In this document: one piece after another, positions 1 through 64,000 of the stretch
Layout of the letters: the number at the start of each line of letters is the position of its first letter
Position numbering within the stretch: the first letter of the stretch is position 1
DNA from: a virus
DNA: 64,000 nt
Reading direction: 5' to 3' (one strand)
IMG/VR virus record: IMGVR_UViG_3300017917_004576
Span: 1 to 64,000 of that record
Translations under genes and position numbers: made by a program
Notes under the pieces: model-generated
The model's input: only the letters and a program-made list of their open reading frames with translations
The model's database searches: none
What the model was told of the DNA's origin: nothing

Positions 1-8
1 AAAGGTCG

Positions 9-244
9 AAAAATATTTTTGGGATCGTAAGTCTAGTATTTTCAAGGATTTACGATTTTCTCAGTTTGAGACGCGATTCTTGGCACTGTAGCATTTTGCT
101 ACACACTGTAGCATTTTGCACAGCATTTTGCTACACCACCTTTGGGGTCGCTGTAAGTTGTTGTTGCACAAGGGTTTACGTCGAGCGGGGCGGCCCGATT
201 TCGCCGTAAGTCCTTATGGGACAAGGGTTTGCGTCGAGTTCTTA
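9..244. repeat. Composite regulatory repeat module, copy 1
   Basis: A-tract; site A 26-54 (cgtaagtctag-tattttc-aaggatttacg); TCTCAGTTTGAGA 59-71; GCATTTTGC boxes at 91, 111, 123; CCACCTTTGGGGTCG; site B 152-180; site C 205-233. Same order and spacing as copy 2. Confidence 0.9.
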
Positions 245-391
245 GAGAATCGTACCATCCCCCCTAATGCGGTACATGATGCCACCGATACTATACAGGC
301 TAATACCCTCGCCCAAATGGCAAACAAACATAGCCGAATAACCATGAATAGCAATCAATCGTAGCAACGTATTTTCAATTTGAATGGTCAT
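242..391 (-). CDS. Small hypothetical protein, 49 aa (not in ORF track)
   Basis: Read manually: ATG at 391, MTIQIENTLLRLIAIHGYSAMFVCHLGEGISLYSIGGIMYRIRGDGTIL, TAA at 242-244. Begins 4 nt after the stop of the upstream minus-strand gene and ends at the module boundary. Confidence 0.6.
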   Translation of the reverse strand: MTIQIENTLLRLIAIHGYSAMFVCHLGEGISLYSIGGIMYRIRGDGTIL

Positions 392-395
392 GTGT

Positions 396-713
396 TCACT
401 CGTCTCCAATAAAGGGACTCATCTCATCATCTGCGAGGCTAGCATATTGCTCTGCGAGAGCAACCACCCTTTCGGGGGAACCGGGCTTGCCAACTGGAAA
501 ACGCATACGATCCTCACCCCCTACCATGCGGGGGTCAGTCTTTTCGATCTTACTCTTGCCAATCTTTCGCAGAGCGGAACGATTGAACTTCAATACCTTC
601 TCGCTGGTAATCGTACCACCATCAGCGGTACGCTTGTCGCAAGGGATCGCCATACCATAGAAGATACCACGAACTGTACGCTTGTATTCTTCAATGATAG
701 GAAACTTTTCCAT
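396..713 (-). CDS. Hypothetical early protein (about 105 aa, start revised to MEKFP)
   Basis: ORF 396..767 trimmed to ATG 713, which follows a purine-rich leader (AGAAAGAGAGAAAGAAA) and the promoter element at 740-767. Confidence 0.7.
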   Translation of the reverse strand: MEKFPIIEEYKRTVRGIFYGMAIPCDKRTADGGTITSEKVLKFNRSALRKIGKSKIEKTDPRMVGGEDRMRFPVGKPGSPERVVALAEQYASLADDEMSPFIGDE

Positions 714-739
714 TTTCTTTCTCTCTTTCTTGTGTCTTG

Positions 740-767
740 ATTCTACCAAACTTTTCTGTCGCGTCAA
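740..767 (-). promoter_or_regulatory. Sigma70-like promoter (repeated element, copy 1)
   Basis: Minus strand TTGACG-cgacagaaaagtttgg-TAGAAT (16-nt spacer, extended -10 TG). Near-identical copies at 942-969 and 1880-1907. Confidence 0.65.
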
Positions 768-773
768 CCCCTA

Positions 774-917
774 TTAGGCGGGGCATGATGGATCGTCGAT
801 TTCCTCAATAACGCAGTCGCAGTGTTCCCAGCATCGAGGACACAATTCAAGGCCCGCAATGTCGGAAACGATTTCAACACCACAGCAATCCGAATAGTAA
901 ACTTCAATCTTGCTCAT
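774..917 (-). CDS. Small Cys-rich putative zinc-binding protein, 47 aa (not in ORF track)
   Basis: MSKIEVYYSDCCGVEIVSDIAGLELCPRCWEHCDCVIEEIDDPSCPA*; has its own promoter element (942-969) and purine-rich leader. Confidence 0.7.
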   Translation of the reverse strand: MSKIEVYYSDCCGVEIVSDIAGLELCPRCWEHCDCVIEEIDDPSCPA

Positions 918-941
918 TCTTTTCTCTCTTTCTTTTCTATG

Positions 942-969
942 ATCCTACCAAACTTTTCTGTCGCCGCAA
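942..969 (-). promoter_or_regulatory. Sigma70-like promoter (repeated element, copy 2)
   Basis: TTGCGG-cgacagaaaagtttgg-TAGGAT on the minus strand, about 25 nt upstream of ATG 917. Confidence 0.55.
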
Positions 970-972
970 CCC

Positions 973-1179
973 TCACTCTTGGGGGGTCTTGGATTTTTCT
1001 TCTTCTTTCTTCTTTCTCCATTCTGCAACGAATGCAACGTAATCGTCAACCGATCCATCACGGTTGTCCCTATGGTAATCGTATCCATCATCCGAACCGT
1101 ATGGACGGTATGAGGAAGTACGGGAAGCCCGATAGGCTCGGAGGTTAGAAGCAGCACTGCGAAACTTTCTATTCATCAT
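973..1179 (-). CDS. Hypothetical early protein, 68 aa
   Basis: ORF track; preceded by leader AAGAAAGAAAGAAAGAGAG and the -24/-12-like element at 1216-1231. Confidence 0.65.
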   Translation of the reverse strand: MMNRKFRSAASNLRAYRASRTSSYRPYGSDDGYDYHRDNRDGSVDDYVAFVAEWRKKKEEEKSKTPQE

Positions 1180-1215
1180 TCAATCTCTCTTTCTTTCTTT
1201 CTTACCCTATATATA

Positions 1216-1231
1216 TGCACTTACTGTGCCA
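1216..1231 (-). promoter_or_regulatory. Sigma54-like (-24/-12) promoter
   Basis: Minus strand TGGCAC-AGTAA-GTGCA (GG-N10-GC) followed by TATATAT; site A of module 2 starts 25 nt further right (1231 to 1256). Confidence 0.55.
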
Positions 1232-1237
1232 TTCACC

Positions 1238-1475
1238 AAAAAATATTTTTTTCTTCCTAAGTCCTTACGCCACAACACTTTACAACTTTCTCATTTTGAG
1301 ACGGGGGTGTGCCAAGGTGAGGCATTTTGCTACAGGTGACGCATTTTGCTACAGCGTTTTGCTACACCACCTTTGGGGTCGTCGTAAGTGCTTGAACCAT
1401 AAGGAGTTACGTCAAAAATGGCGGCCCAATTTCGCCGTAAGTCCTTACGGGACAAGGGTTTACGTTGAATACTTA
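1238..1475. repeat. Composite regulatory repeat module, copy 2
   Basis: Site A 1256-1284; TCTCATTTTGAGA 1289-1301; boxes at 1322, 1341, 1354; CCACCTTTGGGGTCG; site B 1383-1411; site C 1436-1464. Confidence 0.9.
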
Positions 1476-1666
1476 GAAGAGATTCTTTTCATGTCCTCAC
1501 GATACCTGAACAGTAGTTCACGAGCAGACGCGCGTATACCTTCCTTCAGTATCTCACGAGCACTACCCCTCTCATGAGGGAGTCGTACTTGTGCCTCATG
1601 AAGCCATAGTCGTATGGTACTTGTTTTCATACTCTCGAACGATGATTGAAAGTAATTAGTATCCAT
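1460..1666 (-). CDS. Hypothetical early protein, 68 aa
   Basis: ORF track; abuts the upstream ORF (1667) and ends inside site C of module 2. Confidence 0.6.
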   Translation of the reverse strand: MDTNYFQSSFESMKTSTIRLWLHEAQVRLPHERGSAREILKEGIRASARELLFRYREDMKRISSKYST

Positions 1667-1852
1667 TCAAGCATTCTCCACGATGACACTCACGACCTTG
1701 TCGGCATACATAGACCGATAGCCCACCGTCTCATCGTTCACCAGAATCAACGTTCCCTTGTTGGGAATCTCACGAACGCTAACCAGTTCACCAGTGAACG
1801 ACTCACCGGTACTGTAGACCACACTCAACCTATCGCCAACATTGTAAACCAT
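1667..1852 (-). CDS. Small beta-rich (SH3/Sm-like?) hypothetical protein, 61 aa
   Basis: MVYNVGDRLSVVYSTGESFTGELVSV alternating beta pattern; purine-rich leader and promoter element at 1880-1907. Confidence 0.7.
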   Translation of the reverse strand: MVYNVGDRLSVVYSTGESFTGELVSVREIPNKGTLILVNDETVGYRSMYADKVVSVIVENA

Positions 1853-1879
1853 CTTTTTCTCTCTTTCTTTCTTTCTAGG

Positions 1880-1907
1880 ATTCTACCAAACTTTTCTTCC
1901 GCCACAA
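1880..1907 (-). promoter_or_regulatory. Sigma70-like promoter (repeated element, copy 3)
   Basis: TTGTGG-cggaagaaaagtttgg-TAGAAT on the minus strand. Confidence 0.55.
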
Positions 1908-1925
1908 CCCCCCGACTAGGGGCTA

Positions 1926-2156
1926 TCACTGGATCGCATAATCATCGACCACGTAACCCATTTCATCAATCTGGATGAATCCACCATCATCGCAGAATCC
2001 TAACTCATGATTTATTTCGATCATGTTATCATTCTGACGAACCCTTTCCAGAAGATCGCTAGCAAATGCGACACGATTCACGAACGAATCGAGACGGGTA
2101 TTGTTGAGCAAATCGCACAATTCACGAACCGTATTGAGCACAATCATGTTTTCCAT
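1926..2156 (-). CDS. Hypothetical acidic early protein (about 76 aa, start revised to MENMI)
   Basis: ORF 1926..2231 trimmed to ATG 2156 after AGAAAAAGGATAGATAAG; the longer start overlaps the promoter element. Confidence 0.65.
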   Translation of the reverse strand: MENMIVLNTVRELCDLLNNTRLDSFVNRVAFASDLLERVRQNDNMIEINHELGFCDDGGFIQIDEMGYVVDDYAIQ

Positions 2157-2214
2157 CTTATCTATCCTTTTTCTACTTGTTTCCGAAACCCCTTGTTTCG
2201 ATGCCAGATATATA

Positions 2215-2230
2215 TGCGAATGTCGTACCA
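2215..2230 (-). promoter_or_regulatory. Sigma54-like (-24/-12) promoter
   Basis: Minus strand TGGTAC-GACAT-TCGCA (GG-N10-GC) followed by TATATAT; same 25-nt offset to site A (2230 to 2255) as in copy 2. Confidence 0.5.
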
Positions 2231-2236
2231 TTCGAG

Positions 2237-2367
2237 AAAAAAAATCAGATTTTTCGTAACCCCTTGAAAAATATAGGGTTACAGCATTCTCAATTTGAGA
2301 CGGGGGTAAGGATCACTGTAGCATTTTGCGTCATACTGTAGCATTTTGCACAGCATTTTGCTACACC
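2237..2367. repeat. Composite regulatory repeat module, copy 3 (lacks sites B and C)
   Basis: Site A 2255-2283; TCTCAATTTGAGA 2288-2300; GCATTTTGC at 2321, 2341, 2353; then diverges. Confidence 0.85.
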
Positions 2368-2403
2368 CGCTTAGTAGGGGGGTTTTTTCATTTTCTTTTA
2401 TTT

Positions 2404-2419
2404 TGGCACAGATTTTGCA
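2404..2419 (+). promoter_or_regulatory. Consensus sigma54 promoter sequence, plus strand
   Basis: TGGCAC-AGATT-TTGCA, an exact match to the TGGCAC-N5-TTGC(A/T) consensus. Confidence 0.5.
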
Positions 2420-2479
2420 GAAAACCGGGGGTGGTATAAACATAGTAAGCACCAAATAAAATAAATGTACTACCTAAAC

Positions 2480-3394
2480 CTATCTATTAGCCCCATACCA
2501 TTCTATAGTTTCTTTTAATCCAGCATCAAAATCCACCTTTGGTTCCCAGTTCAGTACCTTTTTGGCTCGTGACATATCAAGAAATCTTCGTGGCTGACCA
2601 TCTGGCTGATCACTATTCCACACTATATTTCCATCGTATCCAATAAGTGCTTTTATTTTTTCTGCCAAATCTTTTATTGTTATTTCAACACCACCGCCCA
2701 AATTAATAGGCTTAGGATCAGTATCTACGCTTAAACTTTTTACTATAGCCTCAGCAGCATCATCCACATATAAAAATTCTCGTGTGGCACTTCCGCTTCC
2801 CCAACATTCCACACTACCGTTGTTATTCGCTTTTGCATCAATAAACTTTTTAATCAAGGCCGGAATAACATGACTACTGCCAGGATCAAAATTATCATTT
2901 GGCCCGTATAAATTACAAGGAACCAATACGCAACCATTTAAATTATATTGATTTTTATAAGCTTCTATCATAACATAAAGAGCTTTTTTAGCTATTCCGT
3001 ACGGAGCATTAGTTTCTTCCGGATATCCGTCCCACAAACTATCCTCATTAAAAGGAACCGGAGTATATTTAGGATAACTACAAACCGTCCCTATCTGCAC
3101 AACCTTTTGTACATCAAAAAATCTACAATTTTCAATAACATTTAATCCCATCATCATATTTTGATAAAAAAATGATCCTGGATTAATCCTATTTGCACCT
3201 ATTCCACCAACCACAGCAGCACAGTGTATCACAGCATCTGGCCGATATCTATCAAAAGCATCCTTAGTTTGCTTAGGATTGCACAAATCAAAATTTCTTG
3301 ATCTGAATGTTGAAGCATCATAACCTTGATCTTTTAGAACTTTCATAATTCTAGACCCTAAAAATCCATTGCCACCAGTAACTAAAACTTTCAT
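2480..3394 (-). CDS. fcl: GDP-L-fucose synthase (GDP-4-keto-6-deoxymannose epimerase/reductase)
   Basis: VTGGNGFLG Rossmann motif, AAVVGGIGAN, GTVCSYPK, YGIAKK (YxxxK), PCNLYGPNDNF, SSHVIPALI, REFLYVDD, PDGQPRR. Confidence 0.93.
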   Translation of the reverse strand: MKVLVTGGNGFLGSRIMKVLKDQGYDASTFRSRNFDLCNPKQTKDAFDRYRPDAVIHCAAVVGGIGANRINPGSFFYQNMMMGLNVIENCRFFDVQKVVQIGTVCSYPKYTPVPFNEDSLWDGYPEETNAPYGIAKKALYVMIEAYKNQYNLNGCVLVPCNLYGPNDNFDPGSSHVIPALIKKFIDAKANNNGSVECWGSGSATREFLYVDDAAEAIVKSLSVDTDPKPINLGGGVEITIKDLAEKIKALIGYDGNIVWNSDQPDGQPRRFLDMSRAKKVLNWEPKVDFDAGLKETIEWYGANR

Positions 3395-3423
3395 ATTATT
3401 TTCCTTATGCTATATGATTAAAT

Positions 3424-3447
3424 AAAAAAGGGGCAACTTAATGCCCC
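3424..3447 (-). terminator. Rho-independent terminator
   Basis: GGGGCA-TTAAGT-TGCCCC followed by a T run on the minus strand, downstream of gene 3481-3717. Confidence 0.6.
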
Positions 3448-3480
3448 AATTTTATTCATAATTTAATTTAGAATTTACGT

Positions 3481-3717
3481 TCAACCATTATCATTGGATG
3501 ATGCAAACGATGCGGGTATTGAGGCGTTTTTATTCTTTGGTTGACGACCTCGTGGCTTTTGAATACCAAGCTTGCGCCTTTGTCGTCGCACCATAGGAGT
3601 AGTAATACTACTATTTGTTATTTGACTCAATCGTACAGCAATCTCATCATCAGAAATAACATTAAAATTATCACGGATAAAATCCAATTCGATCTGACCC
3701 CATTTTCTATAGCTCAT
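3481..3717 (-). CDS. Small putative HTH DNA-binding protein
   Basis: MSYRKWGQIELDFIRDNF...SDDEIAVRLS...VRRQRRKLGI resembles Myb/GcrA-like HTH; GGAGA Shine-Dalgarno before ATG 3717. Confidence 0.6.
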   Translation of the reverse strand: MSYRKWGQIELDFIRDNFNVISDDEIAVRLSQITNSSITTPMVRRQRRKLGIQKPRGRQPKNKNASIPASFASSNDNG

Positions 3718-3743
3718 TTTATTCTCCCCATATAGTGTAAATA

Positions 3744-3771
3744 TTGACAATGTGATGATCAACTCTATTAT
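3744..3771 (+). promoter_or_regulatory. Sigma70-like promoter for the plus-strand operon
   Basis: TTGACA-N16-TATTAT at the divergence point of the two transcription directions. Confidence 0.45.
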
Positions 3772-3807
3772 ACTATAGTTTTGGTTCTTTTAAGCAAGGG
3801 GCTCAAT

Positions 3808-3984
3808 ATGATTAATTTTGATTCTAATATTACCAATCTTACATCTTCGATCTTATCGGTCAAAGCATCAGGATCAATAATTGACCAAATTCAAAATGAT
3901 CTTAATTTACCAGACGGAGACGACATAACCACTCTATTAAATAATGAAGAAAAAAACAAATCAAACCATCAAAGCGGTGAGTGA
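3808..3984 (+). CDS. Hypothetical protein
   Basis: ORF track 3781..3984; ATG 3808 follows AAGGGG. Confidence 0.4.
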   Translation: MINFDSNITNLTSSILSVKASGSIIDQIQNDLNLPDGDDITTLLNNEEKNKSNHQSGE

Positions 3985-4585
3985 CGACGAATTTTTAGCC
4001 GTTTTAGATAAAATTACTAAAAGATTAGCTCACAAATTTAAATTCGGCTATCATAGCATAGAGGATATGAAACAACAAGCGGCCATATTCGCACTAGAAG
4101 GATTAAAAAATTATGATCACAAAAGGCCCCTTGAAAACTTTTTGTGGACTCATGTACGAAATCGCTTATTTAATTACAAAAGAAATAACTATCAAAGACC
4201 CGACAAACCTTGCTTAACTTGTCCGCTATATGATGCTTCTTATAAAGTTTCTAATAATCAGTGCTCTAAATTTATTGACAAAAAGGAGTGTGAGCCATAT
4301 GCTTCGTGGGCCAAACGAAATGATGCTAAAAAGAATATTGCTAAACCATCTTATTTTGAAGACTTAAATTTAGCATCATCATCTAATGGTTCTCACGAGC
4401 ATAACGAGATAGTTAATTTTCTTGACAAAAATATCCGCTCAGACTATAGAGAAAGTTATCTAAAACTAAAACACAATCAAAAAATTAACAAGTCTGATCT
4501 TAACAAACTTAAAAAACACATTATGGAAATAATGGAGGAACACAATTGGAAAACAGCAGAATTCCCAAAAAACGAGGACAACTAA
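3944..4585 (+). CDS. Phage RNA polymerase sigma-factor-like protein with Cys-rich insert
   Basis: Region-2-like EDMKQQAAIFALEGLKNYDHKRPLENFLWTHVRNRLFNYKR, then CLTC...C...C. Confidence 0.7.
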   Translation: MKKKTNQTIKAVSDDEFLAVLDKITKRLAHKFKFGYHSIEDMKQQAAIFALEGLKNYDHKRPLENFLWTHVRNRLFNYKRNNYQRPDKPCLTCPLYDASYKVSNNQCSKFIDKKECEPYASWAKRNDAKKNIAKPSYFEDLNLASSSNGSHEHNEIVNFLDKNIRSDYRESYLKLKHNQKINKSDLNKLKKHIMEIMEEHNWKTAEFPKNEDN

Positions 4586-5376
4586 GTTTAGATGAAGAAG
4601 CTTATATTCGTGAGAATGTTAATTTATTAAGCATAGATGCTATAGCCTCTAATCTTAATCGTCACGAAGGACCAATTAAACGATATATTAATGAAAATAA
4701 TTTACTAATTGATCCAGAAGACAAAGCGGCTTATGAAACTCTAAAAGATAAATTACATAGCAAAACCTTTTGGATAGAAATTACACGTCAGTTTGATGCT
4801 GACAGTGGCGAACTCCAATACTTTGAAGATACCTGGGTTGGACTAATAAAACAGTTTAGAGAAGATGTTTTACCAGCAGAAGAGTTGCAAATTAAACAAT
4901 TTATCACTATTGATATATTAATTAATCGCAGCATGAAAGAACGAAAAAGACACATTAGTGAAACTGAAAAATTACAAAAACTTGTGGATAAAGAATATGA
5001 AAAAAGCGAGGATCAAAGAGATATACCGAAACTGGCTAATCTCGAAACTCAATTGTCGTTTGCCCGCAACAGTATCGCTAATTACACTAATGAATATACC
5101 AAACTTCTTAATGAACAACAGAAAATTAGTAAAGATCTTAAAGCTACTAGGGAACAAAGAATAAAAAGAATAGAAGATGGTAAAAGTAGTTGGGTTGGTT
5201 TAATACGAATGCTAGAAGACGAAATAGTAAGAGAAAAAGAAGGCAAAGAAATGGAAATTCTTGGAATGGCAGCAACCGGAGCCAAAGAAAGAATGCAACA
5301 ATATCATACTTATCAAGACGACACTGTGGACGTACCATTACTAACACCAGAATTTATGGAAAATCACAATGAATAA
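4546..5376 (+). CDS. Coiled-coil protein with N-terminal HTH-like segment; possible terminase small subunit
   Basis: 276-aa ORF, HTH-like N-terminus, long coiled coil, upstream of TerL. Function is positional inference only. Confidence 0.4.
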   Translation: MENSRIPKKRGQLSLDEEAYIRENVNLLSIDAIASNLNRHEGPIKRYINENNLLIDPEDKAAYETLKDKLHSKTFWIEITRQFDADSGELQYFEDTWVGLIKQFREDVLPAEELQIKQFITIDILINRSMKERKRHISETEKLQKLVDKEYEKSEDQRDIPKLANLETQLSFARNSIANYTNEYTKLLNEQQKISKDLKATREQRIKRIEDGKSSWVGLIRMLEDEIVREKEGKEMEILGMAATGAKERMQQYHTYQDDTVDVPLLTPEFMENHNE

Positions 5377-6361
5377 AACAGCTATAATAACAGGCATTAC
5401 TGGTCAAGATGGCAGCTATCTAGCCGAACTATTATTAGAAAAAGATTACAAAGTTGTTGGATTATATCGACGTAGTAGTTCGTACCATTTTGAAAGAATA
5501 TCCAGCATAGTAGATCATCCTAATTTAACTCTTTTGGAATTTGATCTTACAGATCCTTCCGTAATACTATCCATATTAAAACAATACGAACCAGACGAAT
5601 TCTATAACTTGGCCGCTATGAGTCATGTGGGAACCAGTTTTCACCAGCCCTCCACAACGTTTGATATTAATACCATGGGGGTTTTACATATTTTAGAGGG
5701 TATAAGAACCACATCATCTGCTACAAAATATTATCAAGCTAGCACTAGCGAAATGTTTGGTAAAAATTATAGTGTTGATAAAAATAATAACAAATATCAA
5801 GATGAAAATACTCCACTAATTCCACAAAGTCCGTATGCTGTTAGCAAAGTTGCTAGTCATAATTTGGTACGCATATATCGTGATGCTTATAATATTTTTG
5901 CTACTAGTGGCATACTATTTAATCATGAAAGTCCGCGCCGTGGTGAAAATTTTCTAACGCGAAAAGTTACCAAATATATTGGCCAATTAGTTAACAACAA
6001 AACATCAGACAATTTAAAACTTGGTAATCTTCAAGCTTACAGAGACTGGGGTCACGCTAAAGATTATGTATATGCTATGTATTTGATGCTACAGCAAGAT
6101 GTTCCTGACGACTTTGTTATTTGTACCGGTCAAACTCATAGCGTATTAAATTTTGTTATCAAATCCTTTGAGAGTGTGGATTTGGACTACAAACAATATG
6201 TAGAAATTGATCCATCATTATATCGACCAGCAGAAGTTGACTATTTATGTGGCCGATCTCTTAAAGCTCAAAAAGTACTAGGATGGATTCCATCAACTTC
6301 TTTTGATGATTTAGTTAGCGAAATGATACAAAGCGATATTAAAGTTTACGCTAATGTTTAG
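5369..6361 (+). CDS. gmd: GDP-mannose 4,6-dehydratase
   Basis: ITGITGQDGSYLAELLL, YNLAAMSHV, YQASTSEMFG, SPYAVSK, GILFNHESPRRG, RDWGHAKDYV, RPAEVDYL. Confidence 0.96.
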   Translation: MNKTAIITGITGQDGSYLAELLLEKDYKVVGLYRRSSSYHFERISSIVDHPNLTLLEFDLTDPSVILSILKQYEPDEFYNLAAMSHVGTSFHQPSTTFDINTMGVLHILEGIRTTSSATKYYQASTSEMFGKNYSVDKNNNKYQDENTPLIPQSPYAVSKVASHNLVRIYRDAYNIFATSGILFNHESPRRGENFLTRKVTKYIGQLVNNKTSDNLKLGNLQAYRDWGHAKDYVYAMYLMLQQDVPDDFVICTGQTHSVLNFVIKSFESVDLDYKQYVEIDPSLYRPAEVDYLCGRSLKAQKVLGWIPSTSFDDLVSEMIQSDIKVYANV

Positions 6362-6632
6362 AAATTATAATGATCCATTATACAAAACTTTTAGACAACA
6401 GGTTAAAAAACGAGATCAATACAAATGTCAATGGCCAGGATGTTTAGCATCCAAAAAATTACATGTTCATCATATCAAAAGATGGGTTGATAGCGTTGAT
6501 TTGAGATATAATATAAATAACGGAATCACTTTGTGTAAATTTCATCACTCTCTTATAGAAGGAAACGAAAACGCATACGAAGCAGTTTTTAGCAAATTAA
6601 TATCTGATAATAAAAAATCAAATGATAAATAA
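6354..6632 (+). CDS. HNH endonuclease
   Basis: RDQYKCQWPGC...LHVHHIKRW...NINNGITLCKFHH. Confidence 0.85.
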   Translation: MFRNYNDPLYKTFRQQVKKRDQYKCQWPGCLASKKLHVHHIKRWVDSVDLRYNINNGITLCKFHHSLIEGNENAYEAVFSKLISDNKKSNDK

Positions 6633-7110
6633 TGAAGACTTTACGATCATAATAGATACCAGAGAGCAACAACCGTGGTCTTTTGAGGATTATGTGGTTG
6701 CTAATAAAAAATTAGATACTGGCGATTATAGCATAGAAGGTCTTCAGGACATTTTTGCTATAGAACGTAAAAAGAGCATAAATGAAATTGCTAACAATAT
6801 TATTGAACCACGGTTCAAAGATGTTGTACATAGAATGAGCCAACTTAAATATTCATTTTTCCTATTAGAATTTAGCATGAATGATGTATTAAACTATCCT
6901 ATAGGATCAAATCTACCAAAAAGAATGTGGGATAAAGTTAGAATTACTCCAGCATTTATAATGAAGAATATATTAGATTGGCAGCTTAAATACGATATTA
7001 AAGTATTATTTTGTAATAATGCATCTAATGCAGAAAAAGTAGCAGAATATATTATTAAAAGGATTTACCTCATAAACAATAAACCAAAGGAGAACCAAAA
7101 TGAAACTTGA
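6622..7110 (+). CDS. ERCC4-domain (XPF/Mus81-like) nuclease
   Basis: IIIDTREQ, LDTGDYS and AIERK motifs of the ERCC4 fold. Confidence 0.85.
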   Translation: MINNEDFTIIIDTREQQPWSFEDYVVANKKLDTGDYSIEGLQDIFAIERKKSINEIANNIIEPRFKDVVHRMSQLKYSFFLLEFSMNDVLNYPIGSNLPKRMWDKVRITPAFIMKNILDWQLKYDIKVLFCNNASNAEKVAEYIIKRIYLINNKPKENQNET

Positions 7111-7669
7111 AAATTCAGTCACCATCTATCCGCCACCGTATACTGATCAAAATAATCAATTAATTAATCCACCACCATTGGTTATGGACTATCTAGATGT
7201 TACTTATCATGACAATCCCACCAATAAGATAGTTTCCGCTACAGTTAGAAATATTCCTGGCTCATTTGTTATTGCTAATGGTATTGATTATGAAAAGCTT
7301 GGAGATGTTAATAGGTCCACACTAGAACAACTACTATATGATAGTCTCAAAGACGATACCGTAACCAAGCTCAGAAGCAAATTTCCCAAAACCTTAGAAG
7401 AATTTCCTAATGGCCCAGGAACCATATTAACAAATATGATTAGCACAATGGGAATTAAAAGTACTCCAAATTGTTCTTGCAGACGCCATGCTATAGAAAT
7501 GAACGAAAAAGGTAATGACTGGTGCGAACAAAATTTACCAACTATCCTAGGTTGGCTAAAAGAAGAAAGCGCAAAAAGAAGCTTGCCATATATTGAGTCT
7601 GTAGCATCTATGATAGTTAAAAGAGCGATAAAAACTTCTAGAAGATTAATAAAGCAATCTAATGGTTGA
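7100..7669 (+). CDS. Hypothetical protein with C-terminal Cys motif
   Basis: GPGT...CSCRRHAIEMNEKGNDWC...ILGWLKEES; overlaps both neighbours. Confidence 0.7.
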   Translation: MKLENSVTIYPPPYTDQNNQLINPPPLVMDYLDVTYHDNPTNKIVSATVRNIPGSFVIANGIDYEKLGDVNRSTLEQLLYDSLKDDTVTKLRSKFPKTLEEFPNGPGTILTNMISTMGIKSTPNCSCRRHAIEMNEKGNDWCEQNLPTILGWLKEESAKRSLPYIESVASMIVKRAIKTSRRLIKQSNG

Positions 7670-9689
7670 TTTTAAAAGTTTTGATAATGCTTGGCTTGGA
7701 CTAGGAGACATAAGCGCTCTTAGTATTCCTAATAATCCTATGATTCATAGGACCAAGGAAGATATAGAAAATCCAGACTTGCATCTATTAAGAATTTTAA
7801 GAAATCCATATTATATAGGATCAACCTGTAAACTTATTTTTAACATAGAATTACATCCTATGCAGACTATGGTTCTACAAGAAATGTGGAATCGTCCTTT
7901 TCCTATGCTTATTGGTAGTCGTGGTTTTAGTAAAAGCTTTTTATTGGCTCTATATGCGGTACTAAAGTGTGCTTTCTATCCAGGCACCAAGGTAGTTATA
8001 GTTGGCGCCGCTTTTAGACAAAGCAAAATTATCTTTGAATATATGGAAAATATGTGGAAAAATAGTCCTATTTTAAGAAGTATATTTAATGGCAATGAAG
8101 ATGGTCCACGACGAGATGTTGATAGATGTACTATAAGACTTGGAGATAGTTGGGCTATAGCTATTCCTTTAGGTAATGGTGATAAAATTAGAGGTTTACG
8201 TGCCCATATTATTTTAGCAGATGAGTTTAGTAGTATATCTCCAGATATTTACGAGACTGTGGTGTCCGGCTTTGCTGCTGTTAGCGCTAGCCCAATTCAG
8301 AATGTTAAGGAAGAAGCTAAAAAAGCAGCTATGAAATTAGCAGGAGTGTGGAGCGAAGAACTAGATACTATTTCTAGAAGAATTAATAATCAAGCAGTGA
8401 TAAGCGGAACAGCAGACTATGGTTTCAAACATTTTGCTCAGTACTGGAAAAGATATAAGAGTATTATAGAAAGTAAAGGTGAAGAAAGAAAATTACGAGA
8501 AATTTTTAATGGAGAAATTCCACCAAATTTTAATTGGAAAGATTATAGTATTATTCGTATACCATATGAATTAATACCTAAAGGATTTATGGATGATAAA
8601 CAAGTAAGTAGAGCCAAAGCTACTATTCATGTTGGTATATATAATATGGAATATGCTGCATGTTTTGTGAATGACAGTCAAGGATTTTTTAGAAGAAGTT
8701 TGATAGAAAGTTGTGTTACAAAAGATTATCCAGCAATAACAATTGGTAATAAGCCAGTAGTTTTTGACGCTATAACTCAAGGTAATCCTAATTTACATTA
8801 TGTTTATGGTATCGATCCTGCTAGTGAACAAGATAATTTTAGTATAGTAATATTAGAAGTTCATCCGGATCATTCTAGAATAGTATATTGTTGGGCAACA
8901 AATAGAAATAATTTTAAAGAAAGACAAAAGATTGGACTAGCACAAGAATATGACTTTTATAGTTTTTGTTCTAGAAAAATTAGAGATCTTATGAAAACCT
9001 TTCCTCCTATTAGGATAGGGATGGATGCTCAAGGAGGTGGTGTTGCAATAGAAGAAGCTTTACATGATCCTGGTAAGCTTCAAGATAATGAACAACTAAT
9101 ATGGCCAATTATTGATTATGACAAAGCAAAAGATACTGATTCTCAACAAGGTCTACACATTCTGGAACTAGTGCAATTTGCAAAGGCAGATTGGACAAGT
9201 CAAGCTAATCATGGATTAAGAAAAGATCTAGAGGATAAAATATTACTATTTCCACGTTTTGATAATCTTACACTTGGTCTTGCTATGGAAAAAGAAGGAA
9301 AAAATATCTTAGACGACGATTTAAATCCATTGTATGATAGTGTTAGTGAATGCATACTAGAAATAGAAGAACTTAAAAATGAATTAACAACTATAGTTAT
9401 GACTCAAACTAGTACTGGTCCACAAGCAAGAGACAGATGGGATACTCCGGAAGTAAAATTACCAAATGGTAAAAAAGGAAGATTACGAAAAGACCGATAT
9501 AGCTCATTACTAATAGCTAATATGATAGCTAGACAATTAAATAGAATCTTACAGTCTCCAAATTATGATATTGTTGGCGGAAATAGTAAAGATCTAGTTA
9601 ATCAACAAAGCAATAAGTTATATAAAGGTCCAGAATGGTTCACATCAAACGTTAATGATGATGATATTTATCAAGGAATTTATAGATAA
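7662..9689 (+). CDS. terL: Terminase large subunit
   Basis: ELHPMQ adenine-binding motif, Walker A GSRGFSKS, IRGLRAHIILADEF Walker B, coupling motif ISGTA, RNase H-like YGIDPA and KDRYSS. Confidence 0.9.
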   Translation: MVDFKSFDNAWLGLGDISALSIPNNPMIHRTKEDIENPDLHLLRILRNPYYIGSTCKLIFNIELHPMQTMVLQEMWNRPFPMLIGSRGFSKSFLLALYAVLKCAFYPGTKVVIVGAAFRQSKIIFEYMENMWKNSPILRSIFNGNEDGPRRDVDRCTIRLGDSWAIAIPLGNGDKIRGLRAHIILADEFSSISPDIYETVVSGFAAVSASPIQNVKEEAKKAAMKLAGVWSEELDTISRRINNQAVISGTADYGFKHFAQYWKRYKSIIESKGEERKLREIFNGEIPPNFNWKDYSIIRIPYELIPKGFMDDKQVSRAKATIHVGIYNMEYAACFVNDSQGFFRRSLIESCVTKDYPAITIGNKPVVFDAITQGNPNLHYVYGIDPASEQDNFSIVILEVHPDHSRIVYCWATNRNNFKERQKIGLAQEYDFYSFCSRKIRDLMKTFPPIRIGMDAQGGGVAIEEALHDPGKLQDNEQLIWPIIDYDKAKDTDSQQGLHILELVQFAKADWTSQANHGLRKDLEDKILLFPRFDNLTLGLAMEKEGKNILDDDLNPLYDSVSECILEIEELKNELTTIVMTQTSTGPQARDRWDTPEVKLPNGKKGRLRKDRYSSLLIANMIARQLNRILQSPNYDIVGGNSKDLVNQQSNKLYKGPEWFTSNVNDDDIYQGIYR

Positions 9690-9691
9690 AA

Positions 9692-9697
9692 GTGTAT
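9692..9697 (+). promoter_or_regulatory. Putative late promoter motif GTGTAT (representative copy)
   Basis: Recurs before gene starts at 9692, 11928, 16919, 27336, 32731, 36308 and 60736. Confidence 0.6.
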
Positions 9698-9743
9698 TAT
9701 TAAAGTAATCAAATAGCATTACTATTACATTAGAAATAAATAT

Positions 9744-11945
9744 ATGCCCAGAAAACCAAATAAAGAAGACGTTATTAAAAATGCATCATCTATAGGAGAG
9801 GATGCTTATGTCACATGGGGAGAGGATTTATCCAGCAAACAAGATGCTCTTAAAAGATCATCAGAATCTCTAGATGAGTTTACAGGAATTCAAAATTCTA
9901 CAGCAGCTTTTGGCGGTGGTAGAAGATATAGTATAGATTTTTCTAATTTAGATGGTGATACTGGTGGCCGTCCAGGATTAACCCGTAATGACTACTATGC
10001 TTTTAGGCCAGACGAAGCTGTTCCTAAAAGGATTAAACTAGTTATCCGAAGAGCAGAAGATATTTATCATCGTGTTGGTTTGGTAAAAAACGTGATTGAT
10101 CTCATGGGCGATTTTGCTGTACATGGTATTAAATTAGTTCATAAAAATAAAAGAATAGAAAGATTTTATAGACAATGGTTCAAAAAAATTAATGGCAAAG
10201 ATCGTAGCGAAAGATTTTTAAACAATCTATACAAAACAGGCAATATTGTTATTCATAAACAAACAGCCAAAATATCATTAAAAGTTACTGATAATCTATA
10301 TAAAACTATTGGATCTCCTGATCTTAATGTCAAGCAGATGGATCAATTTAAGATAGAAAAAAAAGAAATTCCTTGGAGATATACTTTTATAGATCCAGTT
10401 TATGTTGAGAGTGCTGCCGGGTCTTTATCATCATTTGTTAGTGAGAAAAGATACGAATTAATTTTACCAGCTACTTTTAGAAAAAATATTAATAGTCCAA
10501 AAACAGAAGCAGAAAAACAGATAGTATCTCTTCTTCCAGAAGCAATAGTATTAGCAGCTAAAACTAAAAGACCATATCCATTGGATCCTGAAAAGACATT
10601 AGTTTTTCATTACAAAAAAGACGATTGGCAAGCATGGGCATATCCTATGATATATGCTATTATGGATGATATTACGGTTATTGAGAAATTAAAATTAGCA
10701 GATATGGCGGCCCTAGATGGCGCTATAAGTAACATTAGAATTTTCAAATTAGGTAATCTAGAACATAAAATTGCTCCAACAAAAGCAGCAACAGCCAAAC
10801 TAGCACAAATTTTAGGAAACAATGTTGGTGGTGGTACAATGGATTTGGTTTGGGGTCCAGATATTGAATTGTTAGAAAGCAATACTAATGTTCATAATTT
10901 TCTTGGAGAAGGTAAATATACTCCTCATTTAAATGCTATCTATGCTGGTTTGGGAATTCCTCCAACACTTACTGGCACATTCGGAGCAGCAGGAACTACT
11001 AATAATTTTATTAGTCTAAAAACCTTAACACAAAGATTACAATATGGTAGAGATATGTTGGTTAAATTTTGGGAAGGCGAAATAGAAATTGTACAAAAAG
11101 CTATGGGTTTTAGGTATCCGGCTAAAATAGAATTTGATAGAATGGATCTAAGTAATGAAGATACAGAGAAGGCACTATTAATACAACTAGCAGATAGAAG
11201 TCTTATTAGTGATGAGTTATTACAGACCAAATTTGGTTTCGATCCAGATATGGAAAAATCAAGACTTAATAGAGAAAGAAAAGAAAGAGATTCCGAAAGA
11301 ATGGTACAAAAAGCTGGTCCGTGGCATGATCCTCAATTTGAAAACGCTCTTAAGAAAATATCTTTACAACTAGGAATTGTAACACCAAGTCAAGTAGGAT
11401 TAGATTTACCAAAGAAAAAACCAAGCGAAAAAACAGCATTAGAACAAAAAGCAGAACAAGTAAAGTCTCCTTTTGGAGCACCCAAGGTGGCTAACGATCC
11501 GTCCTCGGAATCGTTGCCGAAAGAAGCGGGCGAAGGTAGACCCAAACTTTCAAAAGATACTGAAAAAAGAAAAGACAGAACATTTTCGCCCCAAACCGGC
11601 GCCAAACTCCTAATATGGTCATCTTCTGCACAAGACAAGATTAGTTCTATAATTAATCCATTAATTTTAGAATATTTTGATAAGAAAAATTTAAGAAGTT
11701 TATCTAATGCCGAAAATGAAGAATTAGAGAAAATCAAAACGAACATTCTTTTTCAAACGCAACCTTTTGCTAAACTTAATGAAGATAATATAACAGAATA
11801 TTTATCAGCATCAACTAGTAATGATACTAAAACTTTTTATAATTGGTTAAATTTGGTTAAGCTAGAATTATCCAGAGAATTAACGGTTGATGAAATTAAA
11901 CAAGCTAAATCATCTTTTTACACAATGGTGTATAGTACAAAATAA
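9744..11945 (+). CDS. Portal protein
   Basis: Directly after TerL; GLVKNVIDLMGDFA, clip-like HYKKDDWQAWAYP, IYAGLGIPPTL, charged C-terminal extension. Confidence 0.8.
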   Translation: MPRKPNKEDVIKNASSIGEDAYVTWGEDLSSKQDALKRSSESLDEFTGIQNSTAAFGGGRRYSIDFSNLDGDTGGRPGLTRNDYYAFRPDEAVPKRIKLVIRRAEDIYHRVGLVKNVIDLMGDFAVHGIKLVHKNKRIERFYRQWFKKINGKDRSERFLNNLYKTGNIVIHKQTAKISLKVTDNLYKTIGSPDLNVKQMDQFKIEKKEIPWRYTFIDPVYVESAAGSLSSFVSEKRYELILPATFRKNINSPKTEAEKQIVSLLPEAIVLAAKTKRPYPLDPEKTLVFHYKKDDWQAWAYPMIYAIMDDITVIEKLKLADMAALDGAISNIRIFKLGNLEHKIAPTKAATAKLAQILGNNVGGGTMDLVWGPDIELLESNTNVHNFLGEGKYTPHLNAIYAGLGIPPTLTGTFGAAGTTNNFISLKTLTQRLQYGRDMLVKFWEGEIEIVQKAMGFRYPAKIEFDRMDLSNEDTEKALLIQLADRSLISDELLQTKFGFDPDMEKSRLNRERKERDSERMVQKAGPWHDPQFENALKKISLQLGIVTPSQVGLDLPKKKPSEKTALEQKAEQVKSPFGAPKVANDPSSESLPKEAGEGRPKLSKDTEKRKDRTFSPQTGAKLLIWSSSAQDKISSIINPLILEYFDKKNLRSLSNAENEELEKIKTNILFQTQPFAKLNEDNITEYLSASTSNDTKTFYNWLNLVKLELSRELTVDEIKQAKSSFYTMVYSTK

Positions 11946-11972
11946 TAATCAAATCTTTTTGAAAGGTTTATA

Positions 11973-13568
11973 ATGATAATATATCCACAAGAACAAGAAG
12001 ATGGCTTAACATCAAAAATACTAGCCTCGTCTTCTATTGCTTATGCTAGTGTTGCAGAGCCATGCTCTCTCAGATTATCATCTAAATCATTTAAAAGTTT
12101 AGCATCCTACGATGATAGTGATCTATTTTATGTTCAATCTATTCTAGTAACTTCATCATGGAATAAAAATGATGATGTGTTTGATAAGTACGAGGTATGG
12201 AACGCTAAACATACTCCAGAACACAAGCCCACAAATCTAGAGCACAACGAAAGTTTAATTGTTGGTCATATAATATCAAATTGGCCTATTACCGAAGATG
12301 GATTATTAATAGATCCAGAAACCCCGGTAGAAAATTTACCAAATAAGTTCCACATACTTACAGGCTCTGTTATATACAAGGGATTTAGCACTTCCGAACT
12401 TAGAGAGAGATCAGAAAAATTAATTAGTGAAATTCAAAATGGTACTAAGTTTGTTAGTATGGAATGCTTTTTTAAAGGTTTTGATTATGGAGTAATTAAT
12501 AAACAAACTAATGAATATAAAGTATTGAGCAGAAGTGATGAGACAGCTTATTTAACAAAATATCTTAGAGCATATGGCGGTAAAGGTGAAAATAATGATT
12601 ATAAAATTGGTAGAGTTTTAAGAAATATTACCTTTACTGGTAAAGGATTTGTTGACAAACCAGCAAACGAAGATAGTATAATTTTTAATAAGAATCTTTT
12701 TGAAGAAAATAAAAAAATTGATAATCTTCAAGAAAAAAATAACGAAAATGAAAATTTAGGTGTAATAAGTATTCGATTGAATAATCAAATGGAGAATAAT
12801 ACAATGAGTGTAGAACAAGATGTAACTGAAATCAAAAACAAATTGGTGGCTATGGAAACTTCTTGTCAAGAGGCTGTAGCTGAAGCTAACGCATCTGTTA
12901 ATTCATTAACCGAAAAAAATATTGCACTAGAATCTCAATTACAAACCCAAACTAACGAATTCACAGAAAGAGAAACTGCTATGAAAAAAGAAATCGAAGA
13001 AGTCAAAGCTTCTGCTTCAGAAGAGCTTTTAGCACTCAAAACTTCATTAGAAGCACAAATCTCAGAACTTTCAGAAGCTATTGCAATGAAAAATGAAGAG
13101 ATGAAGAAAAAAGAAGAAGAAATGAAGAAAATGAAAGCAGAACTTGATAGCGCCAACGAAACAGTCGCTGCTTATAAAACAAAAGAAGCAGAAATGGTCA
13201 AGAAAGAAAAAATGACCAAAAGAAAAGCTGCCCTTGTAGATAACGGAGTCGAAGAAGATGCTGCTTTGGCTTTTGTTGAAAAATATGAAAATATCGAAGA
13301 CGAAGCATTTGATGCTATGGCAACTCTTTTTGCTGCTATGAAGATGAAAAAAGAAGATGCTATGAAAATGAAAATGAAAGCAGAAGAAGTTGCAGAAGCA
13401 GAAGAGGTTGTTGAACCCAAAGTGAGTGCTTCTGATCTAGATAACGTTGAAACAGAAAGCGCTATTGATTTAACAGTTGGCTCAGATTCTTCTGAAGAAG
13501 AAGAAAATACCACTCGTGCAGCTCTTGTTGAGTTTGTTTACAGTAAGTTAGGCAAAAAATCCAAGTAA
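11973..13568 (+). CDS. Prohead protease fused to coiled-coil scaffold
   Basis: WNKNDDVF, NLEH...IVGH, VSMEC, FTGKGFVDKPAN protease-like motifs; Glu/Lys/Met-rich coiled-coil C-terminal half; located between portal and capsid genes. Confidence 0.75.
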   Translation: MIIYPQEQEDGLTSKILASSSIAYASVAEPCSLRLSSKSFKSLASYDDSDLFYVQSILVTSSWNKNDDVFDKYEVWNAKHTPEHKPTNLEHNESLIVGHIISNWPITEDGLLIDPETPVENLPNKFHILTGSVIYKGFSTSELRERSEKLISEIQNGTKFVSMECFFKGFDYGVINKQTNEYKVLSRSDETAYLTKYLRAYGGKGENNDYKIGRVLRNITFTGKGFVDKPANEDSIIFNKNLFEENKKIDNLQEKNNENENLGVISIRLNNQMENNTMSVEQDVTEIKNKLVAMETSCQEAVAEANASVNSLTEKNIALESQLQTQTNEFTERETAMKKEIEEVKASASEELLALKTSLEAQISELSEAIAMKNEEMKKKEEEMKKMKAELDSANETVAAYKTKEAEMVKKEKMTKRKAALVDNGVEEDAALAFVEKYENIEDEAFDAMATLFAAMKMKKEDAMKMKMKAEEVAEAEEVVEPKVSASDLDNVETESAIDLTVGSDSSEEEENTTRAALVEFVYSKLGKKSK

Positions 13569-13590
13569 ATTCTTATACGGAGAACTAAAA

Positions 13591-14049
13591 ATGGCTCTAA
13601 AACCTGATCGTATCGAACTATTAACAGATATCTCTTTTTTCATGACTACTACAGCAGAGCGCGGTGGTGTTGTTAGCGCTGTAACTTCAACAACTGGTGT
13701 TGGCGTATCTATGGATGATGCCAATGCTGTTGTTGCTTACGCCGCTGTAGCATCTGGCGCAAAGCCAGTAGGTGTTCTACTTAATGATGTTGTAAATCTT
13801 GATCTTACTCGCCAACACATTAATTGGCATAAAGACGAGATGCAGGTCGGTGGCAAAGTAACACTATTGCGCAACGGCCAAGTTACAACAAATATGTTGG
13901 TTACTGGCATCACTCCATCCGCTGGAACAGATGCTTATGTTGGTGCTAGTGGCTTGATCGGTACAAGTAGTACCAATGCTGTTAAAATTGGTCAGTTCTT
14001 AAGCGGCAAAGACACTGACGGCTATGCTAAAGTATCAGTTAACCTATAA
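13591..14049 (+). CDS. Capsid decoration/cement protein
   Basis: 152 aa, Gly/Val/Thr-rich, immediately before the major capsid gene; GGAGA Shine-Dalgarno. Confidence 0.65.
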   Translation: MALKPDRIELLTDISFFMTTTAERGGVVSAVTSTTGVGVSMDDANAVVAYAAVASGAKPVGVLLNDVVNLDLTRQHINWHKDEMQVGGKVTLLRNGQVTTNMLVTGITPSAGTDAYVGASGLIGTSSTNAVKIGQFLSGKDTDGYAKVSVNL

Positions 14050-14072
14050 TTTTCATACACGGAGAAATAAAT

Positions 14073-15083
14073 ATGTCAGCCAAAACTGAAAAATTTCAAC
14101 CAACTCCAGAACTTAGTGATCTACTAAAGCGTTCTGGTTCAGCTCAACGAGAGGTTGCTTTAGCAGCTAATGCCGAATTTGCAAAAGCCCTAGAACTACC
14201 TCTTCGTCAGGGTATTCTTAATGGCGATGTTCTTGATGGTATCTTTGAACCAATTCGTCTTGATCAAAGTGCCACACCAGAGTTTCCTCTTGATTTCTTA
14301 GCTCCTGGTACCGAGAAGGACTTTGTGGCCTACACAATTCCTAATCATGGCTATATTCCAGAGCGTCATGTTGAGGGTGATTATGTTATGGTTCCAACAT
14401 ACGACGTTGGCGCCAGCATTGATTATCTCTTAAAGTATGCTCGTGATGGTCGTTGGGATGTTGTTGGTCGTGCTATGGAAGTGTTAGAAGCTTCATTTGT
14501 CAAGAAGATGAATGATGATGGCTGGCACACACTATTGGCCGCTGGTGTTGATCGCAACATTGTTGTTTATGATAGTGATGCCAATGCTAGTCAGTTTACC
14601 AAGCGTCTTGTTAGTTTGATGAAGACTGTTATGAGACGTAATGGCGGTGGTAATTCAACTTCTAATAATAGAGGTATGTTAACTGATCTTTATGTTTCTC
14701 CAGAAGCTATGGAAGATATCCGTAACTGGGGCATCGATCAAGTTGATGAAATTACTCGTCGTGAAATCTATACCGCTGCTGACGGTACTCTTAATCGAGT
14801 ATTTAGTGTTAATCTTCATGATCTAGACGAATTGGGTGTTGGTCAACAATATCAACTATTCTATACATCAACTCTTGGTGCTAGTATGCCAGGAAGCGAT
14901 ACAGAAATTGTTGTTGGTCTTGATCTTCGCAAGAACGACAGTTTCGTTATGCCAATTCGTCAAGAAGTTCAAATCTTCGAAGATGAAACACTACATCGTC
15001 AGAAACGAGCAGGTTTCTACGGCTGGGCCGAACTTGGCTTTGCTGTTCTAGATAATCGTAGAGTATTAATTGGCTCACTATAA
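14073..15083 (+). CDS. Major capsid protein (HK97 fold)
   Basis: 336 aa at the canonical position; strong GGAGA Shine-Dalgarno, restricted codon usage, C-terminal GFYGWAELGFAVLD, followed by a terminator. Confidence 0.85.
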   Translation: MSAKTEKFQPTPELSDLLKRSGSAQREVALAANAEFAKALELPLRQGILNGDVLDGIFEPIRLDQSATPEFPLDFLAPGTEKDFVAYTIPNHGYIPERHVEGDYVMVPTYDVGASIDYLLKYARDGRWDVVGRAMEVLEASFVKKMNDDGWHTLLAAGVDRNIVVYDSDANASQFTKRLVSLMKTVMRRNGGGNSTSNNRGMLTDLYVSPEAMEDIRNWGIDQVDEITRREIYTAADGTLNRVFSVNLHDLDELGVGQQYQLFYTSTLGASMPGSDTEIVVGLDLRKNDSFVMPIRQEVQIFEDETLHRQKRAGFYGWAELGFAVLDNRRVLIGSL

Positions 15084-15108
15084 TATCTAACTTTTCACGT
15101 TAACAATT

Positions 15109-15138
15109 TAAGGGTTGGCTCTGCCAGCCCTTATTTTG
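15109..15138 (+). terminator. Rho-independent terminator after capsid gene
   Basis: TAAGGGTTGGC-TCT-GCCAGCCCTTA hairpin followed by TTTT. Confidence 0.7.
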
Positions 15139-15161
15139 TATATATACTAGGACTCTATGCT

Positions 15162-15189
15162 TTGACAAACAAAGGATTTGCTTTATTAT
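15162..15189 (+). promoter_or_regulatory. Sigma70-like promoter of the inserted endonuclease gene
   Basis: TTGACA-N16-TATTAT, then AAGGAG Shine-Dalgarno and ATG 15211. Confidence 0.5.
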
Positions 15190-15210
15190 AAGTAAACACA
15201 AGGAGAAACT

Positions 15211-16911
15211 ATGTTAGAAAATACAAAAACACTACAAAAATACGGATACTCAATAGAGTCCCTTAGCTCCGGATCAAGCAAAAAGATAGTAGTAATTTGT
15301 GATTATTGTAATAATACATTTGACAAATCCTACAAAGCTCGTAATCTTCAAAATAAAGAACTAGACAAAGATTGTTGTGTAAAATGTAAATTTAAGAAAA
15401 GAGAAGAGCTTAGTTTATTAAAGTATGGAGTTAAAAACTCGGCTCAAAGACAAGATGTAAAAGAAAAACTATCAGATTATAATATAGAAGAGCATAAAGA
15501 AAGTATTATGGATTTATTAGCTCAAAATTATAGCATAGTTTATATTAGTAAAAAACTAAATATTCCAAAAACCTCATTAACAAGATACCTAAATCTTCAA
15601 AATATCGATACTTATGGAGATTTACAAAAAAAGAAAGAAAAAACTTTTAAGGAAAAATATGGAGAAAATTATAAAGAACAATTTTTAGAGAAAAGAAAAA
15701 ATACTAACCTAATTAAATATGGACATGATAATCCATTTGCTAATGATGATATTAAAAGTAAAATTGTAGAAACTATGAGAACCAAATATGGTAAAGATCA
15801 TCATATGCAAAGCAATGAAATGAAACAAAGAGTTAAAATTACTAACTTAAATAAATATGGATGTGAAAATGTTTCTCAGTCTCCAGAGATTCAGGATAAG
15901 ATTAAAAATACTAATTTAGATAAATATGGATACTCTCATGCTACCAAACATCCTGATGTTAAAACCAAAATAGTAAACACTATGATAATTAATGGTAATG
16001 CCAGATTATTTGATGGTAAAGGAGCTTCTTTTTGGGCAGAAAAAACGGGCTATTGTTTGAGTAGATTTAATCAATTAATTAATCAGTACGGCTTCGACGT
16101 TGCTAAAAATATGTATAGAACAGACAGTTACTCAAGTTTAGAACTAAGATTTAAAAGCTTTTTAGATGAGAGTGAATTAAATTATAAGACTCATACTAGA
16201 TTAAATATTAGTGATAAAACTTATATTCCTGATTTTATAATAGATAATTTAATCATAGAAGTAGATGGACTATACTGGCATAGCGATAACTGTAGAGATG
16301 ACGATTATCACATAAATAAAAAAATATCCTATGAAAATGCTAATTATGATAGTTTGTTTTTTAGAGAAGATGAAATTAGAGATAAATTTGAGATTGTTAA
16401 AAGTATGGTATTGAATAGACTGGGAAGATCAAATAAGATATTTGCAAGAAAGTGTGATTTAGATAAAATCAATGATAAAGAAGCTGACGTTTATTTTGAA
16501 ACCAATCATTTAATGGGAAAGGGTCGTGGAACAACATATGTTTTAAGTTTTAAAGACGACATAGTAGCAGCTTTAAGACTCAAAAGAAATAAAAATAATG
16601 ATTATGAAATTAGTCGATTTTGTAACAGTAAATTTTATAGTATAACTGGTGCTTTTAGTAAACTATTAAACTTCGCCATTAAAGATAAACAACCCGATAC
16701 TATTATGACTTTTATAGACAAGAGATATGGTAGAGGTCATTATTTAAAAAATTTAGGTTTTGATTATATTCATATTTATCCTAGTTTCAGATGGACAGAT
16801 GGATTCCAAACTTTTCACAGACTAAAATTTTCCGGTAATAGTGGATACAACAACGATCTTTTTAAGATTTATGATTGTGGCCAAGCAAAATACCTATTAA
16901 AGCTAAAATAG
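15211..16911 (+). CDS. Free-standing homing-endonuclease-like protein (Zn ribbon, KYG repeats, PD-(D/E)XK nuclease, C-terminal GNAT-like part)
   Basis: CDYC...CCVKC; repeated TNLxKYGxxN; YIPDF...IIEVDGLYWH; KIFARKC...EISRFC...GAFSKLL...IYDCGQ. Confidence 0.75.
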   Translation: MLENTKTLQKYGYSIESLSSGSSKKIVVICDYCNNTFDKSYKARNLQNKELDKDCCVKCKFKKREELSLLKYGVKNSAQRQDVKEKLSDYNIEEHKESIMDLLAQNYSIVYISKKLNIPKTSLTRYLNLQNIDTYGDLQKKKEKTFKEKYGENYKEQFLEKRKNTNLIKYGHDNPFANDDIKSKIVETMRTKYGKDHHMQSNEMKQRVKITNLNKYGCENVSQSPEIQDKIKNTNLDKYGYSHATKHPDVKTKIVNTMIINGNARLFDGKGASFWAEKTGYCLSRFNQLINQYGFDVAKNMYRTDSYSSLELRFKSFLDESELNYKTHTRLNISDKTYIPDFIIDNLIIEVDGLYWHSDNCRDDDYHINKKISYENANYDSLFFREDEIRDKFEIVKSMVLNRLGRSNKIFARKCDLDKINDKEADVYFETNHLMGKGRGTTYVLSFKDDIVAALRLKRNKNNDYEISRFCNSKFYSITGAFSKLLNFAIKDKQPDTIMTFIDKRYGRGHYLKNLGFDYIHIYPSFRWTDGFQTFHRLKFSGNSGYNNDLFKIYDCGQAKYLLKLK

Positions 16912-16972
16912 CTTTATGGTGTATAATAATTTTATCATTATTCTAGTATAATTACCATAAGGAAAATCCTTA

Positions 16973-17377
16973 ATGGCCGCATCAAAATACGATTTTAGTA
17001 TAGAACAAGGAAGTTCTTTTAAGCTAAGTTTGGTTTATAAAGACGATAGTGGTAATCCTATTGATCTTACAAATTGGTGTGCTAGATTAACATGGAAAAC
17101 TAATACTAATGTTACTCAAACTTTTAGCACAGAGAATATAGATTATAGTGTATATAAATTTAGTATAGAGCCGTTAATTGGTAAAATAACCCTTATGATA
17201 CCGGCTGGTACAACCAATAGTTTTCTATTTAATGCTGCAAAATATGACTTGGAATTACAAAGTGATGATGACTTATATGTTGGTGGTGGTAAATATATTA
17301 TACGATTAATATATGGCACAATTAATATTGTTAAACGCTTTAGTCAATCATCTTCGTTGTTGGAGTGCGAACCTTGA
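16973..17377 (+). CDS. Virion structural protein (BppU/LtfC-like Ig fold)
   Basis: IEQGSSF...PIDLT...KYDLEL...RLIYGTI pattern; paralogous to the N-terminus of 27904..28932. Confidence 0.6.
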   Translation: MAASKYDFSIEQGSSFKLSLVYKDDSGNPIDLTNWCARLTWKTNTNVTQTFSTENIDYSVYKFSIEPLIGKITLMIPAGTTNSFLFNAAKYDLELQSDDDLYVGGGKYIIRLIYGTINIVKRFSQSSSLLECEP

Positions 17378-17601
17378 GCAATTTTACTATAGAAATTTTT
17401 GATACTAAAAATATTGTGGAAATTGAAACCACTGTTGGAAACATATTAAATAATTTAGAAATTGAAACTAGCAGTGATAGAAGCGTTGAAATAGTATCTG
17501 GATCAACAGTTGGTTTTATATCAGTATCCGATATACTTGGATTAGATGAATATTTATCTAATTTTATAGATGAATATGAAATAGACTGCGGCTCTCCCTA
17601 A
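17365..17601 (+). CDS. Small acidic hypothetical virion protein
   Basis: Ends in IDCGSP, like IDGGSP of the next gene; true start may be TTG 17374. Confidence 0.55.
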   Translation: MRTLSNFTIEIFDTKNIVEIETTVGNILNNLEIETSSDRSVEIVSGSTVGFISVSDILGLDEYLSNFIDEYEIDCGSP

Positions 17602-17626
17602 TTATTAACAATAAGAGGTTATTATC

Positions 17627-19228
17627 ATGTCAGTACAAACGCTAATTCAAGTTCGTAGAGGCACAACAAGCGAATGGATTAATGCTAATCCAACACTAAG
17701 TGCTGGTGAATGGGGTTTAGATACATCTCTTAGAAAGTATAAAATAGGAGATGGATTAACAGCATGGAATAGCTTACCTTATGCTAGCATATTACCTAAT
17801 AGTAGCGATCTAGTAGGAACTAGCGGTATCGGTGTAAATTTTTCTGCTACAACAGGAACGCCCGTAACAGTTAGTGTTACTGGAATATTAGCTAGTCAGG
17901 TTCTTGATTTTTCTCAAGCTGTTGATAATGTTATTAATATAGAGAGTATTCAGGATATTATTGCTAGTGGCGATCATTTAACTACAGGATTTTTAAGAAA
18001 TGGTACCGGAGTAGTTATAAATTATGACGATAGTAGTAATTTTGTCAGCATTAATGTTAGTGGATACTCATTACTTAATCATACCCACTCTAGCTCTGAT
18101 ATAACGGATTTTAATGAAGCCACCCAAGACGCTATTGGAACTAATGCTGGATCAAGCGGATTTTTAAGAAATGGTAGCGGATTAGCATGGACTTATGATG
18201 ATGGCGGCGATACATTAACAATTGGCGTTACTGGTATTCCATCATCTTTAATTACAGACTTTGCTAATGCGGTAAGCGATCAAGTAGACACCACACTGTC
18301 TGCTGGAACAGGAATTGTTTTAAGTTATGATAATGGTACTAACACTTTGACAATAGATACTAGTGGATATTCATTACTAAATCATACTCATGTGTGGAGC
18401 AATATAACTGATGCTAGTAGTATTGTTACTACTGGTGAATTAGCATATCTTTCTGGTGTTGTTGCTGGTACCGCTAGCTCTGATCGTGCTGTTGTATTAG
18501 ATGGTAATAAAAATATTAATGGAATTGGTGGGATAACTACAACTGGTAATGTTACAATTGGTGGAAATCTTAATGTTCAAGGTATAACAACCACAGTAAA
18601 TAGTACCACTGTTGATATCGGTGATAATATTATACGAGTTAATACTAGTGGATTAACTACTGGTGGATTTGAAGTTTATACTGGAGTTGATTATAAACAA
18701 TTAGTTTGGAATGTATCTAATAATAGATGGGAATTTACTGGCGGCAATGTTTATACGTCTGGTGATTTTATTAGTAATAGTTTACAAGTAGCGTCTACGG
18801 GCTTGGTTACTAATCTAAATGCTGATTTATTAGATGGACAGCATGGTAGTTATTATCGAAATTTTGCTAGCTTAACAGGATTACCTGACCCAATTATTAC
18901 TGGAACATTAACTGGAGATGTTACCGGAAGTAGTAGTGTAACATTAACAGATCTTGGTAATGGAACACTAAGTATTAGCACAACATTATCTGACAATACT
19001 GTTACTAGTGCTAAAATTGTTAATGGCACTATAGTAAATGAAGATATTAATGCTAGTGCAGCTATTGCTGTGACTAAATTAGCTAGTAGTGGAATAACTT
19101 TAGGTAGCACAAATATTAATCTTGGTCAAACTAGCACAGTTATTGATGGATTAACAAGAATTAGTGGTGTTAGTGCTCTTAATCCAACTTATATATACTA
19201 TGCCATAATTGATGGTGGCTCTCCATAA
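17627..19228 (+). CDS. Fibre protein with Mtd_N/hyaluronidase-N-like anchoring domain
   Basis: IQVRRGTTSEW...NPTLSAGEWGLDT...KIGDG..AWNSLPY; HTH(S/V) repeats; NLNADLLDGQH. Confidence 0.75.
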   Translation: MSVQTLIQVRRGTTSEWINANPTLSAGEWGLDTSLRKYKIGDGLTAWNSLPYASILPNSSDLVGTSGIGVNFSATTGTPVTVSVTGILASQVLDFSQAVDNVINIESIQDIIASGDHLTTGFLRNGTGVVINYDDSSNFVSINVSGYSLLNHTHSSSDITDFNEATQDAIGTNAGSSGFLRNGSGLAWTYDDGGDTLTIGVTGIPSSLITDFANAVSDQVDTTLSAGTGIVLSYDNGTNTLTIDTSGYSLLNHTHVWSNITDASSIVTTGELAYLSGVVAGTASSDRAVVLDGNKNINGIGGITTTGNVTIGGNLNVQGITTTVNSTTVDIGDNIIRVNTSGLTTGGFEVYTGVDYKQLVWNVSNNRWEFTGGNVYTSGDFISNSLQVASTGLVTNLNADLLDGQHGSYYRNFASLTGLPDPIITGTLTGDVTGSSSVTLTDLGNGTLSISTTLSDNTVTSAKIVNGTIVNEDINASAAIAVTKLASSGITLGSTNINLGQTSTVIDGLTRISGVSALNPTYIYYAIIDGGSP

Positions 19229-19259
19229 TTTATAATACTGGTAGGTTTGAGGATATTTT

Positions 19260-22139
19260 ATGCCAGTAAATGATTATATTCTACTTAGAAAAGGTTCCAG
19301 TTCGGAATGGAGTAGTGCTAATCCAGTATTAGCTAGCGGTGAACCAGGATTCGATATAACTAATAATATATTGAAAATTGGTGATGGAGTTACAACTTGG
19401 CCTAATTTAGATCCTATAGGTAGTGGTTTTATTTCTTCGCATACCGAAATTAATGTATTAAGTCAAGAACCACAAGGATTTGTTAATAGAATAGATAGCT
19501 CTATCAGTTTTAATGATAGTACTAGAACTTTTACTATTCAACCTACTGGTTCTAGTTACGATGTTTATATTGAAGGTATTAAAGTTACTAAAACTGGTAT
19601 TGAAACCGTAGTTATCGATAGTGGTACAGCATTAAATTATATTCATTTTGATACTGATACATATCAACTACAAACTAAAACTTCATTTTTTAATTTTGAT
19701 ACTGATGTTCCAATTGCTTTCATCCACTGGAATAGTGGTATTGGTCAAAGCACATTTTTTGGAGAAGAACGTCATGGTATAAGAATGGATAGTGTTACCC
19801 ACAAGTGGATCCACAATACTTTTGGTATGCAATATATTGATGGACTAAGTATCGGTAATTATGTTTTATTAGGCGATGGTAGTTCAAATAGTCATGCACA
19901 AATAAGTGTTAGTGATGGCACCCTATATCAAGAAGATATAATTATTAATATTACTGATGGAGATAATAATGTTGAATTTACTCAACAGCTATCTCCAACT
20001 GGTTATTTTCCAGTTTATTATCATAGTGGAATTACTGGTCAATGGGTAAGAGATTCTGGAACACCATATCCAGTTAAATACAATGCTACAAGAGCATTAT
20101 ACAATTCGTATTCTGGTGGAACTTGGTCAGTTATTAATGTTCCAAATAATAGATATTTTGCAATGTGGCTCGTTGCTACAAATGATATTAATGATCCTAT
20201 ATTGTCAATCATGGGACAAAGAGAAGATAGCAGTTTAGGCAGTGCGGAAAATAATAATAACTGGACTGATATTGACCTGACAAATATTCCAACAAATGAG
20301 CTACGACCATTATACAGATTAATTTTCTTAACAAATAATACTTTTACCAATACTCCCAAAAGTAGTTTGCAAAGCATATTAGATTTACGCAAGAGTATAA
20401 TTACTACAACATATGGGGTACCTCAAAATGACCACGGGGTTTTATTCGGTTTGGGGGATGATGATCATGCTCAATATGTTCATATAAATGAAGCTAGAAC
20501 GATTAGTGCTAATCATACATTTACAAATGGATTAACCATTAATAATGGACTATTATCTGCTACTAGTGGTAATTTTACATCATTAACTGTTAATAATACT
20601 GGAGTGAGTCTTAGTGGCCATACTCATAGTTCTAGTAATATAACTAATTTTAACTCTTCGGTTAGTGGCTTGGTTAACGGGATATATGCTCCGTTAACAG
20701 GAACTCTAAATCAATTTGCAAATACTACATCATCTCAATTAAGTTCGGTAATATCTGATGAGACTGGTTCTGGATTATTAGTATTTAACAATAGTCCAAC
20801 TTTTACAGGAATTCCATTAGCTCCAACAGCAACTAGTGGTACAAATACTAATCAAATAGCTAGTACCTCGTTTGTAAGAACAGAAATTAGTAATCTTGTA
20901 AATTCTGCGCCATCAACACTAGATACTTTAAATGAACTTGCGGCAGCATTAGGAAATGATGCTAATTTTAGCACAACAATCACAAATACTTTAGCTGATA
21001 AAGCAAATCTGAGTGGATCAACTTTTACTGGAAGCATTAGCGCTCCTAGCGGTAATTTTACTCAAAGTTTACAAGTTAATGGTACAGGAGTAAGTTTGAG
21101 TGGTCACTCTCATACAAATAGCGATATTACTAACTGGAATGAGGCTGTTGATGATAGAGTAAATGATTTACTAGTTGGAATTAGTGGAATTAATATTAGT
21201 TATAATGATAATAGTAATACTATTAATATAGCTTATACCGGATCGTCTGGTGGGGGTGGTGGAGGGGGCGGAGTAGTAATAAATAATTATTCTGATAATA
21301 GATTATTAACTAGTGATGGAAGTAGCACCGGAATAGATGCTGAAAGCGGATTAATATTTTTATCTAATAGTAATAAATTAGGAATTGGTACAACTGATCC
21401 TTACGGAAACTTAGGCTTGAGTAATGGTTATTTTAATAGTACTGGCGATTCTCAAAAAAGCTCTCTTACTGTTAGAAATAATACATCAAATAACAGTTCA
21501 ACAACGCTATATGCTGATGGCATTTCTGAAAAATTAGTATTACCAATTAGCGGTATTTGGAATTTTAATATTAATTTGGCTTGTTTTAGTAGCACTAATG
21601 AAGGCGCTGCTGGTTGGAATTTTAGAGGGTGTATTAAAAGAAATAGTTCCACAACATCTTTGGTTGGATCTCTTATAGAAGAAAACTTTATCGATAGTAG
21701 TCTTAATGGAGTATCTGCAACAGTAGTTGCTAATACTGGAACATATAGTTTAGATATTAATGTTAATGGCTTAAATAGTAATAATATTCTTTGGACAGCA
21801 GGAGTAGATTTGGTTCAAACTCTTTTTAGAGGATCGGCAGCAGCATCGACTCCCACCCCAACACCGTCTGTAACAGCAACACCAACCATCACAAGCACAC
21901 AAACATCAACACCCACAGTAACTCCAACCAATAGCGCAACCCAAACAATAACTCCAACGATAACTCCAACCAATAGTGCAACACCGACGACAACTCCGAC
22001 CATAACACCAACAGTTACAGCTACTACAACCAACACGCCCACAGTAACCAATACAACAACACGAACACCAACACCAACAGTTACTCCAACATCCACTCCA
22101 CCATATATGGGTGGTCAAAAGTATAACTTTATTCCATAA
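19260..22139 (+). CDS. Fibre protein with Mtd_N-like domain and Thr/Pro-rich C-terminal tail
   Basis: LRKGSSSEW..ANPVLASGEPGFD...KIGDG; APSTLDTLNELAAALGND fibre motif; about 90-aa TP repeat at 21850-22100. Confidence 0.75.
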   Translation: MPVNDYILLRKGSSSEWSSANPVLASGEPGFDITNNILKIGDGVTTWPNLDPIGSGFISSHTEINVLSQEPQGFVNRIDSSISFNDSTRTFTIQPTGSSYDVYIEGIKVTKTGIETVVIDSGTALNYIHFDTDTYQLQTKTSFFNFDTDVPIAFIHWNSGIGQSTFFGEERHGIRMDSVTHKWIHNTFGMQYIDGLSIGNYVLLGDGSSNSHAQISVSDGTLYQEDIIINITDGDNNVEFTQQLSPTGYFPVYYHSGITGQWVRDSGTPYPVKYNATRALYNSYSGGTWSVINVPNNRYFAMWLVATNDINDPILSIMGQREDSSLGSAENNNNWTDIDLTNIPTNELRPLYRLIFLTNNTFTNTPKSSLQSILDLRKSIITTTYGVPQNDHGVLFGLGDDDHAQYVHINEARTISANHTFTNGLTINNGLLSATSGNFTSLTVNNTGVSLSGHTHSSSNITNFNSSVSGLVNGIYAPLTGTLNQFANTTSSQLSSVISDETGSGLLVFNNSPTFTGIPLAPTATSGTNTNQIASTSFVRTEISNLVNSAPSTLDTLNELAAALGNDANFSTTITNTLADKANLSGSTFTGSISAPSGNFTQSLQVNGTGVSLSGHSHTNSDITNWNEAVDDRVNDLLVGISGINISYNDNSNTINIAYTGSSGGGGGGGGVVINNYSDNRLLTSDGSSTGIDAESGLIFLSNSNKLGIGTTDPYGNLGLSNGYFNSTGDSQKSSLTVRNNTSNNSSTTLYADGISEKLVLPISGIWNFNINLACFSSTNEGAAGWNFRGCIKRNSSTTSLVGSLIEENFIDSSLNGVSATVVANTGTYSLDINVNGLNSNNILWTAGVDLVQTLFRGSAAASTPTPTPSVTATPTITSTQTSTPTVTPTNSATQTITPTITPTNSATPTTTPTITPTVTATTTNTPTVTNTTTRTPTPTVTPTSTPPYMGGQKYNFIP

Positions 22140-22150
22140 CAGAGATATTT

Positions 22151-25100
22151 ATGAGTATTAATTTTAATGATCATGATATTACTACTAGTGGAAATTTAAC
22201 TGCTAATAGCGGTAATTTTATTAGTTTAAATATTAATAATACTAGTATTAGTGGAATATTTGCCCCATTATCTGGTTCGCTTAATCAATTTGCTACTACT
22301 TCTTCATCTCAATTAGCCAGCGTTATTAGTGATGAAACAGGATCAGGATTTCTTGTTTTCTCTAATAGTCCAATCTTAACCGGTACTCCATTGGTTCCCA
22401 CAGCATCAAGTGGCACCAATACTAATCAAATTGCTAGCACAAGTTTTGTACGAACCGAAATTAGCAATTTAGTAAATTCTGCACCAAGCACTCTTGACAC
22501 ATTAAATGAACTAGCTGCTGCTTTAGGAAACGATTCTAATTTTAGTACCACAGTAACTAATAGTTTAGCTAATAAAGCTAATCTTAGCGGATCTTCTTTT
22601 ACAGGCTCAGTATCTGCACCAACAGGTAATTTTACTATTTTACAACAAAACGGAACTAATGTTAGCATTAGCGGTCATACTCATACTGGCAATGATATCT
22701 TAATAGAATACGATGACTATAATAACACCACTTTATACAAAGGATCTGATGCGGCTAAATTTTTACAACAATTAAATTGGGATGGTATAGGAGATGCTAT
22801 TGATATAGTTGGAGGAATATCAACAGATCAGATAAATAATTTCAATAGTACTGTTAGTGGATTGCTTCCAACTATAGCTAATAGCGGAGATAATAGAGTT
22901 CTTACTAGTACAGGAAGCACTGTTGGAATTAATGCTGAAAGTAATTTAACTTTTAATGGAAATTTATTGAATGTAACTGGTAGTGGAAATTTCTCTAGTG
23001 GATTAGTTATATCTAATCAAACGGCTAGTACAATAGCAAGTTTTGATAGTAATAAAAATGTTGTTTCACTAAGTACAGCAACCTATCCATCACTCACAGA
23101 GCTTAGTTATGTTAAGGGCGTAACAAGCGCTATTCAAACTCAAATTGACTCTAAAGCAGCTACTAGTACAACAGTTACCGCAGGAAGCGGATTGGCTGGT
23201 GGTGGAAGCCTTGCTGCAAATAGAACAATAGATGTTGGACAAGGCGATGGAATTAGCGTATCCGCAGACAGCATAGCTGTTGATAGCACAGTGGTAAGAA
23301 CAACTGGTGTTCAAACTATAAGTGGATCTAGAACATATACTGCTGCTGTTGTTTTTTCTAGTGGCGTTACTGTTAGCGGTAATTTTACTATGCCAAATCA
23401 GACCGCTAGCACAATAGCTGGCTACGATGCAAATAAAAATGTTTCATCGCTAAGTACAAGTACATATCCATCATTGACAGAACTTAGCTATGTTAAAGGT
23501 GTTACTAGCGCTATACAAACTCAGCTAAATGCTAAAGCATCAACATCACATAGTCATACTACTTCGGATATTAGTAATTTCAATTCTGCTGTTAGTGGAT
23601 TATTACCGACTATAGCAAATAGTGGAAACAATAGAATACTGACAAGCGATGGAACAGCTACTGGTATCAATGCTGAAAGTAATTTAATTTTTAATGATGA
23701 GACATTATTTATTGGAGATTATACTGGTGACACTGGCGGAAAAATTGTGCTATATAATGGTAATGCTGGCGACGGATTGCCATCTATTACTTTTATAGAT
23801 AATAATGGAAATCATAATTTCAAAATATATATGGATGATTCCGACAATAAAAACTATATAAAAGCTGATAATGATCATGATTTAATTATTAGTGGATCAA
23901 ACAATAATTCTATTACATTAGATAATTTTAATGGAAAAATTAATATTGTTTCTAGTGGCGTTACTATTAGTTCTAGTGGCACAAATGTTCCACTTACCAT
24001 TACTAACGATGGTACTGGTAATAGTTTTGTTGTTAATGATGTTACTGGTGATACGACACCGTTTGTTATTGATAGTTCTGGAAATGTTGGAATAGGAACA
24101 ACCACCCCAACGTTTGTAAATAATACTTACTCTGGATTACATATACACGCAGCAACCGCTACTTCATTAAAACTAACAAATACTACTACGGGACAAACAT
24201 CTACGGATGGGTTTGAGTTATTACAGGATTCTGCTGGTAATGCTTATATATGGAATCGAGAAAGTACTAATATATCTATCGGTACTTCTGGAACGTCGTG
24301 TATTATAATAACTAGTGCTGGCAACGTTGGAATAGGAACCAGCACCCCATCTGCAACATTACACCTTGTTGGTAGTGGACTATTTACTGCTGGATTAAAC
24401 CTCAGTAATCAAACGGCTAGTACCATAGCAAGTTTTGATAGTAGTAAGAATATTATATCTTTAAGTACAGTAACCTATCCTAGTCTTACAGAATTAAGTT
24501 ATGTAAAAGGTGTAACAAGTGCAATCCAAACCCAGATTGACAGTAAGAGTTCCTCAACTCATGTTCACGGTAATATAACAAATGCTGGAGCCATAGGCTC
24601 TACGGCTAATTTGCCTTTGATAACAACCACAGGGGGCGTTATTACTGTTGGTTCATTCGGCACTGCTGTCAATACTTTTTGTCAAGGAAATGATAGTAGA
24701 CTAAGTGATTCTCGCGCCCCAACAGGAGCTGCTGGTGGTGATTTAACTGGAACATATCCTAATCCTACACTAACTAATACTACGGTAGTTGCTGGAACAT
24801 ATAAAAGTGTTACAGTAGATGCTAAGGGTAGAATTACTGGTGGAACTAATCCTACAACAATATCTGGTTATGGAATTACGGACGTTGGTAATGGAACACT
24901 CACTTTGAATGTTTCTGGAACTGGTTTGAGCGGATCAGCTTCTTTTACCGCTAATCAAAGCGGTAATACTACGTTTACAGTAACTTCTAATGCCACCAGC
25001 GCAAATACTGCTTCAGCAATTGTGGCGCGTGATGCTTCTGGTAATTTTAGCGCCGGAACAATTACTGCTACATTGAGTGGCAATGCTTCTACAACATCAC

Positions 25101-26200
25101 AAACCAATTTTACTAGTTTAACTGTTAATAGTAATACTGTATTACATGCTGGAAATTATAATTCTTACTCGCCAACTTTAACAGGAACTGGAGCTAGCGG
25201 CACATGGGGAATTAGCATTTCTGGTGGATTAACAGCAACAATACCCACACTGGGATATACACTCAGTACAGCAACAATATCTTATGGTGGACAGGCTGGT
25301 CCTCAAATACTTGGACAGGGTGGTAGTGGCTCAATAATTTCATTTCATAGACCCGGTGCTTATGCTGTGAATTTTGGATTAGATACTGATAATGTATTAA
25401 AAGTTGGTGGATGGAGTATGGGCGCTGTTGCATATCCTATATTACATAGTAATAATTATAATTCTTATGCTCCTACTTTAACAGGAACTGGAGCTAGCGG
25501 CACATGGGGAATCAACATAACTGGTAGTTCTGGATCAACCTCGCAAACTAATTTTTCTAATTTAACAATTAATTCTAGTCAAGTTTTATCTGCTGGTAAT
25601 TATAATTCTTATGCTCCAACGTTAACTGGAGGCAATGCTAGTGGAACATGGGGAATCAATATAACGGGTAGTTCTGGATCAACCTCACAAACTAATTTTA
25701 CTAGTTTAACTGTTAATACTAATACTGTATTACATGCTGGAAATTATAATTCTTACTCGCCAACACTAACTGGCGGCAATGCTAGTGGAACATGGGGAAT
25801 CAATATAACCGGTAGTTCTGCGTCAACCTCGCAAACAAATTTCAATACTTTAACATTAAGTACTAGTCAAGTTTTATCTGTTGGTAATTATGCTACCAAT
25901 GCTCCTGTTTCTAGTAGAAATTTTAGAGCGTGGGGATATTATAACGGCAGTGCCGCTAATCCGATTCCTGCGATTGATGGACTAAATGTGAGTACCGCAA
26001 GTAGAACTGCTAATGGAACTTATACGGTTACTTTAGGCGTAACTTTATCTAATAGTGATTATGCTGTATTTTGTAGTTCGGGTGTTGGTAGCACAGTGGT
26101 AACAAGTAGATCAACCACAACTGTTGGTATACTAACACAAACTACCGCAGCAGTACTAACAAATACATTTTTTACTATAGGAATTGTAGATACAATATAA
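22151..26200 (+). CDS. Long tail-fibre-like protein with internal repeats
   Basis: LDTLNELAAALGND, GNVGIGTTTP, TVDAKGRIT motifs; 3x TYPSLTELSYVKGVTSAIQTQ; 4x PTLTGxxASGTWGI. Confidence 0.8.
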   Translation: MSINFNDHDITTSGNLTANSGNFISLNINNTSISGIFAPLSGSLNQFATTSSSQLASVISDETGSGFLVFSNSPILTGTPLVPTASSGTNTNQIASTSFVRTEISNLVNSAPSTLDTLNELAAALGNDSNFSTTVTNSLANKANLSGSSFTGSVSAPTGNFTILQQNGTNVSISGHTHTGNDILIEYDDYNNTTLYKGSDAAKFLQQLNWDGIGDAIDIVGGISTDQINNFNSTVSGLLPTIANSGDNRVLTSTGSTVGINAESNLTFNGNLLNVTGSGNFSSGLVISNQTASTIASFDSNKNVVSLSTATYPSLTELSYVKGVTSAIQTQIDSKAATSTTVTAGSGLAGGGSLAANRTIDVGQGDGISVSADSIAVDSTVVRTTGVQTISGSRTYTAAVVFSSGVTVSGNFTMPNQTASTIAGYDANKNVSSLSTSTYPSLTELSYVKGVTSAIQTQLNAKASTSHSHTTSDISNFNSAVSGLLPTIANSGNNRILTSDGTATGINAESNLIFNDETLFIGDYTGDTGGKIVLYNGNAGDGLPSITFIDNNGNHNFKIYMDDSDNKNYIKADNDHDLIISGSNNNSITLDNFNGKINIVSSGVTISSSGTNVPLTITNDGTGNSFVVNDVTGDTTPFVIDSSGNVGIGTTTPTFVNNTYSGLHIHAATATSLKLTNTTTGQTSTDGFELLQDSAGNAYIWNRESTNISIGTSGTSCIIITSAGNVGIGTSTPSATLHLVGSGLFTAGLNLSNQTASTIASFDSSKNIISLSTVTYPSLTELSYVKGVTSAIQTQIDSKSSSTHVHGNITNAGAIGSTANLPLITTTGGVITVGSFGTAVNTFCQGNDSRLSDSRAPTGAAGGDLTGTYPNPTLTNTTVVAGTYKSVTVDAKGRITGGTNPTTISGYGITDVGNGTLTLNVSGTGLSGSASFTANQSGNTTFTVTSNATSANTASAIVARDASGNFSAGTITATLSGNASTTSQTNFTSLTVNSNTVLHAGNYNSYSPTLTGTGASGTWGISISGGLTATIPTLGYTLSTATISYGGQAGPQILGQGGSGSIISFHRPGAYAVNFGLDTDNVLKVGGWSMGAVAYPILHSNNYNSYAPTLTGTGASGTWGINITGSSGSTSQTNFSNLTINSSQVLSAGNYNSYAPTLTGGNASGTWGINITGSSGSTSQTNFTSLTVNTNTVLHAGNYNSYSPTLTGGNASGTWGINITGSSASTSQTNFNTLTLSTSQVLSVGNYATNAPVSSRNFRAWGYYNGSAANPIPAIDGLNVSTASRTANGTYTVTLGVTLSNSDYAVFCSSGVGSTVVTSRSTTTVGILTQTTAAVLTNTFFTIGIVDTI

Positions 26201-26213
26201 TGAAAGGAAATTT

Positions 26214-26777
26214 ATGATTGGTTTTATATATCCATACGATGATCATGTTGCTGTTGGATCTGTTGGTAAAGATGTATCATATATTGATGCTGTAAAATCG
26301 GGGGTTCCATCCGGTGTCCCATTTTTTATTCTTACTAATGAAAATGATATGAAAGGACCACCAGATTATGATGATTTATTTTTTGAAGCACTTATAGCTG
26401 ATTTTAGCGATCCTGACGGATACGGAACCGGCATGTCATATCAAGAACTAGTACAATATAATTCTGATAATAATATTGATAATTCAATAACCATAAATGA
26501 AATCAATAAAGTTAAAAATAGAACCATGAGTATAAATATGAATAAAGCACGAAACATTTGGAAAGATAAACTACGATCAGACAGAAAACCACTACTAGAA
26601 ACTCTTGATGTTCAGTATATAAGAGCATTAGAGCGTGGACAAACAGAAACTATACAAAAAATTGTGAAGAAAAAAGAATTATTAAGAGATATTACAGATG
26701 ATCCAAGAATAGAAAATGCACAGAATACTAATGATTTAAAAGAAGTAACTATTCCAGTTAATTTTATAGAGGAGTAA
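26214..26777 (+). CDS. Putative tail-fibre assembly chaperone
   Basis: Follows the fibre gene; VPSGVPFFIL and RKPLLETLDVQYIRALE...LRDIT segments typical of fibre assembly proteins. Confidence 0.6.
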   Translation: MIGFIYPYDDHVAVGSVGKDVSYIDAVKSGVPSGVPFFILTNENDMKGPPDYDDLFFEALIADFSDPDGYGTGMSYQELVQYNSDNNIDNSITINEINKVKNRTMSINMNKARNIWKDKLRSDRKPLLETLDVQYIRALERGQTETIQKIVKKKELLRDITDDPRIENAQNTNDLKEVTIPVNFIEE

Positions 26778-26781
26778 TTTT

Positions 26782-27108
26782 ATGAGTTTACCAGTATTAG
26801 CACCAGTTGAACCAAGCGTAATTCCAGCAAAAACCTACGATAAATTGTGGATTCAAGATGTGATGATTAGTGCACCTCATCCGGCCCAAGATGCCACATG
26901 CTCTGTTAGAATGGTCAAATTCGGAGTATTTGATGGAATTCCAGAAACTGAGCCGGGTAACAATGGAGTATGGATGAATATTGATGGTATTTTAACAAAA
27001 AGTTTAGAAGACAATGACCTTGCAAATATTATCCAATCACTACTATTATATATACAAAAGGTTGGTGTTGAAAAAGGTATTGTGGCACCACCAGCAAATC
27101 CAGAATAA
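26782..27108 (+). CDS. Hypothetical protein
   Basis: ORF track; GAGGAG Shine-Dalgarno. Confidence 0.65.
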   Translation: MSLPVLAPVEPSVIPAKTYDKLWIQDVMISAPHPAQDATCSVRMVKFGVFDGIPETEPGNNGVWMNIDGILTKSLEDNDLANIIQSLLLYIQKVGVEKGIVAPPANPE

Positions 27109-27119
27109 GGGGAAAAATT

Positions 27120-27305
27120 ATGGAATTAAGTCAAGGTGATATTCAGAATCTTATGGTTGTTATTGATATGGCTACCCAAAGAGGCGTTTTTAAGGCTAGT
27201 GATTTGGTAGCTATTGGTCAACTTTATGAAAAACTAAGTTCTATAAGTAAGAATTTAACTGAACAAAATAATAAAGTTGGATCAAATTCACCAGCTCCGG
27301 CCTGA
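27120..27305 (+). CDS. Small hypothetical phage protein
   Basis: IDMATQRGVFKASDLVAIGQLYEKL; AAGGGG Shine-Dalgarno. Confidence 0.65.
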   Translation: MELSQGDIQNLMVVIDMATQRGVFKASDLVAIGQLYEKLSSISKNLTEQNNKVGSNSPAPA

Positions 27306-27372
27306 AGCGTATTAAGCTAGTTGCTACTTATAATGGTGTATAAGTTAAATACTAACCTTCTGGGGATACTCT

Positions 27373-27891
27373 ATGAGCTGGCAGCTAGAAATACCAATTA
27401 TAGTTCGTAGTTTAATTAATGATCTTAGTGATAATCCAACATACAGCGACGAAAGAATCCAGCAACTAATAGTTGTAGCGGCTCAATACGTTACAAGAGA
27501 AGTTAATTTAAATAACGAATATAGTATTAATATTATCAATCCTGATATAATTCCTGATCCTACTCTTTTAGAAAATAAAGATGTGGATTTTATTAGTTTT
27601 ATAGCATTAAAGTCGTCTTGCTTTTTAGATCAAAGTAGTTTGCGCACACGGGCCGCTACAGAGGGCATTAGGGCTGCATTGGGACCAGCTAATATTAGTG
27701 TTGGTGGCAATGGCTCTTATCAATTTCTTTTAGAAAATGGTCCTTGTAAAATGTATGAGGACCTAAAACTTGATTATGAAATTGGTAATACTACCTTGCT
27801 ACGAGGTATTCTTAGTCCGTTTGTTGGTAATAATTTTGATCCGAGTTATTTACGATATCCTGGCGATCATGCTAGAGACCTTTATAGTTAA
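27373..27891 (+). CDS. Putative head-tail adaptor
   Basis: IVRSLINDL....YSDERIQQ helical N-terminus typical of adaptors; preceded by GTGTAT motif. Confidence 0.55.
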   Translation: MSWQLEIPIIVRSLINDLSDNPTYSDERIQQLIVVAAQYVTREVNLNNEYSINIINPDIIPDPTLLENKDVDFISFIALKSSCFLDQSSLRTRAATEGIRAALGPANISVGGNGSYQFLLENGPCKMYEDLKLDYEIGNTTLLRGILSPFVGNNFDPSYLRYPGDHARDLYS

Positions 27892-27903
27892 TGGAATAAT
27901 TCT

Positions 27904-28932
27904 ATGGTAGCTGTTAATTATAATTTTCCGATAGAAAAAGGGTCTGATTTTCAGATTAATTTTATATATAATGATGAAAATAATAATCCTATTGATCTTA
28001 GTGAAAAATGTGTTATTTTTACACTATTAGGAGATGATAACACAAAACGCGTCTATTCTAGTAGAGCTTTATCAAATTATGATACTAATGGATGGAGCTT
28101 AACAGCAGATAATGCCGGCAATATTACTTTTAAACTTAGTGCAGAAGAAACATCATTATTTGATTTTGCGGTAGCTGTTTATGATTTAGATATTAAAGAT
28201 ATTAATACAATAAAACTAAAAAATGTTAGATTATCACAAGGCACTATAGATCTTATTGATAGAAATGTCGATTTATCTTCAGACTGTCCAACAAATTTAA
28301 CGAGTCTTGTTATAACATCGACGCCTATTCCAACCGGAGAGACACAGGTTCCTACGCCAACTATTACACAAGAAATTACTGATTTTTGTTTACCATATGA
28401 TTGTGGTCCACTGGACTTATTTTCAACAGTATATAGTGGTAGCGGATTAAGCATTGGTGATCTATCAACAGTAACGGGCTCCGTTATTGTTACAAATACA
28501 GGAATCATATCGAATATTGAATTAGCTATTAATAAATTAAGCCATAGTAGTCCAACAGACTTGGTTATGCTATTAGCTCCTCCAAGTGGAAATAAAATCC
28601 TATTATCTGCTAATCATAAAATACCTAATTTTAATAATAATTTTAGTTTTATGTTTAGTAATAAAGCCAATAGTGGAATATATTTGAATCATATTTCTAA
28701 TGGAGAAGTTTGTAGAATATATGATAAAACATCCATTATCAATTATAATAGTGAGTCTCTAAACAGTAGTTTTGATCATTTATTTAATTATTCTATAACC
28801 GGCGTATGGAATCTTATCATTAAAGATACAGATCCATCTGGTAGTGGAAACATCGATTCGTGGAAACTTGTTATAACATACGACAATAATATTCCCGAAA
28901 ATACAGATCCCTTCGAATGTGGAATACCATAA
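27904..28932 (+). CDS. Virion protein: BppU-like domain plus proprotein-convertase P-domain
   Basis: N-terminus like 16973..17377; C-terminus HSSPTDLVMLLAPPSG...GVWNLIIKD...GNIDSWKL matches the P-domain pattern. Confidence 0.7.
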   Translation: MVAVNYNFPIEKGSDFQINFIYNDENNNPIDLSEKCVIFTLLGDDNTKRVYSSRALSNYDTNGWSLTADNAGNITFKLSAEETSLFDFAVAVYDLDIKDINTIKLKNVRLSQGTIDLIDRNVDLSSDCPTNLTSLVITSTPIPTGETQVPTPTITQEITDFCLPYDCGPLDLFSTVYSGSGLSIGDLSTVTGSVIVTNTGIISNIELAINKLSHSSPTDLVMLLAPPSGNKILLSANHKIPNFNNNFSFMFSNKANSGIYLNHISNGEVCRIYDKTSIINYNSESLNSSFDHLFNYSITGVWNLIIKDTDPSGSGNIDSWKLVITYDNNIPENTDPFECGIP

Positions 28933-30179
28933 TGAATATAGATAAAGCTATCAATTCGAATCCTATTAATAATGGTAGAACTACTATTAATACTGGAAAT
29001 CAATTTCAAACATTAGATACTAGCAAAGATACTGACCCAGCATTAGTATCTATACAAAATCTAAACGATTTAAATTTTGATGATCCTAATTATTATTGGT
29101 TATGTTGTAATTATACTCCGCCCCCAACACCAACACCAACCAAAACACCAACACCAACACCAACAATTACTCCAACTAATAGTGTAACGCCAACTATAAC
29201 ATCAAGTGTCACGCCAACTCCTGGCGCTAGCACAACACCAACAGCTTCGATTACTGCTACAGTAACACCAACGCCCACATTAACGCCTAGCATAACCTTG
29301 ACCTCAACTGTTACTCCAACTCCAAGCCCAACAACCGCTATATCACCATTGTTCTTAGCGGCTTCTAATAATATTAGTAATGCCAGATCAACCAATGGAG
29401 CATCATGGATAGTTGGTAATTTTAGTAATTCTAGATCATGGTCCGATATAAGTTATGGTAATTCCAAGTATCTGGCAGTAGCCTATAATAGTTCTAATTA
29501 TGACACATCTAACGATGGTCTATCTTGGTCTAATAATTCATATAATATTAGCCATCCTAATAATTTATTTACAAAAACATTATATGGTAATAATACATAT
29601 TTAGTTTTTGCAAATAGTTCAACAGGATTTTATAGTAATGACGCTGCTAGTTGGAACTCTTTTGTTGTGCCTAATGCCAACTGGTCTATAGCAGCATACG
29701 GTAATGGTATTTATGTTGCTGTGGTTCCAAATTCGTCTACTTTTGTCACATCTACCGACGGTATAACATGGACACAAAGAACACTGCCCGTATCAAGAAA
29801 TTGGACAGATATGATTTATGGTGGTAATCAGTTTATATTAATTGGAACAACAACAACAACATTTTTATATAGTAGCGATGGTATCAATTGGAATAATGCA
29901 ACTTTACCAACATCAAAAGGATGGAAATCTATAGCATATGGCAATGGAGTATATGTTATACTAGCAAATAATAGTAGTACTACTGTTTATTCTAATGACG
30001 GTATAAATTGGAATATTGGTATGGGTCTCGGCTCTACTGTTACAGACATGGCATTTGGAAATAATAATTTTGTTGCAGTAGAAAATGGCACTGTTGTGGC
30101 TACATCAACAGACGGTGTAACATGGACACAACGATCTATTTCTAATAATAATTGGGAAGCTATAGTTTTTAATTCTTAA
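28932..30179 (+). CDS. Thr/Pro linker plus Asp-box beta-propeller protein
   Basis: PTPTPT stretch about 29115-29340; repeated SxDGxxW and YGNG..V blades. Confidence 0.75.
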   Translation: MNIDKAINSNPINNGRTTINTGNQFQTLDTSKDTDPALVSIQNLNDLNFDDPNYYWLCCNYTPPPTPTPTKTPTPTPTITPTNSVTPTITSSVTPTPGASTTPTASITATVTPTPTLTPSITLTSTVTPTPSPTTAISPLFLAASNNISNARSTNGASWIVGNFSNSRSWSDISYGNSKYLAVAYNSSNYDTSNDGLSWSNNSYNISHPNNLFTKTLYGNNTYLVFANSSTGFYSNDAASWNSFVVPNANWSIAAYGNGIYVAVVPNSSTFVTSTDGITWTQRTLPVSRNWTDMIYGGNQFILIGTTTTTFLYSSDGINWNNATLPTSKGWKSIAYGNGVYVILANNSSTTVYSNDGINWNIGMGLGSTVTDMAFGNNNFVAVENGTVVATSTDGVTWTQRSISNNNWEAIVFNS

Positions 30180-30199
30180 TAATAAAAAAGGTATCTTAT

Positions 30200-30427
30200 A
30201 TGAATTTAACATATACTGTGGACTCTATAACCTTTGCTGTTAATGTTTATGTACAAGGTAATAATACTCCAGTTATTTATCAACCAAACTGGCCAAACGG
30301 TACAGCATGGGCAAACTATAATGATGCTAATAATTGGGCTCAATTATGTATTTTATCCATAACAGATAGTACAGCACCATACGCACCAGCCGGTCCAGGA
30401 CTATCTGGAGAACCAAAACCAGTATGA
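30200..30427 (+). CDS. Hypothetical protein
   Basis: ORF track; YQPNWPNGTAW motif; AAGG Shine-Dalgarno. Confidence 0.6.
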   Translation: MNLTYTVDSITFAVNVYVQGNNTPVIYQPNWPNGTAWANYNDANNWAQLCILSITDSTAPYAPAGPGLSGEPKPV

Positions 30428-30627
30428 TCATAACCTTATTAGATAATACTAGTAATAATAATATTATAATTAATTTTTCTAATTTCAATATAGTCAGTAT
30501 TGATAATATAGATAAAAAAATTATCATAGCAAAACAAATATTATCGCAATCAGGACCTATTACCAAGTCAATATTAAATGTTAATGATAGTATATCGCCA
30601 ACTATAACTATTAATTATTATGAGTAA
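30424..30627 (+). CDS. Hypothetical protein
   Basis: ORF overlaps both neighbours by 4 and 8 nt. Confidence 0.45.
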   Translation: MIITLLDNTSNNNIIINFSNFNIVSIDNIDKKIIIAKQILSQSGPITKSILNVNDSISPTITINYYE

Positions 30628-31153
30628 TCCATTTAGTGGTATAATTTCATCAGAACTAAAGGGCTTATTTAATAATGCTATAGATGCACTGCTTGAAAAT
30701 AATGCACTATCTTTACCATGTAAAATTTTATATGATAATCAAATAGCTACAACATATTGTAATAATTGTATTTTTGATCCTATTTCATTATTATCAAGCA
30801 ATGTTTATAATGGGTCTGGTCCAATAGAATTTCCGGAGGGTGGTATTTGTCCTGTTTGTGTTGGACAAGGACAAATTAGAAGCAACAGTTCTAGTGAAAT
30901 TATATATTTAGCTTTTATTTTTGATAGTAAATATTTTTTAAATATCAACTCTAAAGTTATCAATATTCCAGATGGATCTATTCAAAGTTTATGCAATATT
31001 AGTTTATTGAGTAAAATAAAAAATGCTAATGAAATAATATTTGATAATAATTTAACTAATATTGGCCATTTTAAATATGAGAGAGCCAGCGATCCAGAAC
31101 CATTAGGCTTTGGTGATAATAGATATATTTTAACTTTGTGGAAGAAAAAATGA
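30620..31153 (+). CDS. Putative head-closure/neck protein with Zn-binding insert
   Basis: CNNC and CPVC.G.G motifs; position in the neck region. Confidence 0.55.
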   Translation: MSNPFSGIISSELKGLFNNAIDALLENNALSLPCKILYDNQIATTYCNNCIFDPISLLSSNVYNGSGPIEFPEGGICPVCVGQGQIRSNSSSEIIYLAFIFDSKYFLNINSKVINIPDGSIQSLCNISLLSKIKNANEIIFDNNLTNIGHFKYERASDPEPLGFGDNRYILTLWKKK

Positions 31154-31794
31154 AAATTTCATTAGATGTAGTAGAAAACAATAGTGAAATAATTAAATTA
31201 ATTCTTGATAATCTAAAGGATCAACTTTCTACTGCTATAAATAAAACACTGCCAAATATTACTAAAGATATTAAAAATTTAGTTAAAAATGCTTTAATAA
31301 ATGAACCAGAATATACTTCATTAAAAGCTGGTACGCTAAAAGCAGAATTTGGAATAAGCGATCCAGAATCTGTCGATAGAGTTGTAGACGCTATGACAAA
31401 CACACTAGAAGTCACACAGACGCCAATTAAAATAACTGGTAACGGTCTTAGTGGTGGTTTTATACTAACTATGATTAAAAGCGATGATATTAATGGAATT
31501 ATATATACAGATATTGCTAGTGTGAATGATAATGAAAAAGGATATTCTTTACCTTGGTTAGAATGGCTCCTATTAAAAGGAAACGAAACAATAGTACAAA
31601 ACTATAGTGTAAATTATACTAATAGTCCAAAATCTCGTAGTGGTTTAGCATTAATGGTAAAATCTAATAGTAATTGGAGAGTTCCTTCTAATTTTGTTGG
31701 AACAGAAAGCAATAACTGGACAACAAGAGCAATTAGTAAACTAGATACTGCCATAGTATCCGTAATACAAAATAATTTAGAAAATATTATATGA
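31150..31794 (+). CDS. Putative tail-completion/neck protein
   Basis: LPWLEWLLLKG...NNWTTRA; position between head closure and tail terminator candidates. Confidence 0.5.
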   Translation: MKISLDVVENNSEIIKLILDNLKDQLSTAINKTLPNITKDIKNLVKNALINEPEYTSLKAGTLKAEFGISDPESVDRVVDAMTNTLEVTQTPIKITGNGLSGGFILTMIKSDDINGIIYTDIASVNDNEKGYSLPWLEWLLLKGNETIVQNYSVNYTNSPKSRSGLALMVKSNSNWRVPSNFVGTESNNWTTRAISKLDTAIVSVIQNNLENII

Positions 31795-32717
31795 CAACAT
31801 TTCATAATATCTCATCGATATCAAATAAGAATAGAATATCTTTACTAGAAGATAATGTGAAAAGTTTTTTAGATTGGTCATTCTTACATATTGGAGGATT
31901 TGTTAATGTGGAGATACCAACAAGTGGAGTTAATGGAGGAACTTTTCATATATTAAAAAATGCTGAAGATCCATCCCTAAAAGATAAAGTATGGCAAGCT
32001 CCTCGCAAAGATTGGATTTATGAAAGTGGCGTAGTTTATGAAAGTGGAAGCCCGACAACTTTTTCTGGAATTTATCTTAATAATACATTTTTACCAGCAC
32101 CAACAGGTAGTGGAAGTTACGGATATAATGTTAATTATCCACTAGGACAAATAGTTTTTAACAATGCTGTTTCTTCTAAAAGCTCTGTTTTAGCTAGTTA
32201 TTCTTATAGATACGTACAAGTATATAAAAGTAGCGATAATGTATGGTGGAAAGAAGTACAAAAAGAAACCTATAATCCATCTAATTTTAATAAACAAGAC
32301 TATAGCATAACAGCTAATCATAGAGTTCAATTACCAGCAATTATTGTGGAACTAATTCCACGCACAATATTGGTTCCGCACCAATTGGGTACAACAGAAA
32401 ATATTATTATACAAGATGTATTTTTACATGTTTATACAGAGAATGCTAATCAAAGAAATACCCTTGTAGATATTTTAATTCATCAAAAAGACAAAACATT
32501 AAATTTATATGATGTTTCTAAAGTTATCAAAAATAATAGATATATTTTGAATAAATTTGGAAATATTAACCCTAGTGGATATAATTATCCAAATATTGTT
32601 GAGTCTTTTTCAAATTATTGGTGTACTATTAAAGATAGTTCAGTTGGAGAATTAAATAGTTTGAGTAGCTCTTTGTATAACGGTGTTGTGAGATGGTCAA
32701 TAGAAATTTTTCCATAG
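31791..32717 (+). CDS. Putative tail terminator protein
   Basis: RVQLPAIIVE...QDVFLHVYTENANQRNTLVDIL pattern; immediately before the tail tube gene. Confidence 0.55.
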   Translation: MTTFHNISSISNKNRISLLEDNVKSFLDWSFLHIGGFVNVEIPTSGVNGGTFHILKNAEDPSLKDKVWQAPRKDWIYESGVVYESGSPTTFSGIYLNNTFLPAPTGSGSYGYNVNYPLGQIVFNNAVSSKSSVLASYSYRYVQVYKSSDNVWWKEVQKETYNPSNFNKQDYSITANHRVQLPAIIVELIPRTILVPHQLGTTENIIIQDVFLHVYTENANQRNTLVDILIHQKDKTLNLYDVSKVIKNNRYILNKFGNINPSGYNYPNIVESFSNYWCTIKDSSVGELNSLSSSLYNGVVRWSIEIFP

Positions 32718-32775
32718 TTACATCAGAACGGTGTATTAAAACATAAACCATATTTCATAAAACGGAGATTCTTCC

Positions 32776-33897
32776 ATGGCACGAAACAACAGAATTTTTT
32801 ATGCAACTCAAGCTATAGCTCTAAAGCCACAAAGTGATACCACAACACCTCCAACATATTTTTCAGGTGGCGCCGATGGATGGTACTATCCTCGTGGTGT
32901 TCAAAGCGCTGGTATAACAACAAATTTTGCTTTGGAACAAGTTTTCCAACTTGGTCAAATCGAACTATATGAAAACGTTGAAGACGTACCAGAAGTTGAA
33001 GTAACAATTAATAAGGTTATCGACGGAACAGCACCATTATACCTAATGTGTATGGGTGGTTCGACTGGTATTCCTGGGGCCAATGGTCAAGAATTAGTTA
33101 ATTTAGCAAACAATAGAGTAAATTTTAGACTTGGTATCTATTCAGATACTAATAGTGCCGCAACTGGTACTGTTCCAACATGGGTAGATTGTTCTGGCAT
33201 GTATCTTAGCAGCGTAAGTTTCACTATTCCTGTTGATGGTAATGCAACAGAAGACGTTACACTTGTTGGAAATAATAAATACTGGAATAGCACAAATGTT
33301 GGAGCAGCTAACGCTGGATTTTTCAGCACCCAAGCCGATGCTGGCACAATGACAGCTCCCTCTATTGGTAGACGTTATAAATTCAATAGCAGTCAAAGCG
33401 TTATTCCAACTGGAGCTGGTGGAGGTATTCCAATTCCAGAAAATCGCACTATGCCATATCTACAGAGTGTTACTGTTAGTACCGATCTTGGTCGTGAAGC
33501 TATTAATGAACTTGGCGCTATGGCCCCATACTATCGTTATGTTACATTCCCAGTTGAAGTAACTAGCGAATTCGAGGTTATTGGAGATAACGGCGATCAA
33601 GTAGAAGGTCAAGACTTTGATGGTCAGGTTGGTTGCGATGTTGTATACAAAAATCTTCAAGATAAGCCTGTGAAGATTGTTGTGTGTGGCAGCGGAGTAA
33701 ATGACTATTTAGAAATAGATCTTGGTACTAAGAATAAACTCACTAGTGTTAACTATACTGGTGGCGAAGCTGGTGGTGATAATGTTACCATCACATATAG
33801 CTATCAAACTTTCAATAAGTTTAAGGTTACAGCTAGTGGCACTTTCCAAGAAGTTAAATGGATCGATAACGCTAACGACGCTGTTGTTGGTGACTGA
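32776..33897 (+). CDS. Major tail (tube) protein
   Basis: Two-fold internal repeat (GVQSAGITTNFALEQVFQLG / LQSVTVSTDLGREAINELG); GGAGA Shine-Dalgarno, GTGTAT motif; precedes chaperone candidates and tape measure gene. Confidence 0.7.
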   Translation: MARNNRIFYATQAIALKPQSDTTTPPTYFSGGADGWYYPRGVQSAGITTNFALEQVFQLGQIELYENVEDVPEVEVTINKVIDGTAPLYLMCMGGSTGIPGANGQELVNLANNRVNFRLGIYSDTNSAATGTVPTWVDCSGMYLSSVSFTIPVDGNATEDVTLVGNNKYWNSTNVGAANAGFFSTQADAGTMTAPSIGRRYKFNSSQSVIPTGAGGGIPIPENRTMPYLQSVTVSTDLGREAINELGAMAPYYRYVTFPVEVTSEFEVIGDNGDQVEGQDFDGQVGCDVVYKNLQDKPVKIVVCGSGVNDYLEIDLGTKNKLTSVNYTGGEAGGDNVTITYSYQTFNKFKVTASGTFQEVKWIDNANDAVVGD

Positions 33898-33936
33898 TAG
33901 TAGAGGTAAAAAAGATAAAAGGATGATTCCTGGACT

Positions 33937-34086
33937 ATGGACGAATTGTTTAATATAATCGGCAAGCTGTATGTTGATATATCTAACGCTCAAAAAGTAT
34001 TAGAGATAATGAGACAGCAGCTTTCGGAAAAGGAAAACGAGATACAACGACTAAAGACTTCTCATACAGAAGGTTCGGATGAATGA
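33937..34086 (+). CDS. Small coiled-coil protein, 49 aa (not in ORF track)
   Basis: MDELFNIIGKLYVDISNAQKVLEIMRQQLSEKENEIQRLKTSHTEGSDE*; fills the gap and overlaps the next start by 8 nt. Confidence 0.6.
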   Translation: MDELFNIIGKLYVDISNAQKVLEIMRQQLSEKENEIQRLKTSHTEGSDE

Positions 34087-35104
34087 TGATCTGGAATTAT
34101 TATTATATAGAATTTTTTATGGAAGTTTAATTTTTTACTATAATAATGAAAAATATGTTTTAAAATCACCAACCATACCTATTAAATACGAAGCGCAATT
34201 ATTATATAATAATATCATTAATGATGAAAAATATAATGACTGGATAAGAGAAGAAAATTTAGAAAATTTATTAATACTTTTAAGTTTATGGACAAAAGAC
34301 ACCAAAATGATTATTAAGGATTTAGATAAAAAAATAGAAAATAGCAAAGCTGACTACTATTCAAATTTTAAACTTTCTGATAAAAAAAATAGTATCAAAA
34401 AAAATCTTGATAATTATAAAAAACAATTAAATTCTATACTATCTAAAAAAGAAGAACTATATTCTAATACATTAGAGGGATATGCTAATAGTATAAAAAA
34501 TGAATATATTATTTCTCACACATTAATTCAGAACAAAGATAAAGTATTTGTTTCTAGTAAAAATGCATCTAATTATATGTTATTTAATAATATTGTTAGT
34601 GAACTTAATAAATACAGTATATCCATAACTGATTTTAAAAAATTGGCTCGCAGCCAACTATGGCGATCATATTGGAATGTTAAAAAGAATAATGTGTTCG
34701 ATGGAAACTTAACAGATGACCAGAGAACACTGATAGGTATTAGCCAAATGTACGATAGGGTATATGAGCACCCTGAATGTCCTGATGATGATATTCTAGA
34801 AGATGACGATGCTCTCGATGGATGGATGATAATACAAAAACGTAAAATAGAAAAAGATAAAAAACAACAACAAATAGATAATATGAATCCAAAACTTAAA
34901 AATGCTCAGGAAGTTTTTATAATGGCTAATAATGTTAATCAAGCAGAGGAAATTATATCATTAAACAGTCCGGAGTCGTTGAATAGAATGAAAAGCAAAA
35001 TAAGCCATGTGCAAAAATTTGGACAAACAGAAGAAAGTCAACTACCAGATGTACAGTTAGATCTAAGAAATCAACTTAACCAACAAATTAAAAACAGGAA
35101 ATAA
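34079..35104 (+). CDS. Putative tail assembly chaperone
   Basis: Between tube and tape measure genes; YEHPECPDDDILEDDDALDGW motif. Confidence 0.5.
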   Translation: MNDDLELLLYRIFYGSLIFYYNNEKYVLKSPTIPIKYEAQLLYNNIINDEKYNDWIREENLENLLILLSLWTKDTKMIIKDLDKKIENSKADYYSNFKLSDKKNSIKKNLDNYKKQLNSILSKKEELYSNTLEGYANSIKNEYIISHTLIQNKDKVFVSSKNASNYMLFNNIVSELNKYSISITDFKKLARSQLWRSYWNVKKNNVFDGNLTDDQRTLIGISQMYDRVYEHPECPDDDILEDDDALDGWMIIQKRKIEKDKKQQQIDNMNPKLKNAQEVFIMANNVNQAEEIISLNSPESLNRMKSKISHVQKFGQTEESQLPDVQLDLRNQLNQQIKNRK

Positions 35105-35107
35105 TAT

Positions 35108-35395
35108 ATGAATAATAGTGAACAAGAATTATTAGATAATCTATACAAAAGATTTCAAACAACTATGATAGGAGCATTGGCAAGATTTGAAGATCATTTT
35201 GGACATTTATGGGATAAAGAACCTGACGATAGTCCAATTTGGGATACTTGGGAATATACTAGGAACAGTATACTAAATAATGGAAATAAGCAAGCTCGTG
35301 CTGCTATTGATGACATTAAAAAATATTTATCAAAGAATACTATTAGTTCAAAATATACTTATAAACTTAATTTCAAAGAGGAGAATAACAAATGA
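35108..35395 (+). CDS. Hypothetical protein
   Basis: ORF track; FQTTMIGALARFEDHFGHLW. Confidence 0.65.
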   Translation: MNNSEQELLDNLYKRFQTTMIGALARFEDHFGHLWDKEPDDSPIWDTWEYTRNSILNNGNKQARAAIDDIKKYLSKNTISSKYTYKLNFKEENNK

Positions 35396-36300
35396 AAACA
35401 AAAACTTTTAAGCTCGAAGTTGATGGTGTCGAAAAAGAATTTTTAGTACGAAGCCCAACCTTAGAAAATCAGAGAGAAGCTCAAAAAGTTTATAATCAAG
35501 CTTTTACAGATGCTATTAAAAGTAAAAGTGTTGTACGAGCAAAGCTAGATGATTTATTAGAAGATCAGGGCTTGTGGAATGATGAGAAACAAGCTAAGTT
35601 TACTGAACTACAAAAAGATCTGCTAGATGGAGAAAAAAGATTAGCAAAAGGTGGCTTTAGTTTAAATGAAGCCAAAGATCTTGCTATCAAGATGAAAAGC
35701 ATACGAGATGAAATAAGAGATCTTATTAGCGTAAGAACAAGTTTAGATAATCATAGCGCAGAAGGTCAAGCTGATAATAGTAGATTTAATTATTTAGTTA
35801 GTGTTTGTTTGGTGTATAATGATACTAAACAGCCTGTTTACAAAAATATGGAAGAGTATCTAAATAGCAGCACAGAAAAGGTTGCTATAATGGGCGCTCA
35901 AAATTTAGCTAATATGCTGTATGGTCTTGATAACGATTATGAAAGTAATTTACCAGAAAATAAGTTCTTAAAGAAATTTAAATTTATTGATGAAAAATTA
36001 CGACTAGTAGATAAGAAAGGCAGATTAATAGATAGAGAAGGTAGACTGATCGATGAGAGTGGTCGATTTATTGATGAAGAAGGTAATTTTGTTGATAAGT
36101 TTGGTAACAAAGTAGATAAAGATGGAGAATATTTGGTTGATAGTCAACCATTCCTTGATGAAAATGGAAATCCAATAATATTAGATGAGGAAAAACCCAA
36201 AGATGATAAGGTTGAACCATCAGTTCCAACAGAAAGCCCGGTTGTTCAAGAAGCCCAACCAGTTTCTGCATCAACTGAACAAACAGTGTCAACAACTTGA
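35392..36300 (+). CDS. Putative tail assembly chaperone with 7-aa DxxG repeats
   Basis: GAGGAG Shine-Dalgarno; tandem LVDKKGR/LIDREGR/LIDESGR/FIDEEGN/FVDKFGN/KVDKDGE. Confidence 0.55.
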   Translation: MKTKTFKLEVDGVEKEFLVRSPTLENQREAQKVYNQAFTDAIKSKSVVRAKLDDLLEDQGLWNDEKQAKFTELQKDLLDGEKRLAKGGFSLNEAKDLAIKMKSIRDEIRDLISVRTSLDNHSAEGQADNSRFNYLVSVCLVYNDTKQPVYKNMEEYLNSSTEKVAIMGAQNLANMLYGLDNDYESNLPENKFLKKFKFIDEKLRLVDKKGRLIDREGRLIDESGRFIDEEGNFVDKFGNKVDKDGEYLVDSQPFLDENGNPIILDEEKPKDDKVEPSVPTESPVVQEAQPVSASTEQTVSTT

Positions 36301-36330
36301 TAAATTAGTGTATATAATATTGGGTTATAT

Positions 36331-36371
36331 TATTCCCCGTTTAGAGTTTCTTCTAATCGGGGAATATTTTT
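36331..36371 (+). terminator. Terminator-like hairpin before the tape measure gene
   Basis: TATTCCCCG-t-TTAGA-gtttct-TCTAA-t-CGGGGAATA followed by TTTTT. Confidence 0.65.
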
Positions 36372-36394
36372 ATCTTAATCTAGGAATTTGATTT

Positions 36395-39300
36395 ATGGCA
36401 CAAGCCTTTAATTTAACCGCACAATTAAATTTGCGTGGACCATCAAATGTTAGGCAAATAGTTTCGGATGTTAAAAAACAACTTGGTACAATTACTGGTG
36501 ATATAAAATTTAATATTGATCCATCAGCAATTAATAATACAACAAAACTTAGTAAATCATTACAACAACTAAGTTCCGACCTATCTTCTGTTTCGTCCAA
36601 CGCTACTGCGGCAGCATCTGCTATTAAAAATTTTGGTCAAAGTATAAATTCTATTAGTAATTCTTCTAATAAATTATCTTCTAATATAAATAAAACAATA
36701 AGTAGTTCTGGTAATTTAGGAACAACAGTAACAAAAACAGCAAAAAATATTTCTGTAGCACGAACAGAGATGGAAGAATTTGGTCGTCAAAGCGCATTAG
36801 CCATTCGTCGTTTTGCTGCATTTAGTGCTGTAACAGGAGTATTTTTTAGTCTTAATAGAGCAATTAATAGCGGATTGAAAAGCTTTATAGAATTTGATAA
36901 AGAATTAGTGCGATTACAGCAAGTTACTGGTCAAAGCGCCGATGGATTAAAAGGACTCCAAGATGAAATTACAAGACTATCAACTGGTCTTGGTGTTAGT
37001 TCTGATAGTTTAATTCAAGTATCATCAACATTAGCTCAGGCAGGATTAAGCGCTAGAGAAACTGAACAGGCCTTAAAAGCATTAGCATTAACAGAATTAG
37101 CGCCTAGTTTTGATGATATTAATCAAACAGTCGAAGGATCTATTGCTCTAATGAGACAGTTTGGCATAGCAGCAAAAGATTTAGAAAAAGCATTAGGTAG
37201 TGTTAATAGTGTTGCAGCAGCTTTTGCTGTTGAGTCTAGCGATATTATTGCGGCTATACAACGAACCGGTGGTGTGTTTGCAACCGCGAGTAAAGGAGTT
37301 AGCGAAGGAGCAGACGCTCTTAATGAATTTATAGCCGTGTTTACTAGTGTTCGTGCCACAACGCGTGAAAGCGCCGAAACAATCGCTACAGGTTTGAGAA
37401 CTATTTTTACACGTATTCAAAGACAAGGTACTATAGAAGCACTCAAAGAATTTGGTGTTACACTGACTGATGCCGAAGGTAAATTTGTTGGTGCATACAA
37501 GGCTGTACAGTTACTTAGCGAAGGATTAAGTAGTATAGATCCTAGAGACATAAGATTTAGCCAAATAGTTGAAGAGCTTGGTGGTTTTCGTCAAATTGGC
37601 AAAGTTATTCCATTGATTCAACAGTTTGCTACCGCACAAGATGCTTTGAGAGTGGCTCAGGCTGGTCAGGGTAGTTTGGCAGCAGATGCTGCTAAAGCAC
37701 AATTAAGTTTAGCCAATCAAATAGCTAAAGTGAGAGAAGAATTTTTAACATTAATTCGTAGTTTGGGACAAAGTGATACTTTTCAAACTTTAGCTAGAGG
37801 AGCATTAACATTTGCTAGTGGTCTTATTAAGATTACAGATGCTGTTAAAGGTGTTTTACCTTCACTTGCTATTTTAGCAGCTGGGGCTAGTTTTAGAGGA
37901 TTAAGTCAATTTACTAGCGGATTTATTGGTGGTTTGAAAAAAGTTCCAAAAGGAGGACCAGGAGCACAACAACCACAAAGCGTGGTTGGTTCTATTGGAA
38001 GAAATATTGGAAGTAGTCTTGTTGGTGCTAAAACAGAACAAGTTAGTAGAGACTTAGATCAAAATAGCGCCGCTCTAGATAAGCTTTCTGGTAAAATAGA
38101 TTCTTTGGTATCTTCAATGTCTTCTATTAATGGCTTAACATCCGGTATAACTGCATTGAATACCAACTTAGTATCTATTAATAGCGCTTTAGCATCATAT
38201 AATTCTGCATTACTAAATAATACCAATGCTTTATCTAGTAATAGTAGCTCTCTAGAGAATGTTTATGCTGCTTTAGTTAATTTAGATGCTACTTTAGATA
38301 GAAAAGATTTCGGAGGCGGTGGACCAACTACTGCTAGTGGTGGTGGTCGTATTTTGGGTTTCTCTAAAGGAGGCAGTGTTCCCGGTAGCGGAAGAGGAGA
38401 TAAAGTACCAGCATTATTAGAACCTGGCGAAGTGGTAATGAGTAATCGAGCTGTTAATAAGTATGGAAGAGGTAATTTGGTTAATATGAATAAAAGATAT
38501 TTTAAAGGAGGTATAGCCCGAGAAAAGCTTCAAACACTAGTTGAAAAAAGCAATAGTATTAAAAAATATATTAATGACACTATCAATCCAGATGATGAAG
38601 CATTAACAAAGATAGTTCCATTTCGTGTTGATCTTGATGATAATGATTTCAGAGAAATGAAACAAATCATGATAGATACTGAAAGGCAAAGACTTAGATA
38701 TTTAGAAACATATCGTGATGATCCCACAGCAAATAAACAAGTGGGACAGAGAGCCAGAAGCAGCAAAGACCCTAGAACAGTTGTTGGATTTCTTGGTCTG
38801 AAAAAACCAGAATCTCATTGGGGTCCAGGTAATGCTTTTCAACAGCATTTAATTAAAAGACTAAATATTTCACCAAGCGATATGCCCCCTAATCTTGGCA
38901 CACCACAAGAACAATTTAAAGATATTATAGACGAACATTATGCTGTTTTAGACTACCAAGACGGTGATGCTAAATTTTGGAAAGATCTAAGTTATTTTGA
39001 TACACAACCCGGAAAAATAGACATACTAAATAAACAATTTAAAAATGTAGTCAATAATAATCAACTAAAACCAAAACCAACCCCAAATTATGAACTTTTT
39101 ACTTTACCGGATACGCGAGTTTATTATCCTGAGATTGGCACAAAAGAACAATTTATGCGAGATTATGCGGCGTTTACCACAGCAGATTATGCAAAAACAC
39201 ATCTTCCAGCAGGAGCTTATTCTATTGGTGGAAAAATTCAAAAATTTGCTGGTGGAGGAGAAGCGCTACAGTCCAAGTTATCAACTATAAGAACTCTTTT

Positions 39301-42300
39301 GGGCGAATTTTATGGAGGTGATGAACAACTTATATCAAAATCAATTTCTAATTCTATGATAATTGATGAGGCTCGTGCTGATAAAATTATTGCTAACTTA
39401 GAATCATCTAGATCACAGTTGCCATTATTTAAAAAACTATTTTCAGAAAAATCGTCTTCTGTTGGTGTTTTAAATGGATTTCCAATAGCCAGGTATGGTG
39501 CTATTGGTGGTACTGAGACTATGAGATTTGATGAACTAAAAGACGAAGAAACTATTAGAGAGTTTATAAAAAGAGGAAAATTAGCAACACAAGCTTCGCG
39601 TGGTCCGGTTGGTAAACGCATAGTTTATGGTGATCAAAAAGCAGCAAGACGAAGGTTTGCGGTTGGCGGAACAGTAGAGGGCATAGCTGCTAAAGAAAAA
39701 AAATCTATTGAAACTGTAATTTTAGAACAATTATCCAGTTTTGGAGATGCTAGCGGAGTTAAAAAAATACTAGGATTAGGAGCTGGAGAAAGAGAGATTA
39801 GCTCTATATTGAATGCTAGTAATATTAGAGCCGGTAAAAACATAGAAAAAGCTATTAAATTTATAAATAGGGCGCTAGCTAAGACAGGAAAACAAGATGC
39901 TGCTAGAGAAGCAAAAGAAGCAGCCATGAGAAAAGTTGCAATTGCCGGATTATTTCCATTAGATTATAATAAAGATTTTTCAGACTGGAAGTTGGAAGAT
40001 GGTAGAGAAATTTATGGTTATGTTAGAGGATTTCAATCTAGCTTTTTACCACAAATAGAAGCTATGCAAGAGGCCAATAGAGCTACTCGTCAAAAATTTG
40101 CTGAAGATATTCAAGATACGGCAGCATTAGGCGGATTAGGTAATAGAAATATTCAGGGGCCAATTCAACCATTAGCAATAGATTTTGATGAAACACTAGC
40201 TCTTGGAACAAAAATGCTAGATGAAAATGGCGAAGAAGATTTACCAGCCTACTCTGATAGAAAAAAAGTTATGGAAAGTCTAGCCCAAGCTAGACCAACC
40301 TCACTAGCTAAAAGATTGGCCAGTATAGAACAAAAAAATCCTGGATATGTTAGGATGTTTAGTCGTATCTTAACGGCCCGTCCTCAAAGTACGGCGGATA
40401 TTATAGCATCAACTCTTAATAGGTTCGGATTACCATATTTAGAACAAGATGTTACTGGAGTTAGTCAAGGACTAGGAACAAATATAGCAAAAGCTAAAGC
40501 CGCTGATGTTGCAAGAGCCGAAAAATTAATCGATGATAATGAAAAAAATATTAGAGCAACAATGGCTGCTGGTAAAAGTACTTTTCGTTATGGTGAAGTA
40601 CCAGAGCTCAAAGGACCAGCAGAAGAAAAATTTGGACAATCTAATATTGAAGGAGGTATGCTAGAAGCAGCATTATCACAATTATTGGGCTATAATATAA
40701 ATGTTGATGCTTTACAAAGAAATAGAGCGATTGATTTTCCTAATGGCCTAGGCAGAGGCGCTCAACTTTTTGGATTACCTCCGAATATTGAAACAGAAGT
40801 AAAAAGAACTTTGGACGGAGACAGTTTTTCAAAAGCCAGAGAAGAATTTAGTAGATACTTTAAAGAAAATCCACAAGCCTTTGCTAAAGGAGGAACAGCA
40901 ACATTTGGTTCTGGAGCATTTAAATTCCCCAAAAGAATAAGTAATGCTTATGTTCGGGAAATGGAAAAATTATTAGAACAAGAACAAATGGAAAAGGTTT
41001 TTTCAACATATCCTGGTAATGAAAGAATGGTTGTGGACGAGGAGGCTGTGAAAAAAGGATATGAATCTCCTTTTACTAGAGAACTATTCATAAATTCGTT
41101 TAAGGATAAAATAAATAGAAATACAGTTTTTGAAAGAATGGGGCAATTTGCGCGAGTTATAGGATTGCCACCCACCGATCTTTTATCTGCAATACCAACT
41201 CAATTAGACTTTGGTGTTAATTATCCTGCTACAGCATTATTTAGCAAGGATCCTTCTGGCCCAGGAACCAGGGGACTACAAGGAGTGGATCTGACACCAT
41301 ATGGTTATACTGAACAAGATAAACAAGATTTATTCGGATATACTAAACTAATAGAAGAAAAAAAGAAACAAATATTAAAAACAATTAAAACTCCTGTTAC
41401 AACATATGAAGATGGTAGTTTTAGCTATGATACGGCTTTAGCAGAAAAACTAAGAGCAGAATTAGACGATTTACAAAAACAACAAAGATCTCTTATTGAT
41501 AAAAACAATGCGGCTATCAAAGCTGCAAAAGAATCCAGACTACAATCCGCAAACCAGAGTGGTCGTGGTAGCGTTGGCATAGCGACGAATCCATTTAATA
41601 CAAGTCAACGTCAAGATTATAGTATTTTGTATCATGAATTAACTCATCAACTTTTTAATAGTCTTAGAACTAAAAACGCTCAATCATTCGAAGCATACAA
41701 GGCAAAAGTTTCTAGTTTATTTAGTGGAAACAATGATGATGTGGCCGATGCTTTTGATGCTCTGGTTGGAAATACAGGATATAATAGTGCTGATGTCGCC
41801 TATGGAAGAAGTTATAAACTTAGTGGACTAAGCAGCTTGATGATAGGATCAGCCAAAGAGTCATTTGCAAAATATGTTAATAGTGATCCAGAATATATTC
41901 CAGAATTAAGAAAAACTTGGGCAGCAACTAATTCTACAACAACCGCCAAAGCTTTTAAACCACTGAATCCTAAAGTTAATGATATTTTATTAAGAGGTAA
42001 AATAAGCCAAGATGTTATAGATAAATATGAAGATAATGGTAAAGAAGAATTTTTAACAACATTAATACAAAAATTACCATTATTAGATGAAAATCTAAGC
42101 GGAGTTTTGGATAGTACTCTGGATGACCTATTGGGAGGTGCTGGAATAAGTAGACAAAAATTTGCTCTCGGTGGATTAGCAGATTCTAAAGATGCTATGT
42201 CTGGATTAATGCAAGGATTATATGGAAATAGAAATCAACAAACAGACAAAAAAGAAAAAGATTTTGGGAAAATAAGCATTACAGAAGATGGCGATATGCT

Positions 42301-45300
42301 TAGTGTTGGATATCTTAAAAATGATAGTAGATCAGGATATGTACAAGCAATGAAATATAAAGATAATCTATGGTATGTTGGATTATCAAAAGCTACTAAA
42401 GGATATGGACCAAGATTGTACGATGTGGCTATGGAGGCTGTTACTGAAAAAGGAGCTATGCTAACTTCTGACAGAAGCATGGTTAGCGCGGATGCTCAAA
42501 AGGTTTGGGCTTATTATTTTAAAAATAGAGGAGATGTTAAAAAAACACCATTAGAACCAGAAAATTGGACTAAAAATCAAGCACTAATAGACCCTAAGCT
42601 TTATGGAAGAAGAGAAACATGGCCACCAGCAACCGATCCGGCTTGGATACTACAGAGCGGCTATAGTAAGAGCCCTACCTTGCTTAATGATCCAGAACAA
42701 GTAAAAAGAAATAATAATAAAGCAAAAAAACCTATTGATTCTAGAAGCATGGCTCTATCATATTTTCAAAGAGCCGATGGCGGACCAATAAGCCGTTTTG
42801 CTGATGGTGGTTCTGTTCCGGCCTTAGTAAGTAACGGCGAAGCTTATGTGCCTCCTAAACTTGCTAAACGTATTGGTTACGGAACACTAGATCGTATGAA
42901 TCAAGCTGATAAAAATGGTATGGGGCGATTTAGTGATGGTGGAATTAGCGTATTTAAGGGACCGGGAAGTGGAACTAGCGATAGCATACCCACAAATCTA
43001 CCAGTAGGAAGTTTTATAATAAGAGAAAAGGCCACTAAAGCACTAGGTTTAAATAGTGGTGGTATTGTTGGAATAAGAAGATTTAAAGACGGTGATAAGG
43101 TTTCTTATGGAAGAAAAGACACAACTGGTATTCGGATGCCCATGCCTGATCTTGGATTTCTAAAGACAAGCGCAATATTATTAGTAGATAGCTTTAGAAC
43201 TACAGAACAAATGATAAGTAATAGCTATTCAGCCTGGCAAGAGATAGACAAAGTGGCTCCGATTTTAGCAAAGACTTTAGATAGATATTATAGTACTATC
43301 GATGCAACATTAGATGATGCTAGTTTGATGGTGCAAAGCTACCGTGCAGTAGTCGTGTCTTTGGCTAAACAAGGAAAAACAACGGCAGAAGTTGATGCTA
43401 TAATGACTCATTATATTGATGCTCTAAATAAAGCAATAGATACATATCAAAATCCTGCCCCTATAGAGTCTCCAAAATCAACAACAACATATACAGTTAC
43501 TCCACCACGCCCTCGTCGCAGAAACAGATCTTCTTTATCACCAACCCCACCTCCCGTACCCAAATCTGCCGAGCAAAAACTAGCAGCAGTAGAAAACGAA
43601 GCAATTGCTCAAAGAATAGAGTCAAAAGAAAGAATCAAATCAGAATATGACCCATTATACAGAGCAGCATCGTCCAGAGAAGATAAGCAAGCGATACAAG
43701 ATGAAGCTAGGCTAAAATTTCAAGCTGTTGATGCTACCATACAGGCCAATAAAGCTGCTCAACAACAAATAATACTACAAGAACTATTGGCTCAAAGAGC
43801 TAAAGAAGCTAATCAATCCACAGAAGAATATATATCTGGGTTACAACAAGAAATTGATACTAGATCAATCAATATTATGGAGCAAGATTTTAGCAATGTA
43901 CTAGGACCAGATGTGCCGTCCACACAAGAAGCAAGACAACAAGCACTTAGCGAGACTATTAGATCTAGAGGACTACAAGCATTTGATGTGACTGATCTAG
44001 GACAAGGCACCAATATAAAAGATATAATATCACAAATTTCCGAAACAAAAAATAAGGCCCAGGCTGCTGCCACAGCGAACGATTATTTGGCTTTGAGAGC
44101 AAGACTAGCCGGACAAAGTCTTGAGGAATATTCTCAGTCATTATCTGATCAGGCTTTAAATTTAGCTGAACAATTTAAGAATAATCTTCCTAGAGCTTTA
44201 GATAGTTTTCAAGAACAATTATTTGATGCTAAACAAAGTCTTGAAAATATAAGCGCTAGAGAAGCAAAAGGAGAATATGCTAATCAAGAAGGACAAGAGA
44301 GAAAAGCTATAGATATTTCACAACTAGAAGAAAGTATAGGAGATACTCTTGAAAATATTCTAGGAGAAAATTTTTCTGGAGATGATAGAAATAAAATATT
44401 ACAAGATATTATGGAAAAGCTAAAAAATGCTGATTCAACACAAGCTTTTAATGTTCAAAGTCTTTCCGACGCTATAAAACAAATATCAACCGATGAAGCA
44501 ATAGCTTCAAGAGCAACAGCAACAGTCGCTGCCCAAAATAAAATACAACCAAATCAAATTACAGGAGCTACAGCAGAAGCTCTAAAATCCAGAGGAGAAA
44601 CTCAACAACTATTTAAGGAAATCGATAAAATATCTGCAAAATTTAGTAAATTTGGTTTAGCTATAGGAGCTGCTGGTAGCGTTATAGCTAAATTTATAGA
44701 TGCAACAGAAAGTAGAAGTGCAGCGATGGCAGCGGCAGCAATTTCTGGTGGCACATCCACAGCTTCCACGCTAGCAGTTGGTGTTGGACAAGGTCTTCAA
44801 ACTTTAAAAGATTTATCTGATCCTAAAGGATTATTTGGTAACACTGGTATAGGAAAATTGGCTGGATCAGTATTGCCTGGTCTCAAAGAAGTATTGACCG
44901 GTCCTTTCGGAATAATTGCTGGGGCGGGGATCTCTTTAGCAGCAGCTTTTAAAGATGCTTACAATGCGGCACGAGAATTTGATAAGCAGCTAAATACTAA
45001 AACTGTTGAAAATAGTTTGAGTAAAGTTGGCACAATGTTTGATCAGTTTGGTAAAGATATGAGTCAGAAAGATTTGCTTGGAGATATCAGCAAAGAATTA
45101 AACACTGCTATATCAGCCGCTATGAAAAATATTAATATCGATGCCACTGTACCAAAAATGTTTTGGGTTAATATGATAGATGCTGCTATGGGCGGAAGCG
45201 AAGCTGCTCAACGAAGTATAGTTCTTGAAAAACAAGGAGTTGGTGCTTATTTTAATACTATTATGCCAGGAGGGAATCAGCAGTTGGAATCGTATATGTC

Positions 45301-48300
45301 CGATCTTGCTCCACAATTAGCATCCCAACAATCTGCTTCCCTAAAACCAGCTGCTGAAAACGCATTTAGATTATTTGAGCAACAATTACGAACAGGAAGT
45401 TCGTCAGATGACATAATGGATCAACTTAAAACAGCAGGAGGAGGAGTATCACAATTTGCCACAGCTATTGCTCGTTCTAATCCTATTATAGAAGAACAAA
45501 TTATTAAAACTCAAGCACGAGCAGATATAAGCGATACCGAGAAACAAAAAATTGTTGATAGTATAATTGCTAGAGAAGCAGAAAAACAAACTATACTAAA
45601 TACCACAGCAACTCTTAGACAAATAGAATTTGAAAAATTAAATAAGGGAACAGACTCATTTGTTAATAGTTTGGAAAGAATCTATAGCAATATGGAAATG
45701 AGTATAAATAAGGCTAGTTTCGATATTCAAAAACTATCAGCAAGTGCCGATCTTGCATCAGAAGCTTTGAGTGGAAATGCTAAAGCCGGACAGATTAATT
45801 TAGAAGCTATTAATGTATTACAAAATAGAAGAGCATATTCACCAGAACAACAAAATCAAGCTGTTGACTTAGCTGGATCTTTTTTTGGATCAACTAGTCC
45901 CGCTATATCATCAATACTTAATATTGGAGATAAATTAGAAAGTACTATTTTACAAACCATCAATAGAACACGCGGTGCCGAGCCAGGAGCAACCAACGAA
46001 CGAGTATTGGCCAGTATAAGATCAGCTCTTGATAGACAACTAACCGATTTACAAATACCAGATAGTCTGGTTCCATCCATTAGCAATCAAATAAGGGATG
46101 CTCTCAAAGACATATCAACACAAGGAGATCTAGATACTGTTAATTTTAATGAAATAGCAGAAAAAGTTCCGGCGCTAACCAAACAAATTGATGCTGCTAG
46201 ACGAGCACAAGAAACTGCTGTTAGAGCATTAGAGTTTTATCAATCTCAATTAAATGAGTATGCTAATGCTATGAATAGTATGGTAGAGTTGCAATTTAAT
46301 GCTAGTAAAGATTTTGCTAGAGCATCGGATATTATAAGTAGCTCATCTGATGAATTATCTAAAGCTTTTGGTAGAGAAATTAGCTTGAGAGATACTTTAA
46401 CACAGTCTTTGGGTAAAACACGAAGACAAACAGGAGGAGCAACAGATCCTGTTGATATATCTAGAAATATTACAAATTTAGAAAATTCTAGAAAAATTTT
46501 ACAAGGAGCTTCGGAGACCGCCGCAGCAAAAGGACCAGCTGCTCAAGACGAATTTAAAATCATGCAAGATAGGCTTCGCAATAATAATTTGGCATTACGA
46601 CAAAATTTCGATGCTCTAAAAAATTTAGCAGATAGTAGTGAAATAGCTAGCGCTGCATTAAATAAAATACAAGAAATTCAACAAAGAAGACAGGCCGGTG
46701 CTAATCTTATCGAAAAACTTGTAACATCTAGTCCAGAAGAAATTAATAAACTTAATAGTGCCATAGCTAGATTACAAAATAATATGATGGGAGTTGCTAA
46801 TGTTGGAACCACAAGCGAACAGCGAGGAGAGAGTCTACAAGCATTTAATATGATAGCTCCATTATTAGGAGAAGGAGCTAAACAAAATGAATTAAGAGCT
46901 AATGTGCTAGAAAGTATGTTGCTTGAAAGCGGACAGGGCGTCAACCCAATGTTTGCACAAGTTTTAGATAGTTTACGAAATCCGGAAGGTGATCCGGAGA
47001 TGCAAGAGGCTATTAGCGTCTATAAAGAAGGCGTTAATTTACAAGCTAGTGCAAATTCTAGACTTGGCGAAATTAAACAATTAATGTTGGAAAATACAGC
47101 AGATGCTGCTGCCGAGAAATTAAAAGTTGCTATGCAAGGAGTAAAGTTTACATTTGAAGAAACAGTATTAAGTGATATTAGATCAGAAATTATTAACTTA
47201 AAGAAGTTGGTTGAGAAAAGAGGACCCGCTGCTGCTGGATTAGCAAATGGCGGAATAGTTTATGCTAGTAATGGAAGAATGATTGATTTTCAATCTAAAG
47301 GCACAGATACTGTACCAGCTATGTTAACGCCAGGAGAGTTTGTTGTAAATAGAGCCTCAACAAAACGCAATCTTCCATTATTACAAAGTATAAATAAAAA
47401 TAAGGGAGGTAAAGTTAATTATTTAGCCGATGGTGGGATTGTGCCTGGTTTTGGTTGGTCAAATAGAAAAACAGAAACTGAATTACGAAGAAATAGAACA
47501 GATACCGACCTAGAGACCCAGGATAGATTTATGGTTTTTCAAGACGATAAAGATCCTACATCAAGGAATGATAATTTTAAAGAATATATTATTGGACCAG
47601 CAGTATCATATAAACAAGGACCAATCCCGGAAGAAAAAATTACAGGCGGCGAGTTGAAAAATCTCTCGGTATTGCAAAACAGTACTAGAATACATAATGA
47701 TACTCCTGGTTTTTTTCTCAAGACTATAAAAACCTTTTATTCTGGTAGTTCAGACGAATATGGGCGCACAGCACTCCCGATTGTTTTGAAATCTGACAGC
47801 TCTATATCTGAAGAATTTAGAAGAGGTCTTAAAAATATTACATTATTTCAAAAACCAGAAATAATATCAAAGCAGAAACGCTTGGTCATGCCACAAATTG
47901 AAAAATATAAAGAATATTATTCTAAATTAATTACTAAGCTAGATAATAATATTAATTTTAAAGATATTATCGAAAATACTCCAAAAGACACATCAGATGT
48001 TAGCATTAAATTAAATAATAGTACTCCGTATAATGTTGAGACTACGATAGATAATTTATCTAGTATTTCTAAAGATAAAAAATATTTATTGGATTCTAAT
48101 ATTAATGATTTTGTAAAGGATGCTCTGTATCCTTTATTTACTCCAGGATCCACAGTTCCAGCAGGATGGACAGTTAATAATAAAGACTATTCTAATAGTA
48201 AAGATTTGGCCTCTAAGATCAAACCAGAAATACTTCCAAAAGACTACGATCTGATTGATATTGTTAAAGAAAATTTAGACCGTTTAAAAAGAATAGATAT

Positions 48301-51300
48301 TAATAATCCTAGATTTTTTCAAGAAACACAAGGATCACAAAATAGAAAAGAAAATGTCAGTTTATTAAAAGATTTTTATGACGGTAAACTATTTTCGATA
48401 CAATTGGATGATTCTGTTTTAGATGGGGAAAAAGCTAAAGGTAAATCTTTACCATTAACTTTATATAATATAAATAATGAACAAGATTGGTTAGATAAAA
48501 TTAGAAATTATCAAGATGAATTAGACAAGATTGATCCGGAAATGCTTTCCAAAACCCTTCCTATCAATCCTACTAATTTTATTAGATTAGATGATAAAAT
48601 AAATAGAAGTAGTAAGATTTTTCCATGGACAGGAAAGGATTTTAATAGTATAACTAAAATTGATTCAGAAAACTTTGTAAAAGATTCAAGAGGATCTTTC
48701 TTAAAAAACCAGTATTTCGGACCCATAACAACAGAAAACCAAGGAGACGAAAAATCTGGCTTGATGTTTCCTTATAAAATAGTTTCTAAAGGAACGACAT
48801 ATGATGAGTCTATAAGAGGTTTTGATCGGCCTTTAGAAAAGTACATGGTAATATCTTCTGATACAAAAAATGAAACAGCACCCTTCGCTAATTTAACTAA
48901 ATCACTTTATATTCCCGCTACTAATTGGGATGATTTTATCATAGATCTTAAATCACAAATAGAGGCTAATCAAAAAGATCCGACTACTGGATATGATTTT
49001 AATTATGCTTTTAATCCTGTTAATTCAGATTTAAATAAATATATGTCAGCCCCTGACATTAGACAAGCGCAAGAAAACCATGCTATTGTACCATCAACAG
49101 ACGGTACTTTGAATGTAAATGATATATTTTTTAGAAATCAAGCTTATTCTGATTTTCTAAATAAAAAAGAAGCAGAAGAAGCCCAAAGTAAAGCTATAGA
49201 TAGTGCAAAGAAAAAATTTAGAGTAACACTAGAAGATACAGAAGCTTTTACAAACGCTAAAAAAGTTGGCGTTGCACGAGCACTATTTGATATTGGCAAA
49301 AAGCAACTAGGACTAACATCATCAAAACCAACTAATTTGGATGGTGTTCGCTCTGTTATATCGGAATTGAGTCAGAAAGCAACACAGTTGTCTAAAAACT
49401 TCTCTAAAGCAGCTCCAAATCAAAGAATTACTAATCCACAGTGGTTAATGAATGATGCTTATAGAGCATTTTTTGTAGAATTATATAAAGGACAATACTC
49501 TGGCAAAGACGATGATACTCCTCAATTTTTGAAAGGATTAGGATTGCCAATAGATGATGCTGATTTTGGTCCCGGAGCAAACCCTATCGATGTTCCTGGT
49601 TTTAGAGGCAAAAAAGAGTCACCATATCGAGACTATAATGCAGCCGCTTTAGGTCGAGCTCAAACTGCTATTAAAAATATTATTAATCGAGAAATAGCAA
49701 TGAAAAGCGGAACCGCTTTTGCTGGAAAATTAAGCGATGAAGATAAACAAAAACTTAAAATTAGTAGTTCAGATGCTAGAATCTATAAGGAAGGTAGTGA
49801 TACTTTTTATCAGCCGGGCGAAGATATTGTACCTAAGTCATATCAACAAGTTGCTGAAATTGGATTAAATCCAAGAAATGTATTTCCTACCGAAACTTTT
49901 AGAAGTGATAACTATTTAAATGCTTTACAGGAATTATATAAAACAGGAACGGATCAAAATGGAAATCTTGTATTCAATTATGGAGATCCGTCAGCCTTAA
50001 CAGCAGCTAAAAGTATTGATATATTAAAAAATTGGTATACAAATTATCAGGATAAATATTTAAATTTAGGAGCAGATTTTGCAGAATCTCAAGTATCCTT
50101 ACAGGACGCAGCAACACAAGCAGATCTTAATGCTTACAAAGAATCAACAGCCCAGCCAGCTCATGCTTTTTTGACAGGAAATAAATACGGAGTATTACCC
50201 GATAGTAATCGTTTATTAGATCAAATTCAACTAGAGATCAAGGAACCAATTAAGAGAGCAAGAGGTGGATTAATATATGCCTCGAATGGAACATTGGTAA
50301 ACTTTCAACCAAAAGGAACCGATACTGTTCCTGCTATGCTAACTCCTGGCGAATTTGTTGTAAATAGAGCAGCAACACAGAAAAATTTACCATTATTACA
50401 GAGTATTAACAGCGGTAAATATGCAAATGGAGGTGTTGTATATGCTCAGAATGGAGGCAGTATTAGGTCTCAAAGTTTTTCTTCAGGTGACGATGATAGC
50501 GAGACAATAAATGCTATTTATACTGTGACCAAGGCAACTCTTTCTGGAAATAATAGATTAAATCAATTAATTATTTTGACTAATGATATTATTAAAAATC
50601 TTCAAGCTCTAATAGACACTAATAGTTATCTTATTCCTATTAATAGTAATGTACAAGATCTTACTAGTTATATAAAAACAATAGATTTTTGCTGCAGAGA
50701 TTCTGTATCATCTTCTGAAGATAGACCTAAGGATGTACAGGATTCAGCACCAGAAGGATCAGGAGAACCACCACAGATACCTCGTCCAGTTTGGTTAGAT
50801 GAATTAAATAATATTCCAAAACCATCTTGGCTGCCTATTAATATGGAGCCTAATTATCCAGAGTGGTTGCCTATTATAATAGATAGACCAATTTGGCTCG
50901 ATGAGCTAACCAATTTAAATAAAACCATCACAATAGAGCCAAGTTTTGAGATTCCTATTCCATTAGAAAAATTTGGTTGTTGTAAAGATGAAACTGGTCA
51001 ATCCATAACCCCATTACCTAGATATCCAGAAGATCCTAATCAACCTATTACTCCATTACCAACAGTTAAGCCACCCATCTTTGCGGAGTCTTCGTATCAG
51101 CCTGGAGAAAAACAATTATCTGCTAAAGATTTTCCATATGATATAGATGTTCCGAAACAAATAGACATCGCTCCTGCTATGCCGTCCAGAAATAGTAGGA
51201 TGGACGATGTTGACGAAAGACTAGGCGTTAATACGCCAGAACAAAGTAGAAGATATTGGGCAGAAGAAGAACGGGCAGTAGATGACCGTAAAAGAGTAAG

Positions 51301-53155
51301 AGAAGAAACCAATACGAATAGGGCTTCAAGATCATTGGATGTTCTTAAAGGGACAGTTGGGGCAAAAGATGCTGCATATTCAACTATAGAGACTATACAA
51401 GCATTACAAGAAGGTAGAGGATTGGACGCTGCGATTGGTGGTTTATCTATGATTGAAAATATTAGTAATATTAGTCCATTAAAAATGGGACCTGTTGGTG
51501 ATATTGCTGGTATAGCGGGATCGGCGACAAACATTGCAAGGGGCATATATGAAGCTACTGGTGGAAATTTTGACAGACTACAGGAACAAGGACTTAGTGA
51601 TGCATTAAACATAGCACAAAACACATCCTCACTAGCTGGAACAACAGGATTATCAAAAAATTTAGGAATCGCTGGAGTTGTTTTACAAACTGGCAAAGAT
51701 GTTTATGAAGAGATTACTTCTACGCCAGATACTGTTGATGCTCAACAAAGAGGTATAGTAGAACGAGGTCTTTTAGCAGCTACCACAGGAAGCGGAGATG
51801 TTGGAGGATCAGATTTAGCAAAACTAGTAGGTTTTGAGCGGGATAGTTCTGCAGATATCATGGCTGCTTATTATGAGAATGTATTAAGTAAAACAGCACA
51901 AGGGGCAACGGTTGGTGGTGTTCCAGGAGCTATAGTTGGATTAAGCACAGCTACCGCTGGAGAGGTTTATAAAGCAGGATCTGGTCTTGCAAGAGATACA
52001 TCTGTCGCTAGAGAATCTCAGGCCAAAACAGATAGAATGTTAGAAGAAAGCAAAACCAAAGAATATGTAGTGGACGACCAGGGGCTTTTAACCCAAGTAG
52101 ATAAAAAATCAGATGATTGGAGTATGGGCATAGATATAAGCACAGAATCAGCTATTAAAGAAGTGGCTATACTTCAGGATAGAATACAAGAACTTGAATC
52201 TGCTCAAAATACGGGATCCTTAAGCTATGATAATCAGGATATAGCATCAGCAATATCGCTAGAACAAGAAAAACTAGGCTTAGCACAACAAAGATTACAG
52301 AATCTAGCCGTTCAACAAGTAGATCAAGAGAATTGGACATTCTCCGAGCTCGGTACAGATAGTCCAGAAGTTAAAGCTAGATTAGACGAATTTAATAGTA
52401 GATTAGCAGCAGCAATAGATCAACTTGGTTTAGACATAGTAAATAATTTGGATCAAGCCAAATTAGAACAACCTGTTACCAAAAACAAAGGAGGATTGAT
52501 TTATGCTAGTAATGGAACATTAGTTAATTTTAGACCAAAAGGAACAGATACCATACCAGCCATGTTAACTCCTGGTGAATTTGTTATAAATAGAAATTCA
52601 ACACAAAAATATAGACCAGTATTAGAAGCTATCAACAATGGTAATTACAATAGAGGCGGAATAGTTAATTATCTTAATAAGGGTGGATATATTCCAGAAT
52701 ATAAATTTATTGGTGGATTAATGGGATCTGCAGGATCTGCTATCCCATCCTTTGATTTTACTAAATATCTGAATAGTCTGGTTGGATCTATTAGTAGTAG
52801 TATAACAGAAGCTTTCGATAAAGCAGTATCTAGCCTAAAACAACCAAACAATGCTGCTGGTGGTGTATCTAATAACGGGGCCGATCTTACTAGTATTGAT
52901 AATTTTGTTAATAGATTAAATAATATTGCTAATATACTTAGTAATATTTATATACCACCACAAATTACTATAACAGGAAAACATGATGTTGTTGTCACAA
53001 TTAATGGAGATACAGTATTGAATCAATTGCGTCCGGATATAGCCGGAATAGTTATATCTGCTATTAGAGGGGCGTTTGCGGATCTTAAAGCAAAAAATCC
53101 AGAAAATAATACTATTGATTTTAATATAGATATAGATCCTAGAAGATTTACATAA
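36395..53155 (+). CDS. Giant tape measure protein (5586 aa) with multiple cargo domains
   Basis: N-terminal tape-measure core (EFDKELVRLQQVTG...LAQAGLS...RESAETIATGLRTIFTRI); repeated GG/GTDTVPAMLTPGEFVVN blocks; HAD, HExxH and GNAT-like motifs. Confidence 0.88.
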   Translation: MAQAFNLTAQLNLRGPSNVRQIVSDVKKQLGTITGDIKFNIDPSAINNTTKLSKSLQQLSSDLSSVSSNATAAASAIKNFGQSINSISNSSNKLSSNINKTISSSGNLGTTVTKTAKNISVARTEMEEFGRQSALAIRRFAAFSAVTGVFFSLNRAINSGLKSFIEFDKELVRLQQVTGQSADGLKGLQDEITRLSTGLGVSSDSLIQVSSTLAQAGLSARETEQALKALALTELAPSFDDINQTVEGSIALMRQFGIAAKDLEKALGSVNSVAAAFAVESSDIIAAIQRTGGVFATASKGVSEGADALNEFIAVFTSVRATTRESAETIATGLRTIFTRIQRQGTIEALKEFGVTLTDAEGKFVGAYKAVQLLSEGLSSIDPRDIRFSQIVEELGGFRQIGKVIPLIQQFATAQDALRVAQAGQGSLAADAAKAQLSLANQIAKVREEFLTLIRSLGQSDTFQTLARGALTFASGLIKITDAVKGVLPSLAILAAGASFRGLSQFTSGFIGGLKKVPKGGPGAQQPQSVVGSIGRNIGSSLVGAKTEQVSRDLDQNSAALDKLSGKIDSLVSSMSSINGLTSGITALNTNLVSINSALASYNSALLNNTNALSSNSSSLENVYAALVNLDATLDRKDFGGGGPTTASGGGRILGFSKGGSVPGSGRGDKVPALLEPGEVVMSNRAVNKYGRGNLVNMNKRYFKGGIAREKLQTLVEKSNSIKKYINDTINPDDEALTKIVPFRVDLDDNDFREMKQIMIDTERQRLRYLETYRDDPTANKQVGQRARSSKDPRTVVGFLGLKKPESHWGPGNAFQQHLIKRLNISPSDMPPNLGTPQEQFKDIIDEHYAVLDYQDGDAKFWKDLSYFDTQPGKIDILNKQFKNVVNNNQLKPKPTPNYELFTLPDTRVYYPEIGTKEQFMRDYAAFTTADYAKTHLPAGAYSIGGKIQKFAGGGEALQSKLSTIRTLLGEFYGGDEQLISKSISNSMIIDEARADKIIANLESSRSQLPLFKKLFSEKSSSVGVLNGFPIARYGAIGGTETMRFDELKDEETIREFIKRGKLATQASRGPVGKRIVYGDQKAARRRFAVGGTVEGIAAKEKKSIETVILEQLSSFGDASGVKKILGLGAGEREISSILNASNIRAGKNIEKAIKFINRALAKTGKQDAAREAKEAAMRKVAIAGLFPLDYNKDFSDWKLEDGREIYGYVRGFQSSFLPQIEAMQEANRATRQKFAEDIQDTAALGGLGNRNIQGPIQPLAIDFDETLALGTKMLDENGEEDLPAYSDRKKVMESLAQARPTSLAKRLASIEQKNPGYVRMFSRILTARPQSTADIIASTLNRFGLPYLEQDVTGVSQGLGTNIAKAKAADVARAEKLIDDNEKNIRATMAAGKSTFRYGEVPELKGPAEEKFGQSNIEGGMLEAALSQLLGYNINVDALQRNRAIDFPNGLGRGAQLFGLPPNIETEVKRTLDGDSFSKAREEFSRYFKENPQAFAKGGTATFGSGAFKFPKRISNAYVREMEKLLEQEQMEKVFSTYPGNERMVVDEEAVKKGYESPFTRELFINSFKDKINRNTVFERMGQFARVIGLPPTDLLSAIPTQLDFGVNYPATALFSKDPSGPGTRGLQGVDLTPYGYTEQDKQDLFGYTKLIEEKKKQILKTIKTPVTTYEDGSFSYDTALAEKLRAELDDLQKQQRSLIDKNNAAIKAAKESRLQSANQSGRGSVGIATNPFNTSQRQDYSILYHELTHQLFNSLRTKNAQSFEAYKAKVSSLFSGNNDDVADAFDALVGNTGYNSADVAYGRSYKLSGLSSLMIGSAKESFAKYVNSDPEYIPELRKTWAATNSTTTAKAFKPLNPKVNDILLRGKISQDVIDKYEDNGKEEFLTTLIQKLPLLDENLSGVLDSTLDDLLGGAGISRQKFALGGLADSKDAMSGLMQGLYGNRNQQTDKKEKDFGKISITEDGDMLSVGYLKNDSRSGYVQAMKYKDNLWYVGLSKATKGYGPRLYDVAMEAVTEKGAMLTSDRSMVSADAQKVWAYYFKNRGDVKKTPLEPENWTKNQALIDPKLYGRRETWPPATDPAWILQSGYSKSPTLLNDPEQVKRNNNKAKKPIDSRSMALSYFQRADGGPISRFADGGSVPALVSNGEAYVPPKLAKRIGYGTLDRMNQADKNGMGRFSDGGISVFKGPGSGTSDSIPTNLPVGSFIIREKATKALGLNSGGIVGIRRFKDGDKVSYGRKDTTGIRMPMPDLGFLKTSAILLVDSFRTTEQMISNSYSAWQEIDKVAPILAKTLDRYYSTIDATLDDASLMVQSYRAVVVSLAKQGKTTAEVDAIMTHYIDALNKAIDTYQNPAPIESPKSTTTYTVTPPRPRRRNRSSLSPTPPPVPKSAEQKLAAVENEAIAQRIESKERIKSEYDPLYRAASSREDKQAIQDEARLKFQAVDATIQANKAAQQQIILQELLAQRAKEANQSTEEYISGLQQEIDTRSINIMEQDFSNVLGPDVPSTQEARQQALSETIRSRGLQAFDVTDLGQGTNIKDIISQISETKNKAQAAATANDYLALRARLAGQSLEEYSQSLSDQALNLAEQFKNNLPRALDSFQEQLFDAKQSLENISAREAKGEYANQEGQERKAIDISQLEESIGDTLENILGENFSGDDRNKILQDIMEKLKNADSTQAFNVQSLSDAIKQISTDEAIASRATATVAAQNKIQPNQITGATAEALKSRGETQQLFKEIDKISAKFSKFGLAIGAAGSVIAKFIDATESRSAAMAAAAISGGTSTASTLAVGVGQGLQTLKDLSDPKGLFGNTGIGKLAGSVLPGLKEVLTGPFGIIAGAGISLAAAFKDAYNAAREFDKQLNTKTVENSLSKVGTMFDQFGKDMSQKDLLGDISKELNTAISAAMKNINIDATVPKMFWVNMIDAAMGGSEAAQRSIVLEKQGVGAYFNTIMPGGNQQLESYMSDLAPQLASQQSASLKPAAENAFRLFEQQLRTGSSSDDIMDQLKTAGGGVSQFATAIARSNPIIEEQIIKTQARADISDTEKQKIVDSIIAREAEKQTILNTTATLRQIEFEKLNKGTDSFVNSLERIYSNMEMSINKASFDIQKLSASADLASEALSGNAKAGQINLEAINVLQNRRAYSPEQQNQAVDLAGSFFGSTSPAISSILNIGDKLESTILQTINRTRGAEPGATNERVLASIRSALDRQLTDLQIPDSLVPSISNQIRDALKDISTQGDLDTVNFNEIAEKVPALTKQIDAARRAQETAVRALEFYQSQLNEYANAMNSMVELQFNASKDFARASDIISSSSDELSKAFGREISLRDTLTQSLGKTRRQTGGATDPVDISRNITNLENSRKILQGASETAAAKGPAAQDEFKIMQDRLRNNNLALRQNFDALKNLADSSEIASAALNKIQEIQQRRQAGANLIEKLVTSSPEEINKLNSAIARLQNNMMGVANVGTTSEQRGESLQAFNMIAPLLGEGAKQNELRANVLESMLLESGQGVNPMFAQVLDSLRNPEGDPEMQEAISVYKEGVNLQASANSRLGEIKQLMLENTADAAAEKLKVAMQGVKFTFEETVLSDIRSEIINLKKLVEKRGPAAAGLANGGIVYASNGRMIDFQSKGTDTVPAMLTPGEFVVNRASTKRNLPLLQSINKNKGGKVNYLADGGIVPGFGWSNRKTETELRRNRTDTDLETQDRFMVFQDDKDPTSRNDNFKEYIIGPAVSYKQGPIPEEKITGGELKNLSVLQNSTRIHNDTPGFFLKTIKTFYSGSSDEYGRTALPIVLKSDSSISEEFRRGLKNITLFQKPEIISKQKRLVMPQIEKYKEYYSKLITKLDNNINFKDIIENTPKDTSDVSIKLNNSTPYNVETTIDNLSSISKDKKYLLDSNINDFVKDALYPLFTPGSTVPAGWTVNNKDYSNSKDLASKIKPEILPKDYDLIDIVKENLDRLKRIDINNPRFFQETQGSQNRKENVSLLKDFYDGKLFSIQLDDSVLDGEKAKGKSLPLTLYNINNEQDWLDKIRNYQDELDKIDPEMLSKTLPINPTNFIRLDDKINRSSKIFPWTGKDFNSITKIDSENFVKDSRGSFLKNQYFGPITTENQGDEKSGLMFPYKIVSKGTTYDESIRGFDRPLEKYMVISSDTKNETAPFANLTKSLYIPATNWDDFIIDLKSQIEANQKDPTTGYDFNYAFNPVNSDLNKYMSAPDIRQAQENHAIVPSTDGTLNVNDIFFRNQAYSDFLNKKEAEEAQSKAIDSAKKKFRVTLEDTEAFTNAKKVGVARALFDIGKKQLGLTSSKPTNLDGVRSVISELSQKATQLSKNFSKAAPNQRITNPQWLMNDAYRAFFVELYKGQYSGKDDDTPQFLKGLGLPIDDADFGPGANPIDVPGFRGKKESPYRDYNAAALGRAQTAIKNIINREIAMKSGTAFAGKLSDEDKQKLKISSSDARIYKEGSDTFYQPGEDIVPKSYQQVAEIGLNPRNVFPTETFRSDNYLNALQELYKTGTDQNGNLVFNYGDPSALTAAKSIDILKNWYTNYQDKYLNLGADFAESQVSLQDAATQADLNAYKESTAQPAHAFLTGNKYGVLPDSNRLLDQIQLEIKEPIKRARGGLIYASNGTLVNFQPKGTDTVPAMLTPGEFVVNRAATQKNLPLLQSINSGKYANGGVVYAQNGGSIRSQSFSSGDDDSETINAIYTVTKATLSGNNRLNQLIILTNDIIKNLQALIDTNSYLIPINSNVQDLTSYIKTIDFCCRDSVSSSEDRPKDVQDSAPEGSGEPPQIPRPVWLDELNNIPKPSWLPINMEPNYPEWLPIIIDRPIWLDELTNLNKTITIEPSFEIPIPLEKFGCCKDETGQSITPLPRYPEDPNQPITPLPTVKPPIFAESSYQPGEKQLSAKDFPYDIDVPKQIDIAPAMPSRNSRMDDVDERLGVNTPEQSRRYWAEEERAVDDRKRVREETNTNRASRSLDVLKGTVGAKDAAYSTIETIQALQEGRGLDAAIGGLSMIENISNISPLKMGPVGDIAGIAGSATNIARGIYEATGGNFDRLQEQGLSDALNIAQNTSSLAGTTGLSKNLGIAGVVLQTGKDVYEEITSTPDTVDAQQRGIVERGLLAATTGSGDVGGSDLAKLVGFERDSSADIMAAYYENVLSKTAQGATVGGVPGAIVGLSTATAGEVYKAGSGLARDTSVARESQAKTDRMLEESKTKEYVVDDQGLLTQVDKKSDDWSMGIDISTESAIKEVAILQDRIQELESAQNTGSLSYDNQDIASAISLEQEKLGLAQQRLQNLAVQQVDQENWTFSELGTDSPEVKARLDEFNSRLAAAIDQLGLDIVNNLDQAKLEQPVTKNKGGLIYASNGTLVNFRPKGTDTIPAMLTPGEFVINRNSTQKYRPVLEAINNGNYNRGGIVNYLNKGGYIPEYKFIGGLMGSAGSAIPSFDFTKYLNSLVGSISSSITEAFDKAVSSLKQPNNAAGGVSNNGADLTSIDNFVNRLNNIANILSNIYIPPQITITGKHDVVVTINGDTVLNQLRPDIAGIVISAIRGAFADLKAKNPENNTIDFNIDIDPRRFT

Positions 53156-53156
53156 T

Positions 53157-56100
53157 ATGAATAAAATAACTAAAATATTTAATAATATAGGTTTTTATTG
53201 CTCTATTAATCAAAATATTATTGTTCCCAATAAAGCCATAGCAGGCTATAAATTATTAGAACAAGATAGTATTGGATATTTTATACCATATTTAATTCGA
53301 AATATAAAAGATGGATATAAATGGGAAATTGGAGTTGGTGAAGTTCAGATTGTTGATAGTTTATTAACTATTAAAAAAGTCGAAATATCTAGCTCATCAA
53401 ATAATAATAAGTCAGTAGTATTTACTGGTAATGAAAATGAATTTTATCTCTTTGTAAATAATACTAATTTTAATACTAGTTTTAATAATGTTATTCTTAA
53501 AAATGATCACTTTACTATTGATAATGTAACAAGCATTTATTTGGTAGATAATAATGATAAAAATATTGATTGTGTATTGCCTCAATCTAAAAATGCTAGA
53601 AATCTAGTTATCGATATCAAGCCCATTTCGTCTGCCCATAATGTGATTATTAGAAATCATAACGGTTCAATTTTTGAGTCAACAAAAAATTCAATCAGGC
53701 TAGTTTGCGATGGACAAACTTGGTACATATTAAATGAGAATGATCACTATGATTATGCTTCGTTATCCAATCCAAGTTTTTCTGCTCAAAGCAATCCTGG
53801 CGGGGCAGCATATTCTTTTCAATATAATGATGGATCGAATGGACTACTAGGATCAGAAGCATATTGGAGTTCTGGCGATACTAATAAGTTACTATTAGGA
53901 TCTAGCTCAGAGTCTCTGGCTCATACTGTTATACCGACTTCTGGTTCGGCAGATACAATATTTAATCAAGATTATCAAGCTAGCGATTTTATAATATATG
54001 GTAGTGGACAACCATATAGAAATTTATTTTTCAGTTATGATGGTAGAGTTGGTATTAATATTCCATCTGGATCCAGACCTCAAACTATTTTTCATGTTGT
54101 AAATTATAGTTGTAGTGAAATATTAAGACTAGAAAATAGAACCAGTTGCCAACCAGCTAAACTAACTATTTATCACAAGCCGTCATCATCACTATCTGAC
54201 AACACAGTATGTTCGATATTAAATTTAGCTGGTAAAGATTCTAATAATATTCAAACAGACTATGCTCTTATTAGAGGCTTGGCATCTAGTCCAACAAACA
54301 GACACGGTGGCTTAGTATTAAGTATTGCTTCCGGAAATAATCAACAAAATATAGTTTCTGGAGATTTAAGTAATATTAATATAGGATATGATAATAGTAA
54401 ACAACTTAATATCAGCAATAATGGAAATGTCGCATTGTCTGGTTCGAATATCAGCGCGCTCGGATTATCTTCTGTCACGATAGGAACCAATAATGCAAAT
54501 ATAGTGTGTAATAATAATAGTATAACCACAAATTTCAATACATTATTTTTGGGATCAGGATCAATAACTTCAAATGGAATTTTATCAGCTAGTAATATAT
54601 CTGCAAGCACAATAACACTACCTAATATTGCTGCTAGTAGTATATTGGCATTATCTAATAATAAAACAATAGTACCAATAAATGGCATATCTGTAAATAG
54701 TGGAAATAATGGTTTAATTTTTAATAATATTTCTGGTAATAAATTTTTAACCACAGACAGCAACAATAATGTTGTTGGCGTTTATGATACAGACGACTAT
54801 TTCTTGACAGAAAAAGATATTGTGTGGAACAAATATCAACGCAGATCATGCACAATATGTTTAAAACAAGTAATTTTTGATGATAGTATTCCATCAGAAG
54901 AATTTAGTATTGGCGATCAAGTAGAAATTATTAATGGAAATAATACTATATATAGAACTATTACCGATATGGTAATGGATCAAAATAGTATCTCAGAATT
55001 AATTCTAAATCAAAATGTAACAAGTAATAGTGTCGATAGCTTATCAGTTTTTTCCATATCAAAGGGTGGCTATTTAACAATACAAAAGAGTACCACAGAT
55101 ATAGATTCCGACTCAACATCTATTAGGCTTAGTATTAGACCTAATTTTGAAACAATTTTTAATACAGCACAAAAAAATATTGATTTTAGTATATATGGTA
55201 CGGATACCATACCGGCTTTTAAAGTATATGCTAATGTTGGCTCAAAAACACAAATATCTGGAACATATTATAATTATGCTACTGAAAATAATACAATAGC
55301 ATCCATACCAGTTAATATTGGTGGTAGCGGAATAAATAATAACTTTAGTTCTGCTAATTTTAAATATAATAGTAGTAATAATGTTTTTAGTGGTATAGTA
55401 TCATCTGTTGGAACCAATGGTATTAGTAGTCATTATGGAACATATGACCAAAATGGAAACGTTGCAGAGTGGCTAGAGCCAGATCCTATTGATTCTAATA
55501 ATTCTATTCAATATGCTGCTGGTGGATCAACAGAAACACATGATGCAATATATCTAAAAAGTATTGAACCCGCAGTTATAACTAGTGGGTATAATCATAT
55601 AGGATTTAGAATCGCCAGCGTATCCAATATAACAGATAGTTCACCAATAGGATCTATTCTAAATTTTAGTTTTCAAACAATTAACGACGCATATAACATT
55701 GCGGACACAGATAGTCTATATCTTAGGTCATCTGAAGAATCGTATGACACAGAAAATATATTCAATTTAGGATATGTTGATAGAAACTATAGAATTAGTA
55801 CATACGAAACAACTAATGCTCAATATGCTAGATATCTTAATGCTGTTGCCACAGGAATAAATTATACTAGTAGTGGATTGTATGATACTAGGATGGATAC
55901 TGAAGATAGCGGCGGTATACTTAGAAATACTAATGGTTCTTCATATTCTTATACTACAAAATTGAACATGGCTAATAAGCCAGTAAATTTTATTAGTTAT
56001 ATTAATGCTATAAAATTTGTTAATTGGCTACATAACGGAACTCCTTCTGGTATAGATTTTGCTGATAAATTAATTGATGAAATTTTGGACGATGGTGCAT

Positions 56101-56717
56101 ATAGTTTACTAAGAGAAAATAATAGTTATTTAATAACACATAATAGTAATAAGAAGTATTTCTTACCCAATATTCATCAGTGGCATAAAGCAGCATATTT
56201 TCAACCAGTACCAGCCGTACTTGTTTCTGGCAAACCGGTTGTGACCATAAATACAGACACTCCATATATTGTTGCAACAGAAAAGATAACTACTACTCAA
56301 TCTCAAAATACTAACTCAACAGTTGTTCCCAAACAACTTTTGGCGGATCTAACAGTAAGTGGTTGGCTAGTTGTTGATAAACTTATAGTGAGAGACGGAA
56401 CAATTGCTTCTTCACTGAGCGATATTGGATTTGAGCCAGAAGTACCAACTGAAGAAACTATTAGTGGACAAACAATTGTAGATGGAGATCCACCACCACA
56501 ACAAAATGAAACAGGTGGATCTAACAGCAATGTGTATTGGTCAAACTCAACAGCTTCTGTTAGAAAAGATGGAGTATATGGTGAAACAGAGCCTCCCTAT
56601 CCACCAAATGGTAATGGAGAATCATTAGATTGTGAAGACCCACTACTTATAGAGACAAATAATATTCCGTACTGGTGTAGACCAAGCGGTATATTTATAG
56701 GTCCTTATTTTTATTAA
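53157..56717 (+). CDS. Tail-associated protein with FGE-sulfatase (C-type-lectin-like) domain
   Basis: YGTYDQNGNVAEW...GFRIAS and YETTNAQYARYLNAVA...NKPVNFISYINAIKFVNWLHNG...LPNIHQWHKAAY. Confidence 0.7.
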   Translation: MNKITKIFNNIGFYCSINQNIIVPNKAIAGYKLLEQDSIGYFIPYLIRNIKDGYKWEIGVGEVQIVDSLLTIKKVEISSSSNNNKSVVFTGNENEFYLFVNNTNFNTSFNNVILKNDHFTIDNVTSIYLVDNNDKNIDCVLPQSKNARNLVIDIKPISSAHNVIIRNHNGSIFESTKNSIRLVCDGQTWYILNENDHYDYASLSNPSFSAQSNPGGAAYSFQYNDGSNGLLGSEAYWSSGDTNKLLLGSSSESLAHTVIPTSGSADTIFNQDYQASDFIIYGSGQPYRNLFFSYDGRVGINIPSGSRPQTIFHVVNYSCSEILRLENRTSCQPAKLTIYHKPSSSLSDNTVCSILNLAGKDSNNIQTDYALIRGLASSPTNRHGGLVLSIASGNNQQNIVSGDLSNINIGYDNSKQLNISNNGNVALSGSNISALGLSSVTIGTNNANIVCNNNSITTNFNTLFLGSGSITSNGILSASNISASTITLPNIAASSILALSNNKTIVPINGISVNSGNNGLIFNNISGNKFLTTDSNNNVVGVYDTDDYFLTEKDIVWNKYQRRSCTICLKQVIFDDSIPSEEFSIGDQVEIINGNNTIYRTITDMVMDQNSISELILNQNVTSNSVDSLSVFSISKGGYLTIQKSTTDIDSDSTSIRLSIRPNFETIFNTAQKNIDFSIYGTDTIPAFKVYANVGSKTQISGTYYNYATENNTIASIPVNIGGSGINNNFSSANFKYNSSNNVFSGIVSSVGTNGISSHYGTYDQNGNVAEWLEPDPIDSNNSIQYAAGGSTETHDAIYLKSIEPAVITSGYNHIGFRIASVSNITDSSPIGSILNFSFQTINDAYNIADTDSLYLRSSEESYDTENIFNLGYVDRNYRISTYETTNAQYARYLNAVATGINYTSSGLYDTRMDTEDSGGILRNTNGSSYSYTTKLNMANKPVNFISYINAIKFVNWLHNGTPSGIDFADKLIDEILDDGAYSLLRENNSYLITHNSNKKYFLPNIHQWHKAAYFQPVPAVLVSGKPVVTINTDTPYIVATEKITTTQSQNTNSTVVPKQLLADLTVSGWLVVDKLIVRDGTIASSLSDIGFEPEVPTEETISGQTIVDGDPPPQQNETGGSNSNVYWSNSTASVRKDGVYGETEPPYPPNGNGESLDCEDPLLIETNNIPYWCRPSGIFIGPYFY

Positions 56718-56729
56718 TAGGAATTAAAT

Positions 56730-59306
56730 ATGTTATGGTATAATATTCTAAATCCACGTAATTGGCCTGGTGTTAATATTCAAACAGGAAATAATAAAAT
56801 AGATGGAGTATATTATAATCTATTAAGTAGCAATCATGTTAGCTTAGCAGCTAGTGGTAGTATGTTCTTAGCAGCTAATAGCGGTATAAAGTTAATTAGT
56901 AAATCTTTTGTAGATACAAGCGGTATTAGAGCAAGTACTATTTTAGCAGAAAATTTTGGTAAAATTAATGCTACCGGAGGTATTATTCCATTTTATTCTG
57001 GCGTTAATAGTGGAATAGTGATTAAAAAGGATGACTCAACACTAATAACTACTGATTATATTGTATATAATACTGGTAATTTTCTATCTTTTCCAGGAGG
57101 TTCCCCTGGATCGCTATTATATCTTGTTCCTCAATTTATACAAGATGGTGTTGTCGTCCCCACAACTAGAAAAATTGCCACATTTGACTATATCAACTTA
57201 GTGCCCGAATCAACAGATGCTGAAGGAGAAATTCTTTTTCCTGCTAGCATAAGCACAAATGTTGCTATAAAGGCTAATAGTGGTATTGTGTTAGGACCAA
57301 ATAATGATCTTGAATCTTATAAAGGATATATATTAACTCACAATGGTTCTGGTAATGTTGCTCAGTGGAAACCAGCAACATATCTAAGGGAAAATTATGA
57401 TTCACAAGTCCCATATGAGGGATTAGAAGATGTTGGTTTATCGTGGATTAGATTTCCAAGAAGACCGGTATCATTTTTATCTAATAATAGAATAGCATTT
57501 TATTTATCTGATAGAACATGGTCTCCATATCCAGCTGTCACAAGTATAGAGCAGATAATTAAGGAGTTCGGTGACGGTTTGGATACTATAAGATTAGAAA
57601 ATTTGGGTGGGGATGGAGAAGAAAGACAATATGTTTTTAGTAAATTCGCCACCACTGATATTTCTCCATTTGCAGAATCTGTTCCGACTGGCTTGGTTAT
57701 AGGTCCGTATGACTTTACAGATATTTTTGAGTCAACAGAAATTTTTGACCCTATGGAAACCGTTGGCGTCGGACAGTCCCCAACACCTGTTCCTGTTTTA
57801 ATAGTACACATGTGTCCATCTGATCCATTATTACAAAGCACATTCTTAGATCAGAATGGATTTGCTTTTTCTGTTACGAAAGGTGGCTATTTACCTATGC
57901 AGTTGTCTCCGGATGCTATAGATCCACTATTGTGTCCAGATGCTACAAATTTAACTTTTAAACCATCAACATCTAATAATATTAGTATAAGACCAAATAT
58001 TTTTACTTCATTCAATATGCTTGGAGAAAATATTGATTTCTTAATTTATGGCAAAAAAACTATTCCATATAATAATTATGTTAGTGATATATATGAACTA
58101 AATGAAAATTATATTCCTAAAGGTTTAGAACCAGCTTTTAAAGTAGACGCTAATATCGAAAATTCTGTTATAGGATCTCCATCTGGTGTTGTATTTAGTA
58201 GATATTTAGATAGAAATAAAACTATTCCATCTGGATGGAGTTTTGATGATAAAGCTAAAATTAGTATAAATACTAGTGGATCATATATTTTATCTAGTAT
58301 ACCAAGTGGAAATTCTACATTATCTACATATGCAGATTTAACAATAAGTGGACACACATATTCTACAACAATAACGACAGAAGACATATATTTAAAACCT
58401 GCACCATCTCAAGATAATACAGGAAAATATATTGCTAATGCTTTATTAACTATAGATAGTAATGGAAAAATTGTATCTAGAACACCAAGAACCAATCCAA
58501 CGGTACCATCTAGACCATTGAATGTTAGAGGGTCTGTTGGTCATTACAATGCCGGTGCCGGTAATTACGAATATTCAATTCAGTGGGATGCTCCAACAAA
58601 CGATGGAAATAGTAGTATTATTAAATATTATATTCAATTTTCATTAGACGATGGATCAACTTGGACTAACGCTCAGGATACAGCCCCAAACAGCACGGCC
58701 TATATTGATAGAGGAATATCCAATCAACAATCTTGTACTATCAAAAGTGTTGGTAGCAATATTATTTTCAGAGTAGCTGCTCAAAATAAAGTTGGTATCG
58801 GATCTTATTCCGAAGCCACATCAATATTTGTAACAAATACAACCGTACCAACTTCTCCCATATCACTATCTGGAACTAGAGAAGTTATAGATACTAATAT
58901 TTCTCAAATTAATTTATCTTGGGGCGATAGCGCCCAATTAGGACTTGGTGGAGAAGCAGCGTTTTCTGGTTATGTGATAGAAGAATCAGAAGATTATGGT
59001 AATACTTGGTACTATTATAATTTACCATCTGGAAATAATTTTATCACAGATACCGACGAGACTATAACAGGCTTATCTAGTAGAAAAGATTATTTATATA
59101 GAATTAGTGCATGGAATACCAGCGGGCCTAGCGCATATTCATTTTTATATTCTTCTGGCTTGACCATAATTGAAATTGATCCAGAAGAAGGTGAGGCTGT
59201 TATTGATAATAATACTCAAACAGCAGAAGAAATACAAGAAGCAGAAGATATCTTAGGTAATTGGGATTTTGGTGTTATTTTATTCACAGGAGTGTGTAGC
59301 ATATGA
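56730..59306 (+). CDS. Tail-associated protein with two fibronectin type III domains
   Basis: WDAPTNDGNSSIIKYYIQFS...FRVAAQNKVGIGSYS; second copy ending YRISAWNTSGPSAYS. Confidence 0.75.
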   Translation: MLWYNILNPRNWPGVNIQTGNNKIDGVYYNLLSSNHVSLAASGSMFLAANSGIKLISKSFVDTSGIRASTILAENFGKINATGGIIPFYSGVNSGIVIKKDDSTLITTDYIVYNTGNFLSFPGGSPGSLLYLVPQFIQDGVVVPTTRKIATFDYINLVPESTDAEGEILFPASISTNVAIKANSGIVLGPNNDLESYKGYILTHNGSGNVAQWKPATYLRENYDSQVPYEGLEDVGLSWIRFPRRPVSFLSNNRIAFYLSDRTWSPYPAVTSIEQIIKEFGDGLDTIRLENLGGDGEERQYVFSKFATTDISPFAESVPTGLVIGPYDFTDIFESTEIFDPMETVGVGQSPTPVPVLIVHMCPSDPLLQSTFLDQNGFAFSVTKGGYLPMQLSPDAIDPLLCPDATNLTFKPSTSNNISIRPNIFTSFNMLGENIDFLIYGKKTIPYNNYVSDIYELNENYIPKGLEPAFKVDANIENSVIGSPSGVVFSRYLDRNKTIPSGWSFDDKAKISINTSGSYILSSIPSGNSTLSTYADLTISGHTYSTTITTEDIYLKPAPSQDNTGKYIANALLTIDSNGKIVSRTPRTNPTVPSRPLNVRGSVGHYNAGAGNYEYSIQWDAPTNDGNSSIIKYYIQFSLDDGSTWTNAQDTAPNSTAYIDRGISNQQSCTIKSVGSNIIFRVAAQNKVGIGSYSEATSIFVTNTTVPTSPISLSGTREVIDTNISQINLSWGDSAQLGLGGEAAFSGYVIEESEDYGNTWYYYNLPSGNNFITDTDETITGLSSRKDYLYRISAWNTSGPSAYSFLYSSGLTIIEIDPEEGEAVIDNNTQTAEEIQEAEDILGNWDFGVILFTGVCSI

Positions 59307-59845
59307 GACTTCAACTTAAAAGAGATGAAACCGGAACAGGTTTTCCAGCACCAGATCAAATAGCTGTTGGAGAATTAGTTATAAACAGTAAAACAGGTAA
59401 ATTATATACAAAATTAGTGGATGGTTCAATTATGGAATGGATAGGACAAAAAATATGTTTTGAACCTTTACCAATTATATCATTTGAATATAATAATACT
59501 AATATATCTAATATAGATAAATTTTGTTGTGCTGGAGATAACATAATTGTTAAAGTAGATAAATTAAAAATAGAACCTTTTATTTATAATTTTGATTTTA
59601 TAGAACTAACACAAAATTCTGGATCAGAATTAATATCTATCTCTGATCCAAGATTTGAAACATATACAGAAACTGTCGATGGAATCACAAGAAATATTAG
59701 GAAAGCTGTTATTCCTATTAATTTTTCTATAAAAAATACAAACTATAATAATATTAGTATGTTCAAATTTATAGTTAGTGATTCTAATCTAACAACTATT
59801 ACTGAACAAATAATCACACTTAAATGTTTGGAAGCATCACTATGA
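59303..59845 (+). CDS. Virion protein with fibre-anchor-like N-terminus
   Basis: LQLKRD..G..P..IAVGELVIN..TGKLYTK resembles the N-terminal domain of phage fibre proteins. Confidence 0.6.
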   Translation: MRLQLKRDETGTGFPAPDQIAVGELVINSKTGKLYTKLVDGSIMEWIGQKICFEPLPIISFEYNNTNISNIDKFCCAGDNIIVKVDKLKIEPFIYNFDFIELTQNSGSELISISDPRFETYTETVDGITRNIRKAVIPINFSIKNTNYNNISMFKFIVSDSNLTTITEQIITLKCLEASL

Positions 59846-60726
59846 TAAATATAAAGAATTTTAGTTTATCAGATGGTGAGTCTGGTATATTGCTAGTATT
59901 TCCACAAGTACCGCAATCTTTGCCAAATAAAGACATTTATATTATTGATTTTAAAGTTTCATCAGTTTTACCAACATTATCCCCACCGACTGTTTCATTT
60001 ATTCCGGAAAATCCCGCATATACAATAATAAAAAACAAAAATTTCTCACCAACTGTTAATATTAAAATAAAAGCTAATCATAATTTTGAAACACAGTCAT
60101 TGATTCAAAGTGTTATTAAAGATCAATATAATAATATTATTTATAATGATTATATTTTAGTTATATGTTCTCCAGTTTCAGAATTTAGTTTCAAAGGAAG
60201 ACTGTTGAGTTGGACAACATCAGAAGGCGTTGGTCCTAATGGTGGGTCTATTCTCAGAATGAATGATGCTAATGCTACTGCTTCTTTATTATCTGGAATG
60301 ATTGTTAAAGGGCCTGGAATACCGGAAGACAAAACAGTGTCAATTCGAAGCTTTATTCAGGGTAGTTCGACTGATATTGAATTATCAGAAAATTTAAATG
60401 TTTCGTTAAATAATTATTCTGGAACTTATATTTTTTCCAGGTCTTTGACATGTGCAAATAGTGAACAATTAATTAATAAAATTATACAAAATAATTATAC
60501 TATTCTAAATAAATCAAATAACTGGACGCAAACTTATGACGAACAAGTTATTGTGAAATTTGTTAGATTAGATCTATTGGATGATGATATTGAGGTCTTT
60601 TTACCCTTAAAAAATATTAGTGTTATAGTAGACAAAAATACAGCCGCTCCAATTCCCTCTGTTGCTGATATATATGGTGTTGGTAGAGTAATCAACTCCT
60701 CTATTTGCTTAGTAAATATTTCGTAG
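59842..60726 (+). CDS. Hypothetical virion-associated protein
   Basis: ORF track (ATG 59842 overlaps the upstream stop); GMIVKGPGIPEDKTV motif. Confidence 0.6.
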   Translation: MINIKNFSLSDGESGILLVFPQVPQSLPNKDIYIIDFKVSSVLPTLSPPTVSFIPENPAYTIIKNKNFSPTVNIKIKANHNFETQSLIQSVIKDQYNNIIYNDYILVICSPVSEFSFKGRLLSWTTSEGVGPNGGSILRMNDANATASLLSGMIVKGPGIPEDKTVSIRSFIQGSSTDIELSENLNVSLNNYSGTYIFSRSLTCANSEQLINKIIQNNYTILNKSNNWTQTYDEQVIVKFVRLDLLDDDIEVFLPLKNISVIVDKNTAAPIPSVADIYGVGRVINSSICLVNIS

Positions 60727-60780
60727 ATGACTTAGGTGTATATTACTTATAATTAAATTACTTTTAAGATATTAATTTAT

Positions 60781-61992
60781 ATGATTATTAATAATCAATT
60801 TTATATTTTTACATACGCTGGATCTGAACCATTAAACCTAATGGAAATTCCAGAGGAATTTAGCAATAATCCAATATTGTTATCACAATATAACACATTT
60901 ATACAATCTATAGACTCCATATATGGTAGTCAAAATATAAATGATAATATTCCAGTATTTTGGACTCGTAGGGTTTCTTTAACAGATTCTCTTGGAAATA
61001 ATAATATCGGTTATCAACCACACCCTGACTCAACTCTTACACAATTAGATTCAAAAGAATCTTATTATGTTATAGTAAGAAATTTGGATAGTCTACCTAT
61101 AATTGTTCCCATATTAGGAGATGCCGTAGCAGGATTCACTGATAATAGTCTAGCTCCAATTATAACAGGAATAAATAATATTTCTCTTTCAGCTAATTCT
61201 GGTAATAGTATTGTAATAAAACCAGAAATAGGACAACTTCAACAATATGAAACATATTCGTATGAGTACAAGGGCTTATCTGCAAATTGGCCAATTACCA
61301 TATCGCCAATATCCGGAATAATTAGGCCATCAACAGATAAGGCTAAATTAAGTTCAGTTTTATCTTTTTGTGCAACTTCTGGTTCCTGTTGTTCTTGTGT
61401 AATTGATCCAGATATAATTATGGGCAATATTAAAAATAGATGTCCTAACTTTAATGAGATAGATTTATATAGTACATTCGAATTAGAAATAAAACCAGTA
61501 TCTTTTAGTGGTATAACTGTTAAGAGCAATCCTATCACAATGGAGTGCAAAGACTGCTTACCAAGAGTACGCATTAATTTACAACAATATAGTCCATCTA
61601 TAGATCTTACATCCACAAACACTGTCAATGTTTCTTCTGTAATATCTAATTTGGAACCGACACAAAATTATACTTATGAATATGTTGGTATTGGTGGCAA
61701 TTGGCCAGCTATGTTTATAACACCAATTAGTGGAGTTATAACTTCTTACAGGCCAAATGAAGACTTTACACTAACATCAAGACTAACATTCTGTCCAACA
61801 ACTGGTCTTTGTCCATCTACGGATTCTTCTGTTTTAGATTATACTGTTGATCCAAAATTTATAGAATCTTATTACACATCTTTTGTTCTAAAAATTACCC
61901 CAAACACATGTACGGAGCCATATTATTTATTTCAAAACAGCAGTAGTGTATATAGCACGCCACTAACAATATATTGTAATGATTGCTTATAA
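60781..61992 (+). CDS. Cys-rich repeat protein
   Basis: Two copies of YxYEYxGxxxNWP..I.PISG...L.FC..(S/T)G.C...C.DCL; GTGTAT motif upstream. Confidence 0.7.
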   Translation: MIINNQFYIFTYAGSEPLNLMEIPEEFSNNPILLSQYNTFIQSIDSIYGSQNINDNIPVFWTRRVSLTDSLGNNNIGYQPHPDSTLTQLDSKESYYVIVRNLDSLPIIVPILGDAVAGFTDNSLAPIITGINNISLSANSGNSIVIKPEIGQLQQYETYSYEYKGLSANWPITISPISGIIRPSTDKAKLSSVLSFCATSGSCCSCVIDPDIIMGNIKNRCPNFNEIDLYSTFELEIKPVSFSGITVKSNPITMECKDCLPRVRINLQQYSPSIDLTSTNTVNVSSVISNLEPTQNYTYEYVGIGGNWPAMFITPISGVITSYRPNEDFTLTSRLTFCPTTGLCPSTDSSVLDYTVDPKFIESYYTSFVLKITPNTCTEPYYLFQNSSSVYSTPLTIYCNDCL

Positions 61993-62003
61993 GGTTTTTA
62001 ATT

Positions 62004-63143
62004 ATGAAAAAAAATAATAACTTTAATCTATCTATTCCAGTTAGTGGATTAATAAAAAGAGAAGATTATAGATACGATATAGTCGGACTTGGTGGGAATT
62101 GGCCCGTTATAGCGTTGCCTCCTAGCGGTTCTTTTACAGCAACAAGTAAAACTAGAAATATAGATACTACTATTATATTTTTACCCACAACAGGATCATC
62201 TCACAATCAAAACTATTTAGATTATGATCTATTAACTTGTGGGTATCAAACAGACGAAGTATTCACGAATATATCTGCCAAAGTCACTAGTTTGGGAGAT
62301 GGGTCAATTATTCAATCTCCGGTTCAACTTGTTAAATGCTCGGGATGCGTTTATCAAATGGGTGTTGATATTTCTGGATGTGGCAGTCAAAACTGCGAAA
62401 CTATTCCTAGTAAAATTACTTTAACGTCATCTAATATAGTTAGTATTACTGGGATAGCTAGTGGATTATTACCTAATGCGAAATATAATTATAGTTTTAC
62501 ATGTAATGATAGTAATTGGCCTAGCATATTAAAACCCATTAGTGGATCATTTATTGCGTCACAAGATGGAACAGAAACTATAGTTAGCAAATTAATGTTT
62601 TGCTATCCTTCCGGAAATTGTCCCAGCGGAACATCGAATTTATTACCATATACTCTTGATAGTATGGCTGAAAAAGATCTTAATAATAAAAAACTTCATA
62701 CGAACTTGACATTGAGTATACTATCGGAGTGTGGTGATTTAGCAACTAGTAAAGAGACCGCTATAGAATGCGATAATTGTCTACCGTGTGTTAGATACGC
62801 TAATATTGTTTTTAGTGGATCTCCATTAATAACGCTAGAACCAGGATGTTGTCAAGGTCAAAAATTTATGAGCGTTAATGTTAGTAATGCTATTCCTGGA
62901 GAAAAATATACTTATAATTTTGATAGTATTCCTTCTAGCGGCACACAGTTTTTAACATTTAGCCCAAGTAGTGGGGAGATTTATTTTGGGAGTGGCGGAT
63001 ATGGAAAAATAAATACTATAATGAGTACCAATCTTACTGATTATGCTCAAACTTTATTAACTGTTGAACTGATTCATACAAATACAAATATAAAGGTTCA
63101 TGACACTGTTGGATTAGCTTGCAGAAGTGATTCGTGTGATTGA
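62004..63143 (+). CDS. Cys-rich repeat protein, paralogue of 60781..61992
   Basis: GGNWPVIALPPSG, SNWPSILKPISG...FCYPSGNCP...CDNCLP; ATG 62004 after AAGG. Confidence 0.7.
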   Translation: MKKNNNFNLSIPVSGLIKREDYRYDIVGLGGNWPVIALPPSGSFTATSKTRNIDTTIIFLPTTGSSHNQNYLDYDLLTCGYQTDEVFTNISAKVTSLGDGSIIQSPVQLVKCSGCVYQMGVDISGCGSQNCETIPSKITLTSSNIVSITGIASGLLPNAKYNYSFTCNDSNWPSILKPISGSFIASQDGTETIVSKLMFCYPSGNCPSGTSNLLPYTLDSMAEKDLNNKKLHTNLTLSILSECGDLATSKETAIECDNCLPCVRYANIVFSGSPLITLEPGCCQGQKFMSVNVSNAIPGEKYTYNFDSIPSSGTQFLTFSPSSGEIYFGSGGYGKINTIMSTNLTDYAQTLLTVELIHTNTNIKVHDTVGLACRSDSCD

Positions 63144-63161
63144 CCAACTAAGGACTAAGAT

Positions 63162-63500
63162 ATGACAGATATTTTTGTTTCTACAGATATTATTCCGATT
63201 CAATTAAATAATTTATTAATATGTCATGAGTATCTTGTAACCTATAAAATACACTATGCTCAAAATCAATATAATGCTAATTTAGATAAATATTCTTTTA
63301 ATTTTAGAGCAGCTAGTTCTGTTAAAAATATTTTTGTTTTACTCACCAAAGATACGAGAATTAGTAATCTATTGTTAGAGGTTAATGTTTTTGATATTAA
63401 TGAAAATAATAGTTTAACTTATAGTAATTTTATTAAGTGTCCAGATTATAATAGTTGTGATCCTCCTATACCTACTCCCACACCAACAGTAATAGTATGA
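63162..63500 (+). CDS. Hypothetical protein ending in a PTPTPT linker (possibly truncated)
   Basis: ORF track; an out-of-frame Asp-box fragment follows immediately. Confidence 0.6.
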   Translation: MTDIFVSTDIIPIQLNNLLICHEYLVTYKIHYAQNQYNANLDKYSFNFRAASSVKNIFVLLTKDTRISNLLLEVNVFDINENNSLTYSNFIKCPDYNSCDPPIPTPTPTVIV

Positions 63501-63567
63501 ATGGACAAGCATATATTAGTAATGATAGTGGAATTTCTTGGACACAAAAAAATATTTAATATAAAAT

Positions 63568-64000
63568 ATGGTATACAATCAATTAAATTTACAACAAGAT
63601 AATTTTACTACTCAGAGTGTTGGGAATACACCTAGGATAGTAATAAATTATAATGGAATTGATATTCATAGTATAACTGGACCAGTTCCTGTTGTTGATA
63701 TTAGTTATAGTTTTAATAATAATGGTAATGATCTAGCCGAAAGCGTAACAACAAATGTAACTCTTATTGGTAAAATTCTTAGATGGCCAGAAGGTCAAAA
63801 TATTGGTGGTGTAGATACTAATAAAGCAATGCCAGGATTTAGTGGTATTATAGCTGGTGTTAGTGGATTGAGAAAAATTTTTACAGACGAACCGTATGGT
63901 GTTCTGAAATTTAAGTGCGGCTCTTCAATATTACATGAAATAAGTGGATTAAGAGCACGAGATATACAAATTAATAATACAGAAGATAATTGGGCGCAAA
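63568..64000 (+). CDS. Hypothetical tail-tip-region protein, runs off the window end
   Basis: Open frame from ATG 63568 (MVYNQLNLQQDNF...GPVPVVDISYS...VTLIGKI...) with no stop before 64000. Confidence 0.65.
   Translation, partial: MVYNQLNLQQDNFTTQSVGNTPRIVINYNGIDIHSITGPVPVVDISYSFNNNGNDLAESVTTNVTLIGKILRWPEGQNIGGVDTNKAMPGFSGIIAGVSGLRKIFTDEPYGVLKFKCGSSILHEISGLRARDIQINNTEDNWAQ

What the first reader, a model, noticed from the sequence alone, without database searches (positions are those of the whole stretch)
1..2420. Repeated sigma54-promoter / bend-site / enhancer-like module heading cassettes of small phage genes
Seen: a roughly 240-bp non-coding module occurs three times with nearly fixed geometry. 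Measured from the start of site A (26, 1256, 2255), TCTCA-N3-TGAGA lies at +33 in all copies and GC(A/G)TTTTGC boxes at +65/66, +85/86 and +97/98. The box at 87-103 is a perfect palindrome, TGTAGCA-TTT-TGCTACA. In copies 2 and 3 a minus-strand GG-N10-GC element (TGGCACAGTAAGTGCA, TGGTACGACATTCGCA) ends 25 nt before site A and points into the adjacent gene cassette. Established: sigma54 (RpoN) promoters are TGGCAC-N5-TTGC, need AAA+ enhancer-binding proteins bound to palindromes about 80-150 bp upstream, and often use an IHF site in between. Inference: the palindromes fall at about -85 to -155 and site A at about -50 to -80, the classic layout. The phage may therefore drive each early cassette from a host sigma54/enhancer system, tying expression to host physiology. 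I know of no well-described phage example.
Basis: partly seen in the sequence, partly recalled or inferred. Interest (0 to 1): 0.85.

Follow-up and report, generated by a model that had tools for sequence, protein, structure and literature searches.

The report
Sigma-54-type promoter cassettes in phage
An uncultured long-tailed phage starts two or three groups of tiny genes from control cassettes built like bacterial sigma-54 promoters with upstream activator sites, so a host signalling protein probably decides when these genes fire, a strategy known from very few phages.

Summary
The window is the left end of a 120-kb viral contig. Bases 1-2400 are a 46% GC array of tiny minus-strand genes; the rest is about 33% GC.

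Each module reads, in the direction of transcription: three TGTAGCA-N3-TGCTACA-type boxes, a 13-bp dyad, a 29-bp palindrome, an A/T tract, then TGGCAC-N5-KYGCA.

- In related viral contigs the -24/-12 letters and all distances are kept while the 5-nt spacer varies.
- The element predicted left of position 1 is present in relatives.
- No sigma-54 or activator gene was found in the five records searched for both (G000, G001, G006, G007, G008), among them one with terminal repeats.
- The same box palindrome lies between an activator gene and a sigma-54 promoter in two bacterial genomes.

Limits: the host is unknown and no 5' end is mapped. Relatives carry only 1-3 modules, so not every cassette has one. 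The IHF reading is inconclusive.

Precedent exists: Pseudomonas phage YuA (PMC5053324). This scan has already noted the same module family on other DNA.

Verdict: a real feature, most likely an enhancer-dependent sigma-54 promoter, and a new member of a known kind.

The parts
1216..1231 (-). -24/-12-type promoter element of copy 2, TGGCACAGTAAGTGCA, followed by TATATATAG. The predicted start is near 1205 (12 nt after the C of GC).
   Evidence: Conserved with a variable spacer in relatives. The start position is inferred, not mapped.
2215..2230 (-). -24/-12-type promoter element of copy 3, TGGTACGACATTCGCA. Close relatives have TGGCAC here. The predicted start is near 2204.
1238..1252 (.). A/T tract AAAAAATATTTTTTT just upstream of the -24 element of copy 2. 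The equivalents are 9-20 in copy 1 and 2237-2254 in copy 3.
   Evidence: Mostly A or T (often 28-31 of 31) at positions -17 to -7 before TGG across 31 unique promoter segments.
1256..1284 (.). The equivalents are 27-55 in copy 1 and 2255-2283 in copy 3.
   Evidence: Half-site CGTAA-R-Y-CCTT. The IHF core match is inconclusive.
1289..1301 (.). 13-bp dyad TCTCA-N3-TGAGA of copy 2. The equivalents are 59-71 and 2288-2300.
   Evidence: Always 57 nt from TGG. Replaced by TGCCA-N3-TGGCA in distant relatives L099 and L113.
1318..1366 (.). Three activator-type boxes of copy 2, with cores GCRTTTTGC at 1322, 1341 and 1354. They lie about -117 to -157 from the predicted start.
   Evidence: Symmetric consensus TGTA-GCAAAATGC-TACA over 53 unique boxes.
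87..135 (.). Three boxes of copy 1, with cores at 91, 111 and 123. 87-103 is a perfect 7-3-7 palindrome. The promoter of this copy lies beyond the contig start.
   Evidence: The promoter is present in relatives L002, L006 and L008.
2317..2365 (.). Three boxes of copy 3, with cores at 2321, 2341 and 2353.
1382..1464 (.). Pair of 29-bp palindromes (1382-1410 and 1436-1464) around a GC-rich spacer. It directly follows the stop of the upstream gene. The equivalent in copy 1 is 152-233; copy 3 has none.
   Evidence: Kept in distant relatives. Function unknown.
2366..2388 (+). Boundary element of copy 3: C-run, G-run, then TTTTTT. It is where the GC-rich region ends.
   Evidence: Present in 8 unique boundary variants.
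2404..2419 (+). Perfect TGGCAC-N5-TTGCA pointing right, away from the small genes.
   Evidence: Kept in the L038 group. The L043 group has a tandem-oriented equivalent. Absent from 5 of 8 boundary variants.
973..1179 (-). First gene behind the copy 2 promoter (68 aa). It is followed by 774-917 (47 aa), 396-713 (105 aa) and 242-393 (50 aa).
   Evidence: No Pfam match at E <= 0.05 and no PHROG match at E <= 0.001, only two weak hits (0.0034, 0.0097) for the 68-aa protein.
1926..2156 (-). First gene behind the copy 3 promoter (76 aa, MENMIVLN...). It is followed by 1667-1852 (61 aa) and 1460-1666 (68 aa).
   Evidence: The start was chosen from homologues in relatives. No family match.
714..771 (-). 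Short intergenic unit: stem-loop, sigma-70-like TTGACG-16-TAGAAT, then a purine-rich leader. Further copies lie at 916-973 and 1854-1911.
   Evidence: Only the 767-740 copy passes the scanner's threshold.

Best explanation
Each module is an enhancer-dependent, sigma-54-type promoter region.

1. Host RNA polymerase carrying sigma-54 would sit on the minus-strand TGGCAC-N5-KYGCA element as a closed complex.
2. An AAA+ enhancer-binding protein of the NtrC family would bind as dimers to the three TGTAGCA-N3-TGCTACA-type boxes, about 90-130 bp upstream of the -24 element, and assemble into an active ring.
3. The fixed stretch in between holds the A/T tract, the 29-bp palindrome and the 13-bp dyad. 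It would bend the DNA or carry further regulators so that the ring reaches the polymerase.
4. ATP hydrolysis would then open the promoter. Transcription would start near 1205 and 2204 on the minus strand and run through purine-rich leaders into groups of tiny genes.

The phage and its complete relatives encode neither sigma-54 nor such an activator. Both would therefore come from the host, and these genes would fire only when a particular host signalling pathway is on.

Shown: the sequence architecture, its conservation, and the missing phage genes.
Inferred: binding, start sites, and dependence on the host.
For: - The element matches the sigma-54 consensus (recalled: TGGCACG-N4-TTGCW). It occurs 3 times in the window against 0.11 expected.
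- Across 23 unique upstream segments, spacing and the -24/-12 letters are kept while the spacer has at least 9 versions.
- In distant relatives the -12 part becomes the exact TTGCAT (L085, L086, L091, L109).
- G follows TGGCAC in 26 of 31 unique segments, a position my pattern did not fix.
- 33 unique contexts keep boxes upstream, usually three, with a symmetric consensus.
- Geometry is fixed: 57 nt from dyad to TGG in 22 of 23.
- No PF00158 activator was found in 9 related records. The two weak hits are a RuvB-like protein.
- No sigma-54 DNA-binding domain was found in 5 records.
- Bacterial counterparts exist. In a Candidatus Poribacteria chromosome, the only three TGTAGC-N5-GCTACA sites of 5.5 Mb lie between a GAFTGA activator gene and TGGCACGTTTGTTGCT. 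In L225 one box lies between a divergent activator gene and TGGTATAGCATTTGCA, 79 nt away.
- In all, 4 of 120 loci listed have a GAFTGA gene within about 1 kb of the box.
- Precedent: phage YuA depends on host sigma-54 (PMC5053324, passage).
Against: - The host is unknown, so the presence of rpoN and of a fitting activator cannot be checked.
- No 5' end is mapped. RNA-library contigs only show that stretches such as 1188-1427 and 1352-1848 are held, bridging the predicted start. That fits read-through or DNA carry-over as well.
- The strongly kept TATATAT after the -12 element is not part of the sigma-54 consensus and could belong to another recognition system.
- Boxes 2 and 3 are only 12-13 bp apart centre to centre, which is tight for two 17-bp dimer sites.
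- Box-to-promoter distances differ between sub-families by amounts that are not whole helical turns.
- The genome scan for dyad plus two boxes found nothing in bacteria.
- The GC-rich region is incomplete in close relatives, so an activator gene there cannot be excluded for this phage itself.
Confidence: 0.6

Rival explanations
1. The promoter is read by something other than sigma-54: a phage-specific factor, or host sigma-70 polymerase with a phage activator. The boxes, dyad and palindromes would be operators for phage-encoded regulators that time a middle class of genes.
For: - The TATATAT block after the GC and the A/T tract before TGG are as well conserved as the -24/-12 letters.
- The phage encodes a sigma-70 region-2-like protein at 3944-4585, next to the boundary.
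- Dozens of tiny unknown proteins are available as candidate binders.
- The element between boxes and promoter changes between sub-families, as operators of diverging regulators would.
Against: - From the end of TGGCAC to TATATAT is 10-11 nt, far from the 16-18 nt of sigma-70-type -35/-10 pairs.
- The match to the sigma-54 consensus extends to an unforced position and, in relatives, to the exact TTGCAT.
- The same box type is tied to activator genes and sigma-54 promoters in bacteria.
- The element occurs only 1-3 times per genome, too few for a phage-wide promoter class.
Confidence: 0.2
2. The repeats are mainly recombination substrates. Either they are mobile promoter cassettes that shuffle small genes by homologous exchange, as PeSL units do in T4-like phages, or the 11-7-11 palindromes are core sites of a site-specific recombinase.
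For: - The same gene sits behind different module types. MENLIVLN follows the copy-3 type in L002 and L058, and the copy-2 type in L005.
- MVY(N/H)VGDR follows a sigma-70-like unit in the window, but the sigma-54-like promoter in L070.
- Module number and order differ between relatives.
- Contigs often break inside the repeats.
- The 11-7-11 geometry is confirmed.
- PeSL precedent: PMC4122927 (abstract read).
Against: - No tyrosine or serine recombinase in 5 of 5 related records.
- No strand-specific folding of the palindrome pair: the sense strand is more stable in 5 of 12.
- Shuffling explains why the repeats persist, but not why the -24/-12 letters and exact distances are kept while the spacer drifts.
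- This reading is compatible with the promoter reading rather than a replacement for it.
Confidence: 0.12
3. The module is a replication origin, partition site or packaging signal built from iterons and palindromes.
For: - Iteron-like triple boxes, an A/T tract and palindromes.
- Position at the end of several contigs.
Against: - Up to three copies per genome, each at a fixed distance from a promoter-like element that points into genes.
- A relative with terminal repeats carries its single copy in the middle of the small-gene array, far from the ends.
- Contig ends inside repeats are expected from assembly.
Confidence: 0.04

Closest known systems
Bacterial enhancer-dependent sigma-54 promoters (glnAp2 with NtrC sites, norV with three NorR sites; named from my own knowledge, not from a tool)
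   Same: - GG-N10-GC core.
- Dyad-symmetric 7-3-7 sites about 100-150 bp upstream, in groups of two or three.
- An intervening stretch suited to bending.
   Different: - It lies in a phage.
- The activator and sigma factor are not encoded nearby.
- There is a conserved TATATAT after -12.
- Extra 13-bp dyad and 29-bp palindromes of unknown role.
- Two of the boxes overlap.
Activator gene / three boxes / sigma-54 promoter locus of a Candidatus Poribacteria MAG (L148), and the divergent activator/operon locus L225
   Same: - The same TGTAGCA-N3-TGCTACA palindrome: three copies in L148, one in L225.
- The box lies 79-220 nt before TGG of a sigma-54 promoter.
- In L148 the promoter is also followed by TATATAGG.
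   Different: - The bacterial loci carry the activator gene next to the sites; the phage does not.
- There is no dyad, A/T tract or 29-bp palindrome.
- Binding of these activators to the boxes is inferred from position only.
Sigma-54 use by Pseudomonas aeruginosa phage YuA
   Same: A virulent phage reported to depend on host sigma-54. It has a sigma-54-like promoter region (P015) with a mapped start (PMC5053324 and PMC10914365, passages read).
   Different: - An unrelated phage and host.
- I could not read the original paper (Ceyssens 2008 is not held), so I cannot say whether YuA has upstream activator sites.
- Here the evidence is sequence only.
PeSL promoter-terminator cassettes of T4-like phages
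   Same: - Short repeated regulatory units between small variable genes.
- Gene shuffling between relatives at these units (PMC4122927, abstract).
   Different: - PeSLs carry sigma-70 early promoters. Only the three short units in the window are of that kind.
- The 240-bp module has a sigma-54-type core and enhancer-like sites.
- The phage is not T4-like.

Membership tests
Enhancer-dependent sigma-54 promoter | GG and GC doublets exactly 10 nt apart, in a TGGCAC-N5-TTGCW context | tested here: met
   TGGCACAGTAAGTGCA (1216-1231) and TGGTACGACATTCGCA (2215-2230). There are 3 matches against 0.11 expected. The consensus is recalled, not from a tool.
Enhancer-dependent sigma-54 promoter | Homologous copies keep the -24/-12 letters and spacing while the spacer is free | tested here: met
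   23 unique upstream segments with at least 9 spacer versions. G after TGGCAC in 26 of 31. TTGCAT in 4 distant relatives.
Enhancer-dependent sigma-54 promoter | Dyad-symmetric activator sites about 80-200 bp upstream | tested here: met
   Three boxes at about -117 to -157. The consensus is symmetric over 53 unique boxes. The same palindrome lies next to activator genes in 4 of 120 bacterial loci. Binding was not tested.
Enhancer-dependent sigma-54 promoter | Sigma-54 present in the cell | not testable with these tools
   The host is unknown. No PF04552 in G000, G001, G006, G007, G008, so it would have to be the host's.
Enhancer-dependent sigma-54 promoter | AAA+ activator with a GAFTGA loop | not testable with these tools
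   None in 9 phage records. The two weak hits are RuvB-like. A host activator cannot be examined.
Enhancer-dependent sigma-54 promoter | Transcription start about 12 nt after the GC, and dependence on rpoN | not testable with these tools
   Only contigs of RNA libraries were on hand. They cannot show starts or strand.
Enhancer-dependent sigma-54 promoter | IHF site between enhancer and promoter (frequent, not obligatory) | tested here: inconclusive
   Core WATCAANNNNTTR (recalled) with at most 1 mismatch in 8 of 27 unique spacers, against 14.6% of shuffles. Copy 3 has 12 of 13; copy 2 is at chance level.
PeSL cassettes of T4-like phages | Stem-loop plus sigma-70 early promoter between small variable genes | tested here: not met
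   True of the three short units (714-771, 916-973, 1854-1911). Not true of the 240-bp module, whose core is of the -24/-12 type.
PeSL cassettes of T4-like phages | Host phage of the T4 type | tested here: not met
   The terminase is only 23-25% identical to any cultured phage, the best being siphovirus-type Bacillus and Microcystis phages. It has a 5,586-aa tape measure.
Site-specific recombination sites (Xer-type or integron-type) | Cognate recombinase gene in the element | tested here: not met
   No PF00589 and no PF00239 in 5 of 5 records. A host recombinase is not excluded.
Site-specific recombination sites (Xer-type or integron-type) | Strand-specific folded structure (integron attC type) | tested here: not met
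   The sense strand folds better in only 5 of 12 unique palindrome pairs. The G.T excess (41 against 7) comes down to two transition variants of one half-site.
N4-type hairpin promoters for a virion RNA polymerase | Giant virion RNA polymerase gene | tested here: not met
   The 5,586-aa protein matches tape-measure families only.

The most novel reading that the evidence does not exclude
A family of large, apparently virulent freshwater phages has copied the enhancer of a host two-component activator onto mobile sigma-54 promoter cassettes. A block of its take-over genes would then be switched by a host environmental signal. The cassettes would duplicate and move between gene groups, so that the set of signal-gated genes changes from strain to strain.
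Probability: 0.35. Interest if true: 0.7.

Novelty: new member of a known kind. Interest (0 to 1): 0.5.

Why it matters
Phages are generally thought to run their early programme from strong constitutive sigma-70 promoters or with their own polymerases. A sigma-54 promoter is silent until an ATP-driven activator fires.

A phage that uses one without encoding the activator hands a decision to a host sensor. That is a way of reading host physiology during infection.

Only phage YuA is on record as depending on sigma-54 (PMC5053324, passage). The present family adds a complete enhancer architecture, a candidate site type shared with bacterial activator loci, and signs that the cassettes move.

The site type also gives a handle for finding the host: look for bacteria whose activator loci carry the same boxes.

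Tried and rejected
**Assembly chimera at the GC jump.** Rejected. The same GC-rich/AT-rich junction with modules is seen in L002, L005, L006, L007 and L008.

**Virion RNA polymerase with N4-type hairpin promoters.** Rejected. The giant ORF is a tape measure.

**Structured RNA.**
- No Rfam match at E <= 1.
- Folds of both strands gave z-scores from +0.8 to -4.5 without a consistent strand.
- The palindrome pair is no more stable on one strand: 5 of 12.
- My first idea was that the G.T excess (41 against 7) marks a plus-strand hairpin. I dropped it. The two arms are simply the A-C and G-T versions of one half-site, and many copies are near-identical.

**Plus-strand sigma-70-like sites** (TTGAGA-17/18-TAGCAT at 66-94 and 2295-2324). 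The scanner found 5 sites against 5.0 expected, and the site is not kept in copy 2. Treated as chance.

**Host identification.**
- No similar DNA in cultured phages.
- The 105-aa protein has no match in cultured phages.
- A relative's 173-aa protein is spread over phages of many hosts.
- Dyad plus two boxes: 0 hits in bacterial genomes.
Most are terminator loops of gut Clostridia, so taxon enrichment could not be judged.
- L160 and L177 have sigma-54-like matches near a box, but in the wrong orientation or at a terminator.

**RNA libraries.**
- Four runs of one study, kept as contigs, hold parts of 1-2400.
- Bins 2506-2839 and 3007-3841 had no cover in any run.
- By the tool's own rules this shows neither silence nor transcription. 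Contigs give no starts or strands. No weight is placed on it.

**Literature.**
- Ceyssens 2008 is not held.
- Supplements were not consulted. Those of PMC10914365 may list the YuA promoter sequences.
- The searches found no other phage case. This does not show that none is in print.

Full report
**Where the stretch lies**

The window is bases 1-64000 of a 120,068-bp viral record rated 82% complete. The finding therefore sits at the very left end of the contig.

- The first 2-kb bin has 45.8% GC. All 60 other bins have 38.7% or less.
- The rest of the record encodes a large terminase, a portal, a homing endonuclease and a 5,586-aa tape measure. Its terminase is only 23-25% identical to that of any cultured phage.
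- AT-rich genes often carry GGAG-type ribosome sites. This argues against a Bacteroidota host (inference).
- The GC jump is not an assembly artefact. Five other contigs show the same junction with the same modules (L002, L005, L006, L007, L008).

**The observation**

- TGGYAC-N5-KYGCA gives 3 matches in the window against 0.11 expected (0 of 100 shuffles reach 3).
- GCRTTTTGC gives 9 matches against 0.92 expected (0 of 100 shuffles reach 9).
- The small genes all lie on the minus strand.

In the direction of transcription, each module reads as follows:

1. In copies 1 and 2 only, a pair of 29-bp palindromes around a GC-rich spacer, directly after the stop of the gene before.
2. Three boxes.
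3. The 13-bp dyad.
4. One 29-bp palindrome (site A).
5. An A/T tract.
6. TGGCAC-N5-KYGCA followed by TATATAT.
7. A purine-rich leader and a start codon.

Relative to a start 12 nt after the GC (1205 and 2204), the parts lie at these positions:

| Part | Position |
|---|---|
| A/T tract | about -33 to -47 |
| Site A | -51 to -79 |
| Dyad | -84 to -96 |
| Box cores | -117 to -157 |

Three other genes have a shorter repeat unit of their own, with a stem-loop and a sigma-70-like promoter. One of these, TTGACG-16-TAGAAT with a TG before the second hexamer, passes the scanner.

**Relatives**

- An exact 26-mer from the boxes found 7 further viral contigs.
- The pattern dyad plus box found 46 stretches. 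The pattern TGGCAC-N5-KYGCATWTATAT found 55.
- From these I collected 127 dyad-plus-box instances. They reduce to 44 unique sequences. Of these, 29 carry at least two boxes; the other 15 carry one box and are unrelated.
- The dyad-to-TGG distance is 57 nt in 22 of 23 unique upstream segments. In the 23rd my regular expression anchored on another TGGCAT, and I did not re-measure it.
- The -24 part is TGGCAC in most copies, TGGCAT in a few, and TGGTAC only in the window's copy 3. The -12 part is GTGCAT or TCGCAT. The 5-nt spacer has at least 9 versions.
- The contigs that carry the homologue of copy 1 (L002, L006, L008) have TGGCA(T/C)GGGAAGTGCATTATATAG at the place that falls just left of position 1 of the window.

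**More distant relatives**

The promoter pattern gave 44 unique contexts.

- 13 contexts have the dyad.
- 16 more have no dyad but keep the boxes, the A/T tract and the purine-rich leader: L077, L078, L080, L081, L083, L085, L086, L091, L094, L097, L099, L102, L107, L109, L110, L113.
- 15 are unrelated contexts. Even among these, 11 of 15 have G after TGGCAC.

Across 33 unique contexts with boxes:

- Three boxes are usual.
- Their offsets from TGG differ by sub-family: for example -131/-118/-99, -147/-105/-84 and -106/-94/-75.
- The element between boxes and promoter changes. In L099 and L113 it is TGCCA-N3-TGGCA in place of TCTCA-N3-TGAGA; elsewhere it is something else again.
- Four relatives have the exact TTGCAT.

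Over 53 unique boxes the flanks give a symmetric consensus, TGTA-GCAAAATGC-TACA. G follows TGGCAC in 26 of 31 unique promoter segments, and my pattern did not fix that position. The extended consensus TGGCACG-N4-TTGCW is recalled from the literature, not taken from a tool.

**How many modules, and where**

- In L036 the GC-rich small-gene region runs for at least 11 kb. Modules lie only within the first 2 kb next to the AT-rich part. L035 has three modules at the same edge.
- A pattern count gives 2 promoters in this record and 1 each in G001, G006, G007 and G008.
- G006 has direct terminal repeats and is rated complete. Its single copy lies in the middle of a long array of small genes.

The modules therefore head a few gene groups, not every cassette.

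**Activator and sigma factor**

- PF00158 found nothing in G000, G001, G004 and G005.
- In G006-G010 it found only two weak hits. They belong to a 301-aa RuvB-like protein.
- PF04552 found nothing in G000, G001, G006, G007 and G008.
- The GC-rich region is cut short in the close relatives, so a gene there cannot be fully excluded for this phage itself.

**Bacterial counterparts of the box**

A scan for dyad plus two boxes in one genome per species found nothing. Many of these hits are loops of terminator hairpins in Clostridia. Four of the 120 loci have a gene with a GAFTGA-type loop within about 1 kb of the box: L148, L168, L225 and L235.

- **L148** is from a Candidatus Poribacteria chromosome. 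A histidine kinase gene and a 624-aa NtrC-type activator gene are followed by three boxes. TGGCACGTTTGTTGCTTATATAGG follows 112 nt after the last box, and then a gene. These are the only three TGTAGC-N5-GCTACA sites in that 5.5-Mb genome.
- **L225** has a 660-aa activator gene that diverges from an operon. The genome's single box lies in between, 79 nt before TGGTATAGCATTTGCA. Its record title was not among the rows shown.

This ties the site type to sigma-54 activators by position. It does not show binding, and it does not name the phage's host.

**The other parts**

- The 29-bp sites are 11-7-11 imperfect palindromes with half-site CGTAA-R-Y-CCTT (25 unique). An earlier first-reader note on this stretch (e1-6152999) gave me that description.
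- An apparent excess of G.T over A.C pairs (41 against 7) suggested a plus-strand hairpin. But the palindrome pair folds no better on one strand (5 of 12), Rfam finds nothing, and the fold z-scores show no consistent strand. I therefore read them as double-stranded protein sites.
- No tyrosine or serine recombinase gene is present in 5 of 5 records.
- The IHF core (recalled) is matched with at most one mismatch in 8 of 27 unique spacers, against 14.6% of shuffles. Copy 3 has TTTCAAGGGGTTA; copy 2 is at chance level. This is inconclusive.

**Signs of shuffling**

- The gene starting MENLIVLN follows the copy-3-type promoter in L002 and L058, and the copy-2 type in L005.
- MVY(N/H)VGDR follows a sigma-70-like unit in the window, but the sigma-54-like promoter in L070.

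This resembles what PeSL units do in T4-like phages (PMC4122927, abstract read; PMC2839356, search listing only). It may explain why the modules are duplicated.

**RNA data**

Four metatranscriptome runs of one study, labelled freshwater, hold parts of the stretch as contigs.

- Pieces cover, for example, 1188-1427 and 1352-1848, so they bridge the predicted start and the enhancer.
- Contigs show neither starts nor strand, and DNA may be present in such libraries.
- This neither supports nor refutes the reading.

**What is known**

- PMC10914365 (passage read) reports a sigma-54-like promoter region, YuA P015, among mapped starts.
- The original paper is not held.

Earlier notes of this scan, which are unchecked AI notes, describe sigma-54-type promoters in many other phage records. 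They also describe this same module grammar on three other genomes (e1-6081639, e1-5904154, e1-5815416). The scan has therefore found this before on other DNA.

**Verdict**

- The feature is real and highly ordered.
- The best reading is an enhancer-dependent sigma-54 promoter served by host factors (confidence 0.6).
- The main rival is a phage-specific recognition system using the same DNA (0.2).
- A recombination role is likely to be an added property rather than an alternative.
- It is a new member of a known kind.
- Its interest lies in the complete architecture, the link to bacterial activator loci and the mobility of the cassettes.

Noticed in passing
window 1-2400 against 2401-64000: A sharp composition step: 46% GC in the small-gene region against about 33% in the rest of the phage. 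The step recurs at the same junction in at least five other contigs. Why one phage keeps two compositions is unexplained.
   Followed up: partly
window 2404-2419 (+): A perfect TGGCAC-N5-TTGCA points right, away from the small genes, towards the end of a minus-strand GDP-fucose-synthase-like gene. It is kept in the L038 group, is present in tandem orientation in the L043 group, and is replaced by a TGAGA-N5-TCTCA palindrome in 5 of 8 boundary variants. Its target is unknown.
   Followed up: partly
window 714-771, 916-973, 1854-1911 (-): Short intergenic units with a stem-loop, a sigma-70-like promoter and a purine-rich AAGAAAGAGAGAAAG leader. They resemble PeSL cassettes of T4-like phages. On the plus strand the stem-loops are followed by T-runs, like terminators against antisense transcription.
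   Followed up: partly
window 36395-53155 (+): A 5,586-aa tape-measure protein (PHROG tape-measure families at both ends). This implies a very long tail. An earlier report of the scan covers it.
   Followed up: no
window 3944-4585 (+): A 213-aa protein with a weak sigma-70 region-2 match (Pfam E 2e-4, below the cut-off; PHROG sigma factor E 1e-5). It sits just right of the boundary and is syntenic in L008. It is possibly the phage's own late sigma factor.
   Followed up: no
window 2480-3394 (-) and 5369-6361 (+): By my reading of the translations, these are GDP-fucose-synthase-like and GDP-mannose-dehydratase-like genes. No family search was run on them. Relative L008 shows no ORF of that size in the corresponding interval.
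   Followed up: no
L148 6476-6720 (Candidatus Poribacteria MAG): A two-component activator locus whose only three genomic TGTAGC-N5-GCTACA sites precede a consensus sigma-54 promoter. It looks like a clean, uncharacterised activator-enhancer pair.
   Followed up: partly
L120, L129, L132, L135, L141 and many others: In gut Clostridia the same 17-bp palindrome forms the tip of many intrinsic terminator hairpins (GGGGC-TGTAGCA-TTT-TGCTACA-GCCCC, then a T-run). One MAG has at least 7 such loci. This suggests a repeated terminator element.
   Followed up: no

What the first reader, a model, noticed from the sequence alone, without database searches (positions are those of the whole stretch)
26..2283. 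Seven 11-7-11 inverted-repeat sites: recombinase core sites for a cassette array, or paired IHF-like sites
Seen: seven 29-bp sites with consensus CGTAAGTCCTT-N7-AAGGGTTTACG at 26, 152, 205, 1256, 1383, 1436 and 2255. Arms are conserved, the 7-nt spacers vary (site C spacers atgggac/acgggac are nearly identical), and B to C spacing is 53 nt in both full modules. Gene blocks stop at the outer edge of site C (stops at 242 and 1460). Established: tyrosine recombinase core sites are about 11-bp inverted arms around a 6-8 bp overlap, and IHF sites contain CAA-N4-TTR, which the half-sites also resemble. Inference: the region could be an integron/pdif-like shufflable array in which roughly 1-kb gene blocks are gained or lost at these sites. 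No recombinase is encoded in this window.
Basis: partly seen in the sequence, partly recalled or inferred. Interest (0 to 1): 0.75.

Follow-up and report, generated by a model that had tools for sequence, protein, structure and literature searches.

The report
Protein-docking boundary sites between phage cassettes
The seven palindromes are real and belong to a rigid boundary element that separates blocks of small early genes in many uncultured freshwater phages; they look like docking sites for a DNA-bending protein beside promoters, not like cut-and-paste sites for a recombinase.

Summary
All seven sites exist at the stated coordinates. Four match the strict consensus (0 expected by chance); the three "A" sites are degenerate. 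They lie in a 46%-GC array of small minus-strand genes at the start of a 32%-GC, 120-kb phage contig.

B and C form a rigid 82-bp dyad unit: 29 + 24 + 29 nt, starts 53 nt apart. I found it in 27 distinct units of 10 related contigs, in over 120 IMG/VR stretches (201 distinct units) and in 7 phage-like MAG contigs.

Variable positions do not co-vary, either within a site or between B and C. There is no consensus fold and no strand bias in fold stability, which points to protein docking on DNA. Each half reads YAA-N4-TTR, with TT/AA steps 9 bp apart, like a symmetrised IHF site.

C usually abuts the upstream stop codon. B or A sits upstream of the next promoter, which is sigma70-type or a sigma54-type box with an enhancer-like module.

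I found no tyrosine or serine recombinase in six related contigs, one rated complete. Spacers almost never match. Natural deletion joints fall in promoter or ribosome-binding-site repeats, not in the sites.

Closest known: PeSL cassettes of T4-type phages. This scan has noted similar elements in other phage DNA. Binding is untested.

The parts
26..54 (.). Site A1 (degenerate 11-7-11 site)
   Evidence: 2 mismatches to the loose pattern. The homologous module in G003 places it 24 nt from a sigma54-type box.
59..73 (.). TCTCA-N-TTTGAGACG palindrome, module 1
   Evidence: three copies, found only in the array.
87..135 (.). Three TGnnGCA-TTT-TGCTACA boxes (enhancer-like 7-3-7 palindromes), module 1
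152..180 (.). Site B1
181..204 (.). 24-nt GC-rich linker of unit 1
   Evidence: the consensus core is GGCCGGCC in 201 units.
205..233 (.). Site C1; the upstream gene's stop lies 8 nt beyond it
   Evidence: Contigs of four runs diverge at 235/237.
242..391 (-). Small ORF g1 (49 aa); absent or replaced in relatives
   Evidence: joint 240->420.
396..713 (-). Small ORF g2 (105 aa)
740..767 (-). Sigma70-type promoter TTGACG-16-TAGAAT, preceded by a CCCC..GGGG stem-loop (PeSL-like)
   Evidence: direct-repeat family D3.
774..917 (-). Small ORF g3 (47 aa, Cys-rich)
   Evidence: joint 756->914.
942..969 (-). Sigma70-type promoter, copy 2
973..1179 (-). Small ORF g4 (68 aa); absent in G003, G004 and run X2
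   Evidence: joint 934->1215.
1216..1231 (-). Sigma54-type -24/-12 box TGGCAC-N5-GTGCA
   Evidence: 6 hits in the window against 0.93 expected.
1256..1284 (.). Site A2, 24 nt upstream of the sigma54-type box (centre about -65 from the inferred start)
1289..1303 (.). TCTCA-N-TTTGAGACG palindrome, module 2
1318..1366 (.). Three enhancer-like boxes, module 2
1383..1411 (.). Site B2, 16 nt from the last enhancer-like box
1412..1435 (.). 24-nt linker of unit 2
1436..1464 (.). Site C2; the stop codon of g5 lies inside its outer arm
1460..1666 (-). Small ORF g5 (68 aa)
1667..1852 (-). Small ORF g6 (61 aa)
1880..1907 (-). Sigma70-type promoter, copy 3
1926..2156 (-). Small ORF g7 (76 aa from the ATG at 2156)
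2215..2230 (-). Sigma54-type box TGGTAC-N5-TCGCA
2255..2283 (.). Site A3 (degenerate), 24 nt upstream of the box
2288..2302 (.). TCTCA-N-TTTGAGACG palindrome, module 3
2317..2365 (.). Enhancer-like boxes, module 3; this module lacks B and C and ends the array
2404..2419 (+). Perfect sigma54-type box TGGCAC-N5-TTGCA on the + strand at the array border

Best explanation
The 29-bp sites are dyad-symmetric docking sites for a DNA-binding protein. The protein is most likely an IHF/HU-type DNA bender of the host, or else an unidentified phage early protein. The sites are built into composite boundary cassettes of a hyperplastic early-gene array. B and C, joined by a GC-rich 24-nt linker, form one rigid 82-bp dyad unit. 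It sits directly after the stop codon of one gene block and upstream of the promoter of the next. That promoter is either sigma70-type or a sigma54-type -24/-12 box with an enhancer-like module, in which a third site (A) sits about 65 nt upstream of the inferred start. Inferred mechanism: the bound protein bends the DNA in helical phase (B-C 53 nt, A-B 126/127 nt). This would shape the upstream promoter DNA and may insulate neighbouring transcription units. Gene blocks are shuffled between phages by ordinary homologous recombination at any conserved regulatory repeat, whether the 82-bp unit, promoters or purine-rich leaders, as described for PeSL cassettes. No site-specific recombinase is needed. 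Shown here: the anatomy, distribution, lack of pairing covariation, positions relative to genes and promoters, absence of recombinase genes, and joint positions. Inferred: protein binding, identity of the binder, bending, and effect on transcription.
For: (1) Protein-site signature. In 63 distinct sites from 10 related contigs, T3A4A5, T10T11, A19, T25T26 and R27 are invariant or nearly so. The variable arm positions pair no better than shuffled arm combinations: 486 Watson-Crick pairs against 488.8 +/- 7.2 overall, and 115 against 123 at positions 6-9. Ninety mismatches are transversion-type.
(2) The same holds for B:C pairing. In 27 units, pairs number 501 against 506.9 shuffled. In 201 units from more than 120 viral stretches, spacer:spacer pairing is 29% (z -3), and the mid-arm positions within B or C pair less than shuffled (z -3.5 and -7.6).
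(3) RNAalifold finds no consensus structure on either strand. Mean fold energies are -25.5 (+ strand) and -24.5 (- strand) kcal/mol, and the + strand is the more stable in 110 of 201 units.
(4) Rigid geometry. The 53-nt B-C spacing holds in every one of 27, then 55, then 201 distinct units. Conservation extends symmetrically about 6 nt beyond each site.
(5) IHF-like geometry. Y18A19A20-N4-T25T26R27 and its mirror image are present in about 57-63 of 63 sites. The TT and AA steps are 9 bp apart, with TTR 5-6 bp from the nearer step. Passages of PMC5829579 give kink sites about 9 bp apart and TTR 6 bp from the nearest kink.
(6) Placement. C lies -5 to +15 nt from the upstream stop codon in 18 of 27 units, and -5 to +1 nt in 78 of 155 units of the wide set. 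A lies 24 nt from sigma54-type boxes. B lies 22-46 nt from minus-strand sigma54-type boxes in 7 units and 19-82 nt from sigma70 -35 boxes.
(7) Shuffling is not tied to the sites. None of the 12 ends of the six array joints lies in a site; most lie in promoter or RBS repeats. HSP ends are enriched at promoter/leader classes: 19% against 5.6% of bases, and 14% against 2.7%.
(8) No PF00589 or PF00239 domain in six contigs.
(9) PeSL precedent (PMC2839356 passages, PMC4122927 abstract).
Against: No binding protein is identified. PF00216 (HU/IHF) is absent from all six phage contigs searched, and the host is unknown. The match to the E. coli IHF consensus is partial: C at position 18 in only 32 of 63 sites, G at the mirrored position 12 in 25 of 63, and no WATC part.
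Single units do fold into a long B:C hairpin better than shuffles (z -2.9 to -7.0). Their position right after stop codons is what a terminator would show. In the 201-unit set, the inner arms and linker core show some excess complementarity with more than one pair type (z 4.3 and 2.2), and so do the outermost ends (z 4.1). Symmetric protein binding predicts this, but so does a central hairpin.
HSP ends are also enriched in site spacers (6.5% against 1.3% of bases), so crossovers inside site C cannot be excluded.
Sigma54-type boxes on the + strand point at B from 7-12 nt in 6 of 55 units. This model does not explain them.
Confidence: 0.55

Rival explanations
1. The 82-nt B-linker-C unit acts as a nucleic-acid hairpin. 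It would be a transcription terminator, attenuator or 3'-end stabiliser of the upstream gene block, possibly bidirectional, like the stem-loop part of PeSLs. The conserved bases would be kept by gene conversion among copies or by an RNA-binding protein.
For: Both window units fold into one long hairpin better than shuffles on both strands (z -2.9 to -7.0). The unit abuts the stop codon of the upstream gene. The inner arms are reverse complements in consensus, and the linker has a GGCCGGCC core. There is some excess complementarity with alternative pair types at columns 22-24:59-61 and 39-40:43-44. PeSL stem-loops are shown terminators (PMC2839356 passages).
Against: RNAalifold finds no consensus structure. 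Spacers pair in 29% and mid outer-arm positions in 34% of cells, both below shuffled values. Invariant positions pair while variable ones do not, which is the reverse of structural selection. A U tail for the gene-strand RNA is present in only 38 of 201 units, and a T run on the other strand in 55 of 201. Site A occurs alone, upstream of the inferred start, where it would not be in its own transcript.
Confidence: 0.2
2. The sites are recombination sites: double-stranded 11-7-11 cores for a Xer-like tyrosine recombinase, or, with B and C folded together, an attC-like single-stranded site. A host-encoded recombinase would use them to excise and insert gene blocks.
For: The 11-7-11 geometry fits. 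Cassettes are co-oriented with the element at their 3' end. Folded B:C gives two duplex boxes around an unpaired 7 x 7 spacer, reminiscent of the R box - UCS - L box of attC (PMC5027507 passages). Site C is a mosaic boundary in several comparisons, and HSP ends are enriched in spacers. Gene content is mosaic between relatives.
Against: No PF00589 or PF00239 domain in this contig or in five related ones, including one rated 100% complete. Identical spacers occur in 0 of 21, 0 of 105, 0 of 153 and 2 of 153 site pairs within an array. There is no conserved AAC/GTT triplet and no length asymmetry that would give extrahelical bases. Fold stability shows no strand bias. Cassettes carry their own promoters. 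None of 12 joint ends lies in a site; joints lie in promoter or RBS repeats that lack such sites. Divergence points lie on all four outer edges of B and C, not on one defined side.
Confidence: 0.07
3. The unit is a small non-coding RNA gene on the strand opposite to the cassette genes, driven by the sigma54-type boxes that point at site B.
For: TGGCAC-N5-TTGCT boxes lie 7-12 nt from B and point into it in 6 of 55 distinct units. G.T mismatches outnumber A.C at outer-arm columns 6-8 (104/25, 67/8, 60/5). A T run follows C in 55 of 201 units.
Against: Only a minority of units have such a box, and neither window unit does. There is no consensus fold, no covariation and no strand bias in stability. 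No Rfam family matches.
Confidence: 0.05

Closest known systems
PeSL (promoter-early stem-loop) mobile regulatory cassettes of T4-type phages (Arbiol et al. 2010, PMC2839356, passages read; Comeau et al. 2014, PMC4122927, abstract read)
   Same: Both are short conserved composite terminator/promoter-type elements between small ORFan genes in a hyperplastic early region. Both have strong sigma70-type promoters with A/T-rich upstream DNA and GGGG..CCCC stem-loops; here these lie at 740-771, 942-973 and 1880-1911. In both, indels and replacements between relatives have junctions in these elements and in the region between the ribosome-binding site and the -10 box. No dedicated recombinase is known in either case.
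   Different: This array has an additional, much larger and rigid element: an 82-bp dyad of two 29-bp sites with invariant TAA/TT/AA/TTA blocks and unpaired variable spacers. It also has sigma54-type boxes with enhancer-like palindromes. The phage is not T4-like by its terminase (best tblastn identity 22-25%). The array is about 13 points richer in G+C than the rest of the genome.
IHF binding sites, including the IHF site between enhancer and promoter of sigma54-dependent promoters
   Same: YAA-N4-TTR element; TT/AA steps 9 bp apart; TTR 5-6 bp from the nearer step (PMC5829579 passages). Site A is centred about 65 nt upstream of the inferred start, between enhancer-like boxes and a -24/-12 box. 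That this is the usual place for IHF is recalled textbook knowledge.
   Different: The consensus is present in both halves (symmetric site), whereas E. coli IHF sites are asymmetric. The WATC part is missing. Sites come in rigid pairs 53 nt apart, also upstream of sigma70 promoters. Binding is untested and the host is unknown.
Integron attC sites (PMC5027507, passages read)
   Same: A co-oriented cassette array with an imperfect palindromic element at the 3' end of each block. The folded form would give two boxes around an unpaired spacer and a variable GC-rich tip.
   Different: No IntI or other tyrosine recombinase. No RYYYAAC/GTTRRRY boxes. No extrahelical bases, because both arms have exactly equal length. 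No strand bias. Cassettes have their own promoters. Joints are not at a fixed point of the element.
Conserved untranslated repeat regions of the T5 first-step-transfer region (Davison 2020, bioRxiv 10.1101/866236, passages read)
   Same: Highly conserved palindromes and repeats embedded in an otherwise poorly conserved early region, proposed to bind host DNA-binding proteins (DnaA, perhaps IHF and FIS).
   Different: The T5 repeats are a few large non-coding regions, not a unit repeated at every cassette border. There is no sequence similarity and no DnaA boxes here.

Membership tests
Tyrosine-recombinase core site (dif/pdif/lox type) | Two inverted arms of about 11-13 bp around a 6-8 bp spacer | tested here: met
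   11-7-11 in all 63 sites. However, the best-conserved bases are the outer TAA/TTA blocks and the inner TT/AA steps.
Tyrosine-recombinase core site (dif/pdif/lox type) | Partner sites share the spacer (overlap) sequence; this requirement is recalled general knowledge | tested here: not met
   Identical spacers in 0 of 21 (window), 0 of 105, 0 of 153 and 2 of 153 site pairs within arrays. There are 132 and 129 distinct B and C spacers in 201 units.
Tyrosine-recombinase core site (dif/pdif/lox type) | A cognate recombinase is available | tested here: not met
   PF00589 absent from G000 and from G002, G006 (100% complete), G007, G008 and G009. PF00239 absent from G000, G002, G006, G008 and G009. 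A host enzyme cannot be tested because the host is unknown.
Tyrosine-recombinase core site (dif/pdif/lox type) | Recombinant junctions fall in the spacer | tested here: inconclusive
   None of 12 joint ends lies in any site. But 15 of 232 blastn HSP ends fall in spacers (6.5% against 1.3% of bases), which the conserved arms flanking variable spacers would also produce.
Integron attC | Conserved R' RYYYAAC / R'' GTTRRRY with the AAC triplet | tested here: not met
   The outer boxes read YSTAAG / CTTASR. No conserved AAC/GTT at the ends (definition from PMC5027507 passages).
Integron attC | Extrahelical bases and strand-asymmetric folding of the bottom strand | tested here: not met
   B and C are both exactly 29 nt and the linker is symmetric. 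Fold energies are -25.5 against -24.5 kcal/mol, with the + strand better in 110 of 201 units.
Integron attC | Unpaired central spacer between two paired boxes | tested here: met
   In a folded B:C form the two 7-nt spacers pair in only 29% of cells. This is an analogy of shape only.
Integron attC | Integron integrase and promoterless cassettes | tested here: not met
   No PF00589 domain. Cassettes carry sigma70-type or sigma54-type promoter motifs.
IHF/HU-type bending site | Consensus WATCAA-N4-TTR | tested here: inconclusive
   YAA-N4-TTR is present in both halves in about 57-63 of 63 sites. C of CAA is present in 32 of 63 and the WAT part is absent.
IHF/HU-type bending site | Two kink positions about 9 bp apart, with TTR about 6 bp from a kink | tested here: met
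   The T10T11 and A19A20 steps are 9 bp apart, and T25 is 5-6 bp from the AA step. The reference values come from PMC5829579 passages. That kinks would occur at these steps is inference.
IHF/HU-type bending site | Binding and bending by the protein | not testable with these tools
   No HU/IHF gene in six phage contigs. The host is unknown.
PeSL-type regulatory cassette | Sigma70-like early promoter plus an adjacent stem-loop, repeated between ORFans of a hyperplastic region | tested here: met
   Three copies of CCCC..GGGG + TTGnnG-16-TAGrAT + purine leader. The small ORFs have no Pfam family, and PHROG matches are no better than E 0.003.
PeSL-type regulatory cassette | Indel and replacement junctions between relatives lie in the elements | tested here: met
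   Joints 756->914, 934->1215 and 972->1926. HSP ends are enriched at the promoter/leader classes.
PeSL-type regulatory cassette | The stem-loop is a working terminator | not testable with these tools
   Only contigs, not raw strand-specific reads, were available.
Intrinsic (Rho-independent) terminator | G+C-rich hairpin followed by a U run | tested here: not met
   A U tail for the gene-strand RNA in 38 of 201 units, and a T run on the other strand in 55 of 201. The scan of 1-4000 lists no terminator at the units.
Sigma54-dependent promoter module (context of site A) | GG-N10-GC box TGGCAC-N5-TTGCW | tested here: met
   Boxes at 1216-1231(-), 2215-2230(-) and 2404-2419(+). There are 6 hits in the window against 0.93 expected, and 3 of the 6 lie in the first 2.4 kb. 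GG and GC are kept while the N5 varies in relatives.
Sigma54-dependent promoter module (context of site A) | An enhancer-binding AAA+ activator and RpoN are available | tested here: not met
   PF00158 absent from six phage contigs. Host proteins cannot be tested.

The most novel reading that the evidence does not exclude
The 82-bp dyad unit (two symmetrised IHF-like sites around a GGCCGGCC core, often faced or followed by sigma54-type boxes) is an undescribed, widespread class of phage boundary element. It would dock host architectural proteins, and perhaps idle sigma54 holoenzyme, to insulate and time dozens of early-gene cassettes, while also serving as the portable homology patch that lets unrelated freshwater phages trade those cassettes. 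A bolder version is that the folded unit is an attC-like substrate for a host recombinase.
Probability: 0.2. Interest if true: 0.75.

Novelty: new variant of a known kind. Interest (0 to 1): 0.5.

Why it matters
If the reading holds, many uncultured freshwater phages organise a 10-15 kb early "takeover" region with one rigid protein-docking element. That element would mark the end of each gene block and prepare the next promoter, including promoters with the signature of the host's sigma54 polymerase. I did not find sigma54-type promoter arrays described for phage early regions in two literature searches. This would extend the PeSL idea, that regulatory cassettes double as recombination patches, beyond T4-type phages. 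It also gives a concrete 29-bp/82-bp motif for finding such regions and their borders in metagenomes. For the question asked, it cautions that 11-7-11 geometry alone does not identify a recombinase site.

Tried and rejected
Rfam scan of 1-3000 at E up to 10: only two chance snoRNA hits on the minus strand.

blastn of 1-2450 against cultured phage records: no match. Terminase tblastn: only 22-25% identical hits, so there is no cultured relative.

Assembly chimera as the cause of the 46% against 32% G+C step: rejected. The same step and array occur inside or at the end of every related contig, and G012:C44 shows a ~15-kb array with low-GC DNA on both sides.

N4-type hairpin promoter reading of TCTCA-AAN-TGAGA: dropped, because nothing further supported it.

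CRISPR-like mini-array reading (repeat, 24 nt, repeat): dropped. B and C are about 69% alike as direct repeats by my own count on the sequences, and 24 nt is shorter than the CRISPR spacers I recall.

Fis, CRP and NarL consensus comparisons from memory did not fit and were not tested.

Mutual-information scan of 27 units: no column pairs in a helical register.

Host identification: the genome-contig scan gave 7 MAG contigs with mixed taxon labels (Gammaproteobacteria, Nitrospinaceae, Methylococcaceae, Hyphomicrobium, Burkholderiaceae, Planctomycetota, 'bacterium'). All looked like phage arrays, so they give no host call.

RNA evidence: one metatranscriptome run (X15) has contigs over much of 192-2394 and little over 2401-3000. 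These are contigs, their ends coincide with ends seen in DNA runs, DNA may be present in the library, and uncovered parts prove nothing. I therefore draw no conclusion on transcription, strand or ends. Runs X2 to X14 and X16 to X21 hold only parts of the stretch (shares 0.05-0.41); X22 and X23 hold next to none of its words. Only X1, X2, X4 and X15 were laid.

The open-frame test of which strand carries a gene next to each of 201 units was too permissive (99 units scored 'both'). I used it only for the stop-distance distribution.

Structure prediction, complex prediction and protein homology searches of the small ORFs were not run. Supplementary files of the papers were not opened and may hold PeSL alignments relevant to the comparison.

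Full report
**Setting.** The window is the first 64 kb of a 120,068-bp IMG/VR virus record, classed as linear and about 82% complete. The first ~2.4 kb are 46% G+C and the rest about 32%. All plausible genes in this stretch are small (47-105 aa) and lie on the minus strand. They have purine-rich leaders and no Pfam family; the best PHROG match is E 0.003. To the right lie a GDP-sugar epimerase-like gene, a sigma-factor-like gene, a terminase and tail genes. No cultured phage is close.

**Observation.** All seven sites are at the stated coordinates.
- The strict consensus with up to 3 mismatches finds four of them (152, 205, 1383, 1436). None is expected by chance, and there are no others in the whole contig.
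- The three A-type sites are degenerate and need a looser pattern. Its hits elsewhere in the window are at chance level: 17 found against 8.7 expected, with 7 of them, including all four perfect ones, in the first 2.3 kb.
- The sites are parts of a ~230-nt module repeated three times. The order is: A/T tract, site A, a TCTCA-N-TTTGAGACG palindrome, three TGnnGCA-TTT-TGCTACA boxes, CCACCTTTGGGGTCG, site B, a 24-nt GC-rich linker, and site C.
- The third module lacks the last four parts and ends the array. None of these motifs occurs elsewhere in the 120 kb.

**Relatives.** A 28-nt piece of the module and the short palindrome led to ten related IMG/VR contigs carrying the same array.
- The G+C step and the array recur in all of them. 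The array is usually at a contig end, which I attribute to assembly breaks in repeats.
- One MAG contig shows about 15 kb of array with low-GC DNA on both sides. The region is therefore a real, internal, hyperplastic part of these genomes and not a chimera.
- A pattern for the B-C pair then hit 7 MAG contigs in 185,579 species genomes, all phage-array-like.
By my own estimate the pattern carries about 49 bits, so chance hits are not expected.

**What the sites are.**
- From the ten related contigs I collected 63 distinct sites. T3A4A5, T10T11, A19(A20), T25T26 and R27 are invariant or nearly so. Positions 6-9, 21-24 and the 7-nt spacer vary.
- If the palindrome served as a hairpin, the variable arm positions should co-vary. 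They do not. There are 486 Watson-Crick pairs against 488.8 +/- 7.2 when arms are re-dealt among sites, and 115 against 123 at positions 6-9. Ninety of the mismatches are transversion-type.
- The sites mostly occur as B-C pairs with starts exactly 53 nt apart (27 distinct units).
- Single units fold as one long B:C hairpin better than shuffles (z -2.9 to -7.0). But RNAalifold finds no consensus structure on either strand, and B:C pairing is no better than with the C of another unit (501 against 506.9).
- In 201 distinct units from the wide scan, the two spacers pair in 29% of cells (z -3) and outer-arm mid positions in 34% (z -2.2). Mid-arm positions within B or within C pair less than shuffled (z -3.5 and -7.6).
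- Excess complementarity is seen only at the outermost ends (z 4.1), the inner arms (z 4.3) and the linker core (z 2.2). This means symmetry about the centre of the whole unit.
- Fold energies show no strand preference: -25.5 against -24.5 kcal/mol, with the + strand better in 110 of 201 units.
- Conservation continues symmetrically about 6 nt outside each site, and the linker core is GGCCGGCC.
- Tails expected of intrinsic terminators are present in only 19-27% of units.
- Taken together, bases are conserved at fixed positions, the geometry is rigid, variable positions stay unpaired, and there is no strand bias. This is the signature of a symmetric protein-DNA site and not of an RNA or cruciform element. 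A central hairpin is not excluded.

**Which protein.** Each half reads YAA-N4-TTR. The TT and AA steps are 9 bp apart, and TTR starts 5-6 bp from the AA step. Passages of PMC5829579 state that IHF kink sites are about 9 bp apart and that the TTR element is 6 bp from the nearest kink. The site thus looks like an IHF consensus made symmetric. The match is partial, with C of CAA in 32 of 63 sites and no WATC part. No HU/IHF gene is found in six phage contigs. The binder would therefore be a host protein or an unrecognised small phage protein. This step is inference.

**Context.**
I checked this.
- TGGCAC-N5-GTGCA at 1216-1231(-), TGGTAC-N5-TCGCA at 2215-2230(-) and a perfect TGGCAC-N5-TTGCA at 2404-2419(+) are 3 of 6 matches in the window, against 0.93 expected. 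In relatives GG and GC stay while the N5 changes.
- Site A lies 24 nt from the box in modules 2 and 3 and in the G003 copy of module 1. This places it about 65 nt upstream of the inferred start, between the box and the enhancer-like palindromes. From general knowledge, that is where IHF sits in sigma54 promoters.
- No AAA+ activator domain is encoded by the six contigs.
- Elsewhere in the arrays the B-C unit precedes sigma70-type promoters, with the -35 box 19-82 nt from B, or minus-strand sigma54-type boxes 22-46 nt from B in 7 of 55 units.
- On its other side, C lies -5 to +15 nt from the stop of the upstream gene in 18 of 27 units, with the stop inside the CGTAA arm in 8. It lies -5 to +1 nt in 78 of 155 units of the wide set.
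- In 6 of 55 units a sigma54-type box on the opposite strand points at B from 7-12 nt. I cannot explain this.
- The window also holds three small PeSL-like elements, each a CCCC..GGGG stem-loop plus TTGnnG-16-TAGrAT.

**Are the sites recombination sites?**
- No tyrosine recombinase domain was found in this contig or in G002, G006 (177,880 bp, rated 100% complete), G007, G008 and G009. No serine recombinase domain was found in G000, G002, G006, G008 and G009.
- Spacers, which by general knowledge tyrosine recombinases need to be alike in partner sites, are identical in 0 of 21 pairs here and in 0 of 105, 0 of 153 and 2 of 153 pairs in three relatives. Orthologous C sites of close relatives differ in 2-4 of 7 spacer bases.
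- Gene content is indeed mosaic.
- Contigs of four public runs (three DNA, one RNA library) give six joints in the array: 238->376, 240->420, 319->920, 756->914, 934->1215 and 972->1926. None of their 12 ends lies in a 29-bp site. Two lie 5-7 nt outside C1, and most lie in promoter, leader or start-codon repeats.
- Of the 24 listed divergence points, 13 lie at the outer edges of A2, B2, C1 or C2, on all sides. The rest lie at promoters and leaders (49 more rows were not shown).
- Of 232 blastn HSP ends, 45 and 33 fall in the two promoter/leader classes (19% and 14%, against 5.6% and 2.7% of bases). Fifteen fall in spacers (6.5% against 1.3%) and 10 in arms (4.3% against 4.1%). The spacer enrichment is expected where conserved arms flank a free spacer, so it is not decisive.
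- The folded unit resembles an attC in outline, with two boxes around an unpaired spacer and a variable tip. But it lacks the RYYYAAC/GTTRRRY boxes, extrahelical bases, strand asymmetry, an integrase and promoterless cassettes.
- I conclude that the cassettes move by homologous exchange at any conserved regulatory repeat. This is what was shown for PeSLs, including crossovers between the ribosome-binding site and the -10 box (PMC2839356 passages; PMC4122927 abstract).

**Novelty and prior notes.**
- My literature searches found PeSLs, IHF, attC and T5 repeat regions. A search combining sigma54, phage-encoded, enhancer-binding protein and early genes gave 6 listed papers, and none of their titles or abstract starts describes such arrays. 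I did not search for the motif itself.
- Notes of this scan on other genomes describe the same grammar or close analogues and reach similar verdicts. They are unchecked AI notes, not independent evidence.
- I file the finding as a new variant of the PeSL kind, with an untested IHF-like docking function.

Noticed in passing
window 1216-1231(-), 2215-2230(-), 2404-2419(+): Sigma54-type -24/-12 boxes. Three of the six matches in the 64-kb window (0.93 expected) lie in the first 2.4 kb. The + strand box is a perfect consensus and points at the 3' end of the convergent epimerase-like gene.
   Followed up: partly
window 87-135, 1318-1366, 2317-2365: Three 17-bp 7-3-7 palindrome-like boxes (TGnnGCA-TTT-TGCTACA) per module, with centres 19 and 13 nt apart, about 120-155 nt upstream of the inferred start. 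They look like enhancer (UAS) sites, but no AAA+ activator is encoded by the phage contigs.
   Followed up: partly
window 1-2400 against 2401-64000: The early array is about 13 points richer in G+C (46% against 32%) than the rest of the genome. The same step is seen in every relative examined (42-48% against 30-35%). I have no explanation.
   Followed up: partly
window 714-771, 916-973, 1854-1911: Three copies of a PeSL-like element on the minus strand: a CCCC..GGGG stem-loop, TTGnnG-16-TAGrAT with TG before the -10 box, and a GAAAGAGAGAAA-type leader. Two natural deletion joints (756->914, 972->1926) lie in or next to them.
   Followed up: yes
L136 1741-1758 and 2349-2366: A compact everted palindrome CCTTACA-N4-TGTAAGG just upstream of perfect sigma70 promoters in a related MAG contig. 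It uses the same YGTAAG hexamer as the arms of the 29-bp sites, in the opposite arrangement.
   Followed up: no
G003 (L021 reverse complement) 4018-4033; G008 and G009; L136 883, 3347; G012:C44 15974: Sigma54-type boxes on the strand opposite to the genes, 7-12 nt from site B and pointing into the unit (6 of 55 distinct units). Unexplained.
   Followed up: partly
L038 3975-5108 (G004): The closest relative (96% identical over window 2485-6459) has about 1.1 kb of extra sequence between the last module and the epimerase-like gene. Contigs of runs X2 and X15 also diverge from the window at 2394.
   Followed up: no
G012:C44 (L143+L144) about 3000-18000: The only contig that shows both borders of an array. 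The array is about 15 kb, all genes are on one strand, and there are eight B-C pairs 1.3-2.9 kb apart, with low-GC DNA on both sides.
   Followed up: partly
window 3944-4585: A 213-aa protein with a weak Sigma70_r2 match (E 2e-4, below the Pfam cut-off), just beyond the array.
   Followed up: no
window 774-917(-): A 47-aa Cys-rich ORF (CC..C..C..C.C) conserved at 86-95% nucleotide identity in several relatives but at different places in their arrays. It may be a zinc-ribbon protein.
   Followed up: no

Follow-up and report, generated by a model that had tools for sequence, protein, structure and literature searches.

To our knowledge, tail tape measure proteins (TMPs) are regarded as rulers and channel formers that bear at most a cell-wall hydrolase. 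The locus described here, part of a 64,000-nucleotide window of viral DNA (IMG/VR record IMGVR_UViG_3300017917_004576), raises the question of what else a single TMP chain might carry: along one giant reading frame, Gly–Gly motifs recur with unrelated segments between them. A first, sequence-only reading took these motifs for cleavage or recombination joints and the protein for a vehicle delivering several effectors. In our assessment it is quite likely that this TMP has also turned into a carrier of exchangeable protein cargo, with the joints as exchange points, and the tail probably brings ready-made enzymes into the host. A literature search retrieved no published description of this joint-fenced TMP architecture.

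A giant tape measure protein and its setting

The gene and the parts of its product that lie outside the cargo are as follows:

36395..53155, + strand: giant tape measure protein gene (P0001), a single ORF of 5,586 aa
36395..38308, + strand: N-terminal TMP core, aa 1–638, with PF10145 at aa 189–384 and PHROG TMP families
43103..44641, + strand: G1, variable region, aa 2237–2749, covered by 5–24 of 119 relatives
44642..47239, + strand: G2, most conserved central part, aa 2750–3615, covered by 105 of 119 relatives, with the strongest hydrophobic segment
52688..53152, + strand: C-terminal piece J, conserved, aa 5432–5586, covered by 45 of 119 relatives

The ORF is uninterrupted over its whole length. 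The full-length chain would have a mass of about 610 kDa.

Profile searches identify the product as a genuine tail TMP, in agreement with the first reading: PhageMin_Tail (Pfam PF10145) scores 81.7 bits (cut-off 33.2; E 8e-23), and, among the 14 PHROG families matched by the N-terminal segment at E ≤ 0.01, 11 are annotated as tape measure. The gene belongs to a phage structural module; upstream of it, TerL, a portal and tail fibres are encoded. Two further upstream ORFs, of 95 and 302 aa, gave no informative matches; the proteins encoded on the 3' side (1,186 and 858 aa) contain FGE-sulfatase and fn3 domains. The closest TerL proteins of cultured phages are at most 25% identical to the one encoded here.

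Three parts are conserved family-wide: the TP901-type N-terminal core (covered by about 100–105 of the 119 relatives), the hydrophobic/helical G2, whose strongest hydrophobic segment lies near aa 2841 (Kyte–Doolittle 19-residue mean 1.71), and the C-terminal tip piece J. By analogy with T5 and lambda, J would be the part seated in the tail tip; across the giant-TMP family, the stretch from the last block to the C-terminus has a median length of 162 aa.

Recurrent joints and an amplified block

All 18 pentapeptides named in the sequence-only reading were recovered from the GG list of the protein (each number gives the nt position of the GG): FSKGG 38369, YFKGG 38507, YSIGG 39227, FAGGG 39251, FAVGG 39665, FAKGG 40889, FALGG 42170, RADGG 42779, FADGG 42806, FSDGG 42938, LNSGG 43058, LANGG 47249, LADGG 47432, RARGG 50264, YANGG 50429, KNKGG 52490, YNRGG 52655 and LNKGG 52682. 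Five copies of the longer D(T/K/S)(V/I)P block begin at nt 38399, 42980, 47306, 50321 and 52547, never more than 2 nt from where that reading had put them, and a sixth block is a degenerate half-copy, SVPALVSNGEAYV, at about nt 42812. Each cassette is fenced either by a short joint or by a block of about 60 aa with such a joint at both ends; the chain comprises about ten cassettes and 16 joints, and its blocks and joints include:

38336..38512, + strand: block 1 (FSKGG ... DKVPALLEPGEVV ... YFKGG), aa 648–706; block HMM i-E 2e-19, and alignment
39218..39259, + strand: double joint YSIGGKIQKFAGGG, aa 942–955; aa 944 is where the high-identity tract of L005/L008 begins
39656..39670, + strand: joint FAVGG, aa 1088–1092; 33 HSP ends in aa 1080–1109, and 92–94% nt tracts of L001/L002/L004 start at 1088/1091
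40880..40894, + strand: joint FAKGG, aa 1496–1500; 59 HSP ends in aa 1490–1509
42161..42175, + strand: joint FALGG, aa 1923–1927; homology with P0004, P0008, P0009, L005, L006 and L008 stops at aa 1927/1928
42767..43102, + strand: block 2, degenerate (RADGG, FADGG-SVPALVSNGEAYV, FSDGG-DSIPTNLPVGSFI, LNSGG), aa 2125–2236; i-E 3e-6
47240..47437, + strand: block 3, aa 3616–3681; HMM i-E 1e-29, 67 HSP ends at aa 3680–3689
50255..50458, + strand: block 4, aa 4621–4688; HMM i-E 7e-33, 51 HSP ends at aa 4680–4699
52481..52687, + strand: block 5, aa 5363–5431; HMM i-E 6e-30, 70 HSP ends at aa 5350–5369

The protein contains 12 copies of [FY]xxGG, against 2.0 ± 1.4 (maximum 8) in 2,000 shuffles, and 48 of GG itself, against 30.8 ± 5.2, a count reached by 0.2% of the shuffles. 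Across the whole family, [FY]xxGG was observed 1,714 times with 285 expected, and xAxGG 1,543 times with 495 expected. Around the GG, F/Y at −3 is enriched 6–8.5-fold and V at +2 7.9-fold; the joint consensus, [KR][FY]AxGG[VLI][VI], is well defined on both sides.

Blocks 3, 4 and 5 are pairwise 56–61% identical (E 5e-27 to 2e-32), block 1 shares 29–40% identity with them (E 1.5e-5 to 3e-4), and block 2 is 34% identical to block 1 (E 0.005). A block search of the phage collection gave 214 places in 192 records, and the PHROG matches of the block lie near the C-termini of the profiles. In lambda gpH, aa 732–782 read HFATGG ... HRGEFVF ... GYATGG, directly after the glycine-rich cut region, and the block HMM matches aa 752–782 (i-E 4.6e-6, two-sequence search). 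Ordinary TMPs, among them lambda gpH, bear this very element about once. That an element of this kind has been amplified, as had been proposed, is borne out by its five copies here.

Cassettes and predicted enzyme folds

Between the joints and blocks lie the following cassettes:

38513..39217, + strand: cassette B, variable, aa 707–941, in 6 of 119 relatives
39260..39655, + strand: cassette C, variable, aa 956–1087, in 3 of 119 relatives
39671..40879, + strand: cassette D, phosphatase-like core with a predicted HAD fold, followed C-terminally by a part that bears a D...(E/D)xK motif, aa 1093–1495 (AF2, Foldseek, motifs)
40895..42160, + strand: cassette E, conserved HExxH module, aa 1501–1922 (motif conservation, 47 of 47 copies)
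42176..42766, + strand: cassette F, predicted GNAT-fold module, aa 1928–2124 (AF2 model, VIA)
47438..50254, + strand: cassette H, aa 3682–4620, in 26 of 119 relatives at 22–47% identity, always C-terminal of G
50459..52480, + strand: cassette I, rare, aa 4689–5362, in 8 of 119 relatives

Piecewise self-BLAST found no similarity outside the blocks, and the segments are thus as unrelated to one another as the first reading held. Cassettes D, E and F have no sequence match in Pfam, PHROG or PDB: seven members of D gave no Pfam match at E ≤ 1 and D none to PDB profiles, and E gave none in Pfam or PDB by sequence or profile, its best single-member hints (DUF4932, E 0.08; Peptidase_M78, E 0.22) falling below significance.

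The AF2 model of cassette D (pLDDT 72–95 in the core but only 59.5 as the mean of the model, with the C-terminal part outside it) yielded five Foldseek matches at E ≤ 0.001 (best E 3.7e-4, probability 1.00), topped by HAD phosphatases – AphA, phosphoserine phosphatase, the Lem4 HAD domain and the T4 Pnkp phosphatase. The HAD motifs, which we take to be DxDxT (I), S/T (II), K (III) and DD (IV), are kept in its 78 aligned copies as follows: DxDxT in 78, 78 and 77, T/S in 78, K in 78, and DD in 77 and 78. In cassette E, the H, E and H of HExxH are each present in 47 of 47 copies, as are the glutamates of a GKEEF motif. For cassette F (AF2 model with pLDDT 74 and pTM 0.71), the best 50 VIA rows are all of acyl-CoA N-acyltransferase type, with Z scores of 5.7–7.7, short of the value of 8 below which the tool advises caution, and the best Foldseek match has E 0.029, with nothing at E ≤ 0.001. 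After its central strands comes G-x-G-P-x-L-Y-D, invariant in all nine aligned copies; the acetyl-CoA-binding glycine motif of GNAT proteins is Q/R-x-x-G-x-G/A.

Enzyme folds, which the idea of delivered effectors had called for, are therefore predicted in at least two segments (HAD in D, GNAT in F), next to the invariant HExxH of E. Models and motifs together suggest that D, E and F are enzyme-like cargo: phosphatase-like, metallopeptidase-like and GNAT-fold, respectively. Model confidence is low around the joints (residues 1–26 and 181–201 of cassette F, 1–10 and 401–408 of cassette D), where the chain may form flexible linkers at domain borders.

The inserts might instead be inert filler that lengthens the ruler, their enzyme-like motifs being relics, as would fit the failure of family databases to recognise D, E and F. 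However, the catalytic-type residues of the D motifs and of HExxH are invariant or nearly so in copies that span 30–97% identity, and Pfam-level ADP-ribosyltransferase domains (PF03496) sit between or against joints in two relatives, P0076 and P0111; we regard inert filler as highly improbable.

Exchange of cassettes among related phages

At E ≤ 0.001, the protein has at least 183 relatives of 3,072–9,776 aa; the block is present in all 120 giant relatives listed (3,075–7,872 aa), in 2–10 copies each. When 120 proteins were cut in silico at the joints, the resulting 1,436 segments fell into 321 families, of which 202 are singletons. Of the 964 HSP ends, 51% fall no further than 10 aa from a GG, where 14% would be expected, and 23% no further than 10 aa from [FY]xxGG (4.2% expected), although these ends are not independent events, as relatives share ancestry, and a conserved block beside variable DNA piles up HSP ends by construction. 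Nucleotide mosaics are cleaner evidence, from six loci only and in four patterns: in near-identical phages, tracts of 92–95% nucleotide identity end at aa 648, 944, 1088/1091, 1927/1928, 2138 and 2234/2235 (the nearest GG to the last being 11 aa before it), beyond which the DNA is 70–81% identical or unrelated.

Whole cassettes behave likewise. Cassette F is missing exactly between FALGG and FADGG/RADGG in P0004, L005 and L008, other inserts occupy its place in P0002 and P0008, and L013 is without both E and F; cassette B is replaced in P0004 and L001, and P0004 lacks cassette I, for which P0002 has a replacement. The order is permuted as well, with E before D in P0022, P0059, P0028 and P0076, and E, F, D in P0036. 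Homologue alignments and nucleotide mosaics thus agree with the earlier proposal of recombination joints and, read at the level of sequence, show that in related phages whole cassettes have been inserted, lost, replaced or moved at the joints. The side of G on which a cassette lies is nearly constant: D, E and F are N-terminal of it in 158 of 158, 78 of 78 and 71 of 72 cases, and H and I C-terminal in 101 of 101 and 15 of 15. There are two cargo zones, zone 1 (aa 707–2124, cassettes B–F) and zone 2 (aa 3682–5362, cassettes H and I).

The coincidence of breakpoints with the motifs bears out the term 'recombination joint', and it is also what one would expect if the motifs were merely DNA-level hot spots or scars of recombination with no role in the protein. 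The term should not be taken to mean homology at the DNA level. Because the GG codons differ between joints (GGAGGC, GGTGGA, GGCGGA and others) and the DNA of blocks 3–5, 70–74% identical, shares exact runs of just 12–18 nt at the longest, the motif is kept at the protein level. With selected flanking residues at −4, −3, −2, +1, +2 and +3, and a block conserved in distant TMPs including that of lambda, a purely DNA-level reading of the motifs is hardly credible.

Cut or uncut chain

Two processed TMPs bear on what the joints do. T5 pb2 (1,219 aa) is matured to pb2* and pb2C by a cut after R1127 (Linares et al. 2023, PMC10038345); as described there, a hydrophobic stretch is followed by this cut, which splits off a muralytic module with a metallopeptidase motif, and the piece remains in the tail, with its expulsion into the host proposed. 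In the sequence, the cut (VPR/AEGGMMYPG, at the slash) falls three residues ahead of a GG, of which pb2 has only five, and the site has the x-A-x-G-G-hydrophobic-hydrophobic-Y form of joints here (RARGGLIY, RADGG), a match that spans only about nine residues; the block HMM detected nothing in pb2. Lambda gpH is matured to gpH* and gpHC by cleavage of a peptide of about 14 kDa from a glycine-rich region, the exact site and catalyst being stated as unknown (PMC12617516). A GG-flanked block or joint, located beside the cuts in lambda and T5, occurs here as well, in the form of five blocks. T5 differs in making a single cut and carrying just one small enzyme module, against about ten cassettes and 16 joints known here from sequence, and lambda in having a single block without enzyme cargo, against a five-fold amplified block that fences inserts.

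Taken to its limit, this precedent would make the protein a true polyprotein, as in the first reading, cut at every joint or block during tail assembly into about ten polypeptides that are kept in the lumen and released serially. The T5 cut just ahead of a GG, with pb2C remaining in the tail, the lambda block adjoining the cut region, and a motif kept at the protein level within low-confidence linkers and well defined on either side of the GG would all fit. However, lambda and T5 make one cut each, not many, and the catalyst is given as unknown even for lambda (PMC12617516). The sole protease-like cassette, E, occurs in 60 of 120 proteins and the blocks in 120 of 120, so that E cannot be the general processing enzyme. 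Moreover, a ruler cut to pieces before tube polymerisation is complete cannot measure length, and any cutting must therefore come late. On balance, we consider complete processing rather unlikely.

We give no better prospects to an uncut, tethered chain, in which the joints and blocks have a structural role, for instance as flexible hinges or as places where the tube lumen, an assembly chaperone or the tip docks, and the cassettes act while attached to a 5,586-residue ruler of a very long tail. By the rule of thumb of 1.5 Å of tail per TMP residue, 5,586 aa would correspond to about 0.8 µm. The block does occur in TMPs of many cultured phages without reported multiple processing, and the regular double joint, its GGs nine residues apart (YSIGGKIQKFAGGG here, YATGGVVQRFVDGG in P0076), looks structural. 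Against this stands the T5 cut in a joint-like site. Nor is Thermus phage P23-45 gp96, a 5,002-aa TMP with an active virion RNA polymerase fused N-terminally (Chaban et al. 2024, PMC10770324), a model for the joints, since it has no block, no joint excess ([FY]xxGG 2 versus 1.7 expected) and no BLAST similarity to the protein here at E ≤ 1e-3.

Between these extremes, the joints would most likely be TMP maturation sites of the T5/lambda type, and the chance that at least some of them are cut in that fashion, as the analogy suggests, is in our estimate a little short of even.

A proposed course of ejection

We picture the TMP chain as metastable in the tail lumen, its C-terminus at the tip, and expelled before the DNA. 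Because the C-terminus sits at the tip and the chain goes ahead of the DNA, zone 2 would leave first and meet the envelope; G2 would then help to build the channel, and the zone 1 enzymes would exit last, beside the DNA end, to act in the cytoplasm. Ejection, exit order, the compartment reached and any cutting are what we infer for this tail. A more far-reaching version, possible in our view yet doubtful, would make each block a self-contained TMP maturation module, used once by lambda and T5 and cut between −3 and Ala −2 of xAxGG. The lumen would then be an ordered magazine of about ten proteins, re-armed by cassette swaps at the joints, from which envelope-acting pieces, the channel former and, just before the DNA, cytoplasmic enzymes would emerge in turn, those last out being phosphatase/nuclease-like, metallopeptidase-like and acetyltransferase-like.

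On the carrier reading favoured here, a large uncultured family would load its ruler with many interchangeable enzyme-like modules for delivery, and siphovirus tails would inject a variable protein arsenal besides DNA. The joints would mark where a virion protein naturally tolerates insertions and help in reading cargo repertoires from metagenomes, and the hundreds of unannotated cassettes would be a source of candidate enzymes for host takeover or anti-defence. The conserved joint would also be a candidate TMP maturation site, which the literature maps for T5 (PMC10038345) and gives as unknown for lambda (PMC12617516).

Comparison with known systems

Among enzyme-bearing virion proteins, P23-45 gp96 resembles the protein described here as a giant TMP that delivers an enzyme, placed N-terminally as in zone 1 and proposed (PMC10770324) to work beside the TMP pore during DNA entry; it differs in carrying one fixed enzyme instead of an exchangeable array.

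The polyvalent proteins of phages and conjugative elements are single chains of 2–15 disparate domains (ADP-ribosyltransferases, GNATs, zincin-type peptidases, nucleases) and are predicted to be co-injected with DNA, extensively mosaic and perhaps processed by embedded peptidases (Iyer et al. 2017, PMC5512222). Disparate activities in one chain are likewise predicted here (HAD, GNAT, HExxH). The anchors of polyvalent proteins, however, are head-packaged proteins; the accessible text of PMC5512222, supplementary lists aside, describes no conserved GG joint, and 'tape measure' has 0 occurrences in it. The hallmark domains of polyvalent proteins (LPD, MuF, MPTase and others) gave no Pfam match at E ≤ 1 in ten segments, and the one hint of them, a cluster with LPD23 to which Atlas pointed, has a score of 0.81 that lies below the tool's threshold. 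If our interpretation is right, the 'polyvalent protein' idea would extend from heads to tails.

Embedded enzymes occur in other TMPs as well: that of mycobacteriophage TM4 reportedly contains a cell-wall hydrolase motif that acts at infection, and SPbeta YomI presumably contains such a motif too, as annotated. These have one or two peptidoglycan-directed motifs, whereas the array here is exchanged at defined joints and its phosphatase-, acetyltransferase- and metallopeptidase-like modules look cytoplasm-directed.

Finally, in MARTX toxins and polymorphic toxins (CdiA, with its VENN motif), conserved delivery parts are combined with recombining effectors and short motifs mark where the variable part starts; MARTX toxins are cut by a dedicated cysteine protease domain. 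These are secreted bacterial toxins, not virion proteins, and have no sequence relation to the protein described here, but they follow the same principle, with an exchangeable array set between conserved parts that deliver it.

Gene and genomic setting

The giant tail tape measure protein (TMP) of this virus is encoded within a phage structural module, whose main features are as follows.

7662-9689: large terminase (TerL)
9744-11945: portal
17627-26200: tail fibres
36395..53155, + strand: giant TMP gene, one open reading frame of 5,586 codons

Residues 189–384 of the protein match Pfam PF10145 (PhageMin_Tail; 81.7 bits, cut-off 33.2), and its first 640 residues match PHROG tape-measure families. 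No close cultured phage was found, the best TerL match being at most 25% identical. The window has a G+C of about 30–37%, and no tRNAs were found in it. Beyond the first 2 kb, G+C ranges over 28–39%; positions 1–2000, with 46% G+C and a negative GC skew, might have been inserted or belong to another module.

The structural module also contains a homing/HNH endonuclease of 566 aa (15211–16911, +; phrog_3339, E 3e-62). Two adjacent large tail-fibre genes (19260–22139 and 22151–26200, both +) have in common a conserved fibre module of ~75 aa (phrog_2631, 454 and 7032; E 1e-25 to 1e-29), located at aa ~511–585 in one and ~72–145 in the other. Directly 3′ of the TMP gene lie two large proteins (53157–56717 and 56730–59306, both +), with an FGE-sulfatase-like domain (aa 860–1014, E 1e-9) and an fn3 domain. 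Both proteins probably belong to the distal tail or bind the receptor.

Joints and blocks

The TMP is a modular protein in which cassettes and conserved parts, designated by letter, are separated by conserved joints – short GG motifs – at which the cassettes are exchanged. The sequence-only reading had listed 18 joint pentapeptides, every one of which is present, and five longer blocks. These are likewise recovered, in the form D(T/K/S)(V/I)P...G(E/S)x(V/I), with starts (counted on the alignment) at nt 38399, 42980, 47306, 50321 and 52547. The motifs exceed chance: GG occurs 48 times (30.8±5.2 in shuffles) and [FY]xxGG 12 times (2.0±1.4; the highest of 2,000 shuffles gave 8). They are frequently paired nine residues apart, as in YSIGGKIQKFAGGG.

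A long block consists of a joint, a core of ~45 aa (G..D-T-V-P-A-M-L-T-P-G-E-F-V..N....L..I-N) and then one or two further joints. Blocks 3, 4 and 5 are 56–61% identical to one another, blocks 1 and 2 being more divergent. A profile search of the block against the PDB gave no significant match, and complex prediction with three block copies together returned 'no answer' (score 0.02), which speaks neither for nor against self-association.

A family of giant relatives

The giant TMP is no isolated case. A search limited to proteins of 3,072–9,776 aa, in which 1,116 candidates were scored, yielded 183 relatives at E≤0.001, of which 120 were listed. PF10145 is found in 101 of 119 listed relatives, and the block HMM matches all 120 listed giant proteins, with 2–10 copies apiece; the median distance between the last copy and the C-terminus is 162 aa. 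The joint motifs are amplified throughout this set (1,714 [FY]xxGG observed vs 285 expected; 1,543 xAxGG vs 495), with the consensus [KR][FY]AxGG[VLI][VI][YPQ]. Ordinary TMPs have about one block each (it was found at 214 places in the records of 192 phages, chiefly those of Gordonia, Mycobacterium, Brevundimonas and Nodularia), and PHROG matches of the block sit close to the C-termini of TMP profiles.

Two individual phages deserve mention. In the cultured cyanophage Nodularia phage vB_NspS-kac65v151, the TMP (6349–16197; 3,282 aa) has an internal block (aa 867–916 and 956–985) that is remote from the C-terminus, along with two [FY]xxGG motifs (0.3 expected); this isolate could be a tractable system in which to look for cleavage at the block. 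In the Synechococcus myovirus Bellamy, the block matches gene 12 (6841–9240; 38% identity, E 3e-4). This gene, annotated as a 'hypothetical protein', lies amid the baseplate hub genes of the T4-like cyanomyovirus and is probably its unannotated tape measure.

Exchange of cassettes at the joints

When the relatives are aligned, conservation along the TMP falls directly past every block and short joint. The 119 relatives gave 964 ends of HSPs of at least 150 aa. Of these ends, 51% are no more than 10 aa from a GG, where 14% would be expected, and 23% are that close to [FY]xxGG, against an expected 4.2%, with peaks at FAVGG, FAKGG, FALGG, LADGG, YANGG/AQNGG and KNKGG. As HSP ends are not independent events, pairwise cases weigh more. 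In the giant relative P0004, FALGG (aa 1927) runs straight into block 2 (aa 2129), so that cassette F is missing, as is cassette I; other inserts take the place of F in P0002 and P0008, and the related viral contig L013 is without both E and F. Among six near-identical viral contigs, tracts of 92–95% nucleotide identity stop at aa 648, 944, 1088/1091, 1927/1928, 2138 and 2234/2235, where they adjoin DNA that is 70–81% identical or unrelated. Order varies too: E precedes D in P0022, P0059, P0028 and P0076, and P0036 has E, F, D. The sequence-only reading had proposed aligning homologues to look for swaps at the motifs, and such an alignment does reveal insertion, loss, replacement and reordering at the joints.

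This exchange is zoned around the central part G. Cassettes D (158 of 158), E (78 of 78) and F (71 of 72) lie N-terminal of G, and H (101 of 101) and I (15 of 15) C-terminal of it. When the 120 listed proteins were cut at joints and blocks, the 1,436 segments that measured 70 aa or more fell into 321 single-linkage families, of which 202 are singletons.

The joints might be thought to act as patches of homology at the DNA level. This reading was rejected: GG codons vary among joints, the DNA of blocks 3–5, 70–74% identical, contains exact runs of just 12–18 nt, and the residues flanking GG on either side are under selection. To judge from these sequence features, the joints are better read as protein elements where insertions are tolerated or required.

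Predicted enzyme folds in the cassettes

Three cassettes of zone 1 (cassettes B–F, aa 707–2124) were considered individually.

aa 1093-1495: cassette D (AlphaFold2 model, Foldseek and motif conservation)
aa 1501-1922: cassette E (conserved motifs only)
aa 1928-2124, window 42176-42766: cassette F (predicted structure)

For D, modelled with AlphaFold2 from a 7-sequence alignment, the core (residues ~167–308) has a pLDDT of 72–95 (whole-model mean 59.5), and nearly all Foldseek matches are HAD phosphatases, including AphA (E 3.7e-4), phosphoserine phosphatase, the Legionella Lem4 HAD domain and the T4 Pnkp phosphatase. Of 78 copies, 77–78 retain the motifs DxDxT, T/S, K and DD and, further downstream, D...(E/D)xK, a motif that lies outside the modelled fold. 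The cassette F model (pLDDT 74, pTM 0.71, flanks of low confidence) gave acyl-CoA N-acyltransferase-type structures in all of the best 50 VIA rows (Z 5.7–7.7), among them the anti-CRISPR acetyltransferase AcrVA5; its Foldseek matches were weak (best E 0.029). In E, HExxH and a downstream GKEEF are kept in 47 of 47 copies, and the best ESM Atlas score, 0.83, is a lead only.

The giant TMP is thus predicted to carry two enzyme folds, HAD in D and GNAT-type in F, along with invariant catalytic-type motifs. To this extent the earlier expectation of enzyme folds between the motifs is partly supported by modelling, and finds no counterpart in sequence matches for D, E and F: Pfam (E≤1) and PHROG (E≤0.01) searches of ten TMP segments returned nothing beyond the TMP core and block, aligned copies of D and of E had no Pfam match, and nothing significant came from PDB profile searches for D, E (with two alignments) or F. 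Pfam-level ADP-ribosyltransferase cassettes do occur in relatives, at aa 1538–1653 of P0076 (between joints at 1246 and 1674/1683) and aa 1156–1370 of P0111 (ending at a joint), and precomputed Pfam labels of relatives include SNase and EF-hand domains. In translation, cassette I (window 50459–52480), present in just 8 of 119 listed relatives, shows two Cys-Cys pairs, P-x-W-L repeats and an extended tract rich in Gly and Ala.

The F-type domain is a large unannotated family. An HMM search of 1.84 billion representatives matched 2,100 clusters at E≤0.001; giant proteins make up almost all of the strongest matches, and the weaker ones include many free-standing proteins (~170–240 aa). A word-indexed search for free-standing F genes gave just two small proteins, both from short contigs, and a viral-contig scan with the F-type protein P0169 gave no match. 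Ten F-type proteins (174–377 aa) had no significant Pfam match (one weak, E 0.047), and nine of the ten had no PHROG match.

Possible cutting at the joints

The T5 tape measure protein pb2 is cleaved 'after R1127', according to PMC10038345. In its sequence, the cut falls between VPR and AEGGMMYPG, three residues ahead of a GG, a dipeptide that occurs only five times in pb2; the site has the same form as the joints RARGGLIY and RADGG of the giant TMP, a likeness that spans only ~9 residues. In lambda gpH, the block HMM matches aa 752–782, a stretch flanked by HFATGG and GYATGG. By analogy with these two tape measures, each of which undergoes a single cut, the joints of the giant TMP are plausible maturation sites. 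That at least some of them are cut and the pieces separated is a tentative proposal, with chances a little below even; cutting at all of them is unlikely. Cassette E was rejected as a general processing protease, because half of the family is without it (E in 60 of 120 listed proteins, blocks in 120 of 120).

Proposed mechanism and known systems

In the tail lumen, the TMP chain would lie with its C-terminal piece J at the tip and would be expelled ahead of the DNA. Zone 2 (cassettes H and I, aa 3682–5362) would exit first, the central conserved part G2 might contribute to channel formation, and the zone 1 enzymes would exit last and act in the cytoplasm. In phage P23-45, according to PMC10770324, the enzyme likewise occupies an N-terminal portion of its TMP, in agreement with the position of zone 1. 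P23-45 gp96 was nonetheless rejected as a member of the giant family: it has no block, no joint excess and no BLAST match.

Earlier work has described hydrolases embedded in TMPs, the maturation of the T5 and lambda proteins, the fusion in P23-45 and the concept of polyvalent proteins (Iyer et al.). In the papers searched, no TMP was described as an array of exchangeable cassettes bounded by a conserved joint in amplified form.
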